A DNA stretch of 62,491 nt, from NCBI GenBank assembly GCA_030650275.1, contig JAUSEK010000026.1, positions 1 through 62,491 on the forward strand. The letters are read 5' to 3'. The notes below the pieces were generated by a model, which worked only from the letters and a program-made list of their open reading frames with translations, had not been told where the DNA came from and did not search any database. This document shows positions 1-62,491 of the stretch, piece by piece (position 1 is the first letter of the stretch; each line of letters starts with the position of its first letter). Source of the DNA: Candidatus Omnitrophota bacterium (GTDB lineage: Bacteria > Omnitrophota > Gorgyraeia > Zapsychrales > Fredricksoniimonadaceae). A program made the translations under genes and the position numbers.

Positions 1-1
1 T

Positions 2-220
2 CCGCCGCGCGTCATTGCGTATACTGTTGGTGATCAAACCACCTATGTCATGCCTGACGATGATATCCGCACGCATCTTTCCCGCCGCGGCGACACTTCC
101 GATGAAATTGAAGGATTTATAGAACGCGTGAAACAGCATGAACGCCTGCACCGTGAGCGCAACGGCAGAGGTGATGCTCTTTCCGATCCCGCCCAGGAAG
201 AACGCGCGATTTTTGCCCTG
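2..220 (+). other. Repeated about 73 aa HExxH module, copy 1 (in giant ORF)
   Basis: PRVIAYTVGD..PDDDIR..IEGFI..QHERLHRERN.RGDALSDPAQEERAI; HERLH at 137-151; aligns with 3089-3304. Confidence 0.7.
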
Positions 221-3200
221 CAAGACACAGACGCATCGTGGTGGAAGGACCCTAAGCGGACCAACGTGGTCATGAGCGTACCGATCTTCTCTTTGCGGCG
301 TGAGGTCAATGATCCGGGCATCGGGAAGTTCACGGACATAGGGCCCTATTACAGGGACCATTTGGCGCCGCTGGGCATCGATGCCGTGTTGCTTCTACCG
401 CATTACGCAACGATCGATGGAAGCCCTTACGCGGTCGCAAGTCCGTATTCTTTGAATGAGGATTTCATTGACTGGATGGAGGTTGACGAGGTTAGGGAAG
501 AAGCGGCAATGTATCCGGATGTATTGCAGGAGTTGACTGCGCCGTCCTCAGAACAGCAGGCGGTCCATCACGGTTCACTCCACCACCGGGAACGAGCCAT
601 GGCCTTGAGGGCTGCCGAGCGGTTCTGGACGCGGGAGGTCCCTGCTGATTCAACGAGGGGCAAGATGTTTGACGACTTTGTGCAACGCAACAGGCCGTGG
701 CTGGATGATTACGCGGAGTTCATGGCGGTCCATGAGATCCTGGGTGGTGAATGTTTGACATGGTCTTCCCAGGCCTTGGAACAGGCGAAGCGGGAACAAA
801 CCTATTCGGCACTTGTGCGTTTGCACATGTATGCCCAATGGGTGGCTGACGAGCAGTTGCGCGCGGCCATTGCAATGGTGCATGAGCATGGCGGGAAGGT
901 CCTGTTCGATGTCCCGATGTTCCGCGGGAAAAACAGCGTCGATGTATGGAAGCATCGTGATCACTTTAAGAAAGCGGAAAATCCTGACCGGTATCCCGGC
1001 ATTGTCCGTGGAGAACTCAATGAACGCTGGGGTGATCTCGCGTTATGGAACTGGACTAGGGCCGGGCAGGAAGGGTACCGCTTTATGCTGGACCCCGTCG
1101 CCCATTGGCTTGATATGGGATTTGATGGGGCAAGGATAGACGCCCTTCATATGGCCTATAACAATGGATACGGACAGCTTGTCAGCGGCGATGAGCCGGG
1201 TAATGCCTATGTCAGCGCGCTGGCACGCGTTTTTCAGGAACGGGAGAAATTATCTGTTGCCGAGGCCTACGAAGGAAGGTCTGGGGACATAGCTCGGCGT
1301 GGATTTATCACGGTGCTTGGCGACTGGAAGCGGTTGAGTGATCATGATGGAACCGATGTGAATCCCCGTGACCCAAGGTATGACGATACCCGGGAGACCT
1401 TTATTCAAAATTTCAACGCGTATATGAATTCAGGCAATTTTTCCGGCAAGAATGCGCGGTTCATCGCTTTAGTCCTTGGGCATCAATGGGGCGATCCGAT
1501 GCCGATCAAGCGCATCACCGGTGATAATGGCACGCGCAGGAGCATATGGCATTACCGGATCCCCTTGCAGAGCGACGCCGACTATAAAAATCGGGCCCGT
1601 TTCGACGCGGGTGATTATCTTGCCGCGATCAAAGCGATCCGTCAGGGCAATATCTGGCAGGCAGGCGATGCCATCTCACGTACCTTGTCAGCCGCCGCTG
1701 ATACCTTTGTGAAACACGTCAACGGCACCGTTGAGATCTGGGCCTCCAGCCGCGACTGGTTCCAACAGCAATGGGGCAGGGATACCTTGATCGCCTTGCC
1801 GGGGCTATTGCTGGCCATGGGACGTTTTGATGAAGCCAGAGAAAATATCCGGAGTTTTGCCCGCCTGCAGCGCAATGGGTTGGTCCCCAACAGGATCCAG
1901 GACACACAGCATCCGGAGCGCACGGAATATAACACCGTGGACGGTTCAATGTGGTTTATTCAAGCCATTCAAAGTTATGTGGAGGCAACGGGTGACTGGA
2001 ATTTTGTCAATGAAATGCTTCCCACCATGCGCGCGATCGTTGAATCCTACCAGCACGGCACGGAGTATGAACGGTTCGAGTGGCCCCACCGTATTTACCG
2101 TATTTACATGGATCCTCAGGATGGCCTGATCGTCAGCCCTGCCCAAGCCACGTGGATGGACGCTGATCCGCATCATCGGGGGCCTGTGACCCCGCGCGAC
2201 GGCAAAGCCGTTGAGATCAACGCGTTGTGGTATGCCGATCTTAAATTTTTGGCCGAGGTCGAAGAGCAGGCCGGGGAACGTTCGAGGGCTGAGGCCCATC
2301 GGGATCTCGCGGGACGCGTCAAGATTTCCTTTAACGCAAAATTTTGGAACGCGCCGGAAGGCGCGCTGTTGGATGTTATTGAAGGAACGGACCCGTACCA
2401 GGGCGCGATACGGCCCAATATGCTGATAGCGGTTAGTCGGGGAGGGGACTTAATTTCGCCCGAGCGTCAAGCCGATGTCTTTGCGTCAGCCACCAAAGAT
2501 CTTTTGACCCCGTATGGATTGCGCACGCTTTCACCCAGGGATTCCCATTACCGTGGACGCTATGAAACCTGGAGACAGCCGTATCCGCATGAAGCAGATT
2601 TCCCTAATCATAAAGATTTTGCGTATCATCAGGGTACGGTGTGGCCGTGGTTGATCGGCCCGTATGTGGACACCTTGGCGCGCGTGCGGCAGCAGCAGGG
2701 TGTCGGCGAAGATGAGATCCAGGATGAGATCCGCCGGCTGTTGAGTCCGCTGATTGAATTCTTGATGACAAGCCCAGTCGGGAACATCCCCGAGGTGTTT
2801 GACGGAGATGCTCCGCATCGGGCAGGCGGCACCAGGGCACAAGCGTGGAGCGTCTCCGAGGTCCTTCGCGTACTTACAGAATATGGTGTGCTTGGTCCCC
2901 CGCGGGATGCGGGGCTTGCCGTGCCGGGGTTAATCGCGCTCATCTCCGCCGCCGCGGTCGGTTCTTTTGCGCAGGAGATCAGGGAAACGCATCCGGCCGA
3001 ACATCGGCAATTGGTGGAATACGGAAATTTGCTGGCCCGTTTTGAGGTCCAGCTGACAGACCAAGAGTCCACGGGCCCGCCCTGGCATCCCCGATATGTG
3101 AAATATACGCTGGGGAATGAAATTTATGGTATTCCCGATGATGAAATCCGCAGACAGATGAACGTTTGGCAGATTCCCACTGAAACCATTGAATCATTTA

Positions 3201-6200
3201 TCAAATTCATCAACGAACATGAAGAATGGCACCGTCTGCGCAATATCGGAGGTATTGCCCTGTCCGATCCCGATGCGGAAGAGCATGCGATCCTCACCAT
3301 TCAGGTTAACAGTATCGTACAGAAAAGCATTTCCTCATCCGCCGTATCACCGGTGAAGGATGCGACAGCGCTAATCACGCACGCCGCGGCTCTGATGGGG
3401 AAGGTCAGGGCATTACTGGATGAGATAGAAACTTTGAGGCAATTAAACCTTACCCTTAAAGAGTGGGCTTTGATAAGAAAGACGACGATCAATGCAGACG
3501 CGCGGATATTGCCGGAAGGTCATTTGCCTGATGATGGATTATTGATGGAGCATCGATGGATACAAGCGGCGAAGGCCAGAGAACTGCCGGAGCATATCCT
3601 TAATTTTGCGGACAATCATGAAGCAGAGTTGAATTTTACCGAAACGATGTTAGGGAATCCCATCGAGTTCTTAAAACGCGCCCAAATATTGATTGCCGAA
3701 AGCCCCGTTCTCTCTGAACAGACGGTCCTCAATATCACCGCCCTTGTTGAATCCGCGAATATACGGGTGGATGGCGTTAACCAAAGAGTGGGGCCTGTCA
3801 GAAGCCGTCTTAATACTTTCCAATCTAAAATGGCGAAAGAACTGCGCAAAGCCACCATGGCGTGGGGAAGGAACGACGGGCCGGGCCTGCAAGACCCGCA
3901 CGAGATCTTCAGCTATCTTTTGATTACATTAGTGACAGCCGCGGCTGTGGGGCTTTGGCTGGCCGCGAAGTGGTTCATCCGCAACCGCGGGACGGTGTTC
4001 AGGCAGCGATCGGCCGATTTTCTTGAACTTCTCGCGGCGCGTGTTGATCCAAAACGTATTTCCCGCAGCCGTCTGCAAGAGCAGGCATGGATCGACTCGC
4101 TGACCGGCCTGCACAACCAACGTTTTTTTGAAGCGATCATGGAAAAATACGTGGCCATCGCCAAGCGGTCTAAAACTAAATTATCCATGATCATCTTTGA
4201 TGTCGATGGCCTCAAGCAAGTCAATGACAGGTACGGTCATATCGCTGGCAATCGTGTTTTACGACACATTGCCGACAAGCTCCGCGATGTGGTGCGCGAT
4301 TCAGATGAAACCGCACGATGGGGCGGGGATGAGTTCACCGTGCTTTTGCTGAACGCGGATCTGAATGGCGCGGCCATTGTGGCGGAAAAGATCCGCGCGG
4401 CCGTAGAGACGCCTATAAGCGCCATTATCGGTGCCGAGATGTTGCCTGGCCAGGAGGATAGAAAAATTGCTGTGAGCCTGGGCGTTGCCGAATATGTTCA
4501 GGGGGATACGGGCCAGTCGTTTTTAAGAAAAGCCGACAGCGCGCTCTACCAGGCAAAGAGAGCGGGCCGCAACGGCGTGGTGGTTGCCGCGACGGAAATG
4601 GATCAGCCGCCCGTGCCATTTGTGCGCCACATCGTGCTGCAGGGAAGGGACTATACGATGATGTACGCGGTCGCCAACCCCCAGACGGCGGCAGCAGTGG
4701 CCAATCTTGTGCTGACCAGCGAAGCACGCATTGCCAAGGCGGGCGGGTTGAACGAATGGGAAGGGCATCTCATCGCCAGGGGTCGGCGCAACCCCGCGTG
4801 GTTCATCCGCTATGTCCAGCAGGTGTTGAAGGAAAACCCCTACTCCTTGGTGGCGAGAGATGCGCAGGAAAAAATTCAGGGCGTCGTCTTCGTTTCCCTG
4901 GTTGACGCAAAGAGCGCGGAGGAACTGCCGGCCCGGCACACCCTCATGCGTTATGCGCATCAGCGGCAGGGCGTGCGGTCTGCCATGGTGGACTTCTGGG
5001 TCACCGGCGCCGTCTCCGGGATGGCCGATGAGTTACTGCTTTCAACCAAGCACTTGGCACAGCATCTCAACCGGATGCAGCCGGAGACCTGCCGCATCGA
5101 ACGGCTCTTCGCGTACAGCACACCGCGTAGCTACAAGGAAGCGGATGATGTGTCGCGCGCGGTGATCGGCCCGCTGTCCATTGAGTTCTACCTTGCGTCT
5201 GGCAATGACCCGGTGTTGCATGGATACCACGTTCGCCTTGGCGGTACGATCGTTCGCATCATCTCCAAGGCATGGTCCTCCCGGCATAGCAATCTGGGCT
5301 ATGCCGTCGTTGTGCAGCACCCACTGATCGAGCCGTCCAAGCCGTTTGATCCAACCACCCTTAGCAGCTGGATATTTCCGACATTACTCGCGGCCGGCCT
5401 TTTGGCCAGAGTTCTGGGTTTGGACATGGACCATGCCGGGCAGCAGGCGGGATTGTTCTACGGGTGGCTGGTCAATTCTCTGGCGGGGGCAGTGATAGTT
5501 GTCTGGCAATGGCTGCGCACTCACGGTATCAGGCTTTTGCCGGATGGCCGTTATGTGTACATCGCCCGGCTTGTCCGCCGCCTAGCCAGGGAGGACAGCC
5601 CGTCGCTCGTCAGCATGGACCGCGTCATGGATGTTTTGGTCCAGGACCATGAACTGATGGCGCTCATCAGTGAAAACCGCCTGCTGGACCCGATGGCGCG
5701 ACTCATTGAAAGGTTCACCGAAGGCGCCCATATTTTCCGGTTCAATAAAAGCCAGCAGGAAGCGTTCGTCAAAATGTTTGAAGACAAGTATACACGCACA
5801 GTCAGCTTTGACCGCGACGGGTTATGGGTGGTGGAATTGTACACGCGTCCCGTTACGTGGAAGCAGAAATGGCAGGCATTTGATGAATCACCAGAGCCGA
5901 TAGGCACGTTCCGTTTTTATTATCACCAAAACGGAAAAGGGCCATCATTGCAGATCGGGTATCCTGAAATACACTCTGACTATCGCGGCCGGCATTTGTA
6001 CTCGGAAACCGTACGCGCCATCGTGGATGTGAACAATATTTCTTACGGTACGCGCGTCTGGCACGTGGTGGATGAGATACGCACGCTAGAAGCGCTTTAC
6101 GGGAAGATCGTTGGCGGGCAGGACGAGGAGGCGTATCCGGACAGACCGGAAGCGGACCGCAAGATCCTGTTGCGCGCAGACATCGTTCACGAATTAAACA

Positions 6201-9200
6201 GAAGGTTCGGGGGAGTATGGAGGGACGAGGAGTTCCTTAAGGCGACGGTTTTAGGAAGGCCCCTGGCAGGGCTGGACCGGTTGGCCTTAAAAGCCACGGA
6301 AGGCGGCCTTTGGATGACCGGGATCAATGGTGAACGCGCGCCCGCGTGGGAAGGGCCCCAGGCGCCATCCTGGCTGGAGGATTTCTGGCAAGACCATCCT
6401 GTGATCGCCAACCCCGCGGAACAGGAACGCCTCAAGCAGTGGGAAACAGGATTTGTTGAGCGTCTGCATGACCGGTTCCTGTTGCCGCTGGAAGACATCA
6501 GGACATTTCTTGAAGATGTCCGGCAGGCCATGACCGTTGGCCAGCCCGACACGCGTATGGATACGCGCGGCGTCGACATTTTTCTGGCGCAGCAGGGGCC
6601 GTCGGCGTTGACGCGCGTGGATGCCGCGTATCTCCGGAAACGCTTCGAAGAATTCGTCCCATTGTACAATAACATGGCGGCGGCGCTCAACGGGCACGCG
6701 CCGGTTTTCGGCAGGGCACGTTTATTGGAGGAGGTCTTTTTCACCCACCTTTTCTTGGGCCGGCGTTTTGACATGAGCGCGGCCCAGGCCCATTGGGCGG
6801 TCAATTTGTATCGCCAAAATAATATACCGCAGGGGATAATTCTTGGGTGGCTGGCGCGGCATTCCCTCAAAACGGCCATGAATGAAGAACAGGCCTGGCT
6901 GGCTTTTGAGCGCGATCCCAACCTGATGCTGCGCCTGGCAGGCCTGTTGACCGAAGACGCGCACAGCGGTCTGCATCTTGTGTTTTATCGCCTGATTAAA
7001 GCTAAAGCATTGAGCAATGTCCAGCATCTGGCTGTCCTGTCAGCCGACGATGAGGACGGCAGGCGGGAGGCATTCAGCCGCGGCCTTTATAAAGTTATCA
7101 GAGCGGCCATAGGTTATTCGTATCTGGCGGGTCATCGAATACAGAAACGGATGTTGTCGCCGAAGGAACGGGAATCATTAAGGCAGATATATGCCGCGTT
7201 GCTGAATTTTATCCCCTTGGCTGTCAAGGTTGTGCCGCTGCGCGTGTCACGTCCATCGAAACACCGGCGGAGCTTTCCTATTACCCCTGGATCAAAGGCG
7301 AATGATGAAAAGAAAAAGGCGCGCCGCGTGGATGAGCGGTTGCGGCAAACGCGTGGATTGAATTTTAATGACCTGCGTAATTTTACCCCACAAGACGTGG
7401 ACAAACACATCGACGGCGGGCGCAACGGTCCGCGCCTGGGAGACCCGCACGAGGCATTCAGTTTCATTTTGTACATATTAGTGACAGCCGCGGCCGCTGC
7501 GGTCATGTGGTTTGTCCGTTCCGTGCGCGCGGAATTGGCCGGAGACCTTAAACAATTGGAAAGATCCAAACGCGACAGCGGAAAGATCAGAATGACGTTT
7601 TGGGTGAGCACCCTTGCCGTCGGCGGAGCGGAAAAGGTTGTTTTGGACTTGATGAATAATATAGATACCCGCAGATTTGATATTATCACGGAGACCCGTG
7701 ACAGCAAAGAAAGATATGATGTCGAGATCACAGGTGCCCAGCGGCGGGGTATGTATTTCATCATCAAACCGCTTCTATATTCAAAATTCAGACAGTATTT
7801 ATCAAATAGATCGGGGATCTTAAGATTGTTAAGGCTTATGTTGCTTCTCGCCCGGTCCCTAAGGCAGGCGCCCATCGAATATTTTATCCACAAAAATACT
7901 CGCCCGCGTATTTATCATATTCACGAGTATGGTATACGGCAATCCGGCAAAAAGGCCATTGCTAAATTGGCGGGCGTTCCCGTGGTCATGACCACTTATC
8001 ATACTTTTCCAAAGTCAAATGGGCCGATCCGTTCTCTGGATGACATGATCACGTGGGCCAATCATTTTATAACCAGGATAAGTTTTCATTATATCGATGA
8101 TGTTATTGTGGCGCTGACGGAGGCTGAAAAACAGGAACATATACGCGTGAACCGTGTGCCGGCGGAAAAAATCGTTGTGATACCTAACGGTATTGATCAG
8201 CGGCTCTTTATGGAGCAGGCGGACGTTGAAAAGGTTTTGGATGTCAGAAGAAAACTTCATTTGCCGGAGGATGCTTTTGTGGTTGGCGCCGTGGGCCGGC
8301 TGTCTTTGGAAAAAGGTCATCGTCATCTGGTGGAAGCCGCACGTATTGTTTTGGAAGAAATTCCGCAGGCGTACTTCCTGATCATCGGCGAAGGCACAGA
8401 ACGCGGTAACTTGACCCGACAGATCGAGGCGGCTGGTTTGAGGGGAAGGGTCGTCATGCCCGGTGTACAGACCCATGATTCTTTACCCCTGTATCTGGCG
8501 GCCATGGATGTATTTACAATGCCGTCGCTGATCGAAGGTCAGCCATTGGCCAAGATCGAGGCCATGGCTTCCGGCAAAGCGGTGATTGCCAGCAAGGTAG
8601 GTGGAATGCCCGAAACATTAGATGGCGCAGGAATACTGGTCCCGCCCGCTGACCCGCAGACCCTGGCCCGTGAGATCATCCGTTTGGCCAAAGATCCGGA
8701 ATTGCGCGCGAGGTTGGGCCGGGCCGCGCGTGAACGCGCACAGTTGTTCTCCGTGGAGAAGATGGTGGAAGATTATGCCCGGCTTTATCAACGGCTGGCG
8801 GCAAACCGCGGGATAAGTCTTCAGCCTGCTTCCGCGTCGATCGACAGCGGGCGCAACGGCATGCCGAAACACGAGGAACGGCATATTCCTTACGGAATAC
8901 ATTCAAGGGGGTGGAGAAATAATAACGACGTGGGTCATAACTTATCGGGCGAGTGGTATCGTGCGCCGCATGGCCGGCGCGGTGTCGTTGAAATTTCAAT
9001 CCCCGTTATGGGTAAGTTCTGGACCAGCATGTGGGCAAGGGGAGATTGGACCGCCTTTGGCAGGGGTTATTTTGGAGAGATGCTCACCTTTTTGGAAAAC
9101 TTTATTGAGGATGTCCGCCGCCAAAATCCGGCCGCCCGACTTGTGGATTTCGGGACTGGAAATTTGGAGGTGCCACGCATTATACGGGACGCGCTTACCG

Positions 9201-12200
9201 ATTTCACCGTCTATGCATTCGATGTGGCGGACCCAAGTTGGTTGTATCGGCCGGACGCCGATCATTTCTTCAAGACGGATATCGAGGCCGTTGGTTTACT
9301 GGATGGTCAAGTTCATGCCGTAACAGCCGTGTATGTTCTGGAATATGCCCGACGGATGGACAATGTACTTCGGGAGATCCATAGAGTGCTCAAACCCGGC
9401 GGCCTGGCCGCGATCATCGCCATTCATCCGAGATCAAAACTTGTTGAATTTGCCGCGCAAAACGTCAATAAGGGGGAAACTTGGCTGAAAGAGATGAAGC
9501 CGGGACTGCGGGGACCGGATCATCTTGAAATACACAAAGCCGGCATTCTCGCAAGACTGAACATCATCAAATGGCGCCTCGAAAGAGCGGCAGAGATCCC
9601 GGATACAGAAGAAGGAATGAACGCATGGCTGCGGCGGCATGGGTTCGTTGATATTAAACTCGAACATCTCCATGATCAGGACAGCTTATTGGCATGGGGT
9701 GTGCGTGTGCGCAAGCCCGTTTCGAACCAGTCGCCCGCCGCGCCAAGCGCCTCTGCCAATCTCAGCGGGCTGGATCTGCACAGTCTGCATGATATCACCC
9801 ACGTCTTCTGGCTGGCGTTGGGGTTTGTCATTGCGATCGTGGCCGCAGCGGTAAAGAGGATCAGAAAAGGACGCCAAGTCCATTATTATCCCACCGTGGA
9901 TTCATGGCAGGAGCATGAACGCGCTGTGAACTTTCATTCCCATGCCGCCCATAAGACCACGCGGCGCGCGTTAAGGATCATGGACAGTGTCTTTGCGGCC
10001 TTTTTGGCCATTGGCATAATTGATGTGTTTCTCGGGGGTCTCGGAATAGCCCCTTTGCTGCGTTTGGTATTTTCGTATCTGTTTGCCAATATTCTGGTGG
10101 CGGTCCTTGTCTGGCTCCATGAATTTGTCCATGTGCTTTTCGTCCCGAAAGAGGATAGGACGCTCAAGAACTTCTGGGGGAATATGAGCGGCAGCAATTG
10201 GTTGCACCTGGCCTTCCGCAGGCCTTATACGGTCCCGGGTCGTTTACCCTATGTGCAGATCATGAGCGACCTTTCCGATGCGCGCCGGCGGTGGGTCAAT
10301 TATTCGGCGCTTATCTTTACGTTTTTGAGTTCATCGGCGATCGTTTTTGTCTCCTGGATTCTTTTTACCAGGGGAACATGGCCGATGCCTGCGGGCTTGG
10401 CCGCGATAGTGGCTTTTAGATCCGCGTGGGCCGGTGATTTCCGTAACCCCAGCAAGCATACGTTCCACTGGGGCGCGTCCGACCCCGGGCCGACCGGTCC
10501 CGCCGATGAAGATATTTTTGGAGATCTGGCACATACTCTGGAGAAATATTTTAACAGTATGGACTTTCCGGACAGCATGGCTGAAGATGCGCGCCATGAA
10601 TTTTTCGGACGGTTGTTGCAGAACATTGTGGAAGATCGTCGGCTGAAGCACGGCATACTGATGTCGTGGGTCTTGTGGTCGCTGCGTTCTTATGAACATG
10701 GCGTGAATCCTCTGGAACGTGTTTTTGACATCCTCGGGACTCCTATGCCGCCGCAAAAAATGATCAGATCGGCGATCCGGGAATTTGAACGGGTGTTGGA
10801 CAGGGCAACCCACGCGGTCTCTATGCCGGCGCGCGACTATCAAATGGTTGGTGATAGATCAGCCCGTTCGGCTGGCCGGGCGGTCGTCAAAAAGCAGACG
10901 CCAAAGCAGGCCCCTGGCCACAGAGGTCCGACGGAAGGCAATATGTCCGGGCTGCTGCCATTGGCAGCGGGAGTTGTTGGGGTAGGGATGACAGTGGTCA
11001 TCGCCGGATGGATCCTGGCCTCGATATACAAGCCCCAGGTATTGAAATTTGTCGCCGGACGTGCCCCGCCCGGACCTGTCCGCCGCATTGTCTTGTCCGT
11101 ATTGGGTCGTCTTCTGCCAGAACAATTTATTCCTATTCAGAATCATCTGCGTCGCCTCGTCAAAGGTGATTTTCTTCTTTTGAAATGGCTTCGCCGCAGT
11201 ACACCCATATTGCTTGATTTGAATACGACGCCGCAGACCGTTGGACCGTCGCCGGATCACGGCACAACAGATCCTGGCATAACGGTCATTCCAACAGATG
11301 CCGGCAATCCCAATGCCATGGGAAGTTATGAGGTTCTTTACGGTACACGATTCCTGGGGACGCATGAACATGTTGCGCTCCCGGACAAACGCATTGTTTT
11401 ATATCAATATGACGAATTACCCAAAGAATTAAGAAACGTTGCCATTGGTCACAGGCGCCAAGAGTTTGTTCGCTGGACAGAGAATAAAATGAGCCAAGCG
11501 GTAGGATACGCACATTTTACGACCCGTAGCGCTGGATTTGCTTTGGACAGTGTTGATTTGGCTGGCCGCAGGGTTTTGGATGTTGGGATGGGAGAAGGCA
11601 CGCTGGCCATTTTGGCCGCCAAGAAGGGGGCCAAGAGCGTCGTGGGAGTGGATGTGTATCCACGCATCATTGATGTTGCGCAAAAGAACGCCGAACTCAA
11701 CCGGGTTACGTCCCAAGTTCGCTTCTACATCCAGGATGCCAAACAATCAATTCCCGGGGAAGACGGGTCTTTTGATGTGATTATCATGAACGTGCCCCGG
11801 TATCAATTCTACGAGTTGGTGGGGGCCCTGATGTTGCGGTATCCCATGGTCCAGACGTTCATCCTGGGCGGCAGTGCGCAAAGCATGGACCGCAGCCGTG
11901 TCCTTGATATATCTGACAAAGTTGTCAGACTCTTTCGCCGGCGCGGGTTTGTTTTTACGGCGAAGTTCGTTGACACTATTAACCGTTATTATGACGGGAG
12001 GATGTGGAATACCTATATCATCCATTCTCCATCGGTTGAAGCGCCCAATGCCTTGCGGCAGTATATGGGCAGCATGAAGACCGAATTCACGACGGTAGTG
12101 ATAGTGCTGTCGATGTTCGCATCAGCGCCCGGTCTGCCCGCGGGTGTTGCGGCCGCTGCTGTGCTGGCGGGCCTCGGGTTGTTGGTGCTGGGCATGACCG

Positions 12201-15200
12201 TAGTCACGGGCCGCGGCAAAAAAGGTCCGAGGGGTCTTTCGTCCAAAAAAGTAAAACTCAAAGCCGTCGCAACGAAGCAACGATATTATCTGATGCGATT
12301 TATCCTGACAACGGTGGACAAGGGTGCCCTTGACCGGCTGATCACGCATTTCTCAGCCGTCCAAAAAAGACACGTGTCCGACGTTGGGACGGCCATTAGG
12401 CAGATCGTGGAGAAGACAAGAAGCCAATGGAAACCGGACGTCCCCGTCCCCCCAGAGTGGGGTGATATTGGGCGCAAATTTTTTGATTGGGCAAAGGACC
12501 AGGAATTCGTGACTGTCCGCACACAACAGATCCGAGAGCGAGCGCAGGAGCTGCTTTCGGGACGTATGCGTGAGTTGTTTGAGGTCCGTGCGGGCCTGGT
12601 TTCGTGGCGCAATTTGGGTAAAATGAACTATGACCCGAATTTTTTGACCAGAGCACTGGAGATCATCCGCACCAACCTACCGCTCTTGGATGACGGCCTC
12701 ATTCCGTCTCCGGGAATGGCCCATGACGACTTGCGCGGAACCAAAGCTATGATCATGGTGACCGGCCGGCGGGTCAGTTGGGAGGGTTCGTTGATCACGG
12801 CGGGAATTTTCGGGCTGATCGGTTTGGCGGCAATTGGGGGAAGTTTATCGATGCAAGGGATCGGGCTGGTCGCCATATCAGCGGCGGGCGTATATGTTAT
12901 TCAAGGGTTGGTCATTATGTTCCTGCCGTTGGCAGTGTCAAGGGCTGGCTCATTATGGGCAAGGACCAGATGGGGCGTCCCCGGTCCGCCTGATTATCCG
13001 CTCATCAAGCCACTGCGCGATATGAGATATAACTACTACACGCCCTTCCTTGAAGTAACAGACAGACATCAAATCATCAATGCCCGTCTCCAGGCCGGAT
13101 TCTTATTCTTACCCCCGTTGCTCCAATGGATCTTTTACCTGCCGATCGGGTTGCTGCGTGCTGTTCATGAACGTCCGGCCCATTGCACGCCGCTGGCACG
13201 CCTGCACGAAGCCCACAATGAACTCATCGCTTATCCGTTGGAAATACTGTTCGTCTTTACGGGCGCCATCGGCTATGCCTTTGCCGCGACGCCGGAGGCC
13301 CTGCTGGCGGGAATATTGATTGGGCTGTCGATACAAATCATTTTGAGTTGGTGGGGGCATGGCCGGGAACAGGCCTTCCGTGAGGCAGTGCCGGACATCA
13401 TCTTGAAAGCAGACAGACCCGGGCTTATTTCCCGCCGCGTTGTCTTGCGGACCTTGGTCGCGGGCATAGCAGGGACGGCTGTGATCTGGAAGATGGGAGA
13501 TCTGCAGGATCCATTAGAAGAACAAACGGCCAAGCAGAGGGGCTATGAAGATTGGTTTGCGGACAGGGACGAGTGGCTGGCCGAGGGGGACATGGTCAAC
13601 GCCGCGTTGGCCAACCGGCGCGGTGAATTGCTTCGGGCGGCACAGATGGTGCCTGTGATGGCCCAAATGTCTCCGCGGGTTTTTTATACGTGGATAGCGA
13701 GTGTCGAGTCACTGGAGTTTTTCCGGGGACGAGCAGAACCAGACGGCAAAATAGCGCGCGGCGAGCTTCAGGCGTGGATTGAGGGATACAGGAACTTAAG
13801 CCGGCAGCCCAACACGCCAGCGCCTGATATGAAAACCGTCGAGGAGGTCCAGCAACAACTCCGCTTGCTTGCCGCACAGGTTGCCATAAATCCGCGCGAC
13901 CGCCGCAACCCCATTCCTGACCGCCGGCCGGAAGCAAGGTCTGTGCTGGACAGGAGGACCATGTTTGCCGTTATGTTAGGTTTGCCCAAACTGCCGCCGG
14001 CGCCCGCCCGCTTGATCCTGGATGTGGGGGCTGGTGATGGCCGCACCACACAAGCCTTGGCACTAAGCAACCCGAATGCGCGGATCATCATGATAGACCC
14101 CAGCACCAACTCGTTTGAGGCCGCCAAACAGCGTTTGAAAAGTTTCCCGAATGTCGAATTCGTCGGCAGGCATGTTGAACAATGGGACTCATCAGGCCTT
14201 GCAGGTTCGGCAGACCACATTTATTTTCTCTTTCCATTTTTTCTGTACAGGCCATATAAGCATCCTATTTCAGCAGATACCGCCCGGCGTATCGCTGAAA
14301 AAATTTTTGGATTGTTAATGCCTGGATCAGGCGAGTTTGTTATGGTGACGGAATTTCCGGAAATCATAAGTGTGTTCATAAAAGCGTTCAGAGCCGCCCA
14401 ACTGCAAGTTGACAGCGAGAAAGTTCCGACGGGGGACTTGGTGCAACATGTTCCTGTTGCGATACATTCCGACATTTATGCCTACATCTCCAAAGCGACG
14501 GAGGCACGTTTCAAGACCGTGTTGATCATCCACGCTCGCAAACCGGTCGAGGGCATATCCTCGCCCGCCAAACGTGGCCTTTCGAAACTCACCGTCTTTC
14601 TGCTGGCCGCCGGCGCAGGGTTGACGCAGCTGTTTGTTGCCGCGCCGTGGATAGGGCGCGTTCATGCCGTTGGGTTTGCAATGGTCCTGCTGGGTTTTGG
14701 CGTGGCGATGCTGGGCGGCAATCTCGCTAAACTTACGCGGGTGCTGAAAAGATGGCGCGAGGTTTCACGTTTTACCGCGCAGGAACGACAGGACTTTACC
14801 TTTTTCACAAGAGAAACCATTGATACTTTAGCGGCAGGTCGGCCCCAGAAAGAGCGCGACCGGTTTTTCAAACGGATCGCGTTGAAGCCGTTAACAAAGA
14901 TCCATATTCTTTTGCGTTATGACAGTCATCTTTGGCGTGACCTATTTTTTGTGGCGATCATATCGGTGTTAGGGGCATTTGAAGGATGGATTTTGGGACG
15001 CGCACTATTACATTTTGGCAATACCGGCGTCGCGATCATAACCTGGTTGGGGGGTATCGTATTTGGTACGTTCGCGCTTGTGAGGTCCCGGTTACCGGCG
15101 AGATCGTCGGCCAACATCATTGCATGCATAATACCGGGTGGGACGACCATTTTTGTGAATCGCCGGCTCACAGCAGGACGGCGTGACCGATTTGTTGCAG

Positions 15201-18200
15201 CGGTGCCTCATGAGACGGCACATCTCCTTCATGAGTACGAGTTAGCGGCCAAGGATACGTCGTCTGTCATTCAAGGTGTTGTAGAATTGCTCTGGGGGGA
15301 GAAGACCGGCCGAGACACAGTTATTGGTGATCCCGGATGGTACGACGAAGGCCGGCGTCTTGCAACGATCCAGGACCCGGCACAAAGGGAGCGTGAGCTC
15401 CTTCAGTTCAGCCGCCGCGAAGCGCACGCAGACGATTGGGCTCAATCGGTGGTCAGCGGCCCGGGCCATCCAGAGCCGGAATCCATGCGTCCCTATGGCG
15501 TGGCGTTGGCATCGTATATTTATGAGACCATTGGGAGGCTTCGGCTTGAAGGGGCGCCTTTCCCCGAGCGGTTCGGCGACATCAATCTTTATCTGCGTGC
15601 TAACCTCAATTTAGAAACACGGGACATTGCCTCGGTGGAGCAAATTGCCGAGGCCATAGCCCGGACTTCAACGCTCTCTCCGGCAACGGTCGATACGGTC
15701 CTTGATAACTTTACGCTTTCTCCGGAAATCCGGCAAGGGGTGGCACAACTCGCGTTGAAGGGGGGGATCGTCTCACATCTGCGGCACTTCGAGGTGCGCC
15801 GTAGCAGATCAGCGCCGCCCGCCGTCGTGAGACGATCTCCCGAAGATCCAGGGCACGAGCGCCACAGGAGTTGGGGGAGACAACCCCGACCAAGATGGCT
15901 GGGTGGCGATGAGGATGTGGAGTCGGATCCGCTGAATGGTGACTGGGCCATCCCGGCTCTCTTGCGCCACCATCCCAAGAAACCGATTGTGCCGTCCGCG
16001 AGCGACGCGAGTCCCGAGCCAAGTCGAAGGGCCGCCGCGCCGTCTGTTTTACCTGCCTCTGATGTACTGGTCGGTCTAAGGACCGCCATGCTGCGACCCG
16101 GCGACCGGGTGCTGCATGTCGGATCCGGACGATCCAGACTGCCATTTCTCGACGCGTCATTAGGGGCCTCCGACGTCTTTGTCACCGATGCGCGGCCGGG
16201 CAGTCTGCAGGTTGTTGCGCACCCCGGCGTCACATTCATCAGCCGGCCGGTGGACGTAACTCGTCTTAACGAGGACTTGCGGCAGGAGCGGTTTGATCAG
16301 ATCACGATGTGGAACGTGTTATCCGAGGCGTATTTCCAAGGAGACCGGGCCCATGCGCTCATGGAACTCATCCGGGCATTGCGTCCACACGGGCGTATCT
16401 GGGTCACAGATGACCATGTCCGTCTAAGCAATGGGGAAGCGCGTTATGTTCACGACTTGCTGCCGGAGGTTGCTGATGCGATGGGTTATCGTATCAAAGT
16501 TCTGGCCGGTCCGAAAGATCTTCCCGGCGCCTACGCGGATGTGCTGGCGTATGAATTATGGCCTGATCATCGCATAGACAAGCTCAAAGGGCTTTCGAAA
16601 ACCAGCGTCTTTCTGCTGGCTGCCGGCGCTGGGTTGACGCAGCTGTTTGTTGCCGCGCCATGGATAGGGCGGGTCCATGACGCCGGGCTTGCGATGGTCC
16701 TGTTGGGTTTTGGCGCTGCGGCGCTGGGGGCCGGTCTGGCCGTGTCTATTAAAGAAAAATTGGCAATGGCCCGGGAACATCTGCCGTGGACCACCGGGGC
16801 AGTGGCCGGGGCGCTGGTCATCATACCTTTTCTGAGATGGAACTTTTCCGATCCCGATAATCTTTTGGTCGGGAATTTGATGGTTTGGGCGCAGGTCCTG
16901 TTGACCGGATTTTTGAGTGGATTTGGGGTGGAGGCGCGTGGGACGTTTGTTAATTTTATGACCATGATCTTTTTGCCTTTCGTAGAGCTGACCTTGGCGC
17001 GGTTGTGGTTAAGGGTGGCGGTCAATAATGTCAGGGCCACGTTCTTCGGCGGCCTTTTCTTTGGCCTGTCCGCTGCATTTTTTGGCTATGCGATCGGACA
17101 TCCGCTTTTGGACCTGGCGCGCATGGCGTTGGGATCTCCGCCCCAGGACAGCATTTCCAATATCATTACATTTTGGATACGAGGCGGCCAGTTCCTTAAG
17201 GTTGCGCCTACGGTGCCGCAATTTTTGGAGGTCGTTGCGGCAGTGTTTGGCGTGTGGTATTTGAGCGAACGGTCAGCCAGGTGGATCGATGGTAAGATTG
17301 AACCCCGTTTAAGACGGCGCGTTGAGCGTAGGCGTCTTGCTGTAGAGAAAGCGGTGAGAATCGCAGACCAGGCCGCGCGTCGCGCCGAGCGCCAGGCGGA
17401 ACGGGCCGTCGAGTCTATCCGAAAGGAAAAACCTAAAAAGAAAATAGTCGCGCCGGCGGTCACCAAAACGGCCGCACCGGCTTCACAGGAGATTATCAAA
17501 CCAGCCAAAGCGGCAGCGCCGACGATCGCAACACCTATTGAAACAGCCGAACCCGCCTCTGTCGAGGAACCATTTGTTCTTTCCGCACTTTCCATCAGCG
17601 ATCTTGAATCACCCGATACTGCGGAACCATTTATTCTTACCTCACTGGACATTATTGAGCCCGAATTTGATTTTGAATTCAATGTTGCGCTAGGATCGGC
17701 CGAAGAACCTTATACCGGTCAATCCAATCTTGATTTTGAAACGCCGATGCCGGAATCGGCACCGGCGCCGTCAGCCGCGGATGAATCTGTAGCGGAAGAC
17801 CTCGACTCCTGGTTGGGGGACGATGAGTTGGGACGTGAGATCGCCGCGCGTTTAGGTCAGATGCCCGTCGAAGAAGTTGAAAGCCTTCTTGATCTGGTTT
17901 GGTCCGATCCCTCTCTTTCATATGCCGAAAAACGGCAAATGCTGGCGGATCTTCTACCGAAAGAGAATATTTTGATAGAACAGACCTTAAGGTTTGATCT
18001 TGGTCGTGATCCCTTGGGCTTAAGTTTGATCGTATGGCTCGAAACCATGACGGTCCCGGAGATCCAACAACGTTTTAAGGATATCCATGGGCGCAAGGCC
18101 CTGATTAAAAAAGTACTTCAGAGATCAATGAATCCCCAGATGGCAGAACTGATCGCGGATGCTGCCAGACGTAGCGGCCAGCGGCCGCTGATTGTTATTG

Positions 18201-21200
18201 AGCGCGTCGCCGACATATTGGGAAAAGGGGCGGCCAAGCGCAGTGTTCAAGCCGTAGTGGAGCAGATACGCTCCCCATCTTCCGACGATGACCTCATTCG
18301 GTTCGCTTCGAAACTCAGCGCCCTCCTGCTGGCCGCCGGCGTGAGCCTGTTCGGCCTCGGCCTCAACATCCCTGTTCACGTCCAGGAATGGTTCCACACC
18401 GCCGGGCTTGCAATGGTCCTGCTGGGTTTTGGCGTGGCGGTGCTGGGCATGGCCGTCGCGCAGTCCCCATCTACGGTGATGCGCATCCGCGGCGAGCTGG
18501 CTAAGCGGCAAGCCCAACATCCGGAGGAACTGATCAACGTGACGGCCATTGCTAAAGTGCTCCATCTTAGTCGTCAGGCAATTTATGACGCCTTCGAACG
18601 TGATCCCGCACTGGAGAAAGAATTCCGGCGTGCCCACCACGCCTCTGCGCAAGCCCAGATACGCCGCCGTCCAACCCGGTCTCGGGTTGGCTCTTCGGAC
18701 GCGCGGTTGCGGGCGTCCAACCGAAACCTGCTGCAGGCGCAACGAGCGCACAGTCGGTCCATGGGCGCACGGCTGCGGCCTGCTGTCGGGAAAATTGTTG
18801 CGGCGTATCAGGAGCGGCTCCTGACCCTGGATTGCCGATTAGACGCCACCACGGCCGCACTCGAGCATGGCCCCCCCGCGCTCGCCGCCATCCAGTCGGA
18901 GGTCGTGGTGGACTGGACGTTCTCTCGCGATCGCCGGCGCGATGATGCCGTGCGGCAATTCCTGGCCTCCAAAGGCGTTGTCACAGGCGGCGATTTGCTC
19001 GCCGTATATGGAAAACTGCGTCGTTACTACGCTGCGGATAGGCGGTTTCGGCTGATCCGGGCGGCCCTGCGGGAACGGATCGGCCCCGCGTTTCTGGATG
19101 ATTGGACGTTTAAATCAAATTTACAGTTCGATGCGAGGATCAAGAAGGTGCTCTTTACCGCCCAACCGCCCATCTTCATCATGCAGCAGTTGCTGGCGTG
19201 TACGGAGGCTGATCTCCAGGATCTGTCTCTGGGTCCCACGATCATCCGGGCGATCCAAGCCGCGCTGCGCCGGCACGGGCGAACGTTGCACCAGAACGCC
19301 GCCGCACCGTCCGGCGGTACGGCCCTGCTTGCCGCGGCAGACAATTCTCAGCGGATAGTGTGCCGCATTGGGATCATCGGAGGCACCGGTTGGGTGGGAT
19401 CACAATTCACCCGGTGGCTGTTGCGAAAAAGCAACAGGACCATTGATGTGCTGGTGCGGCCCGGCAGCCCAAGGATCGCTTCGATCCCTAATTCACCAGC
19501 CGTCCATCTCAGGACAGCGGCTTTGCTGGACCTTGATGAGATGGGATCGTGGGTCAGAGACAATGACGTCCTTTTCGATTTTGCGGCTTGGTCCAATCTT
19601 CCGCCGGAACCGTCCGATCAGGAGAAATGGCAGCTAAACGTCCTTGCGCACGCCTATCGCGTCGCCTTAGCCGGGCGTCACGGCACGCACATCATCTTTC
19701 CTTCCTCATCCACGGTGTACCGTCTGCATGCCGGCGATGCGGATCCACCGCTCAAAGAGGACGATCTCCGGCCGGATCCCGTTGTTGATCAGTTCATTCA
19801 GGTTACCGTCGAGCAATTCAGCGCTTATGCCACGGGGGTTTTGGGTGGTGCGCCGCAGCGTGACGAGGAGTTCATCAAGGACTTTTTGTATGACCATCCG
19901 GTGCCTGCGAATGTCAGCTTTTATCCTTTAAGCAAACTGATCGCAGAGCGGCTGGTCTTGGGCCATGAGCATGCGTTGGTCTTGAGATTCCCCGAGGCCT
20001 ATGGACCGGGGGAAACCGCGCACAAAGCCATCCCCAATATGTTGCGGGCGATCGTGGAAGGCGCAATGCAACTGGGGGTGCGGGACGACCAGAAGCAGTT
20101 TATATTTATTGAAGATGTTTTCAGGGTGTTGGAAGTAACCATGGATGCGCGCGTGGACCCGGCCAGGCGCGTCATGAATGTGCCCGGTCCCCAAGTCCTG
20201 GATACGTTTGCGGATGTGATCCCGGAGATCCGGCGTATCACCGGATCCACGATCCAATTTAACAGGGTCACCGGTTTGCAGAATCCTGCCATGGACGGCT
20301 CGAGACTGCAAGAACAACTGGGTGTAGTGCCAGGTGTTTTGTTGGAGGAGGGTTTAAGCCACACCTATGCCTGGTGGCAGTCTCGATCATCCCATGCCGC
20401 GCCCACCGACGCCGCGCCAGCCGTCAGTAAGATGGGCCTTTCGAAACTCAGCGTCTTGCTGGCAGCTGTGGGCGTGGGCCTGTTCGGCCTGGGCCTCAAC
20501 ATCCCTGTTCACGTCCAGGCATGGTTCCACACCGCCGGGCTTGTAATGATCCTGCTGGGGGCGGGCGTGGCGGTGCTGGGCATGGCCGGTTATAAGGGCA
20601 AGTCGTTCAAACGGTGGAAGAGAGAAAAAGATTTAAGGTATAAACACGGCGGCGCGGCTTTCCGGGCGTTGGTACCGACGGGCATGGCATTGCACTTTAC
20701 GGGGCTGGTCAGCGGGATCCGGCATCTTCGGATGTCGGCGCTGCCGCATATGGGATGGTGGCCGGCGCTGGGAATGACGACTGGGATCCTGCTGGCTTCA
20801 TTAGGATGGTCCATAGCCGCTTCGTGGGTCGTCGAAGCAGACCAGCACAGACAACAGCAGAAGCAATCCAGGCTCAGATTTTTTGGAGGGGTAGAACATT
20901 TACCGTACATGACGCCAATTGCGATAGGCACACTGATGGTAGTTGTCTTTCAGTACATGGCCGTGTCAATTTTAGTAGAACGGGGCGTTTCGGTTGTTTT
21001 GAGTACTGCGGAGGTCATGGGCAGTATTGTTGGTTTGTGGGGTATTTACAAAACTGCGCGGACCAGATCCGTTCTGGCCATGTTCATATTAGCCGGCCTT
21101 TACGCGTGGTGGTTCGGTGTTCCGTTCTCGGGGTTATTGGCGAGGTTGGGATGGGTCGGTATCGTCGCGGTCTTGGCCGGCGCGGCAGTGCCGCCGGACC

Positions 21201-24200
21201 GGAAACTTATTGAAAGCCTGACCGGTCAGGGGAATACGCTTAGGCGCAGCGCCCTCAAGTTCAAGGCAGACCGTCGATTTAAGGATGTCAGGACGGCGTC
21301 GCAACAGGCCGAGGGGATGTTCCTGGAAGCTGTGCGTCTTGGCCAGGATGACCCCAGCACCCTTATGGCCCGTCATGCCCTCGGTCAGCTTTATTATGAC
21401 CGAGGGGCTTATTATCGGGGCATTGAAGTTTTGGAAGAAGCCCTGGACCTGATCGGCCGGTTTCGAGACGCGAATCCACAGGCAAGGCGATTGATGAAAT
21501 TTTTAGCCGGCCAGGAATCTCTTATGCTGGTGACTCTCGCCGGCATGTTGCTGAAAAACTGGCGCCTCCAGGAGGCTTTTAAGATCCTTACTGCCGGTGA
21601 TCCGGCCGTTCTCAAACCGCAGTTCATGGAAAGTCCGGGCGCCCATCGCATCCTTGCGGATGCCTTGATCCAGGCCATGCGTCCTGCCGAGGCCATCAAC
21701 GTCCTGACCACCAACGGCATTCACCTGAAACCTCTGCTGGCGCGGTACCCCGGATTCTCCCAGCGGCTTCTTGATACTGCCCTGTCCCGGATCAGAGACC
21801 AAGGGACGGTCAAGCCCGTTGACGGGGACATTCAATTCTGTCCTCTTGAGATCATAGACATGGCCAGAGCGCTTGCTCAAAAGAATAACCTTAACGTGGG
21901 CGATCTCATCCGGGAAGGGATCAAGGGTCTTCGTGAGGCGGACCGCACATACGATCCTAAAAAAGGAGATTCCTTTAAGACGTTTGCGTTAAAAAGGGTC
22001 CGGGGTGCCATGAAGGATTTCATCCGTCGCGATCGTGCCGCGCGTCAGTATGGCGGCGGATCCGTGCCGGATCGCGCCTCCGGCGGGAAATGGCCCGGAA
22101 AATGGCAGAGGTCCTATGACCGGATCCAGGAGCAGGTGACCCGCTGGACGGGCAATAAGGCATTGGGCTGGTGGGCGGGACAGGCGTTGGCGCCCGGGTT
22201 CACGGAGTCCGTTGTTTTTGTCGGCGGCACAAGCCTGTTATTGAGTTTGGGGGCAAATGCCCTGAAAAGTTGGGCTTTTGGTCTGCCGCTGGCCATGGCC
22301 CCGCCGGTGTTGCTCACCCTTGTCTTTACTCCGTTCCTTCTTTTTGCGTGGCGCCGTTTCCACGGACGGCAGAATCTCTTCGCGGCAGACCTTGCCCTCA
22401 TCAATCATCTTTCGTTATATAGAGCCGGCTTGACCGTTTTTATTTTGGTCCTTGCACATGCGGGCAGCATGCTTGTCATCGGTTCATATCTGACGGCCCT
22501 TTGGATCTCGCATACACCGGTTAATGCCAGGCATAATCCTTTCCGCGGTGACCACGGCCATGATTTACACAATTTTCCGGTTGCACGGTGGCTGCGCGAG
22601 AGGCGGGGGCGCATGACATTGCGGGACAATGAGGGCAGGGTATTTGAGTTTCGTTATTCGGGGCCGTTCCCTGTCTTTTTTGACCACCAGCATTTGCTGA
22701 CCATCTTCCATGACGGCCGCCAGATCGGTTACGCGCATTTTATGGTCAAAGGCGGTCAGGCGCGGATGTCCACTACGTTCGGGGGACGTCCGGCCATCAT
22801 GGTGGATAAAGCCCATCGCCACCGGGGCCTCGGCAGGTCTTTGATCATGTTGTTGTCGCAGTTGGCGGGGGCGTCCGGAGCGAAACGTGTTCTGGCAAAG
22901 GATGTGCTGCCTGAAGAGACGGGTTTTTATGAAGCCCTCGGTTTTCAGAGGGTTCCCAGCGGCCATGCGTGGCGTTTATCATATGAGCTGTTGTCGTTTG
23001 AAACTTTTTCCATGAGTAAAATTTTATCGCCCGTCGCTGCACCGCTTGTGGCGGACAAGAGCGATCCACAGGGAACAACTTTTTTTGCCCCTGTATCGGT
23101 TTTGGCCCTGACTGCGCGGTCCTGGGCGCCACTTTTAGGATTGTCACCGGAGGCCGCGCTTCTTATGCAAGCGATCGGATTGGCGATAGGGCTGGTAGCG
23201 ATGGCGATATGGTTTTATGTCCGGGGAAGATCAGTGCTTGGCCTTGGAGTCATGCCTGTTGCCGTTAATGGCAATGGCACCGATGACCAGAGCAAAGCAA
23301 ATCATAAAAAGATAGGACCATTCAAGACCGATCATAAGACACCCCTTTCATTATTCAAAAGCATTATAGCAGCGGCAAATAGGATTAAAAAGCAAAACCA
23401 TCCCATTATAAATATTTCCCAAAAGATCGTGCGGGCGACCACCTGGCCGAAAACAAGCGTCACGGCCGCCAAATTGCCAAGGTTGAAGAACGCTTTGCTT
23501 AATTCTTTGCGTTGGGTGGGATTGAATCTGATGCTGAACAACATGACAGGCCTCCTGCGGATTATTTTGGGGAGATGGATTGGTACAACAAGCGTGGGGA
23601 ACGCTTGGATGAAACGATTCAATGTAACATCCGGATATGGTTTTGTCAATATTGCGGCCTCGGCCGTTGTGATCACCTTTGGCCTGTTCGCCGCTGCGTC
23701 TGCCCTGACCCCGAGTGCCAGTGTGGTTCATGACATCGGCTGGGGCGGTGTTCTGGCGGCTGGGATCGCTGCGGTGACCATCGCAGCAACGGTCAATGGT
23801 TGGCTAAGGCGGTCACCCGACAGGATGGTCAAGGTCGCGGGACCTCCACAGATCGCCTGGTCGAGACATATGGATATCGGACAGATGCAGCGGACCGTTT
23901 TCCGTGGTCCATCCGGGTCCCTTGAGCGTTTGCTTGGCGAGGTCCTGGCTGTTCACAAGCCGGTCGTTGATGCCGGATCCGGCGAGAGCGGTGCGCTGGA
24001 GGGTGTTTCTCAAGCAAGCGCCGGGGCCGTCGTGTTTCACAACCCGTCCCCTGATGAGCCGACATTGAAGGATTTCGCAAGGGCATTGTACGTGCTTGAG
24101 CCGGGCGGATGGTTCGTTGTTCACCTCAGCGGTGGTTTTTTTGACCAAGAGAAGAGATTGGTCCAGATGTTGTATCAATTCAGCCGCGCGCGGGCGGGTT

Positions 24201-26041
24201 TCAGAGAACTTGTCGTTCTTGGGTCGCCGCGTCAGGAGGACAGGGAAGTATTCTTGCTGGCGCGTTATGGCGGCGGCAATGTACGGTCATTGTCCGCCGG
24301 GAAAGGCAGATCAGTGCTTGGTCTTGGAGTTCAGCCGATTACTGTTGATGGCGAGGAACAGCATCAAGGTAGCAAAACAAGCCAAGAAGATCATGTAGGG
24401 AAGGATTGGATTCATAGTGCTCTCCTTGTTTCAGACACATTACCTAACAGCATTATAGCCGATGCAAAGAACATCGCAAGGCAAAATACTCCTAATATAA
24501 AGATCGGAGCATCGAATGTTCCCAATACAACTTGGCCTATGATCAATCCGGAAAAACACAAATTACCGGAATTGAACAGAGCTTTTCCCATTTCCTTCGA
24601 CTGGACTTCGTTGAACTTGAGGTTAATACTGAACGGCGGCATGACAGGTCTCCTGCGGTTATTTGGGGAGAGAGTAGTTGGTACAACAAGCGCGGGGAGC
24701 GCTTCGATTGAATTTAATGTAGCATCGGCCGGTGGCTTTGTCAATATTGTTCTGGTGTTGAGCCTTGGGCTTGCGGCCGCGCTGGCTCCCCACATTGCGT
24801 ATTTGCTTGGTGTTTCTACGGGGCTTGTCCCGCTTGGCGCAACTATACTGATCGTACTGGCGGGGACCATATTTAGTATATGGATCATCGCCGGCCGGAG
24901 TGCGTTATCACGATTAGTCTTGTTTGTCAGATACGGCCTAAACCTGATTGGTTTTTTCCTCTTTGTCGGTACGCAAAATTTTCTTGTTTACAGCGTTTTA
25001 CTTCTACGCGCGACAGGATGGGCATATTTGCCTGCTTCAGTTGGAGATGTGGTGAAGGCGGCGATAATTTGGGTGGCGTCAACGGTGATTCTGTTGGTAG
25101 CGGGTCAGTGGATGACCCGTTTTATTGAGGATATGGGGGATCGTGTTGGAACGTTTATGACATGGTTTCGGTCGGACGAAATCAAACAAGCGAAGGCTGA
25201 GGAGGTTTTTCAAGAGTTCAAACGCGATGGGATTGTTCGTGTCCGTTGTGATCCACGTCTGGCCGCTGGTTTGCGTCTGGTTTCTGGCGTTGAGCCGACA
25301 CAATTCTACGAGCAAGTCCAAGAGGGAGGTCGGGATTGGACGACCGGAACGATTCTCTTTACGCCGGCGTTGACGGTCTCCAAACAGGTGATACGTTATC
25401 TCATCGTGCGCCGTGCCCTTTCGGCATATTACGATGCAACACAGGGATCTTTGCATCAAAACAATCTTCTTGAGTTTCCATTCTTGGGGGGAGACCTTTT
25501 TTGGCCGTTATGGGGAGACTGGGAGTCTTTGAAGCGGGGATACCGCTATCCGGTGATGATTCCGTACATTTTACTTCATCAGGTTTTCGTAAGCTCAGTT
25601 GCTCTTGTGGGCTTTGTCTTATTGTGGATAAATCCGTCAATGGAGATACTTTTGACTGCAGGATCCGGTAGAAGTGAAGTAACGCGAAGGATTTTTTGGC
25701 ACGTTAAGCAGTTTATTTTTCGATATCCGGTGGAGGACGGTCGCATCAGGTCCTGGTTAAGGGGCAGGCATCTTTTCAGTTTTGCCTTCCCTCTGGCTCT
25801 GACATTTCCGCTGTGGGCAACACCGCAGCACCTTGCCGTGCTCACAGCCATGGGGTTGTTGATCGTGAAGGCGGTTTTGTTGACGGGTATTGTGGCAGGA
25901 GCGGTGTGGCTTTTTCACCGCGCCGGGCAAAGAAGATCAGTGCTTGGCCTTGGAGTCGCGCCTGTTGCCGTTAATGGCAATGGCACCGATGACCAGAGCA
26001 AAGCAAATCAGAAAAAGATAGAGAAAAAGGGGACACCATAA
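2..26041 (+). CDS. Giant multidomain membrane-associated protein, 5'-partial (at least 8,663 aa)
   Basis: ORF track gives 50..26041. The frame is also stop-free from base 2 (PPRVIAYTVGDQTTYV before the ATG at 50), so the true start lies upstream of the window. Many recognisable domains share the frame; stop TAA at 26039-26041. Confidence 0.92.
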   Translation, partial: PPRVIAYTVGDQTTYVMPDDDIRTHLSRRGDTSDEIEGFIERVKQHERLHRERNGRGDALSDPAQEERAIFALQDTDASWWKDPKRTNVVMSVPIFSLRREVNDPGIGKFTDIGPYYRDHLAPLGIDAVLLLPHYATIDGSPYAVASPYSLNEDFIDWMEVDEVREEAAMYPDVLQELTAPSSEQQAVHHGSLHHRERAMALRAAERFWTREVPADSTRGKMFDDFVQRNRPWLDDYAEFMAVHEILGGECLTWSSQALEQAKREQTYSALVRLHMYAQWVADEQLRAAIAMVHEHGGKVLFDVPMFRGKNSVDVWKHRDHFKKAENPDRYPGIVRGELNERWGDLALWNWTRAGQEGYRFMLDPVAHWLDMGFDGARIDALHMAYNNGYGQLVSGDEPGNAYVSALARVFQEREKLSVAEAYEGRSGDIARRGFITVLGDWKRLSDHDGTDVNPRDPRYDDTRETFIQNFNAYMNSGNFSGKNARFIALVLGHQWGDPMPIKRITGDNGTRRSIWHYRIPLQSDADYKNRARFDAGDYLAAIKAIRQGNIWQAGDAISRTLSAAADTFVKHVNGTVEIWASSRDWFQQQWGRDTLIALPGLLLAMGRFDEARENIRSFARLQRNGLVPNRIQDTQHPERTEYNTVDGSMWFIQAIQSYVEATGDWNFVNEMLPTMRAIVESYQHGTEYERFEWPHRIYRIYMDPQDGLIVSPAQATWMDADPHHRGPVTPRDGKAVEINALWYADLKFLAEVEEQAGERSRAEAHRDLAGRVKISFNAKFWNAPEGALLDVIEGTDPYQGAIRPNMLIAVSRGGDLISPERQADVFASATKDLLTPYGLRTLSPRDSHYRGRYETWRQPYPHEADFPNHKDFAYHQGTVWPWLIGPYVDTLARVRQQQGVGEDEIQDEIRRLLSPLIEFLMTSPVGNIPEVFDGDAPHRAGGTRAQAWSVSEVLRVLTEYGVLGPPRDAGLAVPGLIALISAAAVGSFAQEIRETHPAEHRQLVEYGNLLARFEVQLTDQESTGPPWHPRYVKYTLGNEIYGIPDDEIRRQMNVWQIPTETIESFIKFINEHEEWHRLRNIGGIALSDPDAEEHAILTIQVNSIVQKSISSSAVSPVKDATALITHAAALMGKVRALLDEIETLRQLNLTLKEWALIRKTTINADARILPEGHLPDDGLLMEHRWIQAAKARELPEHILNFADNHEAELNFTETMLGNPIEFLKRAQILIAESPVLSEQTVLNITALVESANIRVDGVNQRVGPVRSRLNTFQSKMAKELRKATMAWGRNDGPGLQDPHEIFSYLLITLVTAAAVGLWLAAKWFIRNRGTVFRQRSADFLELLAARVDPKRISRSRLQEQAWIDSLTGLHNQRFFEAIMEKYVAIAKRSKTKLSMIIFDVDGLKQVNDRYGHIAGNRVLRHIADKLRDVVRDSDETARWGGDEFTVLLLNADLNGAAIVAEKIRAAVETPISAIIGAEMLPGQEDRKIAVSLGVAEYVQGDTGQSFLRKADSALYQAKRAGRNGVVVAATEMDQPPVPFVRHIVLQGRDYTMMYAVANPQTAAAVANLVLTSEARIAKAGGLNEWEGHLIARGRRNPAWFIRYVQQVLKENPYSLVARDAQEKIQGVVFVSLVDAKSAEELPARHTLMRYAHQRQGVRSAMVDFWVTGAVSGMADELLLSTKHLAQHLNRMQPETCRIERLFAYSTPRSYKEADDVSRAVIGPLSIEFYLASGNDPVLHGYHVRLGGTIVRIISKAWSSRHSNLGYAVVVQHPLIEPSKPFDPTTLSSWIFPTLLAAGLLARVLGLDMDHAGQQAGLFYGWLVNSLAGAVIVVWQWLRTHGIRLLPDGRYVYIARLVRRLAREDSPSLVSMDRVMDVLVQDHELMALISENRLLDPMARLIERFTEGAHIFRFNKSQQEAFVKMFEDKYTRTVSFDRDGLWVVELYTRPVTWKQKWQAFDESPEPIGTFRFYYHQNGKGPSLQIGYPEIHSDYRGRHLYSETVRAIVDVNNISYGTRVWHVVDEIRTLEALYGKIVGGQDEEAYPDRPEADRKILLRADIVHELNRRFGGVWRDEEFLKATVLGRPLAGLDRLALKATEGGLWMTGINGERAPAWEGPQAPSWLEDFWQDHPVIANPAEQERLKQWETGFVERLHDRFLLPLEDIRTFLEDVRQAMTVGQPDTRMDTRGVDIFLAQQGPSALTRVDAAYLRKRFEEFVPLYNNMAAALNGHAPVFGRARLLEEVFFTHLFLGRRFDMSAAQAHWAVNLYRQNNIPQGIILGWLARHSLKTAMNEEQAWLAFERDPNLMLRLAGLLTEDAHSGLHLVFYRLIKAKALSNVQHLAVLSADDEDGRREAFSRGLYKVIRAAIGYSYLAGHRIQKRMLSPKERESLRQIYAALLNFIPLAVKVVPLRVSRPSKHRRSFPITPGSKANDEKKKARRVDERLRQTRGLNFNDLRNFTPQDVDKHIDGGRNGPRLGDPHEAFSFILYILVTAAAAAVMWFVRSVRAELAGDLKQLERSKRDSGKIRMTFWVSTLAVGGAEKVVLDLMNNIDTRRFDIITETRDSKERYDVEITGAQRRGMYFIIKPLLYSKFRQYLSNRSGILRLLRLMLLLARSLRQAPIEYFIHKNTRPRIYHIHEYGIRQSGKKAIAKLAGVPVVMTTYHTFPKSNGPIRSLDDMITWANHFITRISFHYIDDVIVALTEAEKQEHIRVNRVPAEKIVVIPNGIDQRLFMEQADVEKVLDVRRKLHLPEDAFVVGAVGRLSLEKGHRHLVEAARIVLEEIPQAYFLIIGEGTERGNLTRQIEAAGLRGRVVMPGVQTHDSLPLYLAAMDVFTMPSLIEGQPLAKIEAMASGKAVIASKVGGMPETLDGAGILVPPADPQTLAREIIRLAKDPELRARLGRAARERAQLFSVEKMVEDYARLYQRLAANRGISLQPASASIDSGRNGMPKHEERHIPYGIHSRGWRNNNDVGHNLSGEWYRAPHGRRGVVEISIPVMGKFWTSMWARGDWTAFGRGYFGEMLTFLENFIEDVRRQNPAARLVDFGTGNLEVPRIIRDALTDFTVYAFDVADPSWLYRPDADHFFKTDIEAVGLLDGQVHAVTAVYVLEYARRMDNVLREIHRVLKPGGLAAIIAIHPRSKLVEFAAQNVNKGETWLKEMKPGLRGPDHLEIHKAGILARLNIIKWRLERAAEIPDTEEGMNAWLRRHGFVDIKLEHLHDQDSLLAWGVRVRKPVSNQSPAAPSASANLSGLDLHSLHDITHVFWLALGFVIAIVAAAVKRIRKGRQVHYYPTVDSWQEHERAVNFHSHAAHKTTRRALRIMDSVFAAFLAIGIIDVFLGGLGIAPLLRLVFSYLFANILVAVLVWLHEFVHVLFVPKEDRTLKNFWGNMSGSNWLHLAFRRPYTVPGRLPYVQIMSDLSDARRRWVNYSALIFTFLSSSAIVFVSWILFTRGTWPMPAGLAAIVAFRSAWAGDFRNPSKHTFHWGASDPGPTGPADEDIFGDLAHTLEKYFNSMDFPDSMAEDARHEFFGRLLQNIVEDRRLKHGILMSWVLWSLRSYEHGVNPLERVFDILGTPMPPQKMIRSAIREFERVLDRATHAVSMPARDYQMVGDRSARSAGRAVVKKQTPKQAPGHRGPTEGNMSGLLPLAAGVVGVGMTVVIAGWILASIYKPQVLKFVAGRAPPGPVRRIVLSVLGRLLPEQFIPIQNHLRRLVKGDFLLLKWLRRSTPILLDLNTTPQTVGPSPDHGTTDPGITVIPTDAGNPNAMGSYEVLYGTRFLGTHEHVALPDKRIVLYQYDELPKELRNVAIGHRRQEFVRWTENKMSQAVGYAHFTTRSAGFALDSVDLAGRRVLDVGMGEGTLAILAAKKGAKSVVGVDVYPRIIDVAQKNAELNRVTSQVRFYIQDAKQSIPGEDGSFDVIIMNVPRYQFYELVGALMLRYPMVQTFILGGSAQSMDRSRVLDISDKVVRLFRRRGFVFTAKFVDTINRYYDGRMWNTYIIHSPSVEAPNALRQYMGSMKTEFTTVVIVLSMFASAPGLPAGVAAAAVLAGLGLLVLGMTVVTGRGKKGPRGLSSKKVKLKAVATKQRYYLMRFILTTVDKGALDRLITHFSAVQKRHVSDVGTAIRQIVEKTRSQWKPDVPVPPEWGDIGRKFFDWAKDQEFVTVRTQQIRERAQELLSGRMRELFEVRAGLVSWRNLGKMNYDPNFLTRALEIIRTNLPLLDDGLIPSPGMAHDDLRGTKAMIMVTGRRVSWEGSLITAGIFGLIGLAAIGGSLSMQGIGLVAISAAGVYVIQGLVIMFLPLAVSRAGSLWARTRWGVPGPPDYPLIKPLRDMRYNYYTPFLEVTDRHQIINARLQAGFLFLPPLLQWIFYLPIGLLRAVHERPAHCTPLARLHEAHNELIAYPLEILFVFTGAIGYAFAATPEALLAGILIGLSIQIILSWWGHGREQAFREAVPDIILKADRPGLISRRVVLRTLVAGIAGTAVIWKMGDLQDPLEEQTAKQRGYEDWFADRDEWLAEGDMVNAALANRRGELLRAAQMVPVMAQMSPRVFYTWIASVESLEFFRGRAEPDGKIARGELQAWIEGYRNLSRQPNTPAPDMKTVEEVQQQLRLLAAQVAINPRDRRNPIPDRRPEARSVLDRRTMFAVMLGLPKLPPAPARLILDVGAGDGRTTQALALSNPNARIIMIDPSTNSFEAAKQRLKSFPNVEFVGRHVEQWDSSGLAGSADHIYFLFPFFLYRPYKHPISADTARRIAEKIFGLLMPGSGEFVMVTEFPEIISVFIKAFRAAQLQVDSEKVPTGDLVQHVPVAIHSDIYAYISKATEARFKTVLIIHARKPVEGISSPAKRGLSKLTVFLLAAGAGLTQLFVAAPWIGRVHAVGFAMVLLGFGVAMLGGNLAKLTRVLKRWREVSRFTAQERQDFTFFTRETIDTLAAGRPQKERDRFFKRIALKPLTKIHILLRYDSHLWRDLFFVAIISVLGAFEGWILGRALLHFGNTGVAIITWLGGIVFGTFALVRSRLPARSSANIIACIIPGGTTIFVNRRLTAGRRDRFVAAVPHETAHLLHEYELAAKDTSSVIQGVVELLWGEKTGRDTVIGDPGWYDEGRRLATIQDPAQRERELLQFSRREAHADDWAQSVVSGPGHPEPESMRPYGVALASYIYETIGRLRLEGAPFPERFGDINLYLRANLNLETRDIASVEQIAEAIARTSTLSPATVDTVLDNFTLSPEIRQGVAQLALKGGIVSHLRHFEVRRSRSAPPAVVRRSPEDPGHERHRSWGRQPRPRWLGGDEDVESDPLNGDWAIPALLRHHPKKPIVPSASDASPEPSRRAAAPSVLPASDVLVGLRTAMLRPGDRVLHVGSGRSRLPFLDASLGASDVFVTDARPGSLQVVAHPGVTFISRPVDVTRLNEDLRQERFDQITMWNVLSEAYFQGDRAHALMELIRALRPHGRIWVTDDHVRLSNGEARYVHDLLPEVADAMGYRIKVLAGPKDLPGAYADVLAYELWPDHRIDKLKGLSKTSVFLLAAGAGLTQLFVAAPWIGRVHDAGLAMVLLGFGAAALGAGLAVSIKEKLAMAREHLPWTTGAVAGALVIIPFLRWNFSDPDNLLVGNLMVWAQVLLTGFLSGFGVEARGTFVNFMTMIFLPFVELTLARLWLRVAVNNVRATFFGGLFFGLSAAFFGYAIGHPLLDLARMALGSPPQDSISNIITFWIRGGQFLKVAPTVPQFLEVVAAVFGVWYLSERSARWIDGKIEPRLRRRVERRRLAVEKAVRIADQAARRAERQAERAVESIRKEKPKKKIVAPAVTKTAAPASQEIIKPAKAAAPTIATPIETAEPASVEEPFVLSALSISDLESPDTAEPFILTSLDIIEPEFDFEFNVALGSAEEPYTGQSNLDFETPMPESAPAPSAADESVAEDLDSWLGDDELGREIAARLGQMPVEEVESLLDLVWSDPSLSYAEKRQMLADLLPKENILIEQTLRFDLGRDPLGLSLIVWLETMTVPEIQQRFKDIHGRKALIKKVLQRSMNPQMAELIADAARRSGQRPLIVIERVADILGKGAAKRSVQAVVEQIRSPSSDDDLIRFASKLSALLLAAGVSLFGLGLNIPVHVQEWFHTAGLAMVLLGFGVAVLGMAVAQSPSTVMRIRGELAKRQAQHPEELINVTAIAKVLHLSRQAIYDAFERDPALEKEFRRAHHASAQAQIRRRPTRSRVGSSDARLRASNRNLLQAQRAHSRSMGARLRPAVGKIVAAYQERLLTLDCRLDATTAALEHGPPALAAIQSEVVVDWTFSRDRRRDDAVRQFLASKGVVTGGDLLAVYGKLRRYYAADRRFRLIRAALRERIGPAFLDDWTFKSNLQFDARIKKVLFTAQPPIFIMQQLLACTEADLQDLSLGPTIIRAIQAALRRHGRTLHQNAAAPSGGTALLAAADNSQRIVCRIGIIGGTGWVGSQFTRWLLRKSNRTIDVLVRPGSPRIASIPNSPAVHLRTAALLDLDEMGSWVRDNDVLFDFAAWSNLPPEPSDQEKWQLNVLAHAYRVALAGRHGTHIIFPSSSTVYRLHAGDADPPLKEDDLRPDPVVDQFIQVTVEQFSAYATGVLGGAPQRDEEFIKDFLYDHPVPANVSFYPLSKLIAERLVLGHEHALVLRFPEAYGPGETAHKAIPNMLRAIVEGAMQLGVRDDQKQFIFIEDVFRVLEVTMDARVDPARRVMNVPGPQVLDTFADVIPEIRRITGSTIQFNRVTGLQNPAMDGSRLQEQLGVVPGVLLEEGLSHTYAWWQSRSSHAAPTDAAPAVSKMGLSKLSVLLAAVGVGLFGLGLNIPVHVQAWFHTAGLVMILLGAGVAVLGMAGYKGKSFKRWKREKDLRYKHGGAAFRALVPTGMALHFTGLVSGIRHLRMSALPHMGWWPALGMTTGILLASLGWSIAASWVVEADQHRQQQKQSRLRFFGGVEHLPYMTPIAIGTLMVVVFQYMAVSILVERGVSVVLSTAEVMGSIVGLWGIYKTARTRSVLAMFILAGLYAWWFGVPFSGLLARLGWVGIVAVLAGAAVPPDRKLIESLTGQGNTLRRSALKFKADRRFKDVRTASQQAEGMFLEAVRLGQDDPSTLMARHALGQLYYDRGAYYRGIEVLEEALDLIGRFRDANPQARRLMKFLAGQESLMLVTLAGMLLKNWRLQEAFKILTAGDPAVLKPQFMESPGAHRILADALIQAMRPAEAINVLTTNGIHLKPLLARYPGFSQRLLDTALSRIRDQGTVKPVDGDIQFCPLEIIDMARALAQKNNLNVGDLIREGIKGLREADRTYDPKKGDSFKTFALKRVRGAMKDFIRRDRAARQYGGGSVPDRASGGKWPGKWQRSYDRIQEQVTRWTGNKALGWWAGQALAPGFTESVVFVGGTSLLLSLGANALKSWAFGLPLAMAPPVLLTLVFTPFLLFAWRRFHGRQNLFAADLALINHLSLYRAGLTVFILVLAHAGSMLVIGSYLTALWISHTPVNARHNPFRGDHGHDLHNFPVARWLRERRGRMTLRDNEGRVFEFRYSGPFPVFFDHQHLLTIFHDGRQIGYAHFMVKGGQARMSTTFGGRPAIMVDKAHRHRGLGRSLIMLLSQLAGASGAKRVLAKDVLPEETGFYEALGFQRVPSGHAWRLSYELLSFETFSMSKILSPVAAPLVADKSDPQGTTFFAPVSVLALTARSWAPLLGLSPEAALLMQAIGLAIGLVAMAIWFYVRGRSVLGLGVMPVAVNGNGTDDQSKANHKKIGPFKTDHKTPLSLFKSIIAAANRIKKQNHPIINISQKIVRATTWPKTSVTAAKLPRLKNALLNSLRWVGLNLMLNNMTGLLRIILGRWIGTTSVGNAWMKRFNVTSGYGFVNIAASAVVITFGLFAAASALTPSASVVHDIGWGGVLAAGIAAVTIAATVNGWLRRSPDRMVKVAGPPQIAWSRHMDIGQMQRTVFRGPSGSLERLLGEVLAVHKPVVDAGSGESGALEGVSQASAGAVVFHNPSPDEPTLKDFARALYVLEPGGWFVVHLSGGFFDQEKRLVQMLYQFSRARAGFRELVVLGSPRQEDREVFLLARYGGGNVRSLSAGKGRSVLGLGVQPITVDGEEQHQGSKTSQEDHVGKDWIHSALLVSDTLPNSIIADAKNIARQNTPNIKIGASNVPNTTWPMINPEKHKLPELNRAFPISFDWTSLNLRLILNGGMTGLLRLFGERVVGTTSAGSASIEFNVASAGGFVNIVLVLSLGLAAALAPHIAYLLGVSTGLVPLGATILIVLAGTIFSIWIIAGRSALSRLVLFVRYGLNLIGFFLFVGTQNFLVYSVLLLRATGWAYLPASVGDVVKAAIIWVASTVILLVAGQWMTRFIEDMGDRVGTFMTWFRSDEIKQAKAEEVFQEFKRDGIVRVRCDPRLAAGLRLVSGVEPTQFYEQVQEGGRDWTTGTILFTPALTVSKQVIRYLIVRRALSAYYDATQGSLHQNNLLEFPFLGGDLFWPLWGDWESLKRGYRYPVMIPYILLHQVFVSSVALVGFVLLWINPSMEILLTAGSGRSEVTRRIFWHVKQFIFRYPVEDGRIRSWLRGRHLFSFAFPLALTFPLWATPQHLAVLTAMGLLIVKAVLLTGIVAGAVWLFHRAGQRRSVLGLGVAPVAVNGNGTDDQSKANQKKIEKKGTP
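260..1570 (+). other. 4-alpha-glucanotransferase (GH77/MalQ-like) domain in giant ORF
   Basis: VPIFSLR..GIGKFTD, SPYAVASPYSLN, YAQWVADEQL, LFDVPMF, WGDLALWNW; RID, AE and HD catalytic-type motifs present. Confidence 0.8.
1736..2880 (+). other. Amylo-alpha-1,6-glucosidase (glycogen debranching enzyme C-terminal) domain in giant ORF
   Basis: WGRDTLIALPGL, YNTVDGSMWF, TWMDA, TPRDGKAVEINALWY, IRPN, LLTPYGLRTLSP, YHQGTVWPWLIG, IPEVFDGD..AQAWSV. Confidence 0.88.
3089..3304 (+). other. Repeated HExxH module, copy 2 (in giant ORF)
   Basis: PRYVKYTLGN..PDDEIR..IESFI..EHEEWHRLRN.GGIALSDPDAEEHAI; HEEWH at 3218-3232. Confidence 0.7.
3866..3960 (+). repeat. GRN(D/G)..DPHE.FS..LVTAAA transmembrane linker, copy a
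   Basis: Shares AGACCCGCACGAG and ATTAGTGACAGCCGCGGC with 7409-7512. Confidence 0.75.
4085..4585 (+). other. GGDEF diguanylate cyclase domain in giant ORF
   Basis: DSLTGLHN, FDVDGLKQVNDRYGHIAGN, RDSD-ETARW-GGDEF (4322-4336), ADSALYQAKRAGRN. Confidence 0.92.
4640..5330 (+). other. Possible GNAT-like domain in giant ORF
   Basis: Alpha/beta pattern ending DPVLHGYHVRLGGTIVRII..SNLGYAVVVQH; weak family recall. Confidence 0.35.
5880..6080 (+). other. GNAT-like acetyltransferase motif in giant ORF
   Basis: IGYPEIHSDYRGRHLYSETV resembles the acetyl-CoA-binding motif A. Confidence 0.45.
7409..7512 (+). repeat. GRNG..DPHE.FS..LVTAAA transmembrane linker, copy b
   Basis: Homologous to 3866-3960; its first 20 nt match 8840-8859 at 19/20. 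Confidence 0.75.
7586..8800 (+). other. GT-B family 4 glycosyltransferase domain in giant ORF
   Basis: GGAEKVV, VIPNGID, VGAVGRLSLEKG, DVFTMPSLIEGQPLAKIEAMASG (E-X7-E), VGGMPE. Confidence 0.92.
9137..9720 (+). other. Class I SAM methyltransferase fold #1 in giant ORF
   Basis: LVDFGTGNLE, AFDVA, YVLEY..VLREIHRVLKPGG. Confidence 0.8.
9960..10440 (+). other. Intramembrane HExxH (site-2/M50-like) segment in giant ORF
   Basis: Hydrophobic helices with LVWLHEFVHVLF (HEFVH at 10118-10132). Confidence 0.5.
11555..11990 (+). other. Class I SAM methyltransferase fold #2 (PrmA-like) in giant ORF
   Basis: GRRVLDVGMGEGTLAILAAKKGAKSVVGVDV..AQKNAELN; FDVIIMNVP. Confidence 0.85.
14012..14545 (+). other. 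Class I SAM methyltransferase fold #3 (TrmB-like) in giant ORF
   Basis: ILDVGAGDG, IIMIDP, DHIYFLFP, GEFVMVTE. Confidence 0.75.
14576..14716 (+). repeat. TM-hairpin cassette copy 1 (GLSKLTVFLLAAGAG...AMVLLGFGVAMLG)
   Basis: High nucleotide similarity to 16589-16730, 18306-18452 and 20434-20586. Confidence 0.9.
14960..15700 (+). other. TM-anchored zincin-like segment in giant ORF
   Basis: Two TM helices, then FVAAVPHETAHLLHE (HETAH at 15209-15223). Confidence 0.5.
16088..16560 (+). other. Class I SAM methyltransferase fold #4 in giant ORF
   Basis: PGDRVLHVGSG, FVTD, FDQITMWNVL, LIRALRPHGRIWVTD. Confidence 0.75.
16589..16730 (+). repeat. TM-hairpin cassette copy 2
   Basis: GLSKTSVFLLAAGAGLTQLFVAAPWIGRVHDAGLAMVLLGFG; middle nearly identical to copy 1. 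Confidence 0.9.
18306..18452 (+). repeat. TM-hairpin cassette copy 3
   Basis: SKLSALLLAAGVSLFGLGLNIPVHVQEWFHTAGLAMVLLGFGVAVLGM. Confidence 0.9.
18533..18601 (+). other. Helix-turn-helix motif in giant ORF
   Basis: INVTAIAKVLHLSRQAIYDAF. Confidence 0.65.
18911..19292 (+). other. Tandem RNA polymerase alpha-CTD-like repeats in giant ORF
   Basis: Two DWTF-starting units. The second (ARIKKVL..IFIMQQLLACTEADLQDLSLGPTIIRAIQAALRRHGRTL) follows the alpha-CTD pattern [47 protein letters not shown]. Confidence 0.6.
19363..20390 (+). other. NAD-dependent epimerase/dehydratase (extended SDR) domain in giant ORF
   Basis: IGIIGGTGWVG, FPSSSTVY, YPLSK (YxxxK), LRFPEAYGPG, FIFIEDV. Confidence 0.88.
20434..20586 (+). 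repeat. TM-hairpin cassette copy 4
   Basis: GLSKLSVLLAAVGVGLFGLGLNIPVHVQAWFHTAGLVMILLGAGVAVLGM; middle matches copy 3 at 68/71 nt. Confidence 0.9.
21300..21800 (+). other. TPR-like helical repeats in giant ORF
   Basis: AEGMFLEAVRL..ARHALGQLYYDRGAYYRGIEVLEEALDL. Confidence 0.6.
21848..22033 (+). other. Sigma-70 region 2-like domain (FliA-type pattern) in giant ORF
   Basis: DLIREGIKGLREADRTYDPKKGDSFKTFALKRVRGAMKDFIR. Confidence 0.8.
22600..22990 (+). other. GNAT acetyltransferase domain in giant ORF
   Basis: IMVDKAHRHRGLGRSL..FYEALGF. Confidence 0.8.
23231..23335 (-). CDS. Nested antisense small membrane protein B1, 34 aa (MIGLEWSYLFMICFALVIGAIAINGNRHDSKAKH)
   Basis: SD-like AAGGGGTG upstream; ATG overlaps the TGA of ORF A1 (ATGA); one TM helix plus basic tail; homologue at 24311-24415. 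Confidence 0.7.
   Translation of the reverse strand: MIGLEWSYLFMICFALVIGAIAINGNRHDSKAKH
23332..23544 (-). CDS. Nested antisense 2-TM small protein A1, 70 aa (MLFSIRFNPTQRKELSKAFFNLGNL...)
   Basis: AGGAGG 6 nt before the ATG at 23544; conservative substitutions relative to homologue 24412-24642. Confidence 0.75.
   Translation of the reverse strand: MLFSIRFNPTQRKELSKAFFNLGNLAAVTLVFGQVVARTIFWEIFIMGWFCFLILFAAAIMLLNNERGVL
23621..23649 (-). promoter_or_regulatory. Sigma-70 promoter of nested antisense unit 1
   Basis: TTGACA (23649-23644), 17 nt spacer, TGn-TACATT (23626-23621). Confidence 0.75.
23948..24290 (+). other. Degenerate SAM methyltransferase fold #5 in giant ORF
   Basis: PVVDAGSGE..FARALYVLEPGGWFVV. 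Confidence 0.55.
24311..24415 (-). CDS. Nested antisense small membrane protein B2, 34 aa (MNPILPYMIFLACFATLMLFLAINSNRLNSKTKH)
   Basis: AAGGAG 6 nt before ATG; ATGA overlap with the A2 stop; same length as B1. Confidence 0.7.
   Translation of the reverse strand: MNPILPYMIFLACFATLMLFLAINSNRLNSKTKH
24412..24642 (-). CDS. Nested antisense 2-TM small protein A2, 76 aa (MPPFSINLKFNEVQSKEMGKALFNSGNL...)
   Basis: AGGAG SD before the ATG at 24642; homologous to A1. Confidence 0.75.
   Translation of the reverse strand: MPPFSINLKFNEVQSKEMGKALFNSGNLCFSGLIIGQVVLGTFDAPIFILGVFCLAMFFASAIMLLGNVSETRRAL
24716..24744 (-). promoter_or_regulatory. Sigma-70 promoter of nested antisense unit 2
   Basis: TTGACA (24744-24739), 17 nt spacer, TGn-TACATT (24721-24716). 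Confidence 0.75.
25937..26024 (-). pseudogene. Truncated third copy of small ORF B (LYLFLICFALVIGAIAINGNRRDSKAKH), no in-frame start
   Basis: 25932-26021 matches 23226-23315 at 87/90 nt; upstream part replaced by a palindrome. Confidence 0.7.
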
Positions 26042-26054
26042 AGTGTCCCCTTTT
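26025..26054. terminator. 12-bp perfect hairpin AAAAGGGGACAC-cataaa-GTGTCCCCTTTT; likely bidirectional terminator or REP-like element
   Basis: Perfect inverted repeat with A/T tails; the giant ORF stop codon lies in its loop. Confidence 0.7.
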
Positions 26055-26104
26055 GCCCGGAATAGGACATTTCTACTTTGCCTTTACAGTGAAGCCTCTG
26101 TACC

Positions 26105-26133
26105 TTGACACTCGCCCGTCGGGGTGTTATACT
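26105..26133 (+). promoter_or_regulatory. Sigma-70 promoter
   Basis: TTGACA-17-TGn-TATACT, 12 nt before ATG 26146. Confidence 0.8.
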
Positions 26134-26145
26134 TTGGCCACAACT

Positions 26146-27555
26146 ATGATTAAATCCATTTCTTTCATCGCGTTATTGTTCTTTCCTGTTTTGGGCATTG
26201 CCCAGGAGATCACAGCTCCGCCCATGGTCGTCGTGCCGCGCCTCATGAATTTTTCCAAAGACGTTGGGGCCGCCAACACCGTCATCACCGGCAAAGAACA
26301 CCAGAACCGCGCCATCGCATTTTCCATCCAGCGGTTGATCGATGAGAACGCCGATCTTCTTCAAACCGTCCAGGAACAGACGCGCACCATTGAAACATTG
26401 CGCGGCCAGGTGGCCGATTTCAACGAGCGCGTCTACAATGCCAGAGAGCTTTTCGTTGATCTTGAGAAGTATAGCCAGTTAAGAGAAACCCTGTTGGGTT
26501 ATCAGGCCCAGATCGTCCAACGCGACCGTTTGCTGGCCGAGCGTGACGCCCAGATCAGCGCTTTGCGCGGCCATGTCCAAAAGACCGGTGAAATTTTCGA
26601 CCAGGCCGTGGACGCGGCGTACGAGGCAAAAAACGCGCTTTTGGACCGGCAATCCCGTCAACTCATAGACCTGAAAACGGAATTGGTCCGGACAAAGGAA
26701 CAGTTGCAGCGGGCCCAGGCCGGCCAGCAGGGGTCCATCGACGCTTTCGCCGGGGATGTGGCGCGGCTTAAGAAAAAAGTCGCTTCGGGGGTCGTATCCG
26801 GTGAGGAAATGGTCAAGATGAAAGGCGACATGGCGGCGTTGAACTATCAACTGGAAATGGCCCGCCAGGACCTTGAAGAGAGCATCTCTCTTTATGAGCA
26901 ATTGGCTGTCCAACACAAGAAAGACATCGCGCTGTTGGAAGAAAAAGCCGTTTTGACCGACCAGAAAATCCAAAAGGCCGTAACGGATGCCCGGAATGCC
27001 GAGAAAGATGAGACAGCCGAACGTTTGGTGCAATTCCAGGGACGGTTAAAAGAGTCCCTCGATATCAATGAAGACCAGCAGCATAAGATCGCCGTTTATA
27101 AAACGCGGGTGAAAGCGTTTGAAAAAGACACCAATGCCAAAGAGTTGAGCGCTTCCATGATGCAGGCGATCATTGACCAGAAGAACGCCGATTACACCAA
27201 TACGACGGCGGTATTCACGGCGAAGATAGACGGCCTGCAGGAACGTCTGGCTGTGGCGGAAGCAAAACTGAAGACGAGCGTGCCCCAGGAGGATTTGAAC
27301 AGGATCCAGGCCATGCTCAAGTCCTCGCGCGAGGAAATAGCGTCGCTGGCCAATACGCTCAAGGACAAAGATGCCGGCATCGCGAAAATGCGCTCGCAAT
27401 TGGACTCCAACGCCAAAGAATTTTCAGCCCAATTGGCCCAACTGGAACGCTTTAAAGCCCAGATCGATGACAGCCGTAAAAAGATTGAGACCATGGGCAA
27501 ACAGATCGCCCGTTTGAAAATGCAGCTGGATGAATCCCGGAAAAAAGGCCGCTAG
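26146..27555 (+). CDS. Secreted long coiled-coil protein, 469 aa
   Basis: Signal peptide MIKSISFIALLFFPVLGIA-QE, then continuous heptad-like helices; start moved from 26053 to follow the promoter. Confidence 0.8.
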   Translation: MIKSISFIALLFFPVLGIAQEITAPPMVVVPRLMNFSKDVGAANTVITGKEHQNRAIAFSIQRLIDENADLLQTVQEQTRTIETLRGQVADFNERVYNARELFVDLEKYSQLRETLLGYQAQIVQRDRLLAERDAQISALRGHVQKTGEIFDQAVDAAYEAKNALLDRQSRQLIDLKTELVRTKEQLQRAQAGQQGSIDAFAGDVARLKKKVASGVVSGEEMVKMKGDMAALNYQLEMARQDLEESISLYEQLAVQHKKDIALLEEKAVLTDQKIQKAVTDARNAEKDETAERLVQFQGRLKESLDINEDQQHKIAVYKTRVKAFEKDTNAKELSASMMQAIIDQKNADYTNTTAVFTAKIDGLQERLAVAEAKLKTSVPQEDLNRIQAMLKSSREEIASLANTLKDKDAGIAKMRSQLDSNAKEFSAQLAQLERFKAQIDDSRKKIETMGKQIARLKMQLDESRKKGR

Positions 27556-27821
27556 CGGCTTTCCCGCGTAAGCCGCTCCGCGATCCACATGCGGATCAAT
27601 GTCAAATACCCCAGACCTTTCTTGGCCGCGGATTCTTTCAGGGAGGCGATCATGTGGTCATCAACCCGGAGGGAGATGAGTCGTTTGCGGGGCTTGCGAA
27701 AATGCACATCTTTGACTTCCACAAGATCATCTTCAAACTCGGTTATGGAATGGGTCTTCCAAAACTGGACCTCCTCATATTCTGACTTGAATCTTGGAAT
27801 AGTTTTTCGTTTGGTTTTCAT
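27552..27821 (-). CDS. brnA: BrnA/CopG-type antitoxin
   Basis: IPRFKSEYEEVQFWKTH..ISLRVD..LKESAAKKGLGYLTLIRMWI; directly downstream of a BrnT-like gene. Confidence 0.8.
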   Translation of the reverse strand: MKTKRKTIPRFKSEYEEVQFWKTHSITEFEDDLVEVKDVHFRKPRKRLISLRVDDHMIASLKESAAKKGLGYLTLIRMWIAERLTRESR

Positions 27822-27827
27822 ATTATA

Positions 27828-28091
27828 TTATCTCCTGTAGAACCGCTTACGTTCAGCTTGAGACATGTCCCAGGCTGTGATCACCCGCACGGTTTCCTTT
27901 TTCATAAGATCGGCAATAATGGTCAAGTAACGGCCGCCATCTGTTCGACCTAATAAGCAATATCTTCCTAAGCCGGTTTTAAAAATAAGAGGGTTGTTAT
28001 AACAGGCCTCTTCTGCTTCATCAGGCGCTACGTGGTGCTCAGTAATATGGCTGATGTTGTTAAGGTCCCATTTAAAGAACTGAAAGAACAT
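27828..28091 (-). CDS. brnT: BrnT family ribonuclease toxin
   Basis: FKWDLNNISHI..EAEE..LLGRTDGGRYL..RVITAWDMSQAERKRF. Confidence 0.85.
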   Translation of the reverse strand: MFFQFFKWDLNNISHITEHHVAPDEAEEACYNNPLIFKTGLGRYCLLGRTDGGRYLTIIADLMKKETVRVITAWDMSQAERKRFYRR

Positions 28092-28104
28092 TTGTATCTC
28101 CTAA

Positions 28105-28133
28105 AGTATATATGTATATACAAAAGATGTCAA
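28105..28133 (-). promoter_or_regulatory. brnTA promoter with palindromic GTATATAC operator-like site in the spacer
   Basis: TTGACA-17-TATACT on the minus strand. Confidence 0.75.
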
Positions 28134-28135
28134 CA

Positions 28136-29659
28136 TTATTTCATCCTGTCTAATGTTCTATAGCCAATCGCCTCGGCCAAATGCGCGGGATTTATCTCGT
28201 CGCTGGCGTCCAGGTCGGCCACAGTGCGGGCCACTTTCAGCACGCGGTCATGCGCCCGGGCCGAGAGCCCCAGGCGCTCGGTCGCTGCTTTCAGTAAATC
28301 TTTGCTTTGCTCGTCTAAAACGCAATATTTTTTAATGTCTTTACCTGTCATCCCCGCGTTGTGACCCACACCGCTGTCCTTAAAGCGTTCGTGCTGGACC
28401 ATTCTCGCCCGGCTGGTGCGTTTCTTGACGCGCGCCGAGGGCTCGGGTTCGGCGGTGCCCCACAGATCTTCGTTTTTCAGCGCCGGCACTTCCAGATGGA
28501 TATCAATGCGGTCCAGCAAAGGCCCGGAGATCTTGTTGAAATACTGCTCGATCTGTGTCGGCGCGCACACGCATGTTTTGCGGTGGCTCATGCGCCATCC
28601 GCACGGGCAGGGGTTCATGGCCGCCACCAGCATGAACCGGGCGGGAAAACACACACTGCCTTTGGCGCGCGCGACCGTGACACATCCGTCCTCCAGCGGC
28701 TGGCGCAGGGCTTCCAGCGCATGCCGGCTGAATTCCGGCAATTCGTCCAGAAAAAGCACCCCGTTGTGCGCGAGGGTTGTTTCGCCGGGCCGGGGGATGG
28801 ACCCGCCGCCGACGAGGGCGATGTCCGAGGCCGTGTGATGGGGATTTCTAAGCGGCCGCTGGCGCATGATCACCAGAGGATGTTTTAAAAGTCCCATCAC
28901 CGAGTGGATCTTGGTGGTTTCCAGGGTTTCCTGGCGCGACATGTCCGGCAAAATGGTCGGCATGCGTTTGGCCAGCATGGTTTTGCCGCTTCCCGGCGGC
29001 CCTACCAAAAGAACATTGTGCCCGCCTGCCGCGGCGATCTCCAGACCCCGTTTGGCATGGGCCTGGCCTTTGACGTCGCAAAAGTCCATGTCCCAGACCC
29101 AGGGGGTTTCGGCACTTTTGTCGTCGGGATCAAAAGGCGGGATGCTTTCCATACAGGTCAGAAAATGCACGACTTCTTTCAGGCAGGCGGCGGGGTAGAC
29201 CGCGACACTCCGGGGCAGGGCGGCTTCACGGGCATTGGCCGCGGGCACGACCAGTCCCTTGAGGTTTTGACCCTTGGCCTTTAAGGAAGCGGCCAGGGTG
29301 CCGTGCACGGCATGGATATTTCCGTCGAGCGAAAGTTCTCCCAAAAACGCGAAGCGGTTTAAGGGCTCAAGAGGGACCTGTCCGCTGGAGGCCAAAATGC
29401 TCAAAGCAATGGCCACCTCGAAATTCGGGCCTTCTTTTTTGGTGTCCGCGGGCGCCAGGTTCACTGTGATGCGGCCGGAGGGAAAATCAAAACCGCTGTT
29501 CTTGATGGCCGAACGCACCCGTTCGCGGCTTTCGCGCACGGAGCTGTCCGGAAGCCCCACCACCGTGAACAAAGGAAGGCCGGGGCCGCAATCCGCTTCA
29601 ACGGTGACCAAATACCCGTCCAAGCCGGCAATGCCGAAGCTGAGAGTTTTTGATAACAT
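28136..29659 (-). CDS. comM: ComM/YifB Mg-chelatase-like AAA+ ATPase
   Basis: VGLPDSSVRESRERVRSA, GPPGSGKT, LFLDELPEF, MNPCPCG, ISGPLLDRID; start placed at MLSKTLSF. Confidence 0.93.
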   Translation of the reverse strand: MLSKTLSFGIAGLDGYLVTVEADCGPGLPLFTVVGLPDSSVRESRERVRSAIKNSGFDFPSGRITVNLAPADTKKEGPNFEVAIALSILASSGQVPLEPLNRFAFLGELSLDGNIHAVHGTLAASLKAKGQNLKGLVVPAANAREAALPRSVAVYPAACLKEVVHFLTCMESIPPFDPDDKSAETPWVWDMDFCDVKGQAHAKRGLEIAAAGGHNVLLVGPPGSGKTMLAKRMPTILPDMSRQETLETTKIHSVMGLLKHPLVIMRQRPLRNPHHTASDIALVGGGSIPRPGETTLAHNGVLFLDELPEFSRHALEALRQPLEDGCVTVARAKGSVCFPARFMLVAAMNPCPCGWRMSHRKTCVCAPTQIEQYFNKISGPLLDRIDIHLEVPALKNEDLWGTAEPEPSARVKKRTSRARMVQHERFKDSGVGHNAGMTGKDIKKYCVLDEQSKDLLKAATERLGLSARAHDRVLKVARTVADLDASDEINPAHLAEAIGYRTLDRMK

Positions 29660-29759
29660 CAATAGGACCAATGATTTGGGGAGATTTGAAGAACTACGCG
29701 CCCACGGGGAATGGGCGCCAAAGCATTTCTTGCTTTTTAAGGAAGCAAGATTATAATAC

Positions 29760-29788
29760 AACCTAACAAAATTATCTTTTTCCGTCAA
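29760..29788 (-). promoter_or_regulatory. Putative comM promoter
   Basis: TTGACG-17-TGn-TAGGTT on the minus strand. Confidence 0.5.
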
Positions 29789-29796
29789 TACTTTTT

Positions 29797-30258
29797 ATGC
29801 CACCCCACATCCAACACGATTTTTGGTCGGAGGTTTTTCATAACCATATCCTGATGAGCACGCTGACGGTTTGGGTGTTGGCCCAGGTCGCCAAGGTCAT
29901 TGTCGGGTTCTTTCAGGAGAAGAGGTTTAATTTCCGGTGGTTCATCGGCACCGGAGGCATGCCGTCCAGCCATGCCGCCGGGGTTTCAGCTTTGGCCACT
30001 TCCGTGGGCTTGCAGCAGGGGTTTGACAACGTGATGTTCGCCCTGGCAGCTTCTTTCGCCATGATCACCATGTTCGACGCCCAGGGGGTGCGCCGTTCAA
30101 CGGGACAGCAGGCGTGGATCCTCAACAAGATGATGGACGACATCTATTGGAAGGGCCAGATCGAGACCAAACGCCTCAAAGAGTTCGTCGGACATACACC
30201 CGTCCAGGTCCTGGCCGGGTTTGTTTTTGGGATCGTCTGGGCGATCATTTTGTATTAA
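29797..30258 (+). CDS. Divergent PAP2 family protein (DUF212)
   Basis: GGMPSSHAA, FDAQGVRR, EFVGHTP. Confidence 0.9.
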   Translation: MPPHIQHDFWSEVFHNHILMSTLTVWVLAQVAKVIVGFFQEKRFNFRWFIGTGGMPSSHAAGVSALATSVGLQQGFDNVMFALAASFAMITMFDAQGVRRSTGQQAWILNKMMDDIYWKGQIETKRLKEFVGHTPVQVLAGFVFGIVWAIILY

Positions 30259-30269
30259 GGAGATCTTTT

Positions 30270-31094
30270 ATGAATCAGCGTTGGATCATTGCCATTGTTG
30301 CGGTCGTTTTTCTGGCCGGCATAGGCCTTGTCGTCGTCGGCAAATACAAACCGGGCGGGGAAAACAGATCATCCGGGGCTTCAACGGCTTCCGTCGGCCA
30401 GATGCTGGGCCAGGCTGCTCAATACGAGGCCGAGGGAGATCCACTGAAAGCCAAAGACCTGTACGCCCAGGTGGTCAGCGACCATCCTGACTATGACAAG
30501 ATCGAGGAGGTCCAGGACCGGCTGGGCGCCTTGTCCATCGTCCTCATCACATCCAACACGCCGACACCCCAGACGGTCCTGCACGAGATCGTGCCCGGGG
30601 ATTCTTTAGGCAAACTCGCCAGGCAATACAACACGACGATGGAATTGATCAAAAAAAGCAATAACCTCAAAAGCGACGTCATCCGCGTCGGGCAGAAACT
30701 GCGCGTCTGGACGGCGCCGTTCACCGTTTTGGTGGACAAGTCCCGGAATATCCTCATCCTTAAGACCGCGGAAGAGGTGGTCAAGGTGTACCATGTTTCG
30801 ACCGGGGCCGGCAATTCCACGCCCATCGGTCATTTCAAGATCGCCGCCAAACTCGTCGATCCCGTGTGGTTCAAGGCGGGCAGCAAACCCATCCCTCCGG
30901 AAAGCCCGGAAAATGAACTGGGCAGCCGGTGGATGGGATTTGCCGAGAACCCGCAGTACGGCATTCACGGCACCATCAAACCCAATCTGATCGGCCAGCA
31001 GGCGACCGCCGGGTGTGTGCGTCTGGTCAACCACGACGTTGAGGAACTTTTTGACCTGTTGCCGCCCGGCACGCAGGTGACCATCCAGGACTAA
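30270..31094 (+). CDS. LysM-domain L,D-transpeptidase
   Basis: AAGGAG SD; N-terminal TM; LysM (HEIVPGDSLGKLA); YGIHGT..ATAGCVRL. Confidence 0.9.
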   Translation: MNQRWIIAIVAVVFLAGIGLVVVGKYKPGGENRSSGASTASVGQMLGQAAQYEAEGDPLKAKDLYAQVVSDHPDYDKIEEVQDRLGALSIVLITSNTPTPQTVLHEIVPGDSLGKLARQYNTTMELIKKSNNLKSDVIRVGQKLRVWTAPFTVLVDKSRNILILKTAEEVVKVYHVSTGAGNSTPIGHFKIAAKLVDPVWFKAGSKPIPPESPENELGSRWMGFAENPQYGIHGTIKPNLIGQQATAGCVRLVNHDVEELFDLLPPGTQVTIQD

Positions 31095-31097
31095 GAC

Positions 31098-32048
31098 ATG
31101 GCCGCGTTGGATTTTGAAAAACCGATCGTCGAGTTGGAATCCAGGATCGAGGACCTGCGCAAGATGAGTTCCCGGCGCGTCACCCTGGAGCCTGAGATCA
31201 AGCGTCTGGAAAGTAAACTCGCGACACTCAAAGATGATGTCTATGCCCATTTGGACCCCTGGCAAAGGGTGCAGATCGCCCGCCATCCCAAACGGCCTTA
31301 CACGTTTGATTATATCCGTCTGATGACCGAGGATTTTCTGGAACTGCACGGGGACCGTTTATTTTCCGACGACGCGGCCCTGGTGGGCGGTTTCGCGAAG
31401 ATCGACGGCATCAAGATCATGGTCATGGGGCACCAGAAAGGCCGCGACGTCAAAGAGAATGTCATGCGCAATTTCGGCTGCGCCCACCCGGAAGGGTACC
31501 GCAAGGCCATGCGCCTGATGAGATTGGCAGAAAAATTCCACGTCCCCGTCGTGTGTTTGATCGATACCCCGGGCGCCTATCCCGGGATCGGCGCTGAACA
31601 GCGCGGCCAGGCCCAGGCCATTGCCGAAAATTTGAGGGACATGGCCGGCCTCAAGACCCCCATCGTGGCGGCGATCATCGGCGAGGGGGGAAGCGGCGGG
31701 GCCTTAGGCATCGGTGTGGCCGACCGCGTCATCATTTTGGAACACGCGTATTATTCCGTTATTTCTCCCGAGGGCTGTGCCTCCATTTTGTGGCGCTCTT
31801 CGCTCAAAGCGCCCCTGGCGGCTGAAGCATTGAAAATGCACGGCGAGCACTTGATCAAGTTCGGCATCGTTGATGAAATTATCCCCGAGCCCCTGGGCGG
31901 CGCCCACCGCAACCCGGCCGAGATCGCCGCCGCTCTTAAAACCGTCCTGGTCAAACACCTCAAGAAATTGTCTTCCCTATCCCAAGAAGCCCTGCTGGAG
32001 GCCCGGTATAAAAAATACCGCGCCATCGGCGAATTCACGGAAAAATAA
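31098..32048 (+). CDS. accA: Acetyl-CoA carboxylase carboxyltransferase alpha subunit
   Basis: LDFEKPI, ARHPKRP, IDTPGAYPG, GEGGSGGAL. Confidence 0.97.
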   Translation: MAALDFEKPIVELESRIEDLRKMSSRRVTLEPEIKRLESKLATLKDDVYAHLDPWQRVQIARHPKRPYTFDYIRLMTEDFLELHGDRLFSDDAALVGGFAKIDGIKIMVMGHQKGRDVKENVMRNFGCAHPEGYRKAMRLMRLAEKFHVPVVCLIDTPGAYPGIGAEQRGQAQAIAENLRDMAGLKTPIVAAIIGEGGSGGALGIGVADRVIILEHAYYSVISPEGCASILWRSSLKAPLAAEALKMHGEHLIKFGIVDEIIPEPLGGAHRNPAEIAAALKTVLVKHLKKLSSLSQEALLEARYKKYRAIGEFTEK

Positions 32049-33136
32049 TGGTTCGACTCGCTGCGCTCGCTCACCACAAGTTGCAGGACATTCGCGATTT
32101 TTCCTTTGAGGAATTCTCTGCCTATCTGGTTTCCATTGGAGAAAAACCGTTTCGGGCAGGGCAGGTGTTTGAGTGGATTTACAAGAAAGACGCATCCGCT
32201 TTTGAGGACATGACCACCTTGTCCCAGCCGCTGCGCGCGCGTCTGGCCGCTGATCTTAAGTTTACGCCCGCCGTCATTGCCGATCAACAAAAGTCCGAGG
32301 ACGGCACCGCCAAATTCCTTTTTGAATTATCCGACGGCCAGCATGTGGAGGCGGTCTTGATCCCCACGGCCGCGCGCACGACCGCGTGCATCTCCACCCA
32401 GGTCGGCTGCAAGTTCGGCTGCCGTTTTTGCGCCAGCGGTGTTGCCGGCTGGAAACGCAATTTGTCCACGGCCGAGATCATGACCCAGGTGCTTTACGTC
32501 AAGCATGCCGCGGGTAAAAAAAGGCCGTTGACCCACATTGTCTTCATGGGCATCGGCGAGCCCATGGACAATTATGATGTTTTGCTCAAAAGCATCCATT
32601 TGATCAATTCCGACAAGGCCGTTAACATCGCGGCCCGCCGCATCACGGTGTCCACCAGCGGTGTCGTTCCCAAGATCTTAAAGTTGGCCGAACAGGATCT
32701 GCAGATCGAACTGGCCATTTCCCTGCACGGGTATGACAATCCCTCACGCGACGTGCTGATGCCGGTCAATAAGAAATATCCCATTGAAGAATTGATCGCG
32801 GTCTGCCGCGCTTATGGCGCCAGTAAGAGAAGGCAGATCACGTTTGAGTATATTTTGATCAAAGGCGTGACCGTCACGCCGCAGGCGCCGGCCGCGCTTA
32901 AGAAATTGTTCAAAGGCCTTTTGTGCAAGATGAACCTCATTCCCTACAATCCCGTCGCAGAATTTCCCCACCAGTGCCCCAGCCATGCGGAAATGCTGGC
33001 GTTCCGTTTGGAATTGGAAAAAGCGGGCATCCACGCCACCATCCGCACGCCCAGGGGCAAGGATGTCAACGCCGCCTGCGGCCAACTGCGCCACGCGCAT
33101 CAAGGCGGGCAGACGAATTTTGACAAAAATGGATGA
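32048..33136 (+). CDS. rlmN: 23S rRNA/tRNA m2A methyltransferase (start may be TTG 32081)
   Basis: CISTQVGCKFGCRFC, VFMGIGEP, NAACGQL. Confidence 0.95.
   Translation: MVRLAALAHHKLQDIRDFSFEEFSAYLVSIGEKPFRAGQVFEWIYKKDASAFEDMTTLSQPLRARLAADLKFTPAVIADQQKSEDGTAKFLFELSDGQHVEAVLIPTAARTTACISTQVGCKFGCRFCASGVAGWKRNLSTAEIMTQVLYVKHAAGKKRPLTHIVFMGIGEPMDNYDVLLKSIHLINSDKAVNIAARRITVSTSGVVPKILKLAEQDLQIELAISLHGYDNPSRDVLMPVNKKYPIEELIAVCRAYGASKRRQITFEYILIKGVTVTPQAPAALKKLFKGLLCKMNLIPYNPVAEFPHQCPSHAEMLAFRLELEKAGIHATIRTPRGKDVNAACGQLRHAHQGGQTNFDKNG
32049..32081. repeat. REP-like element (TTCGAC...GCTCA core) at the rlmN 5' end
   Basis: TGGTTCGACTCGCTGCGCTCGCTCACCA; same core as 53004-53027. Confidence 0.6.
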
Positions 33137-33148
33137 GGATGATATAGT
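33120..33148 (+). promoter_or_regulatory. tRNA promoter overlapping the rlmN end
   Basis: TTGACA-17-TATAGT. Confidence 0.7.
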
Positions 33149-33161
33149 GACCTTCTTTTGC

Positions 33162-33238
<77 letters not shown>

Positions 33239-33246
33239 AAATTTTT

Positions 33247-33330
33247 GCCGAGGTGGCGGAACTGGTATACGCGCTGGTCTCAAAAACCAGTAGCCTCACG
33301 GCTGTAAGGGTTCAACTCCCTTCCTCGGCA
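33247..33330 (+). tRNA. tRNA-Leu(CAA)
   Basis: GCCGAGG acceptor, arm CTGGT-CTCAAAA-ACCAG, long variable arm, CCA not encoded. Confidence 0.95.
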
Positions 33331-33374
33331 CTTTTTACGGCATTTTATTTGTAAACCTTCCTCACCCAATCCGG

Positions 33375-33403
33375 TTGACAATCCAGCCATAATCTTTTAG
33401 CAT
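33375..33403 (+). promoter_or_regulatory. iscS promoter (leaderless geometry)
   Basis: TTGACA-17-TAGCAT, ending 7 nt before ATG 33411. Confidence 0.55.
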
Positions 33404-33410
33404 AATCGGT

Positions 33411-34550
33411 ATGGACCCCGTTTATCTTGACCATGCCGCGACAACACCCTGCGACCCGCGGGTCGTGGAGGCCCTGCGTCCTTATTTTTATGAGGCCTTC
33501 GGCAATACGTTAAGTCCGCACGCCTTTGGCCGGCGTAGCCGCAAGGCCGTTGAGGATGCCCGTGAAATATTGGCCTCTTTTTTGGGCGCCCAGCCGACGG
33601 AGATCGTTTTTACGTCATCCGCCACAGAATCCAATAATCACGTCATTTTAGGCGTTGCCCGTGCTTTGAAGTCCGAAGGCAGGCATCTCGTTGTTTCCGC
33701 CATTGAGCATCATTGTGTCCTGGAACCGGCCCGCCGTCTGATGCAGGAGGGATGCGAGGCCACGTTCGTGTCCCCGGACAAGGACGGTATCATTTCTCCC
33801 ACGGCCATTGAGCAAGCCCTGCGTCCGGACACCATTTTGATCGCCGTGGCCCACGCCAATAATGAGATCGGCACCATCCAACCCATCGCGGATATCGGAC
33901 GCATCGCCCGTAAAAGAGGTATTTATTTCTTAGTGGACGCGGCGCAGACCATCGGACATATCCCCGTATCTGTTACCGGCATTCCTTGCGATCTTCTTTC
34001 TTTTTCCGCCCACAAATTCTATGGTCCCCAGGGCGTCGGCGCTTTGTATATGCGCAAAGGCATTGACTGTCCGCCTTTGCTGTTAGGCGGGGACCATGAA
34101 CGCGGCAGCCGCGCGGGAACGCTGAATGTCCCGGGCATCGTCGGGTTAGGGGAAGCGGTCCGTTTGTGTGGCCCGCTTATGTCCGATGAAATGGCCGCGC
34201 AAACCGCTTTGCGCGACCGGATCATCAACGCTGTCCTTAAAGAGGTCCCCGGCACAACCCTTAACGGTCATCGCACCTTGCGCCTGCCCAACAATGCCCA
34301 TTTCTCCTTTGAAGGCGTCCTTGGCGAGGACCTGGTCGCGGCCCTGGACATGGCAGGCATTGCCGTTTCCGTGGGTTCGGCGTGCACGTCAGGCCAATTG
34401 ACCCCGTCGCACGTGCTCAAAGCCATCGGCCTTTCCGATGCCCAGGCCCTCGGGGCATTGCGCATCAGCGTCGGCCGCTGGACCACAGCGAAGGAAGTTG
34501 ACTATTTTTTGGAACAATTAAAATTAAAAATAAAACAATTGAGGGGTTGA
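33411..34550 (+). CDS. iscS: Cysteine desulfurase
   Basis: YLDHAATTP, SFSAHKFYGPQG, GSACTSG. Confidence 0.95.
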   Translation: MDPVYLDHAATTPCDPRVVEALRPYFYEAFGNTLSPHAFGRRSRKAVEDAREILASFLGAQPTEIVFTSSATESNNHVILGVARALKSEGRHLVVSAIEHHCVLEPARRLMQEGCEATFVSPDKDGIISPTAIEQALRPDTILIAVAHANNEIGTIQPIADIGRIARKRGIYFLVDAAQTIGHIPVSVTGIPCDLLSFSAHKFYGPQGVGALYMRKGIDCPPLLLGGDHERGSRAGTLNVPGIVGLGEAVRLCGPLMSDEMAAQTALRDRIINAVLKEVPGTTLNGHRTLRLPNNAHFSFEGVLGEDLVAALDMAGIAVSVGSACTSGQLTPSHVLKAIGLSDAQALGALRISVGRWTTAKEVDYFLEQLKLKIKQLRG

Positions 34551-34620
34551 ATTATAGGGACACAATACTTAATTCAACCATGAATAAACACAGGAATTAA
34601 GTTTTGTGTCCCCATAATTC
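34549..34620. repeat. 27-bp inverted repeat pair (REPIN-like, GGGACAC core)
   Basis: Arms 34549-34575 and 34594-34620 match at 25/27. Confidence 0.8.
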
Positions 34621-34624
34621 TAAT

Positions 34625-35584
34625 ATGACCGCACACGACCACATCATACAATTCTTGAAGGAAGCCGACGGCTACGTTTCCGGCGAGGACATGAGCGAGA
34701 CGCTCAAGATCAGCCGCGCCGCGGTATGGAAATACATTGACCATCTGCGCAAGGATGGCTATGACATCACGGCCGTGCCGCATCTGGGATACCGATTGGT
34801 GTCTGTCCCTGATAAATTATTGCCCCATGAGATTCAATCCGGTTTAAATACCAGGACATTCGGGAAAAACGTCGTCACTTTTAATACCGTCGGCTCCACC
34901 ATGGATGAGGCGTTCCGTTTAGGCATGGAGGGAGCGCCGGAAGGAACGGTGGTTTGCGCCGAGACGCAAACACAAGGCCGCGGCCGTCTGGGCCGCGTGT
35001 GGTCTTCGCCTAAGGCCAAAGGCATTTATTGTTCTTTGATCTTAAGGCCGCGGCTTCCGCCGGGGCAATTGTCCCAGTTGACGCTGACCGCGGCCGTGGC
35101 CCTGGCCGAGGCCTTGCGCGATGCCGCGGGAATAGAGCCCGCCATCAAATGGCCCAATGACATTCTCATTGGCGGCAAAAAGCTCGCCGGCATATTGACG
35201 GAATTGCGCGCCGAGACCGATCAGGTCAAATTTATCGTCGTGGGTATGGGGATCAATGTCAACACATCGGCGTCCCAGCTCGTTGACGGGGCGTCGTCGT
35301 TAAGGACTGAAACCGGCCGCGTTCTTAACCGGGTCGTTGTGCTGCAGCATATCTTAAGGTCTTTTGAGGCCTGGTACGCGGTCTTAGGTCGCGGCCGTTT
35401 TGATCTGGTCATTAAGGCGTGGAAGGCGCGTTCAGCCACTCTCAAAAAGCGTGTGCGTGTCACCGGTCCCGGCGGCATGGTGGAAGGCCTGGCCGTGGAC
35501 CTGGATACCGACGGGGCGCTTTTGGTGCGTCAGGATTCGGGGGTCATTGTCAAGCTAACCGCAGGTGATCTGGTCCATGGATAA
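34625..35584 (+). CDS. birA: Bifunctional biotin ligase/repressor
   Basis: N-terminal HTH (VSGEDMSETLKISRAAVWK), GRGRLGR, KWPND, KLAGIL; start moved out of the repeat. Confidence 0.95.
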   Translation: MTAHDHIIQFLKEADGYVSGEDMSETLKISRAAVWKYIDHLRKDGYDITAVPHLGYRLVSVPDKLLPHEIQSGLNTRTFGKNVVTFNTVGSTMDEAFRLGMEGAPEGTVVCAETQTQGRGRLGRVWSSPKAKGIYCSLILRPRLPPGQLSQLTLTAAVALAEALRDAAGIEPAIKWPNDILIGGKKLAGILTELRAETDQVKFIVVGMGINVNTSASQLVDGASSLRTETGRVLNRVVVLQHILRSFEAWYAVLGRGRFDLVIKAWKARSATLKKRVRVTGPGGMVEGLAVDLDTDGALLVRQDSGVIVKLTAGDLVHG

Positions 35585-36734
35585 TGTCCTTCAGAAAGAT
35601 CTGGATGGATTGCAGGTCTTGGGATTGCGCCGTGGTTTGCGCCAAACGCAAAGCCCGCAGGGCCGGACGATCATCGTTGATGGACGAAGGGTCCTGAATT
35701 TTTGTTCCAATGATTATCTGGGGCTGGCCGATGATGAGAAGGTCAAGGCCGCGGCCATAGCATCCATCGGTCAAGACGGTTTCGGTTCCGGCGCTTCGCG
35801 GTTGGTGGGTGGTAATATGTCCGCCCACACCGCGTTGGAAGAGCGTTTGGCCGCGCTCAAAAAGACCGAGGCCTGTCTTTTATTCTCCAGCGGGTATATG
35901 GCCAATACCGGCATTATCCCGGCGCTGGTCGGCCGCGGGGACATTGTATTTTGCGACCGTCTGAACCATGCCTCCATCATTGACGGCATTCTCCTAAGCC
36001 GCGCCCAAATGAAACGTTATCCCCACGTGGACATGGCCGCCCTTGAAGACGGTCTTAAGAAGGCGTCGGGGCATCAACGCAAACTGATCGTGACCGACAC
36101 TATTTTCAGCATGGACGGGGACAGAGCGCCTTTGAAGGACATCGTGGAGTTGGCCCGGCGCTGGGGCGCGTGGGTGATGGTGGATGAAGCGCATGCCTTC
36201 GGGGTTTTAGGGCCGACAGGCATGGGACTTGTTGAGGAACTCAGGTTAAGCGATCAGGTGCAGGTCCAGATGGGCACTTTATCCAAAGCCGCCGGGTGTT
36301 TCGGCGCCTATGTTTGCGGTTCCGCCGTTCTTAAAGAAACCCTCATCAATCACGCCCGCAGTTTCATTTACACGACGGGGATGCCGCCTTCTGTCGCGGC
36401 CGCGGCGCATGCGGGGGTCAACATCATCGTCATAGAGCCCGGGCGCCGCCGTCAATTGCTTGATAACGCCGACCATTTACGCCAAGGGTTTAAGGCCCTT
36501 GGCCTTGATACGATGCGCTCAACAACACCCATCATTCCCATTTTAGCCGGCGAAGCCGACAGGGCTGTGATGATGTCACAAAAACTTTTTGAGCAGGGAT
36601 TTTTTGTGCAGGCCATACGCCCGCCGACGGTGCCAGTCAACACCGCGCGTTTGCGCGTGACCGTCACGGCCGCCCATACCAGAGAAGATTGCGAGGCCTT
36701 TCTGGAAGCCGTTAAAACCATATGCCTTTTCTAA
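35577..36734 (+). CDS. bioF: 8-amino-7-oxononanoate synthase
   Basis: NFCSNDYLGL, NHASIIDG, VDEAHA, GTLSKA. Confidence 0.95.
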   Translation: MDNVLQKDLDGLQVLGLRRGLRQTQSPQGRTIIVDGRRVLNFCSNDYLGLADDEKVKAAAIASIGQDGFGSGASRLVGGNMSAHTALEERLAALKKTEACLLFSSGYMANTGIIPALVGRGDIVFCDRLNHASIIDGILLSRAQMKRYPHVDMAALEDGLKKASGHQRKLIVTDTIFSMDGDRAPLKDIVELARRWGAWVMVDEAHAFGVLGPTGMGLVEELRLSDQVQVQMGTLSKAAGCFGAYVCGSAVLKETLINHARSFIYTTGMPPSVAAAAHAGVNIIVIEPGRRRQLLDNADHLRQGFKALGLDTMRSTTPIIPILAGEADRAVMMSQKLFEQGFFVQAIRPPTVPVNTARLRVTVTAAHTREDCEAFLEAVKTICLF

Positions 36735-37522
36735 CGACTGACAGAGGCCTGCGCTGGCATTATGAGACGGCGGGCAGCGGCGATCCCATCCTGTTCATTC
36801 ATGGATTCGGCGGCAGCGGCCGCTGGTGGGAGGGCCAAGAAGAATTCTTGCGCAGCGGTCATCAAGTCATCACCGTTGATCTGCCCGGCCATGGTCAAAG
36901 CGCGTGGATGCCCGTGACGCTGGGCGGCCTGGCGGTGGATCTGCGTCAGATCATCAGCGGTCTTGGCATTTCCCAGTTCAACATGGTTTCCAGTTCTTTC
37001 GGCGGGCTCATTGCCTTTGAGCTGTGCCGGATGATGCCCGAAGCGGTCATGCGCATGTCTTTTGTCGGCGTCCTCCCGAAATTCGCGCGCGCGTCCGGTT
37101 ACCCGGCGGGACTGGACATTGACAAGATCCGCACATTGAGCGGCCAGTTTGACGGGGATTACGGCGCCATCCTTGACATTTTTTTCCGTTCGCTTTTTAC
37201 CATGCAAGAGCGCGACAGTGTCCGTTTTCAATGGGTCAAGGAAATGCGGGGTTCAGAACCCCTGCCGCAAAGGGAAGCGCTGAAATGTTTCCTGGATATT
37301 CTGGAAAAGGTGGATTTGCGCGGCCGCCTGGCCAGCGTCATTTGTCCGGTGCAATTCGTGACCGGCAGCGACGATTATATCTGTCCCCAGCTGGCCATGG
37401 CATGGGTTGCCCAACATTGTGTGAACGCCCGTTTTGATGTGATGCAGGGCCGTGGCCATCTGCCGTTTCTCACCGGACCCGATGAATATAACGATTTGTT
37501 GGAGGATTTTTTGATCAAATGA
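36722..37522 (+). CDS. bioH: Pimeloyl-ACP methyl ester esterase (alpha/beta hydrolase)
   Basis: IHGFGGS, DLPGHG, SSFGG, GHLPF; position in bio cluster. Confidence 0.8.
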   Translation: MPFLTTDRGLRWHYETAGSGDPILFIHGFGGSGRWWEGQEEFLRSGHQVITVDLPGHGQSAWMPVTLGGLAVDLRQIISGLGISQFNMVSSSFGGLIAFELCRMMPEAVMRMSFVGVLPKFARASGYPAGLDIDKIRTLSGQFDGDYGAILDIFFRSLFTMQERDSVRFQWVKEMRGSEPLPQREALKCFLDILEKVDLRGRLASVICPVQFVTGSDDYICPQLAMAWVAQHCVNARFDVMQGRGHLPFLTGPDEYNDLLEDFLIK

Positions 37523-38295
37523 CCATGTGGAATACATTCACCAACAGCGTGCGCAAGGCATTCACCGACGCGGCGGACCAGTATGATATTTTGGCCGGAT
37601 TGCACCGCGAGATCGGCCGCGAACTGGTCAAAAAGAACGCGCAGCGTTCGGCAGCGCGCATTTTAGATGTCGGCACCGGCACCGGGTATGTGGCCAATAA
37701 AACCAAATTCTTTTTTCCCGACGCGATGGTGGTGGGTCTGGACATCGCGGAAGGGATGATCAGCAAGGCCGCCCAAACCCATGAGGGCATCCGCTGGCTA
37801 CAGGCCGACGGACAGCGCCTGCCTTTTAAGGACGGGACTTTTGATATTATTTTTTCCAATCTCGCCTACCAGTGGATGCCTGATCTGCCCCTGGCTTTTA
37901 CCCAGGCCCGGCGCGTCCTGTCCAACGGAGGGACTTTTACCGGCACGCTGTTTGGCGTCCGGACCTGTGAAGAACTTTTTTCTTCGCTAACCGCGACAAA
38001 CCCGGAGGTGTCGGTGCGCCGTCTGCCGGCGCTCGAAGATGTTGGGCAGACATTGCATGCCGTTGGTTTTCAAGATATCCGCGTGGATTATGAATTGATC
38101 AAGGTGCAGTTCGCGGACATTTGGGAATTGTTGGGCTGGCTTAAAGATATCGGCGCCAATTATCTGCCGCGGGAGGGCTTTATCGGTAAGGAAGGATTGA
38201 CCCAGGCAGCCGCTCATTACCGGAAGCATTTTCCCTATAACAACGGGATTTGCGCTTCTTTTGAGGTCATATGGTTCGACGCGCGCTCTTCATAA
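37519..38295 (+). CDS. bioC: Malonyl-ACP O-methyltransferase
   Basis: ILDVGTGTG, FSNLAYQW; position in bio cluster. Confidence 0.88.
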   Translation: MTMWNTFTNSVRKAFTDAADQYDILAGLHREIGRELVKKNAQRSAARILDVGTGTGYVANKTKFFFPDAMVVGLDIAEGMISKAAQTHEGIRWLQADGQRLPFKDGTFDIIFSNLAYQWMPDLPLAFTQARRVLSNGGTFTGTLFGVRTCEELFSSLTATNPEVSVRRLPALEDVGQTLHAVGFQDIRVDYELIKVQFADIWELLGWLKDIGANYLPREGFIGKEGLTQAAAHYRKHFPYNNGICASFEVIWFDARSS

Positions 38296-38960
38296 CCGCC
38301 ACAGATACCGGCGTCGGCAAAACCATGGCAACGTTCGTTTTAGGGACATTGCTGAAGAGTAAGGGGATTGATGTCGGGGTGATGAAGCCGGTGCAATGCG
38401 GAGGGAATGACGCCGCGTTTTTGAAAAAAGCGTTGGAACTCGATGATGATATTGATGTGATCAACCCGTGTTACGCTCCCGAACCCCTGTCCCCGCATCT
38501 GGCTTTTCGCCGGGCCGGTCAGAAAGTGGATGTGGCAAAGATCCGCCGGGCCTATACGCTGTTGCGTCGCCGTCACGATGTTGTGCTCATCGAGGGCGCG
38601 GGGGGATTGATGGTGCCGCTCAAAAATAATTACTATAACGCGGATCTCATCCGGGACCTGAACGCCGAGGTCATCATCGTTTCCCGTCTGGGACTTGGGA
38701 CCATCAATCACACGCTGCTGACCATTGACCAGGCGAAGAGCCGGGGTTTGAAGATCAAAGGTGTGCTTTTTAGCGACACCGGCCCTGGACCTAAAGGCAT
38801 TGCCGAACAAACCAACCCCGCCGAGATCAAACGTCTGTCGGGCGTCCGGATGTTAGGCACCATTCCGTATTTATCCGCCGGAGGCGGATCTGCCTTTGGC
38901 AGAAAACAGATAAGCGTTAAGGAAGTATTAAAGAAATGCCGCAACATAGCCGTCGATTAA
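38271..38960 (+). CDS. bioD: Dethiobiotin synthetase
   Basis: ITATDTGVGKT, KPVQCG, IEGAGG, LGTINH. Confidence 0.95.
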   Translation: MVRRALFITATDTGVGKTMATFVLGTLLKSKGIDVGVMKPVQCGGNDAAFLKKALELDDDIDVINPCYAPEPLSPHLAFRRAGQKVDVAKIRRAYTLLRRRHDVVLIEGAGGLMVPLKNNYYNADLIRDLNAEVIIVSRLGLGTINHTLLTIDQAKSRGLKIKGVLFSDTGPGPKGIAEQTNPAEIKRLSGVRMLGTIPYLSAGGGSAFGRKQISVKEVLKKCRNIAVD

Positions 38961-40213
38961 AACAAATGGACAAGCAATACATCTGGCATCCGTTCACCCA
39001 AATGAAGGATTGGGAGAAGGAAGAGCCGCTCATCATTGATTCCGCTGACGGGGTTTATCTTAAGGACATTGACGGCAACCGTTATATCGACGGGGTATCG
39101 TCATTGTGGGTCAATGTGCATGGCCACCGCAAAAAAGCCATTGATGCGGCGATCAAGAAGCAAATGGAGAAGGTCAGCCACTCGACCCTGCTTGGATTGT
39201 CCAATACACCGGCTGTTGAATTGGCAGGGCAGTTGATCGGGCTCGCGCCGCGCGGTTTAACAAAAGTGTTCTATTCAGACAATGGCTCGACCGCGGTGGA
39301 GATCGCCGTCAAGATGGCCTATCAGTTTTGGCAAAACATCGGCCGCAAACAAAAAACACAGATCGTGCATTTGAGCAATTCCTATCACGGCGACACCTTG
39401 GGTAGTGTCAGCATCGGCGGCATAGACCTTTTTCATAAAGTGTATCAAGGGCTGATCTTTAAAACCATTGCCTTGACCATGGGCCCGCGGGTCGTTGAAG
39501 ACCTGGGGCGATTGCTGAAAACAAAAGGCGATCGCATTGCGGCCCTGGTCGTTGAACCGCTCGTACAGGGCGCGGCAGGCATGCTGATATGGCCCAACGG
39601 CGTTCTTAAAAAAATGCGCGCCTTGACCAAACACCATGATGTATTTCTGATCGCGGATGAAGTGGCCACGGGTTTCGGCCGCACAGGCAAAATGTTCGCC
39701 TGCGAACATGAGGGGGTGACGCCGGATTTCCTCTGCCTGGCCAAGGGCATCACCGCTGGATATTTGCCGCTGGCCGCCACACTCACGACGCAAAAAGTGT
39801 ATGACGGGTTCAAATTCGACTATAAAGAACAGAAAACATTTTTTCACGGCCATACCTATACCGGCAATCCTTTGGCTTGCGCCGCGGCGCTGGCAAACCT
39901 GGAAATTTTTCGCAAAGAGCGGGTTTTGGCGAAACTGCTTCCTAAGATAAAATTCTTGGCCAAACGCCTTAAAGTGTTTTATAATCTGCCTTCTGTCGTC
40001 GATGTCCGCCAGCTTGGGTTTATGGTGGGCATTGAACTCAAGGGCAAATGGGAAGAGCGTCTGGGAGCAAAGGTATGTCAGGCCGCGCGCCGTTATGGTG
40101 TCATTTTGCGGCCGCTGGGCAATGTGATCGTTCTTATGCCGCCCTTGTCCATCACGCGCAAGGAACTGGATCATTTGCTGACAGCGACGTATCAGGCGAT
40201 CGAGCAAATATGA
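38936..40213 (+). CDS. bioA: Adenosylmethionine-8-amino-7-oxononanoate aminotransferase
   Basis: IWHPFTQM, SYHGDT, DEVATGFGR, GHTYTGNP. Confidence 0.96.
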   Translation: MPQHSRRLKQMDKQYIWHPFTQMKDWEKEEPLIIDSADGVYLKDIDGNRYIDGVSSLWVNVHGHRKKAIDAAIKKQMEKVSHSTLLGLSNTPAVELAGQLIGLAPRGLTKVFYSDNGSTAVEIAVKMAYQFWQNIGRKQKTQIVHLSNSYHGDTLGSVSIGGIDLFHKVYQGLIFKTIALTMGPRVVEDLGRLLKTKGDRIAALVVEPLVQGAAGMLIWPNGVLKKMRALTKHHDVFLIADEVATGFGRTGKMFACEHEGVTPDFLCLAKGITAGYLPLAATLTTQKVYDGFKFDYKEQKTFFHGHTYTGNPLACAAALANLEIFRKERVLAKLLPKIKFLAKRLKVFYNLPSVVDVRQLGFMVGIELKGKWEERLGAKVCQAARRYGVILRPLGNVIVLMPPLSITRKELDHLLTATYQAIEQI

Positions 40214-41292
40214 AACCAAACAACGAAACCACAGTTTTCGTGGCCATGAGCGGGGGGGTGGACTCGTCGGTGGTGGCGGGCCTGATCAAGGAGGCCGGCT
40301 ACAAGACCGTCGGGGTGACCATGTGCTTTAACATCACACACCCTGACAGCGACCGGCCGTCGTGCTGCGGCATTGACGGCATCGCGGACGCCAAGCGCGC
40401 GGCCGAGATCCTCGGCATCCCGCACTATGTCTTTAACTTCGCGCAGGACATCAACGAGTACATCATTGACGATTTCACCAATGAATATTTGAGCGGCCGC
40501 ACGCCCAACCCCTGCGTGCGCTGTAACCAGCATTTGAAATTCGGCACTCTCTACGACAAGGTCAAGACGCTCGGCGCGGATTATCTGGCCACGGGCCATT
40601 ACGGAAAGATCGAGTTTAGCGCTGCCAAAAACCGTTTTGAATTAAAAAAAGCCGCGGACCCCAAAAAAGACCAATCCTATTTTCTCTACAGCATGAAAAA
40701 AGAAACCTTGCCGTCGGTGCTTTTTCCGCTGGGGGACCTTACCAAAATAGAAGTGCGCGCCCTGGCCCGCAAGTATGGGCTCAACACCGCTGATAAACCG
40801 GAAAGCCAGGACATTTGTTTTGTTCCTTCCACCGGGTATAAAAAGTTCATTGAGGACCGCGTGGGCAAACAGGTCATGGTGCCCGGTCCCTTTGTGGATG
40901 AGGCGGGCAAGGTGGTGGGCGAACACAAGGGCCTGGCCTATTACACCATCGGCCAGCGCGACAAATTGGGCCTAGCCCTGGGCTATCCCGTGTATGTTTA
41001 CAAGATCGACCGCGCTTCCAATACCGTGCATATCGGCGATCTGGCGAAACTGTATTCCACAGGGCTGGTCGCGGCCCAGGCCAACTGGGTGAGCATGGAA
41101 ATTCCCCAAGAAACCGTAGAAGTGACCGCCCGCATCCGATATAATTCTCCTGAGGTCAGGGCCTATTTGACGGCAATGGATGACGCAAACGTGCGTTTGG
41201 AGTTCGCCGAACCGCAAAAGTCCGTTACCCCGGGGCAGTCCGTGGTCTTTTACGACAAAGATGTTGTCCTGGGAGGGGCCATTATCAATTGA
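40210..41292 (+). CDS. mnmA: tRNA 2-thiouridylase
   Basis: AMSGGVDSS, PNPCVRCN, KDQSY, ESQDICF. Confidence 0.96.
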   Translation: MKPNNETTVFVAMSGGVDSSVVAGLIKEAGYKTVGVTMCFNITHPDSDRPSCCGIDGIADAKRAAEILGIPHYVFNFAQDINEYIIDDFTNEYLSGRTPNPCVRCNQHLKFGTLYDKVKTLGADYLATGHYGKIEFSAAKNRFELKKAADPKKDQSYFLYSMKKETLPSVLFPLGDLTKIEVRALARKYGLNTADKPESQDICFVPSTGYKKFIEDRVGKQVMVPGPFVDEAGKVVGEHKGLAYYTIGQRDKLGLALGYPVYVYKIDRASNTVHIGDLAKLYSTGLVAAQANWVSMEIPQETVEVTARIRYNSPEVRAYLTAMDDANVRLEFAEPQKSVTPGQSVVFYDKDVVLGGAIIN

Positions 41293-42563
41293 TGGGGATC
41301 GTTCTCAACACAGGCCATTTGAAGGGTTTTGTTCAAAACAGCGACCTGGACGCCCTGCAGCCGCAGGTCCAAAAGGCGCATGATGCCCTGCATCAAAAGA
41401 CCGGCGCCGGCGCCCAATTCACCGGCTGGGTGGACCTGCCTTCGCGCGTCCCCGACGCTTTGATCGCCGAACTGGACCGTCTTGCCGCCGAGGTGCAGAA
41501 AAATTCTGACGTTCTGGTGTCCATCGGCATCGGAGGGTCTTATTTAGGCATTCGCGCCACGCTGGAATTTTTAGGCGGCGCGCCCAAACTGCCCGTCTAT
41601 TATACCGGCCACAACATGTCCGGAGATTCCCTGCATACGCTTTTGGAGACCATCAAGGACAAGAGGGTGACGGTCATCGTCATTTCCAAATCCGGCACCA
41701 CCACCGAACCGGCCATCGCTTTTCGCGTCATCAAGAAATTTCTGGAAAGCAAATATTCCCCGGAAGAGTTAAAGAAACGCATCATCTGCGTTACCGACGA
41801 AAAGAAAGGCGCTTTGCGCGCCATTGCCCAAGCCCGCGGCTACCGGACATTTGTCATTCCCGACGACGTGGGAGGCCGTTATTCCGTTCTGACGCCGGTG
41901 GGGCTTGTGCCTCTGGCTTTGGCCGGCGTGGACATCAAGGCCCTGATCGCAGGCGCCGCCCAAGCCCAGGAGGAATATAAAGATCCCGACCTGTCCAAAA
42001 ATATTTGCTACCGTTACGCGGCCCTGCGCAATATTTTGTACCGCAAGGGTAAAAAGATCGAAGTGCTGGCCTCTTTTTATCCCAATGTTTCTTACGTGGC
42101 CGAGTGGTGGAAGCAATTGTTCGGGGAAAGCGAAGGCAAGGACAAGAAAGGGCTCTTTCCGGCGTCCTTGATCATGTCCACGGACCTGCATTCCATGGGC
42201 CAGTGGATGCAGGACGGGGAAAGGACGGCCTTTGAGACCTTTCTGATGGTGGACAAGCCGCGCCACGAGGTCGTCATCCCGCGGGACAAAGACGATACGG
42301 ACGGGTTCAATTACGTTGCCGGCAAGGAGCTTGATCTGGTCAACAAAAAGGCCTATGAAGCCACGGCCGCGGCCCATGATGAGGGCGGCGTGCCCAACAT
42401 GACCCTGACCATGGACAGGGCGGACGCGCGGCACATCGGACAGCTGTATTATTTCTTTGAGAAAGCGTGCGGGATATCGGGGTATTTGCTGGGCGTCAAC
42501 CCTTTTGACCAGCCTGGGGTGGAAGCGTATAAGACAAAGATGGCCGCGCTGCTGAAAGGATAG
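41292..42563 (+). CDS. pgi: Glucose-6-phosphate isomerase
   Basis: GIGGSYLG, SKSGTTTEP, VGGRYS, QLFGESEGK, NPFDQPGVE. Confidence 0.96.
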   Translation: MGIVLNTGHLKGFVQNSDLDALQPQVQKAHDALHQKTGAGAQFTGWVDLPSRVPDALIAELDRLAAEVQKNSDVLVSIGIGGSYLGIRATLEFLGGAPKLPVYYTGHNMSGDSLHTLLETIKDKRVTVIVISKSGTTTEPAIAFRVIKKFLESKYSPEELKKRIICVTDEKKGALRAIAQARGYRTFVIPDDVGGRYSVLTPVGLVPLALAGVDIKALIAGAAQAQEEYKDPDLSKNICYRYAALRNILYRKGKKIEVLASFYPNVSYVAEWWKQLFGESEGKDKKGLFPASLIMSTDLHSMGQWMQDGERTAFETFLMVDKPRHEVVIPRDKDDTDGFNYVAGKELDLVNKKAYEATAAAHDEGGVPNMTLTMDRADARHIGQLYYFFEKACGISGYLLGVNPFDQPGVEAYKTKMAALLKG

Positions 42564-42573
42564 ACCCCTCGCT

Positions 42574-42662
42574 AAACAAAAACCACGGATGTGTTATCCG
42601 TGGTTTGTGTAAGGGGATAGGCCTTGGGTTGCTTACGCTATCCCTGACCCTCCTTGTTCCTA
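42574..42662 (-). ncRNA. Candidate small RNA (about 90 nt)
   Basis: Minus-strand TTGCAT-17-TGn-CATACT promoter (42696-42668), internal GGGATAG/CTATCCC stem, 11-bp terminator hairpin plus U tract; no start codon after AGGAGG. Confidence 0.5.
42580..42606. terminator. Intrinsic terminator hairpin (bidirectional)
   Basis: AAACCACGGAT-gtgtt-ATCCGTGGTTT. Confidence 0.8.
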
Positions 42663-42747
42663 CGTGTAGTATGCCATATCCTTTTACGAAATGCAAGTTT
42701 TGTGTTATATAAAGGCGTGATCTTGATCATCAACAGGAGATAAACCC

Positions 42748-42906
42748 ATGGGACGTATCGGAATGCCGGAATTGATCCTTATCGTTGCCGTTTTCGTGCT
42801 TTTGTTCGGGGCCCAGAAATTGCCGGAGATCGGCAGCGCCATCGGCAAGGCCATCCGCGGGTTCAAGAAAAGCATGCACGACGTTGAGGATGACGTCAAG
42901 AAGTGA
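42748..42906 (+). CDS. tatA: Twin-arginine translocase subunit TatA/E, 52 aa
   Basis: MGRIGMPELILIVAVFVLLFGAQKLPEIGSAIGKAIRGFKK; AGGAG SD; not in the ORF track. Confidence 0.93.
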   Translation: MGRIGMPELILIVAVFVLLFGAQKLPEIGSAIGKAIRGFKKSMHDVEDDVKK

Positions 42907-43598
42907 AGGGTCCGTTTTTCGCCCACTTAGATGAACTGCGCCGCCGCATTTTAACGTCCCTGGCGGTTTTCTTCCTGGCGGTCCTTGTCTGTTTTAACTT
43001 CACCGGCCGGCTTTTGTCCTGGCTTATCCAGCCTGCCGGGCAGCTGGTCTTTACCTCGCCTGGCGAGGCCTTCGGCGCCCACATCACGGTGGCGGTCACC
43101 GCGGGTTTCGTCCTTTCCTTCCCGTTCATTTTATATCAACTGTGGATGTTCGCCGCCGCGGCCCTTAAACCCGATGAACGCCGGTTCATTGTGTTTTTCG
43201 GCCCTTTGTCCTTGCTTTTTTTCTTGTCCGGCGTGGCGTTCGCTTTTTTCGTGGCCGTGCCCATGGCCTACAGGTTCCTGATGGGGTTTGCGTCGTCTGA
43301 TCTGGTGCCCATGGTCAGTGTCGGGAATTACATGGGATTTTTGGGCAATCTGGTGGTGGCGTTCGGCGTTGCCTTTGAATTGCCGCTGGTGATGGCGTTT
43401 CTGGCGAAGATCGGCATCGCGACACCGGAATTCCTGCGCCAAAAACGGCGGCACGCAGTCATCATCATCCTAATCGTTGCCGCGGTCCTGACGCCGCCGG
43501 ATGTGGTGTCGCAGGTCTTATTGGCCGTGCCGATGCTGGCATTGTATGAGTTGGGGATTATTTTTACGCGGATCGGGTATAAACATAAAACCCCCTGA
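42903..43598 (+). CDS. tatC: Twin-arginine translocase subunit TatC
   Basis: HLDELRRR, SPGEAF, FGVAFELP, LTPPDVVSQ. Confidence 0.95.
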   Translation: MKGPFFAHLDELRRRILTSLAVFFLAVLVCFNFTGRLLSWLIQPAGQLVFTSPGEAFGAHITVAVTAGFVLSFPFILYQLWMFAAAALKPDERRFIVFFGPLSLLFFLSGVAFAFFVAVPMAYRFLMGFASSDLVPMVSVGNYMGFLGNLVVAFGVAFELPLVMAFLAKIGIATPEFLRQKRRHAVIIILIVAAVLTPPDVVSQVLLAVPMLALYELGIIFTRIGYKHKTP

Positions 43599-43614
43599 AA
43601 CATCAGAGGGTTTT

Positions 43615-43704
43615 ATGAAAAAAACAATGCGTGGTACTTATTTTCTTTTAGCTGTTTTCTTCTTTTTCTTGGTGGCCATGGTGTTCTCCTTTCTTAAGGA
43701 TTGA
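43615..43704 (+). CDS. Putative 29 aa single-TM peptide
   Basis: MKKTMRGTYFLLAVFFFFLVAMVFSFLKD; GAGGG upstream; fills the tatC-hemW gap. Confidence 0.45.
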   Translation: MKKTMRGTYFLLAVFFFFLVAMVFSFLKD

Positions 43705-43738
43705 TTTGTTAATTCAATAGTAGCACAGCCGTACTGAT

Positions 43739-44860
43739 ATGCAAAAATTTTTTAATAAAAATTCTTTATATGTTCACGTCCCGTTCTGCCTGAACAAGTG
43801 TTTGTTCTGTTCTTTTGCCGTCAGCGTCGGACAAGGCCATCGCGCGGACGATTATATCGGAGCGCTTGAGCGCGAAGCACAGGCCCATCGCGGCGCGCGG
43901 CTGAATACTGTTTATCTGGGCGGCGGCACACCGACATTTTTATCCGCCGTTCAATTGAAACGTCTGATGAAATTTCTGCGCGGCCATTTCGTTTTTGAGC
44001 CCGGCTGTGAGATCACCATTGAGGCGAATCCCGATGATATTAATGCTGAAAAATCCCAATGCCTGTTGGACCTTGGATTCAACCGCGTGAGCATGGGCGC
44101 GCAAACATTTGATGACCGCTATTTGAAATTCTTGGGGCGCACGCACGATGCCGCAAGGGCCCGGGCGGCCTTTGAATGTTTGCGTTCGGCGGGATTCGGC
44201 AACATCAACGTGGATCTGATGTATGGTTTTCCCGGGCAAAGCGAAGAGGAGTTGGACAATGACGCGCGCCGGCTCGCGGATCTGGGCAGCGAGCACGTGT
44301 CCGTCTATACGTTGACCATTGAGCCCAACAGCCGTTTTTATGCCCGGCAAATGAAATTGGATGATGAAGAAAAATTGGCCCGCCATTATGCACTTGTGAC
44401 GCGGGTGTTGGAAACAGCCGGATTGTGCCAGTATGAGATCAGCAATTTCGCCCGCCACGGGTATGAAAGCCGGCACAACAGCCATTATTGGACGGGCGGG
44501 GATTATATCGGCTTAGGCATGGGCGCGCACAGTCATGCGGCCGGACGCAGGTTTTGGAATGAGGACAAACTAGTCCCTTATTTAGAGAAGGTGAACGCGG
44601 CCGGAAGCGCCGTTGCCGGTGAGGAAAATTTATCGCCTCGCCAGCGTTTGGGCGAACGTTTTGTTCTGGGACTGCGCACGAACAAGGGCGTTGATCACGC
44701 GGTCCTTGAAGATGAGATCGGATGTCCTCTGGAAAAGGATGTTTTGCGGCAGGTCACGGAACTTGTGGAGGAGGGGTTTTTGGAAAAAGAAGGGACCACG
44801 GTGCGCGCGACCATGAAAGGCCGTTTGGTCCTGGACGAGATCGCCAGCCGGTTGGTTTAA
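43739..44860 (+). CDS. hemW: Radical SAM heme chaperone (HemN-like)
   Basis: YVHVPFCLNKCLFC, GGGTPT, YEISNF..SRHN. Confidence 0.9.
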   Translation: MQKFFNKNSLYVHVPFCLNKCLFCSFAVSVGQGHRADDYIGALEREAQAHRGARLNTVYLGGGTPTFLSAVQLKRLMKFLRGHFVFEPGCEITIEANPDDINAEKSQCLLDLGFNRVSMGAQTFDDRYLKFLGRTHDAARARAAFECLRSAGFGNINVDLMYGFPGQSEEELDNDARRLADLGSEHVSVYTLTIEPNSRFYARQMKLDDEEKLARHYALVTRVLETAGLCQYEISNFARHGYESRHNSHYWTGGDYIGLGMGAHSHAAGRRFWNEDKLVPYLEKVNAAGSAVAGEENLSPRQRLGERFVLGLRTNKGVDHAVLEDEIGCPLEKDVLRQVTELVEEGFLEKEGTTVRATMKGRLVLDEIASRLV

Positions 44861-44862
44861 TT

Positions 44863-44904
44863 AAGGTAGCACCTGCCTTCTTGAAAGAAGGCAGGTGCTA
44901 CCTT
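44863..44904. repeat. Long perfect palindrome between convergent genes (terminator or REP-like)
   Basis: AAGGTAGCACCTGCCTTCTT-ga-AAGAAGGCAGGTGCTACCTT. Confidence 0.8.
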
Positions 44905-45978
44905 CTAAAAATGCGCGGCGATCCGTTGGCTATGGCTGAAGAGTTTCAGCAAGGACGCGCGGATCAGATCGCGGTATTCGGCGTGCATTTTCAAGTTTTC
45001 TAAAATATTTTGCGCCTGTTTCAAACGTGTTTCGATCGCCGCGAACGCGTAATTCAAGCTCCCGCCCTCAACGAAAATACGCCTCACCTGCCGTAGATCA
45101 CCCATCGTTTTGACCGGCTTGTTGAATATTTTCAGGAATTCCGCTTTTTGTTTGCCGCGCAGAGTCCGGTTGGCATGGCAGACCAGCAGTGTTTTTTTGG
45201 ATTCGGCCAGATCGCTCAAGATGCTTTTGCCGATGTTTTTTTCCGTCTCGTAAATGCCGATGATATCGTCCTGGATCTGGAAGGCCTGGCCGATGAGGAT
45301 GCCGAAGCGGGACAATTTTTTGATCTCGTTGTTGTTGGCGCCGGCGAGGATGGCGCCGGTGACCATGGGGCAGTCAAAGGTGTAACGGGCGGTCTTGAGC
45401 GTATAATTCAGGAAGACGTCTTTTTCCGTCACCCGGTCCAAACGCTCAACGCCGTGCACCGTGTCAATGAATTCCCCCATGGCGGTGAATGCCGCGGTCT
45501 GGATGAAATATTTGAGCGCGCGCTCTTTGCGCTCCGGCGGTTCTTTGACCGCCAAAAACGCGTCAATGGCCAAGGCATAGACGATATCGCCGGTGATGAT
45601 GCCAAGGTCAATGCCCAGCTTATCCGGGTTTGTCGTCGGGACTGTTTTGGCCAGGACCTTGTGGAGCGTTGGTCTGCCGCGGCGCAGGTTGGAGCGGTCA
45701 ATGATGTCGTCGTGGATGAGCATGAAATTGTGCAGGAATTCCATGCACGTTGAGGCATTGTATAATGTTTTCGCGATGGCCCTGTCTTTGGGCGCGTAGC
45801 CCTTGTAGGTCAGGATCAAGAGCAAAGGGCGGATGCGTTTGCCTTCGCGCAAGGTGAATTCGCGGATGCTTTCGAACAGGAGTGGGCTGACGAGGTGGAG
45901 CTTGTAGTCCTTTTTGACGGTGTTGAGGAAGGAAGCTAAACTCGCGTCAATATTTTTGCGGATGCGTTCAATGATCAC
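44905..45978 (-). CDS. Polyprenyl diphosphate synthase
   Basis: GKRIRP, LIHDDIID..RRG, FQIQDD. Confidence 0.92.
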   Translation of the reverse strand: MIIERIRKNIDASLASFLNTVKKDYKLHLVSPLLFESIREFTLREGKRIRPLLLILTYKGYAPKDRAIAKTLYNASTCMEFLHNFMLIHDDIIDRSNLRRGRPTLHKVLAKTVPTTNPDKLGIDLGIITGDIVYALAIDAFLAVKEPPERKERALKYFIQTAAFTAMGEFIDTVHGVERLDRVTEKDVFLNYTLKTARYTFDCPMVTGAILAGANNNEIKKLSRFGILIGQAFQIQDDIIGIYETEKNIGKSILSDLAESKKTLLVCHANRTLRGKQKAEFLKIFNKPVKTMGDLRQVRRIFVEGGSLNYAFAAIETRLKQAQNILENLKMHAEYRDLIRASLLKLFSHSQRIAAHF

Positions 45979-46056
45979 GGGGGTTATCCTAACATATCCG
46001 TTTATTTATCTCAAATATTCCTTTCATCAAGCGCACGGTTGATCTACAATAAAATC

Positions 46057-46581
46057 ATGAAAATAATTCTTTGTGTTCCTGTTTTGATCTTAATGATTTG
46101 TGCGCCGGTCCATGCCCAGGAGGAGACGCAACCTGCAACGACTGCTGCGGATGCGGCCGCGCAACCCGCGGCCGTTGCGCCGGCTCCGGCCGCCGCACCC
46201 GCCGAGCCAGCACCCGCGGTCATGGGCGAAAAGCGGGAACTCATCCTCAAATTCATCGACACCTTCGGCACCAAGTCCGCCATGGAACAAAACCTGAACA
46301 CCATGTTTGAGGACATGGGGTCCGATGACCCGCAAACACAGAAGTTCAAAGACAATGTCCGCGTGGACGAGATCATTGAACAACTCATCCCTTTGTATGA
46401 CAAACACTTCAGCGCGGATGAACTCAAGGCCTATATCACTTTTTATTCCTCTCCTGAAGGGCAGAGGCTCCTGCAAACCATCCCGGTCTTGATGGAGGAA
46501 AGCGTTGACATCAGCGCCAAGTATTTTGAAGAGAAATTTCCCGTTGCTCCCGAAGATACTGACAAGAACGTAACCCAATAA
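46057..46581 (+). CDS. Secreted DUF2059-like protein
   Basis: Signal peptide, Ala/Pro linker, YDKHFSADELKAYITFYSSPEGQ. Confidence 0.75.
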   Translation: MKIILCVPVLILMICAPVHAQEETQPATTAADAAAQPAAVAPAPAAAPAEPAPAVMGEKRELILKFIDTFGTKSAMEQNLNTMFEDMGSDDPQTQKFKDNVRVDEIIEQLIPLYDKHFSADELKAYITFYSSPEGQRLLQTIPVLMEESVDISAKYFEEKFPVAPEDTDKNVTQ

Positions 46582-46709
46582 GAATCAATAAGTTATAGAA
46601 TTTTCATAGTCCGGACGCGCTTTTTAGGTTGACCGTCCGGATTTTCTCTGCTATATTATCCCCGCTTTCCGCCTCACAAGATCTTCATAAACCCTTTGAG
46701 GAGAACATC

Positions 46710-48005
46710 ATGATCGATCGTTACAGTTTGTCCAAAATGAGCCGTATTTGGTCGGATGAGCATAAGATGGAGATCATGCTCAAGATCGAGGTCCTGGCCT
46801 GCGAGGCCATGTCCAAGATAGGGCTTATTCCCAAGGCGGCCATGGAGAAGATCCGCAAGAACGCCAAATTTGACATTGATGAAGTCCGCCGCATTGAAGA
46901 GCGCACCAAACACGATGTGGTCGCCTTCATCCAGAACGTGGGGCAGAACCTCGGTTCCGACGCCCAATACCTGCATATGGGCCTGACCTCCTCGGACCTT
47001 CTGGACACGTCGCTGTCCGTGCAATGCGTGGAAGCCAGCGACATCCTCATCGCCGACATCAAGAAATTCGCGGGGGTCATTAAAGAAAAGGCCAAGAAAT
47101 ACAAGGACACGGTCTGTGTCGCCCGCACCCACGGCGTGCATGCCGAGCCGACCACCTTCGGTTTGAAACTGGCCATCTGGTACGACGAGATGAACCGCAA
47201 TCTGGAACGCATGCAGCAGGCCCGCGAGAGCATGCGCATCGGCAAACTCTCCGGCGCGGTCGGCACGTACGCCAGTGTGGAGCCATCCGTCGAGGAATAT
47301 GTCTGCGCCCAACTGGGGCTGAAGGCCGCCAATGTGGCCACCCAGATCATCCAGCGCGACCACCATTGCCATTTTGTCACGACGCTGGCCCTGATCGGCT
47401 GTTCGCTGGAGAAATTTGCCACCGAGATCCGCGCTTTGCAAAAGACGGAATTGCTGGAAGTTGAAGAGCCGTTCTTCAAGGGCCAGATCGGTTCGTCGGC
47501 CATGCCGCACAAGAGAAACCCCGTGACCTGCGAGCGCATCTGCGGGTTGTCCCGCATTTTGCGCGCCAACGCCATGGTGGCTTTTGAGAACATCAATCTC
47601 TGGCACGAGCGCGACATCAGCCATTCTTCCGCCGAGCGCGTCATTTTGCCGGATTCAACGATCGCTTTGAATTACATGCTCAACAAGTTCATCCCCATCG
47701 TTGAGGGACTGCTGGTGTACCCCAAGAATATGATCGCGTCGCTGTCCAAGACGCGCGGGCTCATTTATTCCCAGCGTATTCTTTTGGAGCTCATGAAAAA
47801 AGGCCTGCCCCGCGACACGGCGTACGAGATCATCCAATCCTGCGCCATGCAGGTCTGGCAGGAAAGCACGGAGTTCAAGGACGTGCTGTACCGCGACCGG
47901 CGCGTGCGCAAATATCTTTCCAAGAACGAGATCGACGGGTGCTTTGACATCAAGTTTTACATCCGTCATCGCGACAAGGTCTTTAAACGCGCGGGGATCA
48001 AATGA
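46710..48005 (+). CDS. purB: Adenylosuccinate lyase
   Basis: MIDRYS, RTHGVHAEP, GSSAMPHKRNP. Confidence 0.97.
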   Translation: MIDRYSLSKMSRIWSDEHKMEIMLKIEVLACEAMSKIGLIPKAAMEKIRKNAKFDIDEVRRIEERTKHDVVAFIQNVGQNLGSDAQYLHMGLTSSDLLDTSLSVQCVEASDILIADIKKFAGVIKEKAKKYKDTVCVARTHGVHAEPTTFGLKLAIWYDEMNRNLERMQQARESMRIGKLSGAVGTYASVEPSVEEYVCAQLGLKAANVATQIIQRDHHCHFVTTLALIGCSLEKFATEIRALQKTELLEVEEPFFKGQIGSSAMPHKRNPVTCERICGLSRILRANAMVAFENINLWHERDISHSSAERVILPDSTIALNYMLNKFIPIVEGLLVYPKNMIASLSKTRGLIYSQRILLELMKKGLPRDTAYEIIQSCAMQVWQESTEFKDVLYRDRRVRKYLSKNEIDGCFDIKFYIRHRDKVFKRAGIK

Positions 48006-48709
48006 TGCAGAAAGTCCAGCCGATCTACGAAGGCAAGGCCAAGATCCTTTACACGACCCAGGACCCGGACCTGCTCATCCAATATTTCAAGGATGATGCC
48101 ACGGCGTTTAACGCCGCCAAGAAAGGGACCATCCGTGAAAAGGGGATCATGAACAACCGCATCGCGGCCAAGATCTTTGAGTATCTGGCCGGCTGCGGCA
48201 TCCCGACGCATTTTGAACGCCTGTTGAGCGACCGGGAAATGCTGGTCAAAAAGGTGAGCATCGTCCCTTTGGAGGTCATCGTGCGCAACCGCGCCGCCGG
48301 GACCTTGTGCCGTTTGCTGGGCCTGGCCGAAGGCACGACCCTGGCCTGTCCGACGCTGGAATTCTGCTACAAGAATGACGCTTTGGGCGATCCTCTGGTC
48401 AATGAGTATCACATCCGGGCCCTGGGGCTTGCCACCGACGAGGAAATGACAAAGATCTCCGCGATGGCCCTGTCCATCAACGGGCATTTGCAGGCGTTTT
48501 TCAAAAAACTGAACATTGAACTGATCGACTTTAAACTGGAATTCGGACGCTGCAAAGGCGATATCATCCTGGCGGATGAGATCTCTCCTGATACCTGCCG
48601 TTTATGGGAATTGGGTACGGGCGAAAAGCTCGATAAGGACCGTTTCCGCAGGGACTTGGGCAATATCGAAGAGGCCTATCAGGAAGTTCTGCGCCGCGTC
48701 AGCGCTTAA
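48002..48709 (+). CDS. purC: SAICAR synthetase
   Basis: YEGKAK, FKDDATAFN, DFKLEFG, DEISPD. Confidence 0.97.
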   Translation: MMQKVQPIYEGKAKILYTTQDPDLLIQYFKDDATAFNAAKKGTIREKGIMNNRIAAKIFEYLAGCGIPTHFERLLSDREMLVKKVSIVPLEVIVRNRAAGTLCRLLGLAEGTTLACPTLEFCYKNDALGDPLVNEYHIRALGLATDEEMTKISAMALSINGHLQAFFKKLNIELIDFKLEFGRCKGDIILADEISPDTCRLWELGTGEKLDKDRFRRDLGNIEEAYQEVLRRVSA

Positions 48710-48720
48710 ATTCTCACCTT

Positions 48721-51627
48721 ATGGTTTGGCGTGTAGAGATCCGTGAAAAAGAAGGGGTCAATGACTGTCTTGGGCAAAGCATTGCCCAGGAGATCGTTGA
48801 TCTGGGACTGACGTCGGTCAAACGCGTGCGGACCGCAGCGGTGTATCTTTTGCACGGCCCATTGAACGGCACGGACGCAGACAGGATCTGCCGCGAACTT
48901 CTGTGTGACCCCGTTGTCCAGGAATACCGTTATGCCGCCAAGCCCATGGGTGTTTGGGGCAAGGGCGGTAAGCCCAACCACACCGTCGAGATCGCTTATA
49001 ATCCCGGCGTCATGGACCCGGTCGAGGCATCCACGGTCAAGGCCATCCGTGATCTGGGCCTCGCCGGCATCCGCGCGGTGCGCACAGCCAAACAGTATCT
49101 TTTCTGGGGCAAGCTCTCCAAAGCACAAGCCGCTTCCATCACCAGCCGTGTGCTGATGAACAAACTCATCCAGCACGCCGTTGTTAAACCCGCCGACCCT
49201 TTCAAAAACATTTCCTCCACAGCTTCCAGCAACGCGTTTAACATGGTCACGGTGGATCTGCTGGGCTCCTCGGACAAAGGGCTTCGGGATTTGAGCCGCC
49301 AGGGGCAGTTGTATCTTAACCTTGACGAGATGAAGGCTATTCGGGATTATTTCCGTAAGGAAAAGCGCAACCCCACCGACGTAGAGCTGGAAACCATTGC
49401 CCAGACCTGGAGCGAGCATTGCTGCCACAAGACCTTCCGCGGCAATATCCGTTATACGGCTTACGACGGGAAAAAGTCCAAAACCATTGTCATCCGCAGT
49501 TTGTTCAAATCCTTCATTGCCAAAGTCACGCATGAACTTAACAAGCCCTGGTGCGTGTCCGTGTTCCATGACAATGCCGGGGTCATCACTTTTGACGACG
49601 ATTATCACGTGTGTTTCAAGGTGGAAACGCACAATCATCCCTCCGCCCTGGAACCATTCGGCGGGGCCAATACCGGTGTGGGCGGGGTCATCCGCGACAC
49701 GCTGGGCACGGGGCTGGCCGCCAAACCATTGTGCAATACCGATATTTTTTGTTTTGCCCCGCCGGACACGCCTGCCAGCCAATTGCCCGCCGGAACCCTG
49801 CATCCTCAACGCGTGATGAAAGGGGTGGTCAGCGGCGTGCGCGATTACGGCAACAAGATGGGCATCCCCACGGTCAACGGTGCCATTGTTTTTGACCGTG
49901 GTTTCGCGGGCAACCCGCTGGTTTTTTGCGGTAACGTGGGGCTTATTCCCAAGGGCAAGGAAAATAAGAAGGTCAACGCCGGGGACCTCATTGTGACCAT
50001 GGGAGGGCGCACCGGCCGCGATGGCATCCACGGCGCCACGTTCTCGTCGGGAGAATTGACCAATGAATCAGAAACGATCTCTTCGGGCGCTGTGCAGATC
50101 GGCAATCCCATTGAAGAAAAGAAGGTCCTGGACGCGCTCTTAAAGGCGCGCGGCAAAGGGCTGTATTCGGCCATCACCGATTGCGGGGCCGGTGGTTTTT
50201 CCAGCGCTGTCGGGGAAATGGGCCAGGAGGCCGGGGCCCGGGTGGACCTGGACAAAGCGCCGCTCAAATATGAAGGCCTGCGTTATGACGAGATATGGAT
50301 CTCCGAATCGCAGGAGCGCATGGTCCTGGCCGTGCCGCCCGCGAAGATCAATGAGTTCTTGAAATTGTGCGCGGATGAGAATGTCGAGGCCGCGGTCATC
50401 GGCGAGTTTGGCGGCAAGCGCCTGCGGCTTTTTTATTGCGGCCGACAGGTGGCGGATCTGGACATGGTTTTTGTCCACGATGGTTTGCCTCAGATCACCA
50501 AGGAAGCCGTGTATCGTGCCCCGGCTGTTAAAAAAGAAAAATTGCCGGCAGTCAAGAAAAACCTGACCGCTGATCTGCGCGCGGCTTTAGCTCATAACAA
50601 TGTCGCTTCCAAAGAAAGCGTCATCCGGGTCTATGACCATGAGGTGCAGGGGACCAGTGTCATCAAGCCCCTGGTCGGTGTTTTCAGCGACGGGCCTTCG
50701 GATGCGGCGGTATTGCGGCCCCGATTGCAGAGCAATCGGGGCATTGCGGTGTCCAATGGCATCAACGTCCGTTACGGCATGATCGACCCGTTCTGGATGG
50801 CCGCCTCCTGCATTGACGAGGCCATACGACAGATCGTCGCTGTCGGCGGTGATGTCCAACGTATCGCGTTATTGGATAATTTTTGCTGGGGCAATCCGGA
50901 CAAGAGCGACCGTCTGGGGACCCTGGTGCGCTGCGCGCAAGGGTGTTATGAATTCGCCAAGGCATTCGGCACCCCGTTCATTTCCGGCAAGGACAGTTTG
51001 TATAATGAATATACCCGCAAAGGCAAGTCACTGGCCATTCCGGGCACGGTCCTTATTTCGGCCTTAGGCATCATGGACGACGTGCGGCGCTGCGTCACCA
51101 TGGACTTCAAGCGTTCCGGCAACGCGATCTATATGGTGGGCAGAACACTGGATGAGATGGGCGGATCCGTTTATTTAGACAATCACGGTCAGTTGGGGTC
51201 CGGTGTCCCTAAAGTTGATGCCCGTCGGGCCCTGCAAATATACAAAGCCCTTCATACGGCTGTACAGTCGGGGTTGGCGCAGGCCATGCATGATTGTTCC
51301 GAGGGCGGTCTGGCCGTGGCCTTGGCCGAAATGGCTTTCGCGGGCGGTTTGGGTGCGACGGTCTTGTTAAAAAATGTCCCGTATCAGGGCGCGTCAAAGC
51401 GCGACGACATTATTTTATTTTCCGAATCCAATTCCCGGATGCTCGTCGAGGTCGCGCCCGCGCATGAGGCATTTTTCGTGCGTCTGCTCAAAGACACGGC
51501 GCACGCGAAGATCGGCATGGTCGGGCAGTCCCCGGAATTTTTGGTCTACGGCCTTAAGGACGTGCCGGTCATTCACGCGGGGATCAATGATCTCAAAGAT
51601 GTTTGGCAAATGGCATTGTCTATTTAA
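48721..51627 (+). CDS. purL: FGAM synthase large subunit with N-terminal PurS-like extension
   Basis: WSEHCCHK, VETHNHPS, GGRTGRDG, ISGKDS. Confidence 0.95.
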   Translation: MVWRVEIREKEGVNDCLGQSIAQEIVDLGLTSVKRVRTAAVYLLHGPLNGTDADRICRELLCDPVVQEYRYAAKPMGVWGKGGKPNHTVEIAYNPGVMDPVEASTVKAIRDLGLAGIRAVRTAKQYLFWGKLSKAQAASITSRVLMNKLIQHAVVKPADPFKNISSTASSNAFNMVTVDLLGSSDKGLRDLSRQGQLYLNLDEMKAIRDYFRKEKRNPTDVELETIAQTWSEHCCHKTFRGNIRYTAYDGKKSKTIVIRSLFKSFIAKVTHELNKPWCVSVFHDNAGVITFDDDYHVCFKVETHNHPSALEPFGGANTGVGGVIRDTLGTGLAAKPLCNTDIFCFAPPDTPASQLPAGTLHPQRVMKGVVSGVRDYGNKMGIPTVNGAIVFDRGFAGNPLVFCGNVGLIPKGKENKKVNAGDLIVTMGGRTGRDGIHGATFSSGELTNESETISSGAVQIGNPIEEKKVLDALLKARGKGLYSAITDCGAGGFSSAVGEMGQEAGARVDLDKAPLKYEGLRYDEIWISESQERMVLAVPPAKINEFLKLCADENVEAAVIGEFGGKRLRLFYCGRQVADLDMVFVHDGLPQITKEAVYRAPAVKKEKLPAVKKNLTADLRAALAHNNVASKESVIRVYDHEVQGTSVIKPLVGVFSDGPSDAAVLRPRLQSNRGIAVSNGINVRYGMIDPFWMAASCIDEAIRQIVAVGGDVQRIALLDNFCWGNPDKSDRLGTLVRCAQGCYEFAKAFGTPFISGKDSLYNEYTRKGKSLAIPGTVLISALGIMDDVRRCVTMDFKRSGNAIYMVGRTLDEMGGSVYLDNHGQLGSGVPKVDARRALQIYKALHTAVQSGLAQAMHDCSEGGLAVALAEMAFAGGLGATVLLKNVPYQGASKRDDIILFSESNSRMLVEVAPAHEAFFVRLLKDTAHAKIGMVGQSPEFLVYGLKDVPVIHAGINDLKDVWQMALSI

Positions 51628-51632
51628 CCGGC

Positions 51633-51698
51633 TGTCACCCCCGAATGTTTTTATCGGGGGTCCAGTGCACTAGATTCCCGCTTTCGCGGGAATGACAA
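51633..51698. repeat. REP doublet (GTCA-hairpin-TCCA type)
   Basis: TGTCACCCCCGA..TCGGGGGTCCA followed by inverted ATTCCCGCTTTCGCGGGAATGACA. Confidence 0.85.
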
Positions 51699-51706
51699 GG
51701 AGTTTT

Positions 51707-52381
51707 ATGGCAAAGAAAATCAAACATCCGCACGTGCCTGACCTGGACCTGATGGAAGACCCGTGGCGGGTCTTTCGCATCATGGCGGAATTTGTTGACG
51801 GGTTTGACCAGATGTCCAAGATCGGGCCGGCGGTGAGCATTTTCGGTTCCGCGCGCATCAAGTCCGGAAGTCCTTATTACAGGGCCGCGGAGAGGACATC
51901 ACACCTTTTAGTCAAGGCCGGATATGCCATCATCACCGGTGGGGGTCCCAGCATCATGGAGGCGGCCAATAAAGGGGCGGAGTCGGCCGCCGGCAAGTCC
52001 ATCGGGCTTAACATTGACCTGCCCTTTGAACAAAAACCCAACCCGCACATCAATCATTTGATCAATTTCCATTATTTTTTCTGCCGCAAGGTGTGTTTTG
52101 TCAAATACGCCAAGGCCTTTGTGATCTTCCCAGGCGGCTACGGCACGCTTGATGAACTTTCGGAGAGCATCACGCTCATCCAGACCCAGCGCATGGAACC
52201 GTTTCCCGTCATCCTTTTCGGGAGCAAATATTGGAAAGGGCTTCTGAACTGGTTCAGGACCTCCATGCTTGAGGAAGATTGCATTGAAGCCAAGGACTTG
52301 AATATTATGCAGGTCGTGGACCGGCCGGAAGATGTTGTCAGGATCATCAAGAAATTTTATAGTAAGAAACATGGCCAATAA
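51707..52381 (+). CDS. LOG family protein (TIGR00730-like nucleotide phosphoribohydrolase)
   Basis: TGGGPSIMEA, PFEQKPN, PGGYGTLDE. Confidence 0.9.
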   Translation: MAKKIKHPHVPDLDLMEDPWRVFRIMAEFVDGFDQMSKIGPAVSIFGSARIKSGSPYYRAAERTSHLLVKAGYAIITGGGPSIMEAANKGAESAAGKSIGLNIDLPFEQKPNPHINHLINFHYFFCRKVCFVKYAKAFVIFPGGYGTLDELSESITLIQTQRMEPFPVILFGSKYWKGLLNWFRTSMLEEDCIEAKDLNIMQVVDRPEDVVRIIKKFYSKKHGQ

Positions 52382-52387
52382 TAACCA

Positions 52388-52421
52388 TTGTCACCCCCGA
52401 ATGTTTTAATCGGGGGTCCAG
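52388..52421. repeat. REP single copy (GTCA-hairpin-TCCA type)
   Basis: TTGTCACCCCCGAATGTTTTAATCGGGGGTCCAG. Confidence 0.85.
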
Positions 52422-52427
52422 AACATT

Positions 52428-53243
52428 ATGTCCAAACCAGTGAAAGTGGTCGTCCTGCGCACGGCAGGCACCAATTGCAACGAGGAAACGGCCTTCGCCT
52501 TTGCCCGTTTTGGTGCCGACGTTGAGCAGGTGCATGTCAATGCCCTGGTCAGCCGGACAAGAAAATTGTCGGACTACCATATCCTGGCCCTGCCCGGTGG
52601 TTTCAGTTACGGGGATGACATCGCCTCCGGCCGCATTTTGGCCAATGAGTTGCGCTTGAAATTGGGCGATGACCTCAAACGGTTCATTGCCGATGGAAAA
52701 TTGGTCATCGGTATCTGCAACGGGTTCCAGGTCCTGGTCAAAGCAGGGATCCTGCCTGGTTTAGATGCCCGGTCCGGGCAGGAGGCCACGCTTTTTAACA
52801 ATGATTCGGCGAAGTTCGAGGCCCGATGGACGCATTTGACCGTGGGCGGCAAATCCGTGTGGACCAAAGGGCTGCCCGGACGCATTGACCTGCCCGTGGC
52901 GCACGGGGAAGGGAAATTTATCCCTGTCAGCGGCAATGTGCTACAATTATTAAAGAAAAATAGCCAGATCGTGTTCCGTTATTGCGCCGCGGATGGGGGA
53001 AAACCCTTCGACAAAGCTCAGGGCAAGCCGGGTTACCCTGACAACCCTAATGGTTCGGTGGAAGACATCGCCGGCATCTGCGATACGACCGGCCGCGTGC
53101 TGGGCCTGATGCCGCATCCGGAACGGCATTTTTTCGCGATCCAGCATCCATCCTGGACGAGGCGTCCGCAAACAAGTGAATTCGGCGACGGCGCAAAAAT
53201 TTTTGAGAATGGCGTGAACTATGTCCGTTCGCGTTTATTGTGA
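52428..53243 (+). CDS. purQ: FGAM synthase glutaminase subunit
   Basis: AGTNC, PGGFSYGD, GICNGFQ, MPHPER. Confidence 0.96.
   Translation: MSKPVKVVVLRTAGTNCNEETAFAFARFGADVEQVHVNALVSRTRKLSDYHILALPGGFSYGDDIASGRILANELRLKLGDDLKRFIADGKLVIGICNGFQVLVKAGILPGLDARSGQEATLFNNDSAKFEARWTHLTVGGKSVWTKGLPGRIDLPVAHGEGKFIPVSGNVLQLLKKNSQIVFRYCAADGGKPFDKAQGKPGYPDNPNGSVEDIAGICDTTGRVLGLMPHPERHFFAIQHPSWTRRPQTSEFGDGAKIFENGVNYVRSRLL
53004..53027. repeat. In-frame REP-like insertion in purQ (encodes PFDKAQGK)
   Basis: CCCTTCGACAAAGCTCAGGGCAAG. Confidence 0.6.
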
Positions 53244-53246
53244 GAT

Positions 53247-54251
53247 ATGGCACAACGATTGACCTATAAGACCGCCGGGGTGGACATTGACGCGGCCAAC
53301 CGCTTCGTGGACGGCATCAGGACCATGGCTAAAAGTACGGCGAGACCCGGTGTGATGTCGCGCCCTGGTTCTTTCGGTGCGCTGTTCGCCCCACCGCTCA
53401 AAGGATATCAGAAACCGGTCTTGGTCTCGTCCACCGACGGGGTTGGGACAAAATTGCTGGTGGCCAATGGGGTTGGCCAACACGGCACCGTGGGCATTGA
53501 CCTCGTGGCCATGAACGTCAACGATATCCTGTGCACGGGCGCCAGGCCGCTGTTTTTTCTGGATTATATCGCCTGCGGGAAATTAGACCGCAGGGTGCTC
53601 AATGATGTCATGAAAGGGATCGTGGCCGGCTGCCGGCTTGCCGGATGCGCGCTCATCGGCGGAGAAACCGCCGAGATGCCTGGCATGTACAGGCCCAAGG
53701 ATTATGATCTGGCTGGTTTTACCGTTGGCATTGTTGATAGGGACAAGATCATTGACGGTTCCACGATCAAAGCAGGGGACGTGCTCATAGGCCTTCCGTC
53801 GTCGGGTCTGCATTCCAACGGTTACTCGCTGGCGCGCAAGGCCCTGTCATTGCGCGAGCAGAAAATGTACGCCGGGATCCTGCTTAAAGCCACGTGCATT
53901 TATGTCAAGCCGGTGCTGGACCTGATCGCCCGCGTGAATGTCAAAGGCATGGCGCACATGACCGGCGGGGCATGGGTTGAAAAGTTGACAAAAATCTTGC
54001 CTAAGGGTTTATGTTTTTCCGTCGATAAGAATAGTTGGCCCAAGCCGCGTATTTTTCAATTGATCCAAGACAAGGGCAGGGTGTCTGAACATGAAATGTA
54101 CCGCACCTTTAACATGGGCATCGGATTCGCGCTCGTGGTCAGCCCCCAAAAGGCCGCTTTAGCGCAAGCAGTTCTGCGCCGGCATAAGGTGGAGCCGTTT
54201 GTGATCGGTCAAGTGATCCGGGATTCAAAACGCAAAGTAGTGTTTAGATAA
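53247..54251 (+). CDS. purM: AIR synthetase
   Basis: YKTAGVDI, DGVGTK, GGETAEMPG, GLHSNG. Confidence 0.97.
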   Translation: MAQRLTYKTAGVDIDAANRFVDGIRTMAKSTARPGVMSRPGSFGALFAPPLKGYQKPVLVSSTDGVGTKLLVANGVGQHGTVGIDLVAMNVNDILCTGARPLFFLDYIACGKLDRRVLNDVMKGIVAGCRLAGCALIGGETAEMPGMYRPKDYDLAGFTVGIVDRDKIIDGSTIKAGDVLIGLPSSGLHSNGYSLARKALSLREQKMYAGILLKATCIYVKPVLDLIARVNVKGMAHMTGGAWVEKLTKILPKGLCFSVDKNSWPKPRIFQLIQDKGRVSEHEMYRTFNMGIGFALVVSPQKAALAQAVLRRHKVEPFVIGQVIRDSKRKVVFR

Positions 54252-54252
54252 A

Positions 54253-54280
54253 TGGATTCCCGCTTTCGCGGGAATGACAA
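54253..54280. repeat. REP single copy
   Basis: TGGATTCCCGCTTTCGCGGGAATGACAA. Confidence 0.85.
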
Positions 54281-54285
54281 TCCAT

Positions 54286-55569
54286 ATGAATATTCTGGTC
54301 ATTGGCTCCGGCGGACGCGAACACGCGCTGTGCTGGAAGATCAAACAAAGCCCTAAGGTCAAAAAACTTTTTTGCGTGCCGGGCAATGGCGGTATCAGCC
54401 GCATTGCCGAATGCGTCAACATCGGCGTTGAGGACATTGACGGTCTGTTGAAATTCGCTTTTGAAAAAAAGATCGACCTGACCGTGGTCGGGCCTGAGGC
54501 CTCCCTGGTCAAAGGCATTGTGGATGTTTTTACGCAGAAGGGCATGAAGATCTTCGGCCCCAGCGCTCTGGCCGCGCAATTGGAGGGCAGCAAGGCCTTT
54601 GCCAAAGAATTCATGCACCGGCGCAATATTCCGACGGCGGTCTACAAGGTCTTTGATGATGCCGCAAAGGCCAACGCTTTTTTGGCGCAGGCCCAGTTCC
54701 CCCTCGTGGTCAAGGCCGACGGCATTGCCGCGGGCAAAGGCGTTTATGTGTGCGGCCATTTGAAGGAAGCGCAAACGGCCATTGATGAGATCATGGTCCA
54801 GAAGATTTTTGGCAACGCCGGGGACCGTGTCGTCATCGAGGAATGTCTGCAGGGGGCAGAGGCGTCGATATTGGCCATCAGCGATGGCAAACATTTTTTG
54901 GTCCTGCCCGCGGCCCAGGACCATAAGCGTATCTTTGATGACGACCTGGGACCCAACACCGGCGGCATGGGTTCTTATTGTCCGGCCCCGGTGGTCACGG
55001 CGGATGTTCTTAAAACGGTCATTGCCCGCGTGATCGAGCCGGCGATCCGCGGCATGTATCAGGAAAACGTGCCTTTTAAGGGCGTTTTGTACGCCGGGCT
55101 CATGCTCACGGCGTCGGGGCCCATGGTGCTGGAATTCAATGTGCGTTTCGGCGATCCAGAGACCCAAAGCATTTTGCCGCGTTTAAAGACGGACTTGGTG
55201 GAAATTATGCTCGCGGCCTGCGACGGGCATCTGCATGAACTGTCCGTGCAATGGGACCCGCGTTCCTGCGTGTGTGTCGTCGTCAGCGCCGGCGGGTATC
55301 CGGGCCCGTACCAGAGCGGATTTCCCATTACGGGACTGGATGAGGTCGCCGATGAGGACACGGTCGTATTTCACGCGGGGACAAAAAATGACGGCGGCAC
55401 CCTGGTCACCGGCGGCGGGCGTGTTTTAGGCGTCACCGCTTTGGGCCATGGTTTGGAAGAGGCCATCGCCCATGCTTATAGCGCTCTCGAAAAGATCCAT
55501 TTTGACCATTGCTTTTTCCGGCGCGACATCGGTCAAAAGGCCTTGAAAGCCGTCGGAGGGAAAAAATGA
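54286..55569 (+). CDS. purD: Phosphoribosylamine-glycine ligase
   Basis: MNILVIGSGGREHAL, KADGIAAGKGV, GPNTGGMG; start moved out of the REP. Confidence 0.97.
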   Translation: MNILVIGSGGREHALCWKIKQSPKVKKLFCVPGNGGISRIAECVNIGVEDIDGLLKFAFEKKIDLTVVGPEASLVKGIVDVFTQKGMKIFGPSALAAQLEGSKAFAKEFMHRRNIPTAVYKVFDDAAKANAFLAQAQFPLVVKADGIAAGKGVYVCGHLKEAQTAIDEIMVQKIFGNAGDRVVIEECLQGAEASILAISDGKHFLVLPAAQDHKRIFDDDLGPNTGGMGSYCPAPVVTADVLKTVIARVIEPAIRGMYQENVPFKGVLYAGLMLTASGPMVLEFNVRFGDPETQSILPRLKTDLVEIMLAACDGHLHELSVQWDPRSCVCVVVSAGGYPGPYQSGFPITGLDEVADEDTVVFHAGTKNDGGTLVTGGGRVLGVTALGHGLEEAIAHAYSALEKIHFDHCFFRRDIGQKALKAVGGKK

Positions 55570-56630
55570 AAACCAGGGTGCTCACCATCAACAGCGCGCT
55601 CCCCGAGCCCGACAAGATCGCCGAGGCGGCGCGCGTCATCCGCCGGGGCGGGCTGGTCGTTTTTCCGACGGAAACCGTCTACGGCATCGCGGCGGATTCC
55701 AATAACCCCAAGGCCATGGAACGTTTAAAGAAGGTCAAACGCCGCGCGGAAGACAAGCCATTCTCCATTTTGGTCGCCCAGCGCGGCATCATTGACAATT
55801 ATTCGTCTTATACCGAACCGAATTTGTATAAACTGATCGACAAATACTGGCCCGGACCTTTGACGGTCATTGTTCCGGCCAGGGAGGAAGGGGCGACCAT
55901 CGGGGTGCGCATGCCCGACCACACCATTGCTTTGCGCCTGGTGGAAGAATCCGGATGCACCATTGCCGCGCCTTCGGCCAATATTGAAGGGAAAAAACCG
56001 CCGACCAACCTGCGTGAGGCGATGGTGGACCTTGAGGGCCAGGTGGACCTAGCCATTGACGGGGGAGGCGTTGAGTTCGGCGTTTCCTCGACCATCGTGG
56101 ATTTCACGAAGGAGAAACCGACGGTCATCCGCGACGGGGGCATCACCCAGCCGGACGTGGACCGCACCATCAACAAAAAGTGCGTTCTGTTCGTATGCAC
56201 CGGCAACAGCTGCCGGTCGGTGATGGCCGAGTATCTGCTGAAAGCAAAACTCAAAGGTCGTCCGGACGTGGAAGTCCTTTCCGCCGGCACGAACGTTTTT
56301 TTCAAGACCCCGGCCAGCCAGGAGACCATCGCGGTCTTAAAGCAGAGGGGCATTGATGCCGGCGGCCACCAGTCCACACCGCTGGGGCGCATCATGCTAC
56401 GCAAGAGCGACCTCATCTTCGCCATGACCCGCGGCCACCGCGCCCAGATCCTTGACCGCGTGCCGCCCGTCGAGAAAAGGGTGTATCTGCTCAAGGAATT
56501 TGCCTCTGATCCCCGCAGTGTTGAGACCGACATGGACGTGCCGGATCCCATCGGCCAGCCGCGCGCGGCTTATGAGGAATGCCTGTTAACCATTGATGAG
56601 GCGGTCGGAAAGATCGTGGACCTTTTATGA
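55566..56630 (+). CDS. tsaC: TsaC/Sua5 threonylcarbamoyl-AMP synthase fused to a low-molecular-weight PTP (YwlE-like)
   Basis: FPTETVYG, WPGPLT, APSAN; then FVCTGNSCRS (CX5R) and DVPDPIG. Confidence 0.9.
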   Translation: MKTRVLTINSALPEPDKIAEAARVIRRGGLVVFPTETVYGIAADSNNPKAMERLKKVKRRAEDKPFSILVAQRGIIDNYSSYTEPNLYKLIDKYWPGPLTVIVPAREEGATIGVRMPDHTIALRLVEESGCTIAAPSANIEGKKPPTNLREAMVDLEGQVDLAIDGGGVEFGVSSTIVDFTKEKPTVIRDGGITQPDVDRTINKKCVLFVCTGNSCRSVMAEYLLKAKLKGRPDVEVLSAGTNVFFKTPASQETIAVLKQRGIDAGGHQSTPLGRIMLRKSDLIFAMTRGHRAQILDRVPPVEKRVYLLKEFASDPRSVETDMDVPDPIGQPRAAYEECLLTIDEAVGKIVDLL

Positions 56631-57079
56631 AAATTTTTATCGGCGCGGACCACCGCGGTTTCCCATTGAAAAAGAAAGTCACCGCTCACTTGGCCGCCCT
56701 GGGCCACCAGGTCACGGATGTGGGCACCAGCGTTGAGGGTGTGGATTGCGATTATCCGCCCATTTCCAAAGACGTGGCCCTGCGCGTGGTCAAAACAGCG
56801 GAAAGCCGGGGCATCCTTTTGTGCATGACCGGCATCGGACATTCCATCGCCGCCAACAAGGTGCCCGGGGCCTACGCGGCTTTGTGTTACAACACCCAGG
56901 CGGCCCGTTTTGCGCGCCAGCACAATAACGCCAATATCCTGGTCATCGGTGCCAAATTCGTCGGCGAGGCCCAGATCCTGGCCATCATTGACGCCTGGCT
57001 GACGTCGGAATTTGAGGGCGGCCGGCATTTGCGCCGCACCGATCAGATCAAGGCGATCGAACGGGAATTCTTAAAATAA
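56627..57079 (+). CDS. rpiB: Ribose-5-phosphate isomerase B
   Basis: GADHRG, CMTGIG, HNNAN, FEGGRH. Confidence 0.95.
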
Positions 57080-57101
57080 AATTATCTTGAAAGGGACTAT
57101 G

Positions 57102-58343
57102 ATGGACCATTTGCGCCGCACCGATCCGGAAATTTCCGGGGCCATTCAACATGAACTCAAGCGCCAGAAGAACAATCTGGAACTCATCGCCTCCGAGAAT
57201 ATTGTCTCTGCCGCGGTTCTGGAGGCGGCAGGGTCGGTCTTGACCAATAAATACGCGGAAGGGTATCCGGCGGCGCGCTGGTATAACGGATGCGAGCACG
57301 TGGACACGGTGGAACGCCTGGCTATTGAACGGGCCAAGGCCCTGTTCGGCGCCGAGCATGTCAATGTCCAGCCGCATTCCGGTTCCCAGGCCAACACGGC
57401 CGTGTATCTGTCCGTGTTAAGCCCCGGCGATACGGTCATGGGTTTGGACCTGGCCTGCGGAGGGCATTTGACCCACGGCTTGAAGATCAATATTTCCGGA
57501 CGCCTGTATCATTTTGTTTCGTATAAGGTGGATCAAAAGACCGAGCTCATTGATATGAATGAGGTTGAGCGTTTGGCGGTGGAACATAAGCCCAAAATGA
57601 TCGTGGCCGGTTATTCCGCGTATTCAAGACCTTTGGATTTCAAACGTTTCCGTCAGATCGCGGACAAGGTTGGCGCGTATTTATTTGTGGATATGGCCCA
57701 CTTTGCGGGATTGGTCGCGGCGGGGTTACATCCGAGTCCCGTGCCATACGCCGAATTTGTCACCACCACGACGCACAAGACCCTGCGCGGCCCCCGCGGA
57801 GGCATGATCCTTTGCCGTCAGGAATTTGCTAAAAAGATCGACAGCGCCATTTTCCCCGGCATCCAGGGCGGGCCTTTGATGCACATCATCGCGGCCAAGG
57901 CCGTATCGTTCAAAGAGGCCTTGTCCCCGGAATTCAAGCAATACCAGAAGCAGGTCGTTTCCAACGCCGTCGCGTTCGCCAAGGCCCTTGCCGCGCGGGG
58001 CTACCGGATCGTGTCCGGCGGAACGGACAACCATTTATTGATGGTGGACCTGCGATCCAAAAATATTTCCGGCAAGGACGCGGCCGGACTGCTGGACAAA
58101 GTGCAGATCACGGTCAACAAGAACCTTGTGCCGTTCGATCCCCAGCCCGCGACGGTCACCAGCGGCGTGCGCATCGGCACCCCGGCGGTGACGTCCCGCG
58201 GGATGAAGGAAAAAGAAATGGACAGGATCGCCCAATTGATCGAGAGCGCCATTGCCGGCCGGGCCGACGCCGCTGCTCTGGAAAAGGTGCGCGCCGACGT
58301 GCAGAAATTAACGGACGAATTTCCCATTTATCAGGACCTATAG
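57102..58343 (+). CDS. glyA: Serine hydroxymethyltransferase
   Basis: [25 protein letters not shown]. Confidence 0.97.
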
Positions 58344-58346
58344 ACC

Positions 58347-58850
58347 ATGCGTTGCCCCTCGTGCGGATATAAAGACACCGGTGTTGTGGATTCGCGTTTG
58401 AACAGCGATGGGACATCCATCCGCCGCCGGCGCAAATGCCCCAAGTGCGAGGAGCGCTTCACCACCTACGAACATATTGAGCAATTGCCTTTGATGGTGG
58501 TCAAGCGCGACGGCCGGCGCCAGCCCTTTGACCGCGCGCGCATCCTCAATGGTGTGGTCAAGGCCTGTGAGAAGCGGCCGGTGAGCGTGGACCAGGTCGA
58601 GGCCATGGTGGACAGCATTGAGCACGCCGTGCGTAAGAAATACGACCAGGAAATCAACGCCAAGGACATCGGCGAGATGGTCATGGACCGCCTCGCGGTC
58701 CTGGACGAGGTCGCTTACGTGCGTTTCGCCTCGGTCTACCGGCAATTCAGGGATGTCAACCAGTTCATGGACGAGTTGCAGACCATTTTGGGCAAGAACA
58801 AGGCCAAGAACAAGAAACTGAAAGCACGCAAGGCCAAAAGGAAAGGCTGA
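58347..58850 (+). CDS. nrdR: Transcriptional repressor NrdR
   Basis: MRCPSC..RRRRKCPKC..RFTTYE, ATP cone, AYVRFASVY. Confidence 0.97.
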   Translation: MRCPSCGYKDTGVVDSRLNSDGTSIRRRRKCPKCEERFTTYEHIEQLPLMVVKRDGRRQPFDRARILNGVVKACEKRPVSVDQVEAMVDSIEHAVRKKYDQEINAKDIGEMVMDRLAVLDEVAYVRFASVYRQFRDVNQFMDELQTILGKNKAKNKKLKARKAKRKG

Positions 58851-58851
58851 T

Positions 58852-59259
58852 ATGGTCAGGGTTGAATTGGTCAAGATCATCATTGACGAGAAACGCCAGG
58901 ACCAGATCATCGTCCTTAAGGAAAAGGACGGCGAACGCCAGATCCCGGTCGTCATCGGGTTCATGGAGGCCTCCAGCATCCGGCTGAAGATCTCCGGCGT
59001 GGACATGCCCCGTCCCATGACCCATGATCTTTTAGTCAATGTCATTGAGGTCCTGGGCGGCCGTTTGGAGCGCGCACTCATCGACAAACTCGTTGACAAT
59101 ACTTTTCATGCCAAACTAGAAATAAGGTCCAAAGAGGGGGAGATCAAGCTCATTGATGCCCGGCCTTCGGACAGCATCGCCATGGCCGTGCGTCTTAAAT
59201 CCCCCATTTTTGTCGCCGATGATATTTTTGACAAGTCGGCCATGCCGCAACCGGAATGA
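58852..59259 (+). CDS. Bifunctional nuclease family protein (DUF151)
   Basis: IPVVIG..EA, RPMTHDL, DARPSDSIA. Confidence 0.9.
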   Translation: MVRVELVKIIIDEKRQDQIIVLKEKDGERQIPVVIGFMEASSIRLKISGVDMPRPMTHDLLVNVIEVLGGRLERALIDKLVDNTFHAKLEIRSKEGEIKLIDARPSDSIAMAVRLKSPIFVADDIFDKSAMPQPE

Positions 59260-60677
59260 TCCTCCTCAACCTTCCCCATTTAAAAATTGTCCGGGACCTC
59301 GCCCGGAGGAAAAAGATCAATGTCCATTTGGTCGGCGGTTTTTTGCGCGACCATCTTCTGGGAAAAAAAAGCACGGACCTTGATTTTGCCGTCGGTGAAA
59401 ACGCTGTCGCTTTCGCCCGCGCCTTTGTCCGCAAGGTCAAGGGTACTTTCGTGCTTTTGGACAAAGAACACGGCTGTGCCCGCGTTGTGTGCAAAGAGGG
59501 TCAGGCGATCTGGACTTTTGATTTTTCAGACCTTCGCGCCCCCACCATCAAGGCCGATCTGCACTCCAGGGACTTTACCATCAATACGTTATGCGTGGAT
59601 GTCACGAACCTCAAAGATACTGACGATCTGCAAGAAAATATCGTGGACCATTGGGGCGCCGCGCGCGACTTGAAGACCAAAACAGCGCGCATGGTGTCCG
59701 TTGATGCTTTTAAGGACGACCCCTTACGACTTTTGCGCGCCTACGCGTTAAAAGCTGTTTTTGGTTTGAAGATCGAATCTAAAACTGTTGCCCGCATTAA
59801 AAAAGACGCGGACCTTATCCTGAACGCGGCCATGGAACGGGTGCGCGAAGAAGTGTTCAAGGTCCTTTCTTCGCCGAGGGCTTATGAAACGACCGTTCTT
59901 TTGGACAAGGACGGGTTGTTGGCCAGGGTCCTGCCGCAATTGAGCGTCATGCAGGGCGTTCATCAGGGCGGGTATCATCATCTGGACGTGTGGCGCCATT
60001 CGCTGGAGGTCCTGCATCAGTTTGAACTTCTTTGCGCGCAGGAAAAAGACCCGCGAATACAGGCTTATCTTGGCGAGGAGATCGCTGGAAACCATTCGCG
60101 CGCGGCGCTTTTGAAATTAGCCGCCTTGCTGCATGATGTCGGCAAGCCGGACACACGAAAGCCGGAAGGCGAACGCATCACCTTTCATGGCCATGAACAC
60201 GTGGGCGAGCGCATCACGCGGTTGGCGGCCAAGCGTTTGAAATTGTCTGTCAAGGAACGCCATTTTCTGGAAGACGCGGTGCGTATGCATTTGCGGCCCG
60301 GATACCTGTCCAATTTCCAACGTCCGACGGAAAAAGCAATATTCCGTTATTTTCGCGACACCGGAAAAGAGGGCGCGGCCATTGCGCTTTTGGCCATGGC
60401 CGACCAGCGCGCGACCCGCGGGCCTTTGACCACGCTGGAAAAAGCCGAACACCATGAGAAAATTTGCCGCATGGTCCTGGCGCGTTTCTTTGAGGAAAAA
60501 AATAAGGCCCCGCTCAAACGCCTGCTCACCGGCCGTGACCTTATCAAAACATTGAAATTAGAGCCCGGTCCCATTTTTGCCAAGATCCTGACTGCCGTTG
60601 AAGAGTCGCAATCATTAGGGAAGATAGCAACCAAGGCCGAAGCGTTGGCCTTGGCTAAAAAAATAGCAAAAGTATGA
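59256..60677 (+). CDS. tRNA nucleotidyltransferase/CCA-adding-type enzyme with HD domain
   Basis: VGGFLRD..DLDF, RDFTIN, DDPLRLLR, LLHDVGKP. Confidence 0.9.
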   Translation: MILLNLPHLKIVRDLARRKKINVHLVGGFLRDHLLGKKSTDLDFAVGENAVAFARAFVRKVKGTFVLLDKEHGCARVVCKEGQAIWTFDFSDLRAPTIKADLHSRDFTINTLCVDVTNLKDTDDLQENIVDHWGAARDLKTKTARMVSVDAFKDDPLRLLRAYALKAVFGLKIESKTVARIKKDADLILNAAMERVREEVFKVLSSPRAYETTVLLDKDGLLARVLPQLSVMQGVHQGGYHHLDVWRHSLEVLHQFELLCAQEKDPRIQAYLGEEIAGNHSRAALLKLAALLHDVGKPDTRKPEGERITFHGHEHVGERITRLAAKRLKLSVKERHFLEDAVRMHLRPGYLSNFQRPTEKAIFRYFRDTGKEGAAIALLAMADQRATRGPLTTLEKAEHHEKICRMVLARFFEEKNKAPLKRLLTGRDLIKTLKLEPGPIFAKILTAVEESQSLGKIATKAEALALAKKIAKV

Positions 60678-61360
60678 TCTATAAGTTAGACAAAACTGTT
60701 GTGAGTGTCCGGGGGAGCGCGGAGAAGTTCTTGAGCGGGCTGACGTCCAACACGCTGGATAGGCCGCGCAACGCATTCCTGAACATGCATGGCCGCATCG
60801 TGGCCACCTTTGATCAGGTCCGCGCCGGTGATGACATATTCCTGTTGGTCATTGCCTCGTCGGCGTGGGAAGCACTCAAGGCGCATACGGATAGATACGC
60901 GCGCCTGAATAACACCACGATCGAGCCCGTGGCCTTGAACGCGTATTTTGATCTCTCGGGTGATTGTCCGCTGTCCGGGGGGGAATACGCCATTCCTCAA
61001 AATTCCGGACGCATCATTCTGACGGCCCGCGCAATACCTTTGGATGTTGCCGCGGACGCGTTCACCGTATTCCGTCTTCAAAATAATATCCCTCTGCACG
61101 GCGTGGATTATCACGATGATTTTATCCTCAACGTCCACGAGAATGATTTTGTGTCTTACACCAAGGGGTGTTTTTTGGGACAGGAACCGGTGTCCAAGGT
61201 GCATAACCGTTCCAAACCGACCTGGCAATTGGCCGTTCGCTGTGAAGACGGGTTAAGCGAAGAGGAGAAGGCCAAAATGACCTCCAAAGCCCGCGACCCC
61301 AAAACCGGCCGCACACTTGGATTTGTCTTTGTCAAAAACGCGCCCGCTGTGGTAGAATGA
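60674..61360 (+). CDS. Short YgfZ/GcvT-like folate-binding protein
   Basis: FLSGLTSN, KGCFLGQE. Confidence 0.8.
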   Translation: MIYKLDKTVVSVRGSAEKFLSGLTSNTLDRPRNAFLNMHGRIVATFDQVRAGDDIFLLVIASSAWEALKAHTDRYARLNNTTIEPVALNAYFDLSGDCPLSGGEYAIPQNSGRIILTARAIPLDVAADAFTVFRLQNNIPLHGVDYHDDFILNVHENDFVSYTKGCFLGQEPVSKVHNRSKPTWQLAVRCEDGLSEEEKAKMTSKARDPKTGRTLGFVFVKNAPAVVE

Positions 61361-61385
61361 CATCCTAAAAATTAAAGGAGTTCCC

Positions 61386-62491
61386 ATGAACATCCGTACA
61401 AAGTCCGTTCACACGGGCGTTAACATTGACACGACGTTCAATTCCGTCATCACCCCGATCTATCCGACGTCCACGTTCTTTTTTGACGCCATCGGAAAGC
61501 ACAAGGGCTATGATTACACCCGCAGCGGCAACCCCACGCGCGCGGCGCTGGAGGCCAATATCGCGGCCCTGGAAGGCGGGGTCAATTGTTCGGCGACCGC
61601 CACCGGCATGGCCGCCATCACCGCGGTCCTGTTTTTCCTCAAGCCCGGCGACCATATCATCACCGGCGACGACATTTACGGCGGCACCTACCGTTTGTTC
61701 AACGCGGTCTTAAAGCCCATGGGCTTTGATTTTTCCTTCATCAATATGCGCGACCTCAAGAAGGTCAAGGCCAGCGTCACGTCCAAAACAAAAATGATCT
61801 GGATCGAAACGCCGTCCAACCCGCTGTTGAATATCGTGGACATTGAAGGGGTCGTTGCCATCGCCCGCAAGAAAAAGATACTGACCGTCGCGGACAATAC
61901 CTTTTTGTCCCCGTATTTCCAGAAGCCGCTGGAGCTCGGTGTAGATATGGTGGTCCATTCGACGACGAAATACCTCAACGGCCACAGCGATGTGGTCGGT
62001 GGGGCCATTGTTTATGCCAACAATGATCTGAAGGAACGCGGCCGGTATCTGGTCAATGCGTTGGGCGTATCGCAATCGCCGTATGACGCGTGGTTAGTCC
62101 TGCGCGGGATCAAGACGCTCGGCCCCCGCATGGAAGCGCACCAGAACAATGCCATGGCCGTGGCCCGTTTCCTCGAGGGGCACAAGAACGTCAGGAAGGT
62201 CTATTATCCGGGGCTTAAAAGCCATCCCCAGCCGGAGCTGGTCCGCAAACAGATGACAGGTTTCGGCGGCATGCTGGCCTTTGAGCTGAACACCGGCAAG
62301 GTCCTATTAAATACGTTTTTCAAGAAATTGAAATATTTCGCCCTGGCCGAATCATTGGGCGGGGTGGAATCATTGATCGAGACCCCGTGGTATATGAGCC
62401 ACTCGTCCATGGGGCCGACGGCCTTAAAGGTCTCCGGCATCACCAGGGAAACCGTGCGCGTTTCGCTGGGCATTGAAGGCGCCGAAGATCT
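61386..62491 (+). CDS. Cys/Met PLP transsulfuration enzyme (cystathionine gamma-synthase/lyase), 3'-partial
   Basis: AGGAG SD; YTRSGNPTR, ETPSNP, HSTTKYLNGHSD, AESLGGVES; runs off the window. Confidence 0.92.
   Translation, partial: MNIRTKSVHTGVNIDTTFNSVITPIYPTSTFFFDAIGKHKGYDYTRSGNPTRAALEANIAALEGGVNCSATATGMAAITAVLFFLKPGDHIITGDDIYGGTYRLFNAVLKPMGFDFSFINMRDLKKVKASVTSKTKMIWIETPSNPLLNIVDIEGVVAIARKKKILTVADNTFLSPYFQKPLELGVDMVVHSTTKYLNGHSDVVGGAIVYANNDLKERGRYLVNALGVSQSPYDAWLVLRGIKTLGPRMEAHQNNAMAVARFLEGHKNVRKVYYPGLKSHPQPELVRKQMTGFGGMLAFELNTGKVLLNTFFKKLKYFALAESLGGVESLIETPWYMSHSSMGPTALKVSGITRETVRVSLGIEGAED

Follow-up and report, generated by a model that had tools for sequence, protein, structure and literature searches.

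A C-rich leader element with hairpin-displayed C-runs upstream of comM in Omnitrophota-type bacteria

The ComM helicase integrates incoming DNA in natural transformation, and in the Omnitrophota genome considered here the leader of its gene shares a hairpin and tail with two small operons that lie antisense within a giant gene; what is this shared sequence, and on which molecule does it act? The DNA analysed (62,491 nucleotides, hereafter the window) contains, on its minus strand, three hairpins with a 5-nt UCCCC loop, each followed after 13-15 nt by UCUCCCCAAA, exactly where the initial annotation had placed them. Scanning both strands of the window for exact 5-nt TCCCC loops on stems of at least 6 bp revealed no further hairpin, and all three appear in both the minimum free energy (MFE) and centroid structures computed by RNAfold. 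The exact 10-mer UCUCCCCAAA occurs three times in the window against about 0.12 occurrences expected (2 x 62,491 / 4^10); when one mismatch was allowed, the eight occurrences in the window did not differ significantly from the 5.2 found in shuffled sequences.

The comM gene (28136..29659, minus strand) encodes a YifB/ComM Mg-chelatase-like AAA+ helicase of 507 aa with ChlI, Mg_chelatase and Mg_chelatase_C domains, whose NCBI homologues are named YifB family, and it has no Shine-Dalgarno (SD) sequence upstream. A promoter-like site on the same strand (29760..29788) is composed of TTGACG (29788-29783), a 17-nt spacer ending in TGT and TAGGTT (29765-29760), and is adjoined by TATAAT at 29755-29750; judging from this arrangement, transcription of comM probably starts downstream of the site. 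Conservation of the block TTGACG-N12-TTATGTTAGnyTA extends over 47 distinct related leaders, with TATGTTAG lying outside the search pattern. It is followed by a 5'-proximal hairpin (29729..29749, minus strand; CUUGCUU-CCUUAAA-AAGCAAG) with a conserved AAAAAGCAAG box, the loop of which reads CCCCAAAAA in many relatives. Further downstream there are two C-boxes, also on the minus strand: C-box 1 (29698..29718), an 8-bp hairpin GCGCCCAU-UCCCC-GUGGGCGC located 13 nt before UCUCCCCAAA, and C-box 2 (29675..29684), which is UCUCCCCAAA itself, single-stranded and ending 15 nt before the AUG. The C-box 1 loop is closed by a U-G pair when the minus strand is read, whereas plus-strand RNA would have a C/A mismatch there, confirming that the stem closes fully only as minus-strand RNA. 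This hairpin is identical in a 97% relative (L081), and the differences listed for the contigs of four other metagenomes include none within it. Close relatives keep both boxes with altered spacer and flanks, and insertions adjoin the hairpin in L081 and in two further sequences, X4 and X5. A further relative, P0004, stands at 83% ComM identity.

The other two copies head cassettes that are nested antisense within an open reading frame of 8663 aa and have leaders of about 70 nt with two boxes each. Cassette 1 (all features on the minus strand) begins with a promoter-like site at 23621..23649 (TTGACA-17-TACATT, with a TG extension), followed by C-box 1 (23589..23607), the hairpin CAAGCGU-UCCCC-ACGCUUG lying 13 nt before UCUCCCCAAA, and by C-box 2 (23566..23575), UCUCCCCAAA at 9 nt upstream of an AGGAGG Shine-Dalgarno sequence (23556-23551). 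The predicted ORF A1 (23544-23332) specifies 70 aa with two TM helices and is coupled by an ATGA overlap to ORF B1 (23335-23231, 34 aa). Cassette 2, likewise on the minus strand, has a promoter-like site at 24716..24744 (TTGACA-17-TACATT), C-box 1 at 24688..24704 (hairpin AAGCGC-UCCCC-GCGCUU, 15 nt before UCUCCCCAAA), C-box 2 at 24662..24671 (UCUCCCCAAA, 7 nt upstream of an AGGAGA Shine-Dalgarno sequence at 24654-24649), ORF A2 (24642-24412, 76 aa) and ORF B2 (24415-24311, 34 aa). The distance from the second box to the start codon, 15 nt at comM, is 19-21 nt in the cassettes. No homologue of ORF A1 was found in the protein collection, and the cassette 1 ORFs gave only a sub-threshold match to Phage_holin_2. 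Translation of the plus frame across both cassettes matched a single protein, whose contig (L155) shares the methyltransferase module only and carries no cassette. Relatives of the cassettes were viewed indirectly, through metagenome contigs aligned to the window, and in these contigs C-box 1 of cassette 1 is kept despite different spacers. Because the leader signal is under selection elsewhere, there is independent support for regarding the two antisense cassettes as real transcription units.

The two cassette units are paralogous copies of one block of about 390 nt (23226-23610 and 24306-24708; repeat families D1, D8, D9 and D4), so the window holds two independent occurrences of the motif rather than three, the compensatory change between units 1 and 2 counts as a single event, and the independent comparison within the window is that of cassette with comM.

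To follow the leader beyond this genome, related loci were retrieved with a pattern that comprised only the promoter and the 5' hairpin and was therefore blind to the motif. This yielded 68 metagenome loci, and a set of 52 comM leaders (47 distinct) was assembled from 46 metagenome loci, the window and five loci reached via ComM homologues. C-run statistics refer to 43-44 distinct leaders from Omnitrophota-type bacteria, many of them related, so that the counts are not independent events. These leaders contain 89 runs of at least four C in 3,901 nt, compared with 20.9 +/- 4.1 in shuffled sequences, and 3 runs of at least four G in the same 3.9 kb, their overall composition being 30% C and 14% G. 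At least one C-run is present in 42 of 44 leaders and at least two in 38. The runs measure 4-7 nt and are located past the promoter, within the untranslated leader. The family-wide feature, 4-7 C with A/U flanks, is looser than UCUCCCCAAA, the box itself being genome-specific: it reads UCUCCCCAAA in this genome and UAACUCCCCCUA in the main subfamily. Accordingly, the claim that loop and tail are fixed was borne out for a C-rich loop and tail, whereas the exact UCUCCCCAAA belongs to this genome and its close relatives. Some comM loci labelled as Omnitrophota (L003, L048) are without the element.

The C-runs are found preferentially in hairpin loops. Of 87 C-runs, 20 are enclosed by stems of at least 7 bp, whereas shuffling of the 3' flank left 1.0 +/- 1.0 (maximum 5 in 1000), and no comparable stem enrichment was seen around the A-runs and T-runs of the same leaders; about 43% of the leaders have no stem of at least 5 bp around any C-run under the criteria used. 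Among 13 hairpins with 5-nt loops both sides change at all seven pairs, 98.9% of cells are paired compared with 50.4% in shuffles, and four U-G pairs are compatible with the sense strand only. The covariation score of these hairpins, 1.375, exceeds the 0.308 of shuffled sequences and was reached by none of 500 shuffles. Differing stems around the same loop at the orthologous position were observed in L083/L084 (GAUGCU-UCCCC-AGCGUC) and L086 (CUUCCCA-CCCCU-UGGGAAG), both in the range of 62-65% ComM identity, and in about 20 metagenome leaders. A covariance model built from the three window copies (R1) recovered these copies and L081 at E < 1e-13, the rest being at noise level; such a model, which the initial annotation had recommended, is thus able to find its own sequences and the closest relative but is too sequence-specific to go further. 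Since, in addition, MAFFT did not bring the divergent stems into register, a descriptor scan with controls was used instead, and the alignment, registered by artificial AG anchors, served for pair counts only. Together, the C-run enrichment and the loops displayed in 43-44 leaders support the proposal of a cis-acting RNA motif with covarying stems on the sense strand, and we regard the motif as a real RNA element in the untranslated leader of Omnitrophota-type comM.

Among the neighbouring genes sampled, the element is specific to comM. Run over both strands of the flanking loci (about 0.38 Mb, thus 0.76 Mb in total), the descriptor gave 23 hits, 19 of which fall in comM leaders. In other phyla, the upstream regions of comM from 79 genomes among the matches listed contain 11 runs of four C in 7.9 kb, none of the regions having two, and 21 upstream regions of ComM genes with 49-58% identity from many phyla, again among the matches listed, lack the motif; descriptor hits in other phyla are G-rich and away from gene starts. 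When the comM box of each related locus was looked for elsewhere in that locus, no further copy turned up. The genes comEC, comF, dprA and those for pili are located outside the window and the flanks, and the conserved box was observed at comM. When viral contigs were searched with TCCCC-N16-26-WAATCTCCCCAA, one unrelated phage family and chance matches were returned.

The element is apparently undescribed. At gathering thresholds Rfam 15 matches only two tRNAs in the window, a permissive Rfam scan of 23400-29900 gave no match on the three leaders, and no description of such an element was found in Rfam or in the literature searched. Several known kinds of repeat or signal were also considered and rejected. 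A DNA uptake sequence does not agree with just three copies in 62 kb, nor does a G-quadruplex or i-motif agree with the usual two or three runs. Phase-variable homopolymeric tracts need about 8 nt or more for frequent slippage, and the runs here measure 4-7 nt and are found in the leader rather than in a promoter spacer or reading frame. The comM hairpin of the window was flagged as terminator-like, with the tail GTAGTTCTTC; an intrinsic terminator or attenuator was rejected because the sequence after the hairpin is U-rich, A-rich or mixed in orthologous leaders. A dispersed palindrome of the REP or MITE type was rejected given that 19 of the 23 hits occupy the orthologous comM position, that the stems differ and that the window has three copies. 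A free-standing sRNA with C-rich loops was rejected in view of the start codon 15 nt (comM) or 19-21 nt (cassettes) past the second box and the lack of a conserved U-tract, the leaders having in common with sRNAs of the sX13, RsaE and RNAIII type runs of 3-5 C in the apical loops of stable hairpins.

Could the C-rich strand simply be the wrong strand to read? It is conceivable that what matters is the plus strand, with GGGGA serving as Shine-Dalgarno or CsrA-type sites for segments of the giant gene, or else an operator in double-stranded DNA or a small mobile palindromic repeat inserted on three occasions. On the plus strand an in-frame ATG (MKRFNV) does follow the GGGGA loop of unit 1 at 8 nt, a pair of GGA-containing sites separated by about 25 nt is reminiscent of CsrA targets, and the insertions beside the hairpin in L081, X4 and X5 indicate that hairpin modules are mobile in leaders. 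However, the corresponding plus-strand position of unit 2 reads ATT instead of ATG, and the U-G pairs suit the minus strand only. Every comM leader has the C-runs in the sense orientation of comM, with no gene at a constant distance downstream on the G-rich strand. A sequence-specific DNA palindrome is excluded because stem sequences vary freely, and the orthologous position before comM, where 19 of 23 hits lie, is unlike that of dispersed repeats, so that we consider any such explanation extremely unlikely. An effect in cis within the sense-strand RNA is also very improbable in our judgement: the C-boxes would pair with the SD or GGA region of their own mRNA, sequestering it and perhaps acting as a thermosensor. 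The UCUCC of the unit 2 tail is paired with the SD GGAGA in the MFE structure and in the centroid alike, and a GGA is retained 8-10 nt upstream of the AUG in subfamily leaders, but this pairing is missing from the unit 1 centroid, the possible pairing amounts to just 3-5 bp, and comM in the window has no SD to sequester. Moreover, the predicted unpaired probability is 0.83 for C-run bases compared with 0.50 for other bases, and the region from -15 to +6, with a predicted openness of 0.53, is not more closed than average.

The same predicted openness would suit a proximal C-box that acts as an SD-independent ribosome-binding or enhancer element through 16S rRNA or S1, with no dedicated regulator, the hairpin organising the leader or protecting its 5' end. 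In 24 of 41 leaders 15-20 nt separate the last C-run from the AUG, and an SD-like 4-mer accompanies a proximal box in 3 of 27 leaders versus 12 of 19 otherwise (counts uncorrected for phylogeny). Selection for fast translation in a reconstituted E. coli system yielded C-rich non-SD sites that lie within about 18 nt of the AUG, show complementarity to 16S rRNA and have CCCCC, CUCCC and CCCCA among their top motifs, yet such sites are reported to be inefficient in E. coli in vivo (PMC3310771); they are also synthetic, whereas the box here is specific to one gene and comes with a structured second box. Most genes of the window are without an SD, yet the box is present only at comM and the two cassettes, the flanking loci (about 0.38 Mb) have it almost exclusively at comM, and the cassettes carry it together with the strong AGGAGG or AGGAGA. 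In several lineages that have an SD the C-boxes persist 33-108 nt from the AUG, indicating that they are not always at the ribosome-binding region, and the second box in a covarying hairpin loop is left unexplained; we therefore find this explanation unlikely. Still less probable, in our estimate, is that the leader is a Rho utilisation (rut) site at which Rho ends comM transcription early when neither translation nor some other factor prevents this. In enterobacteria mgtA, corA and rho are established cases of attenuation by Rho in the 5' leader, and the comM leader resembles a rut site in being C-rich, nearly devoid of G-runs and largely unstructured, with its C-runs predicted to be unpaired. 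On the other hand, rut sites require YC dinucleotides dispersed over about 60-80 nt rather than of short homopolymeric runs, part of the stretch here is a selected hairpin, and the cassette leaders fit two boxes into their short length. A rut site requires neither short, discrete runs nor the display of one of them in the loop of a selected stem, nor again a conserved distance to the AUG, all of which are features of these leaders.

The most likely function of the element is post-transcriptional control of initiation through a partner that reads the C-boxes, either a G-rich RNA or a protein. To the more definite reading, that these are conserved cis-acting C-boxes of an mRNA leader, read by a trans-acting partner and controlling translation initiation, we give an even chance. 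The element consists of two, sometimes three, C-runs (UCCCC, CCCCC or CUCCCC with A/U flanks) in a single-stranded, G-poor leader, one of them usually in the loop of a hairpin whose stem sequence is free as long as pairing is kept, and the last one unpaired just upstream of the ribosome-binding region. It belongs to comM leaders in a large Omnitrophota-type clade, and in this genome the UCCCC loop and UCUCCCCAAA also head two paralogous operons for putative small membrane proteins; the shared motif suggests that comM and the cassettes may be co-regulated. A G-rich RNA, or an RNA-binding protein that is C-specific and probably dimeric, could recognise the displayed C-boxes as a bipartite site, and its binding at the AUG-proximal box would control access of the 30S subunit and hence translation, and secondarily mRNA stability. 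In leaders without an SD the proximal C/A-rich box is probably also a ribosome standby or enhancer site, and we propose that occupying it would for this reason silence the gene.

Among known systems, the leaders bound by CsrA/RsmA match in layout: of two copies of a motif, one sits in a hairpin loop on a stem that varies and the other is single-stranded near the start codon, and the spacing of about 20-30 nt found here suits a dimeric binder. The CsrA/RsmA motif, however, is A(N)GGA, in place of which the leaders have UCCCC or CCCCC, and its site overlaps the SD, whereas the proximal box here is 15-20 nt upstream of the AUG. A CsrA/RsmA-binding leader was rejected, given the UCCCC and CCCCC loops on the sense strand and the scarcity of G4 runs; GGGGA loops are present on the antisense strand only, where a GGA reading would not concern a leader. 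We know of no CsrA-like reader of C-runs.

With regard to gene function, there is a precedent in Legionella, where the sRNA RocR and its chaperone RocC, a FinO-domain protein, form duplexes with the 5' UTRs of comEA, comEC, comF and comM and block translation (PMC6744872). There too DNA-uptake mRNAs including comM are under post-transcriptional control through their 5' UTRs, a control into which conjugative elements tap (PMC6744872), but the phylum is another one, the sequence is unrelated, and the genes that share the box here are small membrane-protein cassettes instead of com genes. C-rich loops are known from Xanthomonas sX13, in which 4C loops pair with 4G motifs (PMC3771888), and from the S. 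aureus sRNAs of the RNAIII/Rsa type, which use UCCC loops as seeds (PMC2790875). Like the runs of 3-5 C described here, these are placed in hairpin loops, and they function as interaction modules for G-rich partners near start codons; they differ in being carried by free-standing sRNAs with terminators, the G-motif being on the mRNA, so that the polarity here is reversed, since the C-loops lie on the mRNA leader 40-60 nt before the start codon. GcvB, finally, silences enhancer motifs upstream of the SD (PMC3879156). Similarly, a G-free, pyrimidine- and A-rich element upstream of the ribosome-binding region could both aid initiation and receive a repressor RNA, although the GcvB targets are CA/ACA repeats in enterobacterial transporter mRNAs and have no second copy displayed by a hairpin (PMC3879156).

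A more ambitious reading, which we hold to be rather doubtful, is that there is a dedicated post-transcriptional C-box regulon in Omnitrophota, a mirror of the GGA-reading Csr system, in which a G-rich RNA or C-specific RNA-binding protein would recognise the UCCCC boxes and so switch DNA-uptake and transfer functions, comM among them, together with small membrane-protein cassettes. Under this regulon reading the partner in this genome could be the giant gene's own mRNA: because the cassettes are antisense to it, the exact complement of the comM boxes (UUUGGGGAGA and a GGGGA loop) is present twice in this mRNA, and its transcription would be coupled to silencing of comM. The predicted duplexes between the giant-gene plus strand and the comM leader (-42.6 and -45.5 kcal/mol) are not clearly better than those of shuffled sequences (-36 +/- 4.5 kcal/mol), and they give antisense cross-talk no support beyond the trivial 10-nt complement. 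The window has no gene for a G-rich RNA complementary to the boxes, and a candidate sRNA at 42574-42696 is not complementary to them.

Omnitrophota are uncultivated, possibly host-dependent nanobacteria, and a clearly covarying leader element, conserved in a large clade, offers a concrete handle on how they control DNA uptake. Its sequence logic of displayed C-runs is not used by any catalogued bacterial leader. The element would define a regulon that can be counted by genome scanning; its predicted partner, be it a G-rich RNA or a C-reading protein, could be traced through co-variation; and it presents a natural case for asking whether a C-rich sequence can substitute for a Shine-Dalgarno sequence in vivo. 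As a minor observation, the permissive Rfam scan picked up a terminator-like fragment of CsrC at 26025-26054 and a chance match to a snoRNA.

Exactly three hairpins with a five-nucleotide UCCCC loop on a 6-8 bp stem were found on the minus strand of the window, each trailed after 13-15 nt by UCUCCCCAAA. They lie in unit 1 (hairpin 23607-23589, tail 23575-23566) and unit 2 (hairpin 24704-24688, tail 24671-24662), the leaders of two cassettes nested in a giant plus-strand ORF, and in the leader (hairpin 29718-29698, tail 29684-29675) of comM (28136-29659, minus strand), a gene of the YifB/ComM family. Re-scanning thus returned the same sites as the initial annotation. The exact 10-mer occurs three times in the window, where about 0.12 is expected by chance (2 x 62,491 / 4^10); a one-mismatch search was uninformative (8 found, 5.2 expected). 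MFE and centroid predictions both contain all three hairpins, and a covariance model of the kind that the annotation had proposed, trained on these sites, recovered them and no fourth in the window. The three leaders are not all independent, since units 1 and 2 are paralogous copies of one block of about 390 nt (23226-23610 and 24306-24708).

Each block carries on the minus strand a promoter-like site (TTGACA-17-TACATT), a leader of about 70 nt with the C-box motif, a Shine-Dalgarno (SD) sequence (AGGAGG or AGGAGA), a first ORF of 70 or 76 aa of the two-helix membrane type (ORF A) and a second of 34 aa (ORF B), ATGA-coupled to the first. The plus frame of the giant ORF (8663 codons, 50..26041) is unbroken across both blocks. 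No homologues of ORF A were found in the protein collection, and its best and sole family match, Phage_holin_2, is sub-threshold. The genome comes from a groundwater sample; in related cassettes from other groundwater metagenomes the hairpin and a CUCCCC box are retained, while spacer and promoter vary. A truncated third cassette copy (25932-26021), 97% identical to 23226-23315 and devoid of the ORF B start codon, adjoins a 13-bp bidirectional terminator (window 25932-26054 for both) with the TAA of the 8663-aa ORF in its loop. The minus strand of the giant ORF also contains a hairpin of 7 bp with a C-box in its loop (15867-15887, GGGGUUG-UCUCCCC-CAACUCC), possibly due to chance, as no second box, promoter or ORF was seen nearby. 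Two CUCCCC boxes 24 nt apart in the last module (25488-25518, minus strand), without a hairpin, are probably a coding coincidence, since the plus strand there encodes GGD...WGD.

In the comM leader the element is preceded by a promoter-like site and then a 5'-proximal hairpin, the transcription starts of all leaders being inferred from promoter-like sequence. The tail lies 15 nt from the ATG, and no SD sequence precedes comM in the window. In L081, a relative whose ComM is 97% identical, hairpin and tail are unchanged, and the leader differs by one spacer change and, upstream, by the insertion of an additional hairpin of 24 nt. The leader is also covered by contigs from four other metagenomes, whose listed differences are at 29688 (spacer) and 29673 (after the tail), with insertions at 29718, just upstream of the hairpin; no listed difference lies inside hairpin or tail. 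Close relatives carry additional small hairpins between the 5' hairpin and the C-loop hairpin that are not alike (L081:560-600; contigs of metagenome runs X4 and X5, window 29718-29733), so hairpin modules come and go in the comM leader while the two C-boxes keep their place. Directly downstream of comM, on the same strand, there are genes for a BrnT-like toxin (27828-28091) and a CopG/BrnA-like antitoxin (27552-27821), with a near-consensus promoter of their own (TTGACA-17-TATACT, 28133-28105).

Synteny is conserved, with DUF212 divergent from comM, at three further loci whose ComM is 62-65% identical, and their leaders have the same build with different stems. L083 has GAUGCU-UCCCC-AGCGUC followed by ACUUCCCCAAUU, ending 13 nt before AUG; L086 has CUUCCCA-CCCCU-UGGGAAG followed by AAAUCCCCUACAUCC, ending 17 nt before AUG; and L082 carries CUUCCCCCAG as its first box and ACCUCCCCCG as its second, 16 nt before AUG. 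In L083, the 62% relative (NCBI assembly), a gene call of 39,654 aa starts about 9 kb from comM (L083:20230-21539), so giant genes close to comM are not unique to the window. On the minus strand of L086 (reverse-complement positions about 5659-5705), an rlmN-like gene is preceded by a palindrome, UUCCCCAAAUGGGGAA, which stands beside GGGGACCCC; the palindrome pairs a C-box with its own G-complement, and the box may be sequestered in this form.

Because promoter and 5' hairpin are common to four leaders, a pattern built from them that ends before the motif (TTGACR-N25-28-ATTATA-N13-AAAWAGCAAG) was run on the metagenome collection. It gave 68 loci, 46 of them followed by a ComM N-terminus, which together with the window, L081-L084 and L086 make 52 leaders, 47 distinct and many related. 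The ComM N-termini behind these leaders show 55-83% identity to NCBI proteins labelled Omnitrophica/Omnitrophota. In the 44 distinct leaders of at most 180 nt (3,901 nt), 89 C-runs of at least four were counted, against 20.9 +/- 4.1 in shuffles, and only three such G-runs; 42/44 leaders contain at least one C-run and 38/44 at least two. C-runs occupy hairpin loops well above chance: stems of at least 7 bp flank 20/87 C-runs, compared with 1.0 +/- 1.0 when the 3' flank is shuffled, an excess absent for A-runs and T-runs. The end of the last C-run is 15-20 nt upstream of the AUG in 24/41 leaders. C-run bases have a predicted unpaired probability of 0.83 (0.50 for the remaining bases), and by these predictions the cytosines are kept single-stranded, one set in the loop and one next to the ribosome-binding region.

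Counted apart from the parts fixed by the pattern, TTATGTTAGnyTA is conserved as an extended -10, 17 nt after TTGACG (window 29729-29788 and 46 related loci). The constancy of AAAAAGCAAG in the metagenome loci is imposed by the pattern (AAAWAGCAAG); outside it, the box was seen only in the four design leaders (as AAATAGCAAG in L086), and the sequence it pairs with changes from lineage to lineage, a hint of a sequence-specific role. Three comM leaders (L102, L140, L148) reach 460-520 nt, with a 23S_rRNA_IVP (four-helix-bundle) gene inserted within (Pfam E = 1.6e-28, L140 copy); GTCGTAAGTCATAAGT-like repeats flank the insert in L102 and L140, and in L148 C-boxes stand before it and again just before comM.

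The covariation of the stems around a constant C-rich loop, proposed initially, was borne out in 13 hairpins with a loop of 5 nt, 11 of them from comM leaders and two from the cassettes, a set chosen for having a stem and with its register forced by artificial flanking anchors: both sides vary in 7/7 stem pairs, 98.9% of cells are paired (50.4% shuffled, 31-47% with the partner slid), and the covariation score is 1.375 versus 0.308, a value reached by 0/500 shuffles. Given how the set was made, these pair counts document stem variety, and it is the shuffled-flank test that gives unbiased evidence of the hairpin. The element is under selection. It is also read on the sense RNA strand, as the annotation had it: in every leader the sense strand of comM is the C-rich one, unit 2 has no plus-strand ATG, and four U-G pairs would not match on the opposite strand, so a plus-strand element was rejected. 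A conserved intrinsic terminator was rejected because the sequence 3' of the hairpin varies, and a dispersed mobile repeat because the orthologous position is kept and the stems differ.

The element is limited to few transcription units. A descriptor (stem of at least 6 bp, loop of at most 8 nt with CCCC, second C-run 8-50 nt on) gave 23 matches in 0.76 Mb of Omnitrophota-type loci (both strands), 19 of them in comM leaders and one a tRNA; in the window it returned the three sites and one match within coding sequence. Other phyla gave 5.9 matches per Mb and viral contigs 1.8 per Mb, all of these being G-rich and away from real starts, and 79 comM upstream regions of other phyla hold 11 C4 runs in 7.9 kb, none with two. 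These counts indicate that the element is specific to particular genes and is not general to the starts of these largely SD-poor genomes. Some Omnitrophota-labelled comM loci (L003, L048) are without it, so it is the mark of a clade rather than of the phylum as a whole. No Rfam family matches the element and no paper describing it was found, in agreement with its presentation as an undescribed cis RNA motif.

Within the window genome, cassette and comM leaders have the same loop and 10-mer tail, while other genomes use other flanks at comM (e.g. UAACUCCCCCUA). A shared trans-acting partner would give such uniformity, which, with two independent sites, is no more than suggestive of one. A promoter-to-terminator unit without an ORF (42574-42696, minus strand), a candidate small RNA carrying AAGGAGGGUCAGGGAUAG, is G-rich, with only 3-4 nt of complement to UCUCCCCAAA or the UCCCC loop.

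The element probably acts at translation initiation, the step it would control, through a hypothetical partner reading the C-boxes. The nearest precedents are CsrA-type bipartite sites, with the same geometry but the opposite base; sX13 (PMC3771888) and S. aureus sRNAs (PMC2790875), in which hairpin loops rich in C base-pair with G-motifs close to start codons; GcvB, which silences enhancer elements upstream of the SD (PMC3879156); and RocR/RocC, which represses comM and other uptake genes via their 5' UTRs (PMC6744872). The proximal box may in addition stand in for the SD, as a standby or enhancer site of the ribosome, as suggested by the tendency of the two to exclude each other (co-occurrence with an SD-like sequence in 3/27 versus 12/19; Fisher p = 3e-4, kinship ignored). 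That the box does this with no regulator is the main rival, and C-rich non-SD sites do function in a purified system (PMC3310771), but gene specificity and the second, loop-displayed box would then be left unexplained, and we regard it as unlikely. Rho-dependent attenuation would suit the composition of a C-rich leader but neither the selected hairpin nor the positional constraint, and appears still less probable than a regulator-free SD substitute. Sequestration of the SD in cis by a C-box, predicted by structure for unit 2 only, is very improbable.

On the plus strand, at about 51630-51691, 52385-52427 and 54255-54273, two other recurrent hairpin modules, GUCACCCCCGAAUGUUUUUAUCGGGGGUCCAG and GAUUCCCGCUUUCGCGGGA-AUG, directly precede the starts of unrelated genes; they are assigned to a different element because their C-run lies in the stem, not in the loop.

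What the first reader, a model, noticed from the sequence alone, without database searches (positions are those of the whole stretch)
25932..26054. Giant ORF ends inside a truncated third cassette, with its stop in the loop of a GGGGACAC palindrome
25932-26021 matches 23226-23315 at 87/90 nt, closer than copy 2, implying a recent duplication. Where copies 1 and 2 continue into ORF A and the promoter, this copy is replaced by AAAAGGGGACAC-cataaa-GTGTCCCCTTTT, whose loop supplies the TAA. The antisense ORF B copy has lost its in-frame start. The C-terminus may have been cut by a repeat insertion or recombination; a related GGGACAC core occurs at 34549-34620. It could also be a deliberate terminal module.
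Basis: partly seen in the sequence, partly recalled or inferred. Interest (0 to 1): 0.65.

Follow-up and report, generated by a model that had tools for sequence, protein, structure and literature searches.

The report
Giant gene capped by portable terminator
The 26-kb gene ends inside the remnant of a small backward-facing gene cassette, and its stop codon sits in the loop of a hairpin repeat that recurs at other gene ends in this genome and looks like a two-way transcription terminator; this is a local case of a known kind of mobile hairpin reshaping a gene's end.

Summary
25932-26021 matches 23226-23315 at 87/90, with sharp edges on both sides. The perfect palindrome AAAAGGGGACAC-CATAAA-GTGTCCCCTTTT lies at 26025-26054, with the giant ORF's TAA (26039-26041) in its loop. 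The antisense ORF B copy lacks its first 7 codons and has no start codon.

The palindrome is not unique. Nine short copies lie at gene 3' ends in this 1.63-Mb Omnitrophota genome. Two longer palindrome subfamilies share the same GGGGACAC foot, and one of them flanks a RAYT/TIRYT-like Y1 transposase gene.

Three unrelated ORFs, including the giant one, end with the repeat-encoded tail K/E-K-G-T-P-stop. For the other two, the same-genus orthologues have a different native end and no hairpin, while both flanks are conserved. The hairpin therefore overwrote their last codons.

The same-genus, syntenic giant ORF also ends in a terminal cassette, but there ORF B and ORF A are intact and there is no palindrome.

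Best reading: an old terminal cassette lost ORF A and its promoter when a portable stop-plus-terminator hairpin was acquired. The 97 % patch reflects recent recombination with cassette 1. This is a new member of a known kind and of moderate interest.


The parts
2..26041 (+). Giant ORF (>8679 codons, 5' end cut by the contig start). It contains GH77, GDE_C, GGDEF, GT4, several methyltransferase domains, an epimerase, sigma70 region 2 and a GNAT domain, separated by TM connectors.
   Evidence: the coding-type GC1>GC2 pattern and 0 stops continue through the last module, 24900-25931
25932..26021 (.). Third copy of the 90-nt repeat. In the + frame it encodes the last 30 of the final 36 codons (RSVLGLGVAPVAVNGNGTDDQSKANQKKI). 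On the - strand it is the remnant of ORF B.
   Evidence: 87/90 to 23226-23315, 63 % to 24306-24395
25937..26020 (-). ORF B remnant: codons 8-34 plus the TGA. It has no start codon, no ORF A and no promoter.
   Evidence: tblastn ORF B1 vs 26020-25940 93 %
26025..26054 (.). Perfect 12-bp palindrome with a 6-nt loop: a GGGGACAC-foot hairpin repeat that looks like a bidirectional intrinsic terminator.
   Evidence: family members; weak Rfam hit only to the terminator hairpin of CsrC
26039..26041 (+). TAA stop of the giant ORF, in the hairpin loop. The last 5 codons, K-K-G-T-P, are encoded by the A-run and the 5' arm.
23226..23654 (-). Cassette 1 (429 nt): ORF B 23231-23335, ORF A 23332-23676, promoter 23649-23621. 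It is the partner of the 97 % patch.
24306..24749 (-). Cassette 2 (444 nt): ORF B 24311-24415, ORF A ending at 24412, promoter 24744-24716.
26105..26133 (+). Promoter-like site TTGACA-17-TATACT (TG-extended) of the next gene (ATG 26146). Homology with the sibling genome resumes here, at about 26091.
34549..34620 (.). Long palindrome of the GAATTATR-GGGACAC-AATACTTAATTC subfamily (about 17 copies). It shares the foot with the short hairpin and has no T-run.

Best explanation
The giant gene ends in what is left of a terminal antisense mini-operon cassette (promoter, ORF A, ORF B on the minus strand). In this lineage the promoter, ORF A and the first 7 codons of ORF B were lost. A 30-bp hairpin repeat (A-run, GGGGACAC foot, 6-nt loop, T-run) now sits at the break.

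The hairpin belongs to a dispersed family of REP/TIR-type palindromes linked to a RAYT/TIRYT-like Y1 transposase. It acts as a portable 'full stop'. Read in one frame, the A-run and 5' arm encode K-K-G-T-P and the loop supplies TAA. As RNA it forms a stable stem followed by U's on both strands, so it should end transcription of the giant gene and shield the promoter 50 nt downstream.

The remaining 90 nt of ORF B have no function on the minus strand. On the plus strand they merely provide 30 of the last 36 codons. Their 97 % identity to cassette 1 comes from recent recombination or gene conversion between cassette copies, which are mosaic in this genus.

Shown: the anatomy, the repeat family, the overwriting of two other gene ends, and the intact terminal cassette in the sibling. 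Inferred: terminator activity, mobilisation by the Y1 enzyme, and the order and mechanism of the loss.
For: - Anatomy and fold.
- Family: 9 short copies, 8 of them within 35 nt of the stop of an ORF of 150 aa or more. The pattern is absent from the reversed control. Palindromes with the same foot occur in 16 of 61 relatives, with differing inner stems.
- Three ORFs end K/E-KGTP* in the loop.
- The antiporter orthologue in G001 ends ...QLYVERLK* with no hairpin, while the flanks CAGCTGTACGTG and TTTATGTTATAATTTCCGCTCTAT are conserved.
- The C2 gene ends ...IPEKGTP*, whereas G001 has ...VPVQKQERP*, and the next gene's start is conserved.
- Sibling G001:C34 is syntenic: its downstream genes give tblastx matches of 78-92 % identity, mostly 80-90 %. 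Its giant ORF ends 45 nt past an intact terminal ORF A + ORF B, and there is no palindrome.
- A contig of a relative in run X4 continues past 26017 with cassette sequence (GAAAGACCATTCAGGACCAATCATAATACA) where the window has the hairpin.
- The Y1 transposase gene C19:63432-64169 scores over the Pfam cut-off and is flanked by GGGGACAC-foot hairpins. GGGGACAC fits the published TIRYT TIR consensus GGGGWSAS (PMC3733652).
- Mosaic identity among cassettes.
Against: - No RNA data are available, so termination is inferred. The + strand U-run is only 4 U before a G.
- Only one sibling genome (82 % complete) fixes the polarity, so loss of the hairpin in G001 is formally possible. More distant orthologues of the two small genes also lack it.
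- The giant ORFs of the two species share only the cassette regions, so orthology of the terminal cassettes rests on synteny.
- In metagenome contig L003 the same hairpin follows a complete cassette. This shows that the hairpin and ORF A can coexist. The first 64 nt of L003 are not corroborated by unitigs.
- RAYT-like genes are in 47 of 61 relatives, so co-occurrence with the hairpins does not discriminate.
- The Y1 protein scores below the NCBIfam RAYT cut-off (56.5 vs 80).
Confidence: 0.6

Rival explanations
1. Fresh segmental duplication. A 90-nt piece of cassette 1 was recently copied to the gene's end, next to a terminator that was already there. No terminal cassette ever existed at this spot.
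For: 97 % identity with razor-sharp edges and unalignable DNA flanks. The left edge coincides with the cassette boundary shared by all copies.
Against: The connector to the left of copy 3 is an old paralogue of the connector to the left of copy 1 (56 % aa). The sibling genome and L003 also have a terminal cassette. An X4 relative has a copy-3-type left flank followed by a full cassette. No mechanism is evident for copying exactly codons 8-34.
Confidence: 0.15
2. Recombination toggle. The two 90-nt direct repeats, 2,706 nt (902 codons) apart, mediate in-frame pop-out or re-insertion of the last two modules together with both working mini-operons. The population would then hold a long form and a short form of the giant gene, both ending ...KKIEKKGTP* in the hairpin.
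For: In X1 the unitig that is exactly the inter-repeat segment (23275-25989) has depth 12.4, against 15.0-17.4 for six of the seven other long unitigs (the seventh, an 809-nt piece at 28982-29790, reads 21.3). The spacing is a multiple of 3. Cassette mosaicism shows frequent exchange.
Against: A 22 % dip could come from coverage bias or from micro-diversity lowering the k-mer depth. No junction-specific k-mers can exist, so unitigs cannot show the short form. The depth of the shared 51-nt unitig (26.6) fits neither model well.
Confidence: 0.15
3. Assembly artefact. The contig is mis-joined at the 90-nt repeat or at the multi-copy palindrome, and the true gene continues as in cassette 1.
For: Both joints pass through sequences repeated elsewhere: a 50-nt identical core, and a hairpin core identical to C23:64225. 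k = 31 unitigs cannot resolve either.
Against: Copy-3-specific bases are linked on each side. GC at 25958/9 is linked to the unique left flank, and G at 26010 is linked to GATAGAGAAAAAGGGG in a 0-mismatch unitig. The only alternative pairing is the circular or deleted form. The stop lies inside the hairpin whatever follows. Synteny of the downstream genes with G001 supports the right-hand join.
Confidence: 0.07
4. Functional C-terminal tail. The RSVLGLGV...KKGTP peptide is a selected terminal signal of the giant protein, for example for sorting or anchoring.
For: The same + frame motif RSVLGLGV precedes all three copies and L003.
Against: That motif is the antisense reading of the conserved ORF B C-terminus (NSKxKH*). 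The sibling's + frame tail is unrelated (ARRVAVAAAHHNKGPDRSDY...), while its ORF B is conserved. KKGTP is encoded by the repeat and shared with an antiporter and a small lipoprotein-like ORF.
Confidence: 0.03

Closest known systems
TIR/REP-type hairpin repeats associated with RAYT/TIRYT Y1 (HUH) transposases ('REPtrons'/'TIRtrons'; Di Nocera et al. 2013, PMC3733652; REPIN/RAYT, PMC3116915, PMC3337134)
   Same: A dispersed short palindrome family. A Y1 transposase gene is flanked by hairpins with the same foot. The foot GGGGACAC fits the published TIRYT TIR consensus GGGGWSAS. Presence or absence varies at orthologous sites.
   Different: No GTAG/CGTC tag. Low copy number (about 35 loci in three subfamilies). 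The short subfamily carries A/T runs that make it terminator-shaped. It overlaps coding 3' ends and donates the stop codon. Mobilisation was not shown.
Rho-independent bidirectional terminators, including REPs close to stop codons that affect translation (summarised in PMC12306157; bidirectional terminators are cited from my own knowledge of Ju et al. 2019)
   Same: A GC-rich perfect stem flanked by an A-run and a T-run, located at gene 3' ends, sometimes between convergent genes, and directly upstream of the next promoter.
   Different: The identical stem is reused at 9 or more sites. In 3 of the 9, the stop codon lies inside the loop, so a terminating ribosome would cover the 3' arm.
Palindromic elements translated inside genes (Rickettsia RPEs; intragenic REPs, PMC3733652)
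   Same: Part of a hairpin repeat is read in frame and becomes protein sequence.
   Different: Here only 5 codons are read, and the element ends the ORF rather than adding an internal loop.
Embedded antisense mini-operon cassettes of Omnitrophota giant genes
   Same: Copy 3 is homologous to the ORF B part of these cassettes and lies antisense in the giant ORF.
   Different: It lacks the promoter, ORF A and the ORF B start. It is a relic, not a working unit.

Membership tests
Intrinsic (Rho-independent) terminator | Stable GC-rich stem-loop | tested here: met
   -21.5 kcal/mol (+ strand) and -24.8 kcal/mol (- strand), z about -5; picked up by the terminator scan on the - strand
Intrinsic (Rho-independent) terminator | U-run immediately 3' of the stem | tested here: inconclusive
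   + strand: UUUU then G. - strand: UUUUUCUCUAUCUUUUU
Intrinsic (Rho-independent) terminator | Position at the 3' end of transcription units | tested here: met
   8 of 9 family copies lie within 35 nt of the stop of an ORF of 150 aa or more
Intrinsic (Rho-independent) terminator | RNA 3' ends map to the U-run | not testable with these tools
   Only DNA runs hold this sequence
REP/TIR repeats of RAYT/TIRYT transposases | Multi-copy dispersed palindromes with a conserved foot | tested here: met
   Short (9), long (about 17) and CCACCGTAACC (about 9) subfamilies all share GGGGACAC/GTGTCCCC. The same foot occurs in 16 of 61 relatives.
REP/TIR repeats of RAYT/TIRYT transposases | Y1/HUH transposase gene flanked by the repeats | tested here: met
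   C19:63432-64169 has a perfect hairpin at 63414-63465 and a right arm at 64141-64166 that overlaps its stop codon
REP/TIR repeats of RAYT/TIRYT transposases | Transposase passes the curated RAYT model | tested here: not met
   NF047646 scores 56.5 bits against a cut-off of 80. Pfam Y1_Tnp is over its cut-off. This fits TIRYT-like better than canonical RAYT.
REP/TIR repeats of RAYT/TIRYT transposases | GTAG or CGTC tag of classical REPs | tested here: not met
   The foot is GGGGACAC, which fits the TIRYT TIR consensus GGGGWSAS instead
REP/TIR repeats of RAYT/TIRYT transposases | Mobility (gain or loss at orthologous sites) | tested here: met
   Present in G000 and absent in G001 at the antiporter and C2 genes, with conserved flanks. 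Absent at the syntenic giant-gene end.
DNA uptake sequences paired in terminators (DUS/USS) | Strong genome-wide over-representation of the core | tested here: not met
   GGGGACAC has 132 sites, ranks about 4000 among 8-mers, and is not among the high O/E words
ORF A/ORF B antisense cassette | Own promoter, ORF A, and ORF B with a start codon | tested here: not met
   Copy 3 keeps only ORF B codons 8-34 and the stop

The most novel reading that the evidence does not exclude
Omnitrophota giant genes may be 'punctuated' by two kinds of movable DNA. One kind is the stop-free, multiple-of-three antisense cassettes (429 and 444 nt here) that can sit inside the ORF. The other is the Y1-transposase-linked hairpins that supply stop plus terminator. 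Recombination between cassette copies (here 90-nt direct repeats 902 codons apart) and gain or loss of hairpins would then set, and perhaps toggle within a population, where a giant protein ends and which modules it carries. This would explain why sibling species with mostly 80-90 % identical flanking genes (tblastx) share nothing but the cassettes in their giant ORFs.
Probability: 0.2. Interest if true: 0.7.

Novelty: new member of a known kind. Interest (0 to 1): 0.42.

Why it matters
It shows how the 3' boundary of a 26-kb bacterial gene was set. The boundary did not come from an ordinary stop and a bespoke terminator. It came from a reusable hairpin repeat that overwrites the last codons of genes and gives unrelated proteins the same five-residue tail.

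It also shows that the terminal antisense cassette is a recurrent feature of these giant genes, that it can decay, and that cassette copies recombine.

For annotation, the 'KKGTP' tails and the ORF B fragment should be read as repeat-derived. For giant-gene biology, the result points to testable routes of module gain, loss and truncation.

Tried and rejected
- Homologues of the last module (24890-26038): none in 60 relatives and no Pfam family.
- ORF A homologues P0004 and P0005 have no recorded contigs. The genome contigs pattern scan found nothing.
- DUS/USS-like uptake signal: rejected, because the core is not over-represented.
- Co-occurrence of RAYT-like genes with the hairpins across 61 relatives: uninformative, because such genes are in 47 of 61.
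- Rfam: only a sub-threshold hit to the CsrC terminator hairpin.
- Extending L003 beyond the hairpin with reads failed. The runs that hold it have 4.5x unitigs that do not cover nt 29-63 and that diverge after nt 463.
- A frameshift rescue of ORF B from the loop ATG (26039) was considered. The -1 frame runs into TGA and the ORF B frame would need +1, so it was dropped (sequence reading).
- Hairpins near cassettes in G005, G021 and G036: none. The cassettes there are internal to long ORFs.

Full report
OBSERVATION

The window is contig C24 of a 1.63-Mb, 26-contig genome with 52.5 % GC. Earlier notes call it Omnitrophota, and its reads come from groundwater metagenomes. One ORF runs from the contig's first bases to 26041, more than 8679 codons. 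It carries GH77, GDE_C, GGDEF, GT4, several methyltransferase domains, an epimerase, sigma-70 region 2 and a GNAT domain, separated by TM connectors.

25932-26021 matches 23226-23315 at 87/90, and matches 24306-24395 at 63 %. Nucleotide identity stops abruptly on both sides. The palindrome AAAAGGGGACAC/CATAAA/GTGTCCCCTTTT occupies 26025-26054, and the ORF's TAA is at 26039-41 in its loop.

On the minus strand, copies 1 and 2 are the 3' parts of ORF B (34 aa). ORF B overlaps the stop of ORF A by ATGA, and each pair has a TTGACA-17-TACATT promoter. Copy 3 keeps ORF B codons 8-34 and the TGA. It has no start codon in frame back to the previous stop, and the internal ATG is CTG.

X1 unitigs cover 25981-26052 and 26025-29011 without a mismatch. 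X1 is probably the source sample, and k = 31 cannot phase through the repeats.

THE PALINDROME IS A REPEAT FAMILY

The genome holds nine short copies of A-run/GGGGACAC/6-nt loop/GTGTCCCC/T-run. A tenth has a longer top. The reversed control pattern gives zero.

Eight of the nine lie within 35 nt of the stop of an ORF of 150 aa or more, and several have TAA fused to the A-run.

The RNA folds at -21.5 kcal/mol (+ strand) and -24.8 kcal/mol (- strand), with z about -5. U's follow on both strands, fewer on the + strand. The only Rfam echo is the terminator hairpin of CsrC. By form and position it is a bidirectional intrinsic terminator. No RNA data exist to show this.

Two longer palindrome subfamilies share the same foot:
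- GAATTATR-GGGACAC-AATACTTAATTC..., about 17 loci, including window 34549-34620.
- GGGGACAC-CCACCGTAACC..., about 9 loci.

The second subfamily flanks a Y1/HUH transposase gene, C19:63432-64169. That gene scores over the cut-off for Pfam Y1_Tnp, and its best NCBIfam match is REP_Tyr_transpos, below the cut-off.

GGGGACAC fits the consensus GGGGWSAS that Di Nocera et al. reported for the inverted repeats of TIRYT genes (PMC3733652).

Palindromes with the same foot and different inner stems occur in 16 of 61 relatives, across 11 genera. The core 8-mer is not over-represented genome-wide, so it is not a DUS/USS-type signal.

THE HAIRPIN OVERWRITES GENE ENDS

Three ORFs of 155 aa or more run into a short hairpin and stop at the loop TAA, all with the repeat-encoded tail:
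- the giant ORF (...IEKKGTP*);
- a 574-aa cation antiporter with an EIIA-like end (...LYVKKGTP*);
- a 155-aa ORF (...IPEKGTP*).

The same-genus orthologue of the antiporter ends ...QLYVERLK* and has no hairpin. The DNA on both sides (CAGCTGTACGTG; TTTATGTTATAATTTCCGCTCTAT) is conserved. About 33 nt, including four codons and the stop, were therefore replaced by the 38-nt hairpin unit.

The orthologue of the 155-aa ORF ends ...VPVQKQERP*, one base before the next gene's ATG. In this genome the hairpin plus AAGGAGG stands between the two genes. More distant orthologues also lack the hairpin. The hairpin is thus a gain in this lineage and a proven donor of stop codons.

THE GIANT GENE'S END IN RELATIVES

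G001:C34 (same genus) is syntenic. Its coiled-coil gene, brnT/antitoxin pair, comM and following genes give tblastx matches of 78-92 % identity, mostly 80-90 %. DNA homology with the window resumes at about 26091, the next gene's promoter.

The G001 giant ORF (more than 4075 codons) shares only the cassette regions with the window's ORF. It too has three cassettes in its last 4 kb, and its ORF B copies all end GDSTRAKH*. Identity between those copies is patchy, 78-94 %.

Its terminal cassette is complete: ORF B has 35 aa with an ATG, and ORF A has 70 aa. The giant ORF stops 45 nt beyond the ORF A start. There is no palindrome, and an AAA_14/DUF4143 gene follows.

A contig of a relative in run X4 has a copy-3-like left flank and the ORF B part. 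It then continues with cassette sequence where the window has the hairpin.

Metagenome contig L003 shows a third state. A complete cassette is followed by the same hairpin, and the opposite-strand ORF ends ...FVKKKGTP*. L003 is a mosaic of the window's cassettes: its connector is 70 % identical to copy 1, its ORF B 81-82 % to copies 1 and 3, and its ORF A 79 % to copy 2. Its first 64 nt and its joint at nt 463 are not corroborated by unitigs, so I give it less weight.

ORF A relatives lie antisense inside frames that stay open across the whole ~3-kb locus (about 1,050 codons or more) in many Omnitrophota. The cassette is therefore a real, recurrent unit.

READING

The end of this giant gene is an old terminal cassette. 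Its promoter, ORF A and ORF B start were lost when a portable hairpin came to lie at the break. The hairpin now supplies five codons, the stop and, by inference, the terminator that insulates the promoter 50 nt downstream.

The + frame peptide across ORF B is not conserved in the sibling, while ORF B is. The tail is therefore a passenger.

The 97 % patch is best explained by recent exchange with cassette 1. A fresh duplication is possible but fits the conserved three-cassette layout and the paralogous left connector less well.

One unexplained signal remains. The X1 unitig that equals the 2,706-nt segment between the repeats (902 codons) has depth 12.4, against 15.0-17.4 for six of the seven other long unitigs; the seventh, an 809-nt piece at 28982-29790, reads 21.3. 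This would fit a minority form with the segment recombined out, but unitigs cannot test that.

COMPARISON AND NOVELTY

The hairpin is a new member of the known REP/TIR-Y1 transposase kind. Its terminator shape and its habit of overwriting 3' codons resemble REPs near stop codons (PMC12306157) and intragenic palindromes such as RPEs (PMC3733652).

The giant-gene papers do not mention antisense units, terminators or palindromes.

On its own the finding is moderately interesting. Its value is as a clean example of how such repeats and cassette recombination shape the ends of giant genes.

Noticed in passing
window 2-26041 vs L039 (G001:C34) 3-12230: The giant ORFs of two same-genus genomes sit at the same syntenic place. 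Their flanking genes give tblastx matches of 78-92 % identity, mostly 80-90 %. At E<1e-5 the two ORFs share only the antisense-cassette regions, so module content has turned over completely.
   Followed up: partly
window 23275-25989: The X1 Logan unitig that is exactly the segment between the two 90-nt repeats has depth 12.4. Six of the seven other long unitigs of the locus read 15.0-17.4 (an 809-nt one reads 21.3). The repeats are 2,706 nt (902 codons) apart, so a recombined-out form would stay in frame.
   Followed up: partly
L003 563-565 (minus-strand frame): An in-frame TGA stands where the window has GGA (Gly in APLLGLSPE), just before the connector. The frame then stays open for 183 more codons, through the whole cassette, to the hairpin's TAA.
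   Followed up: no
window 23226-23654 and 24306-24749: The two complete cassette units measure 429 and 444 nt. Both are multiples of three, as expected for units tolerated inside an ORF.
   Followed up: no
L039 12088-12195: A 54-nt perfect tandem duplication lies inside the terminal ORF A of the sibling genome. It duplicates ...KVLFNLGNIAAASLIF... on the minus strand.
   Followed up: no
genome C2:20088-20118: A short hairpin lies between two co-directional genes that are 1 nt apart in the sibling. It brings AAGGAGG ahead of the next ATG, so it may attenuate an operon as well as end a gene.
   Followed up: partly
genome C19:64141-64169: The Y1 transposase ORF itself ends (...IKVTVGVP*) inside the right arm of its flanking GGGGACAC-foot hairpin.
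   Followed up: no
window 27552-28133 (-): A BrnT-like toxin (27828-28091; Pfam 29 bits, below the cut-off) and a CopG-type antitoxin (27552-27821) lie behind a TTGACA-17-TATACT promoter at 28133-28105. The pair converges on the coiled-coil gene.
   Followed up: partly
whole genome: GTAGGGGC/TAGGGGCG are the most over-represented frequent 8-mers (O/E 1.7-2.0, 71-93 copies). They may mark a classical GTAG-tagged REP family.
   Followed up: no
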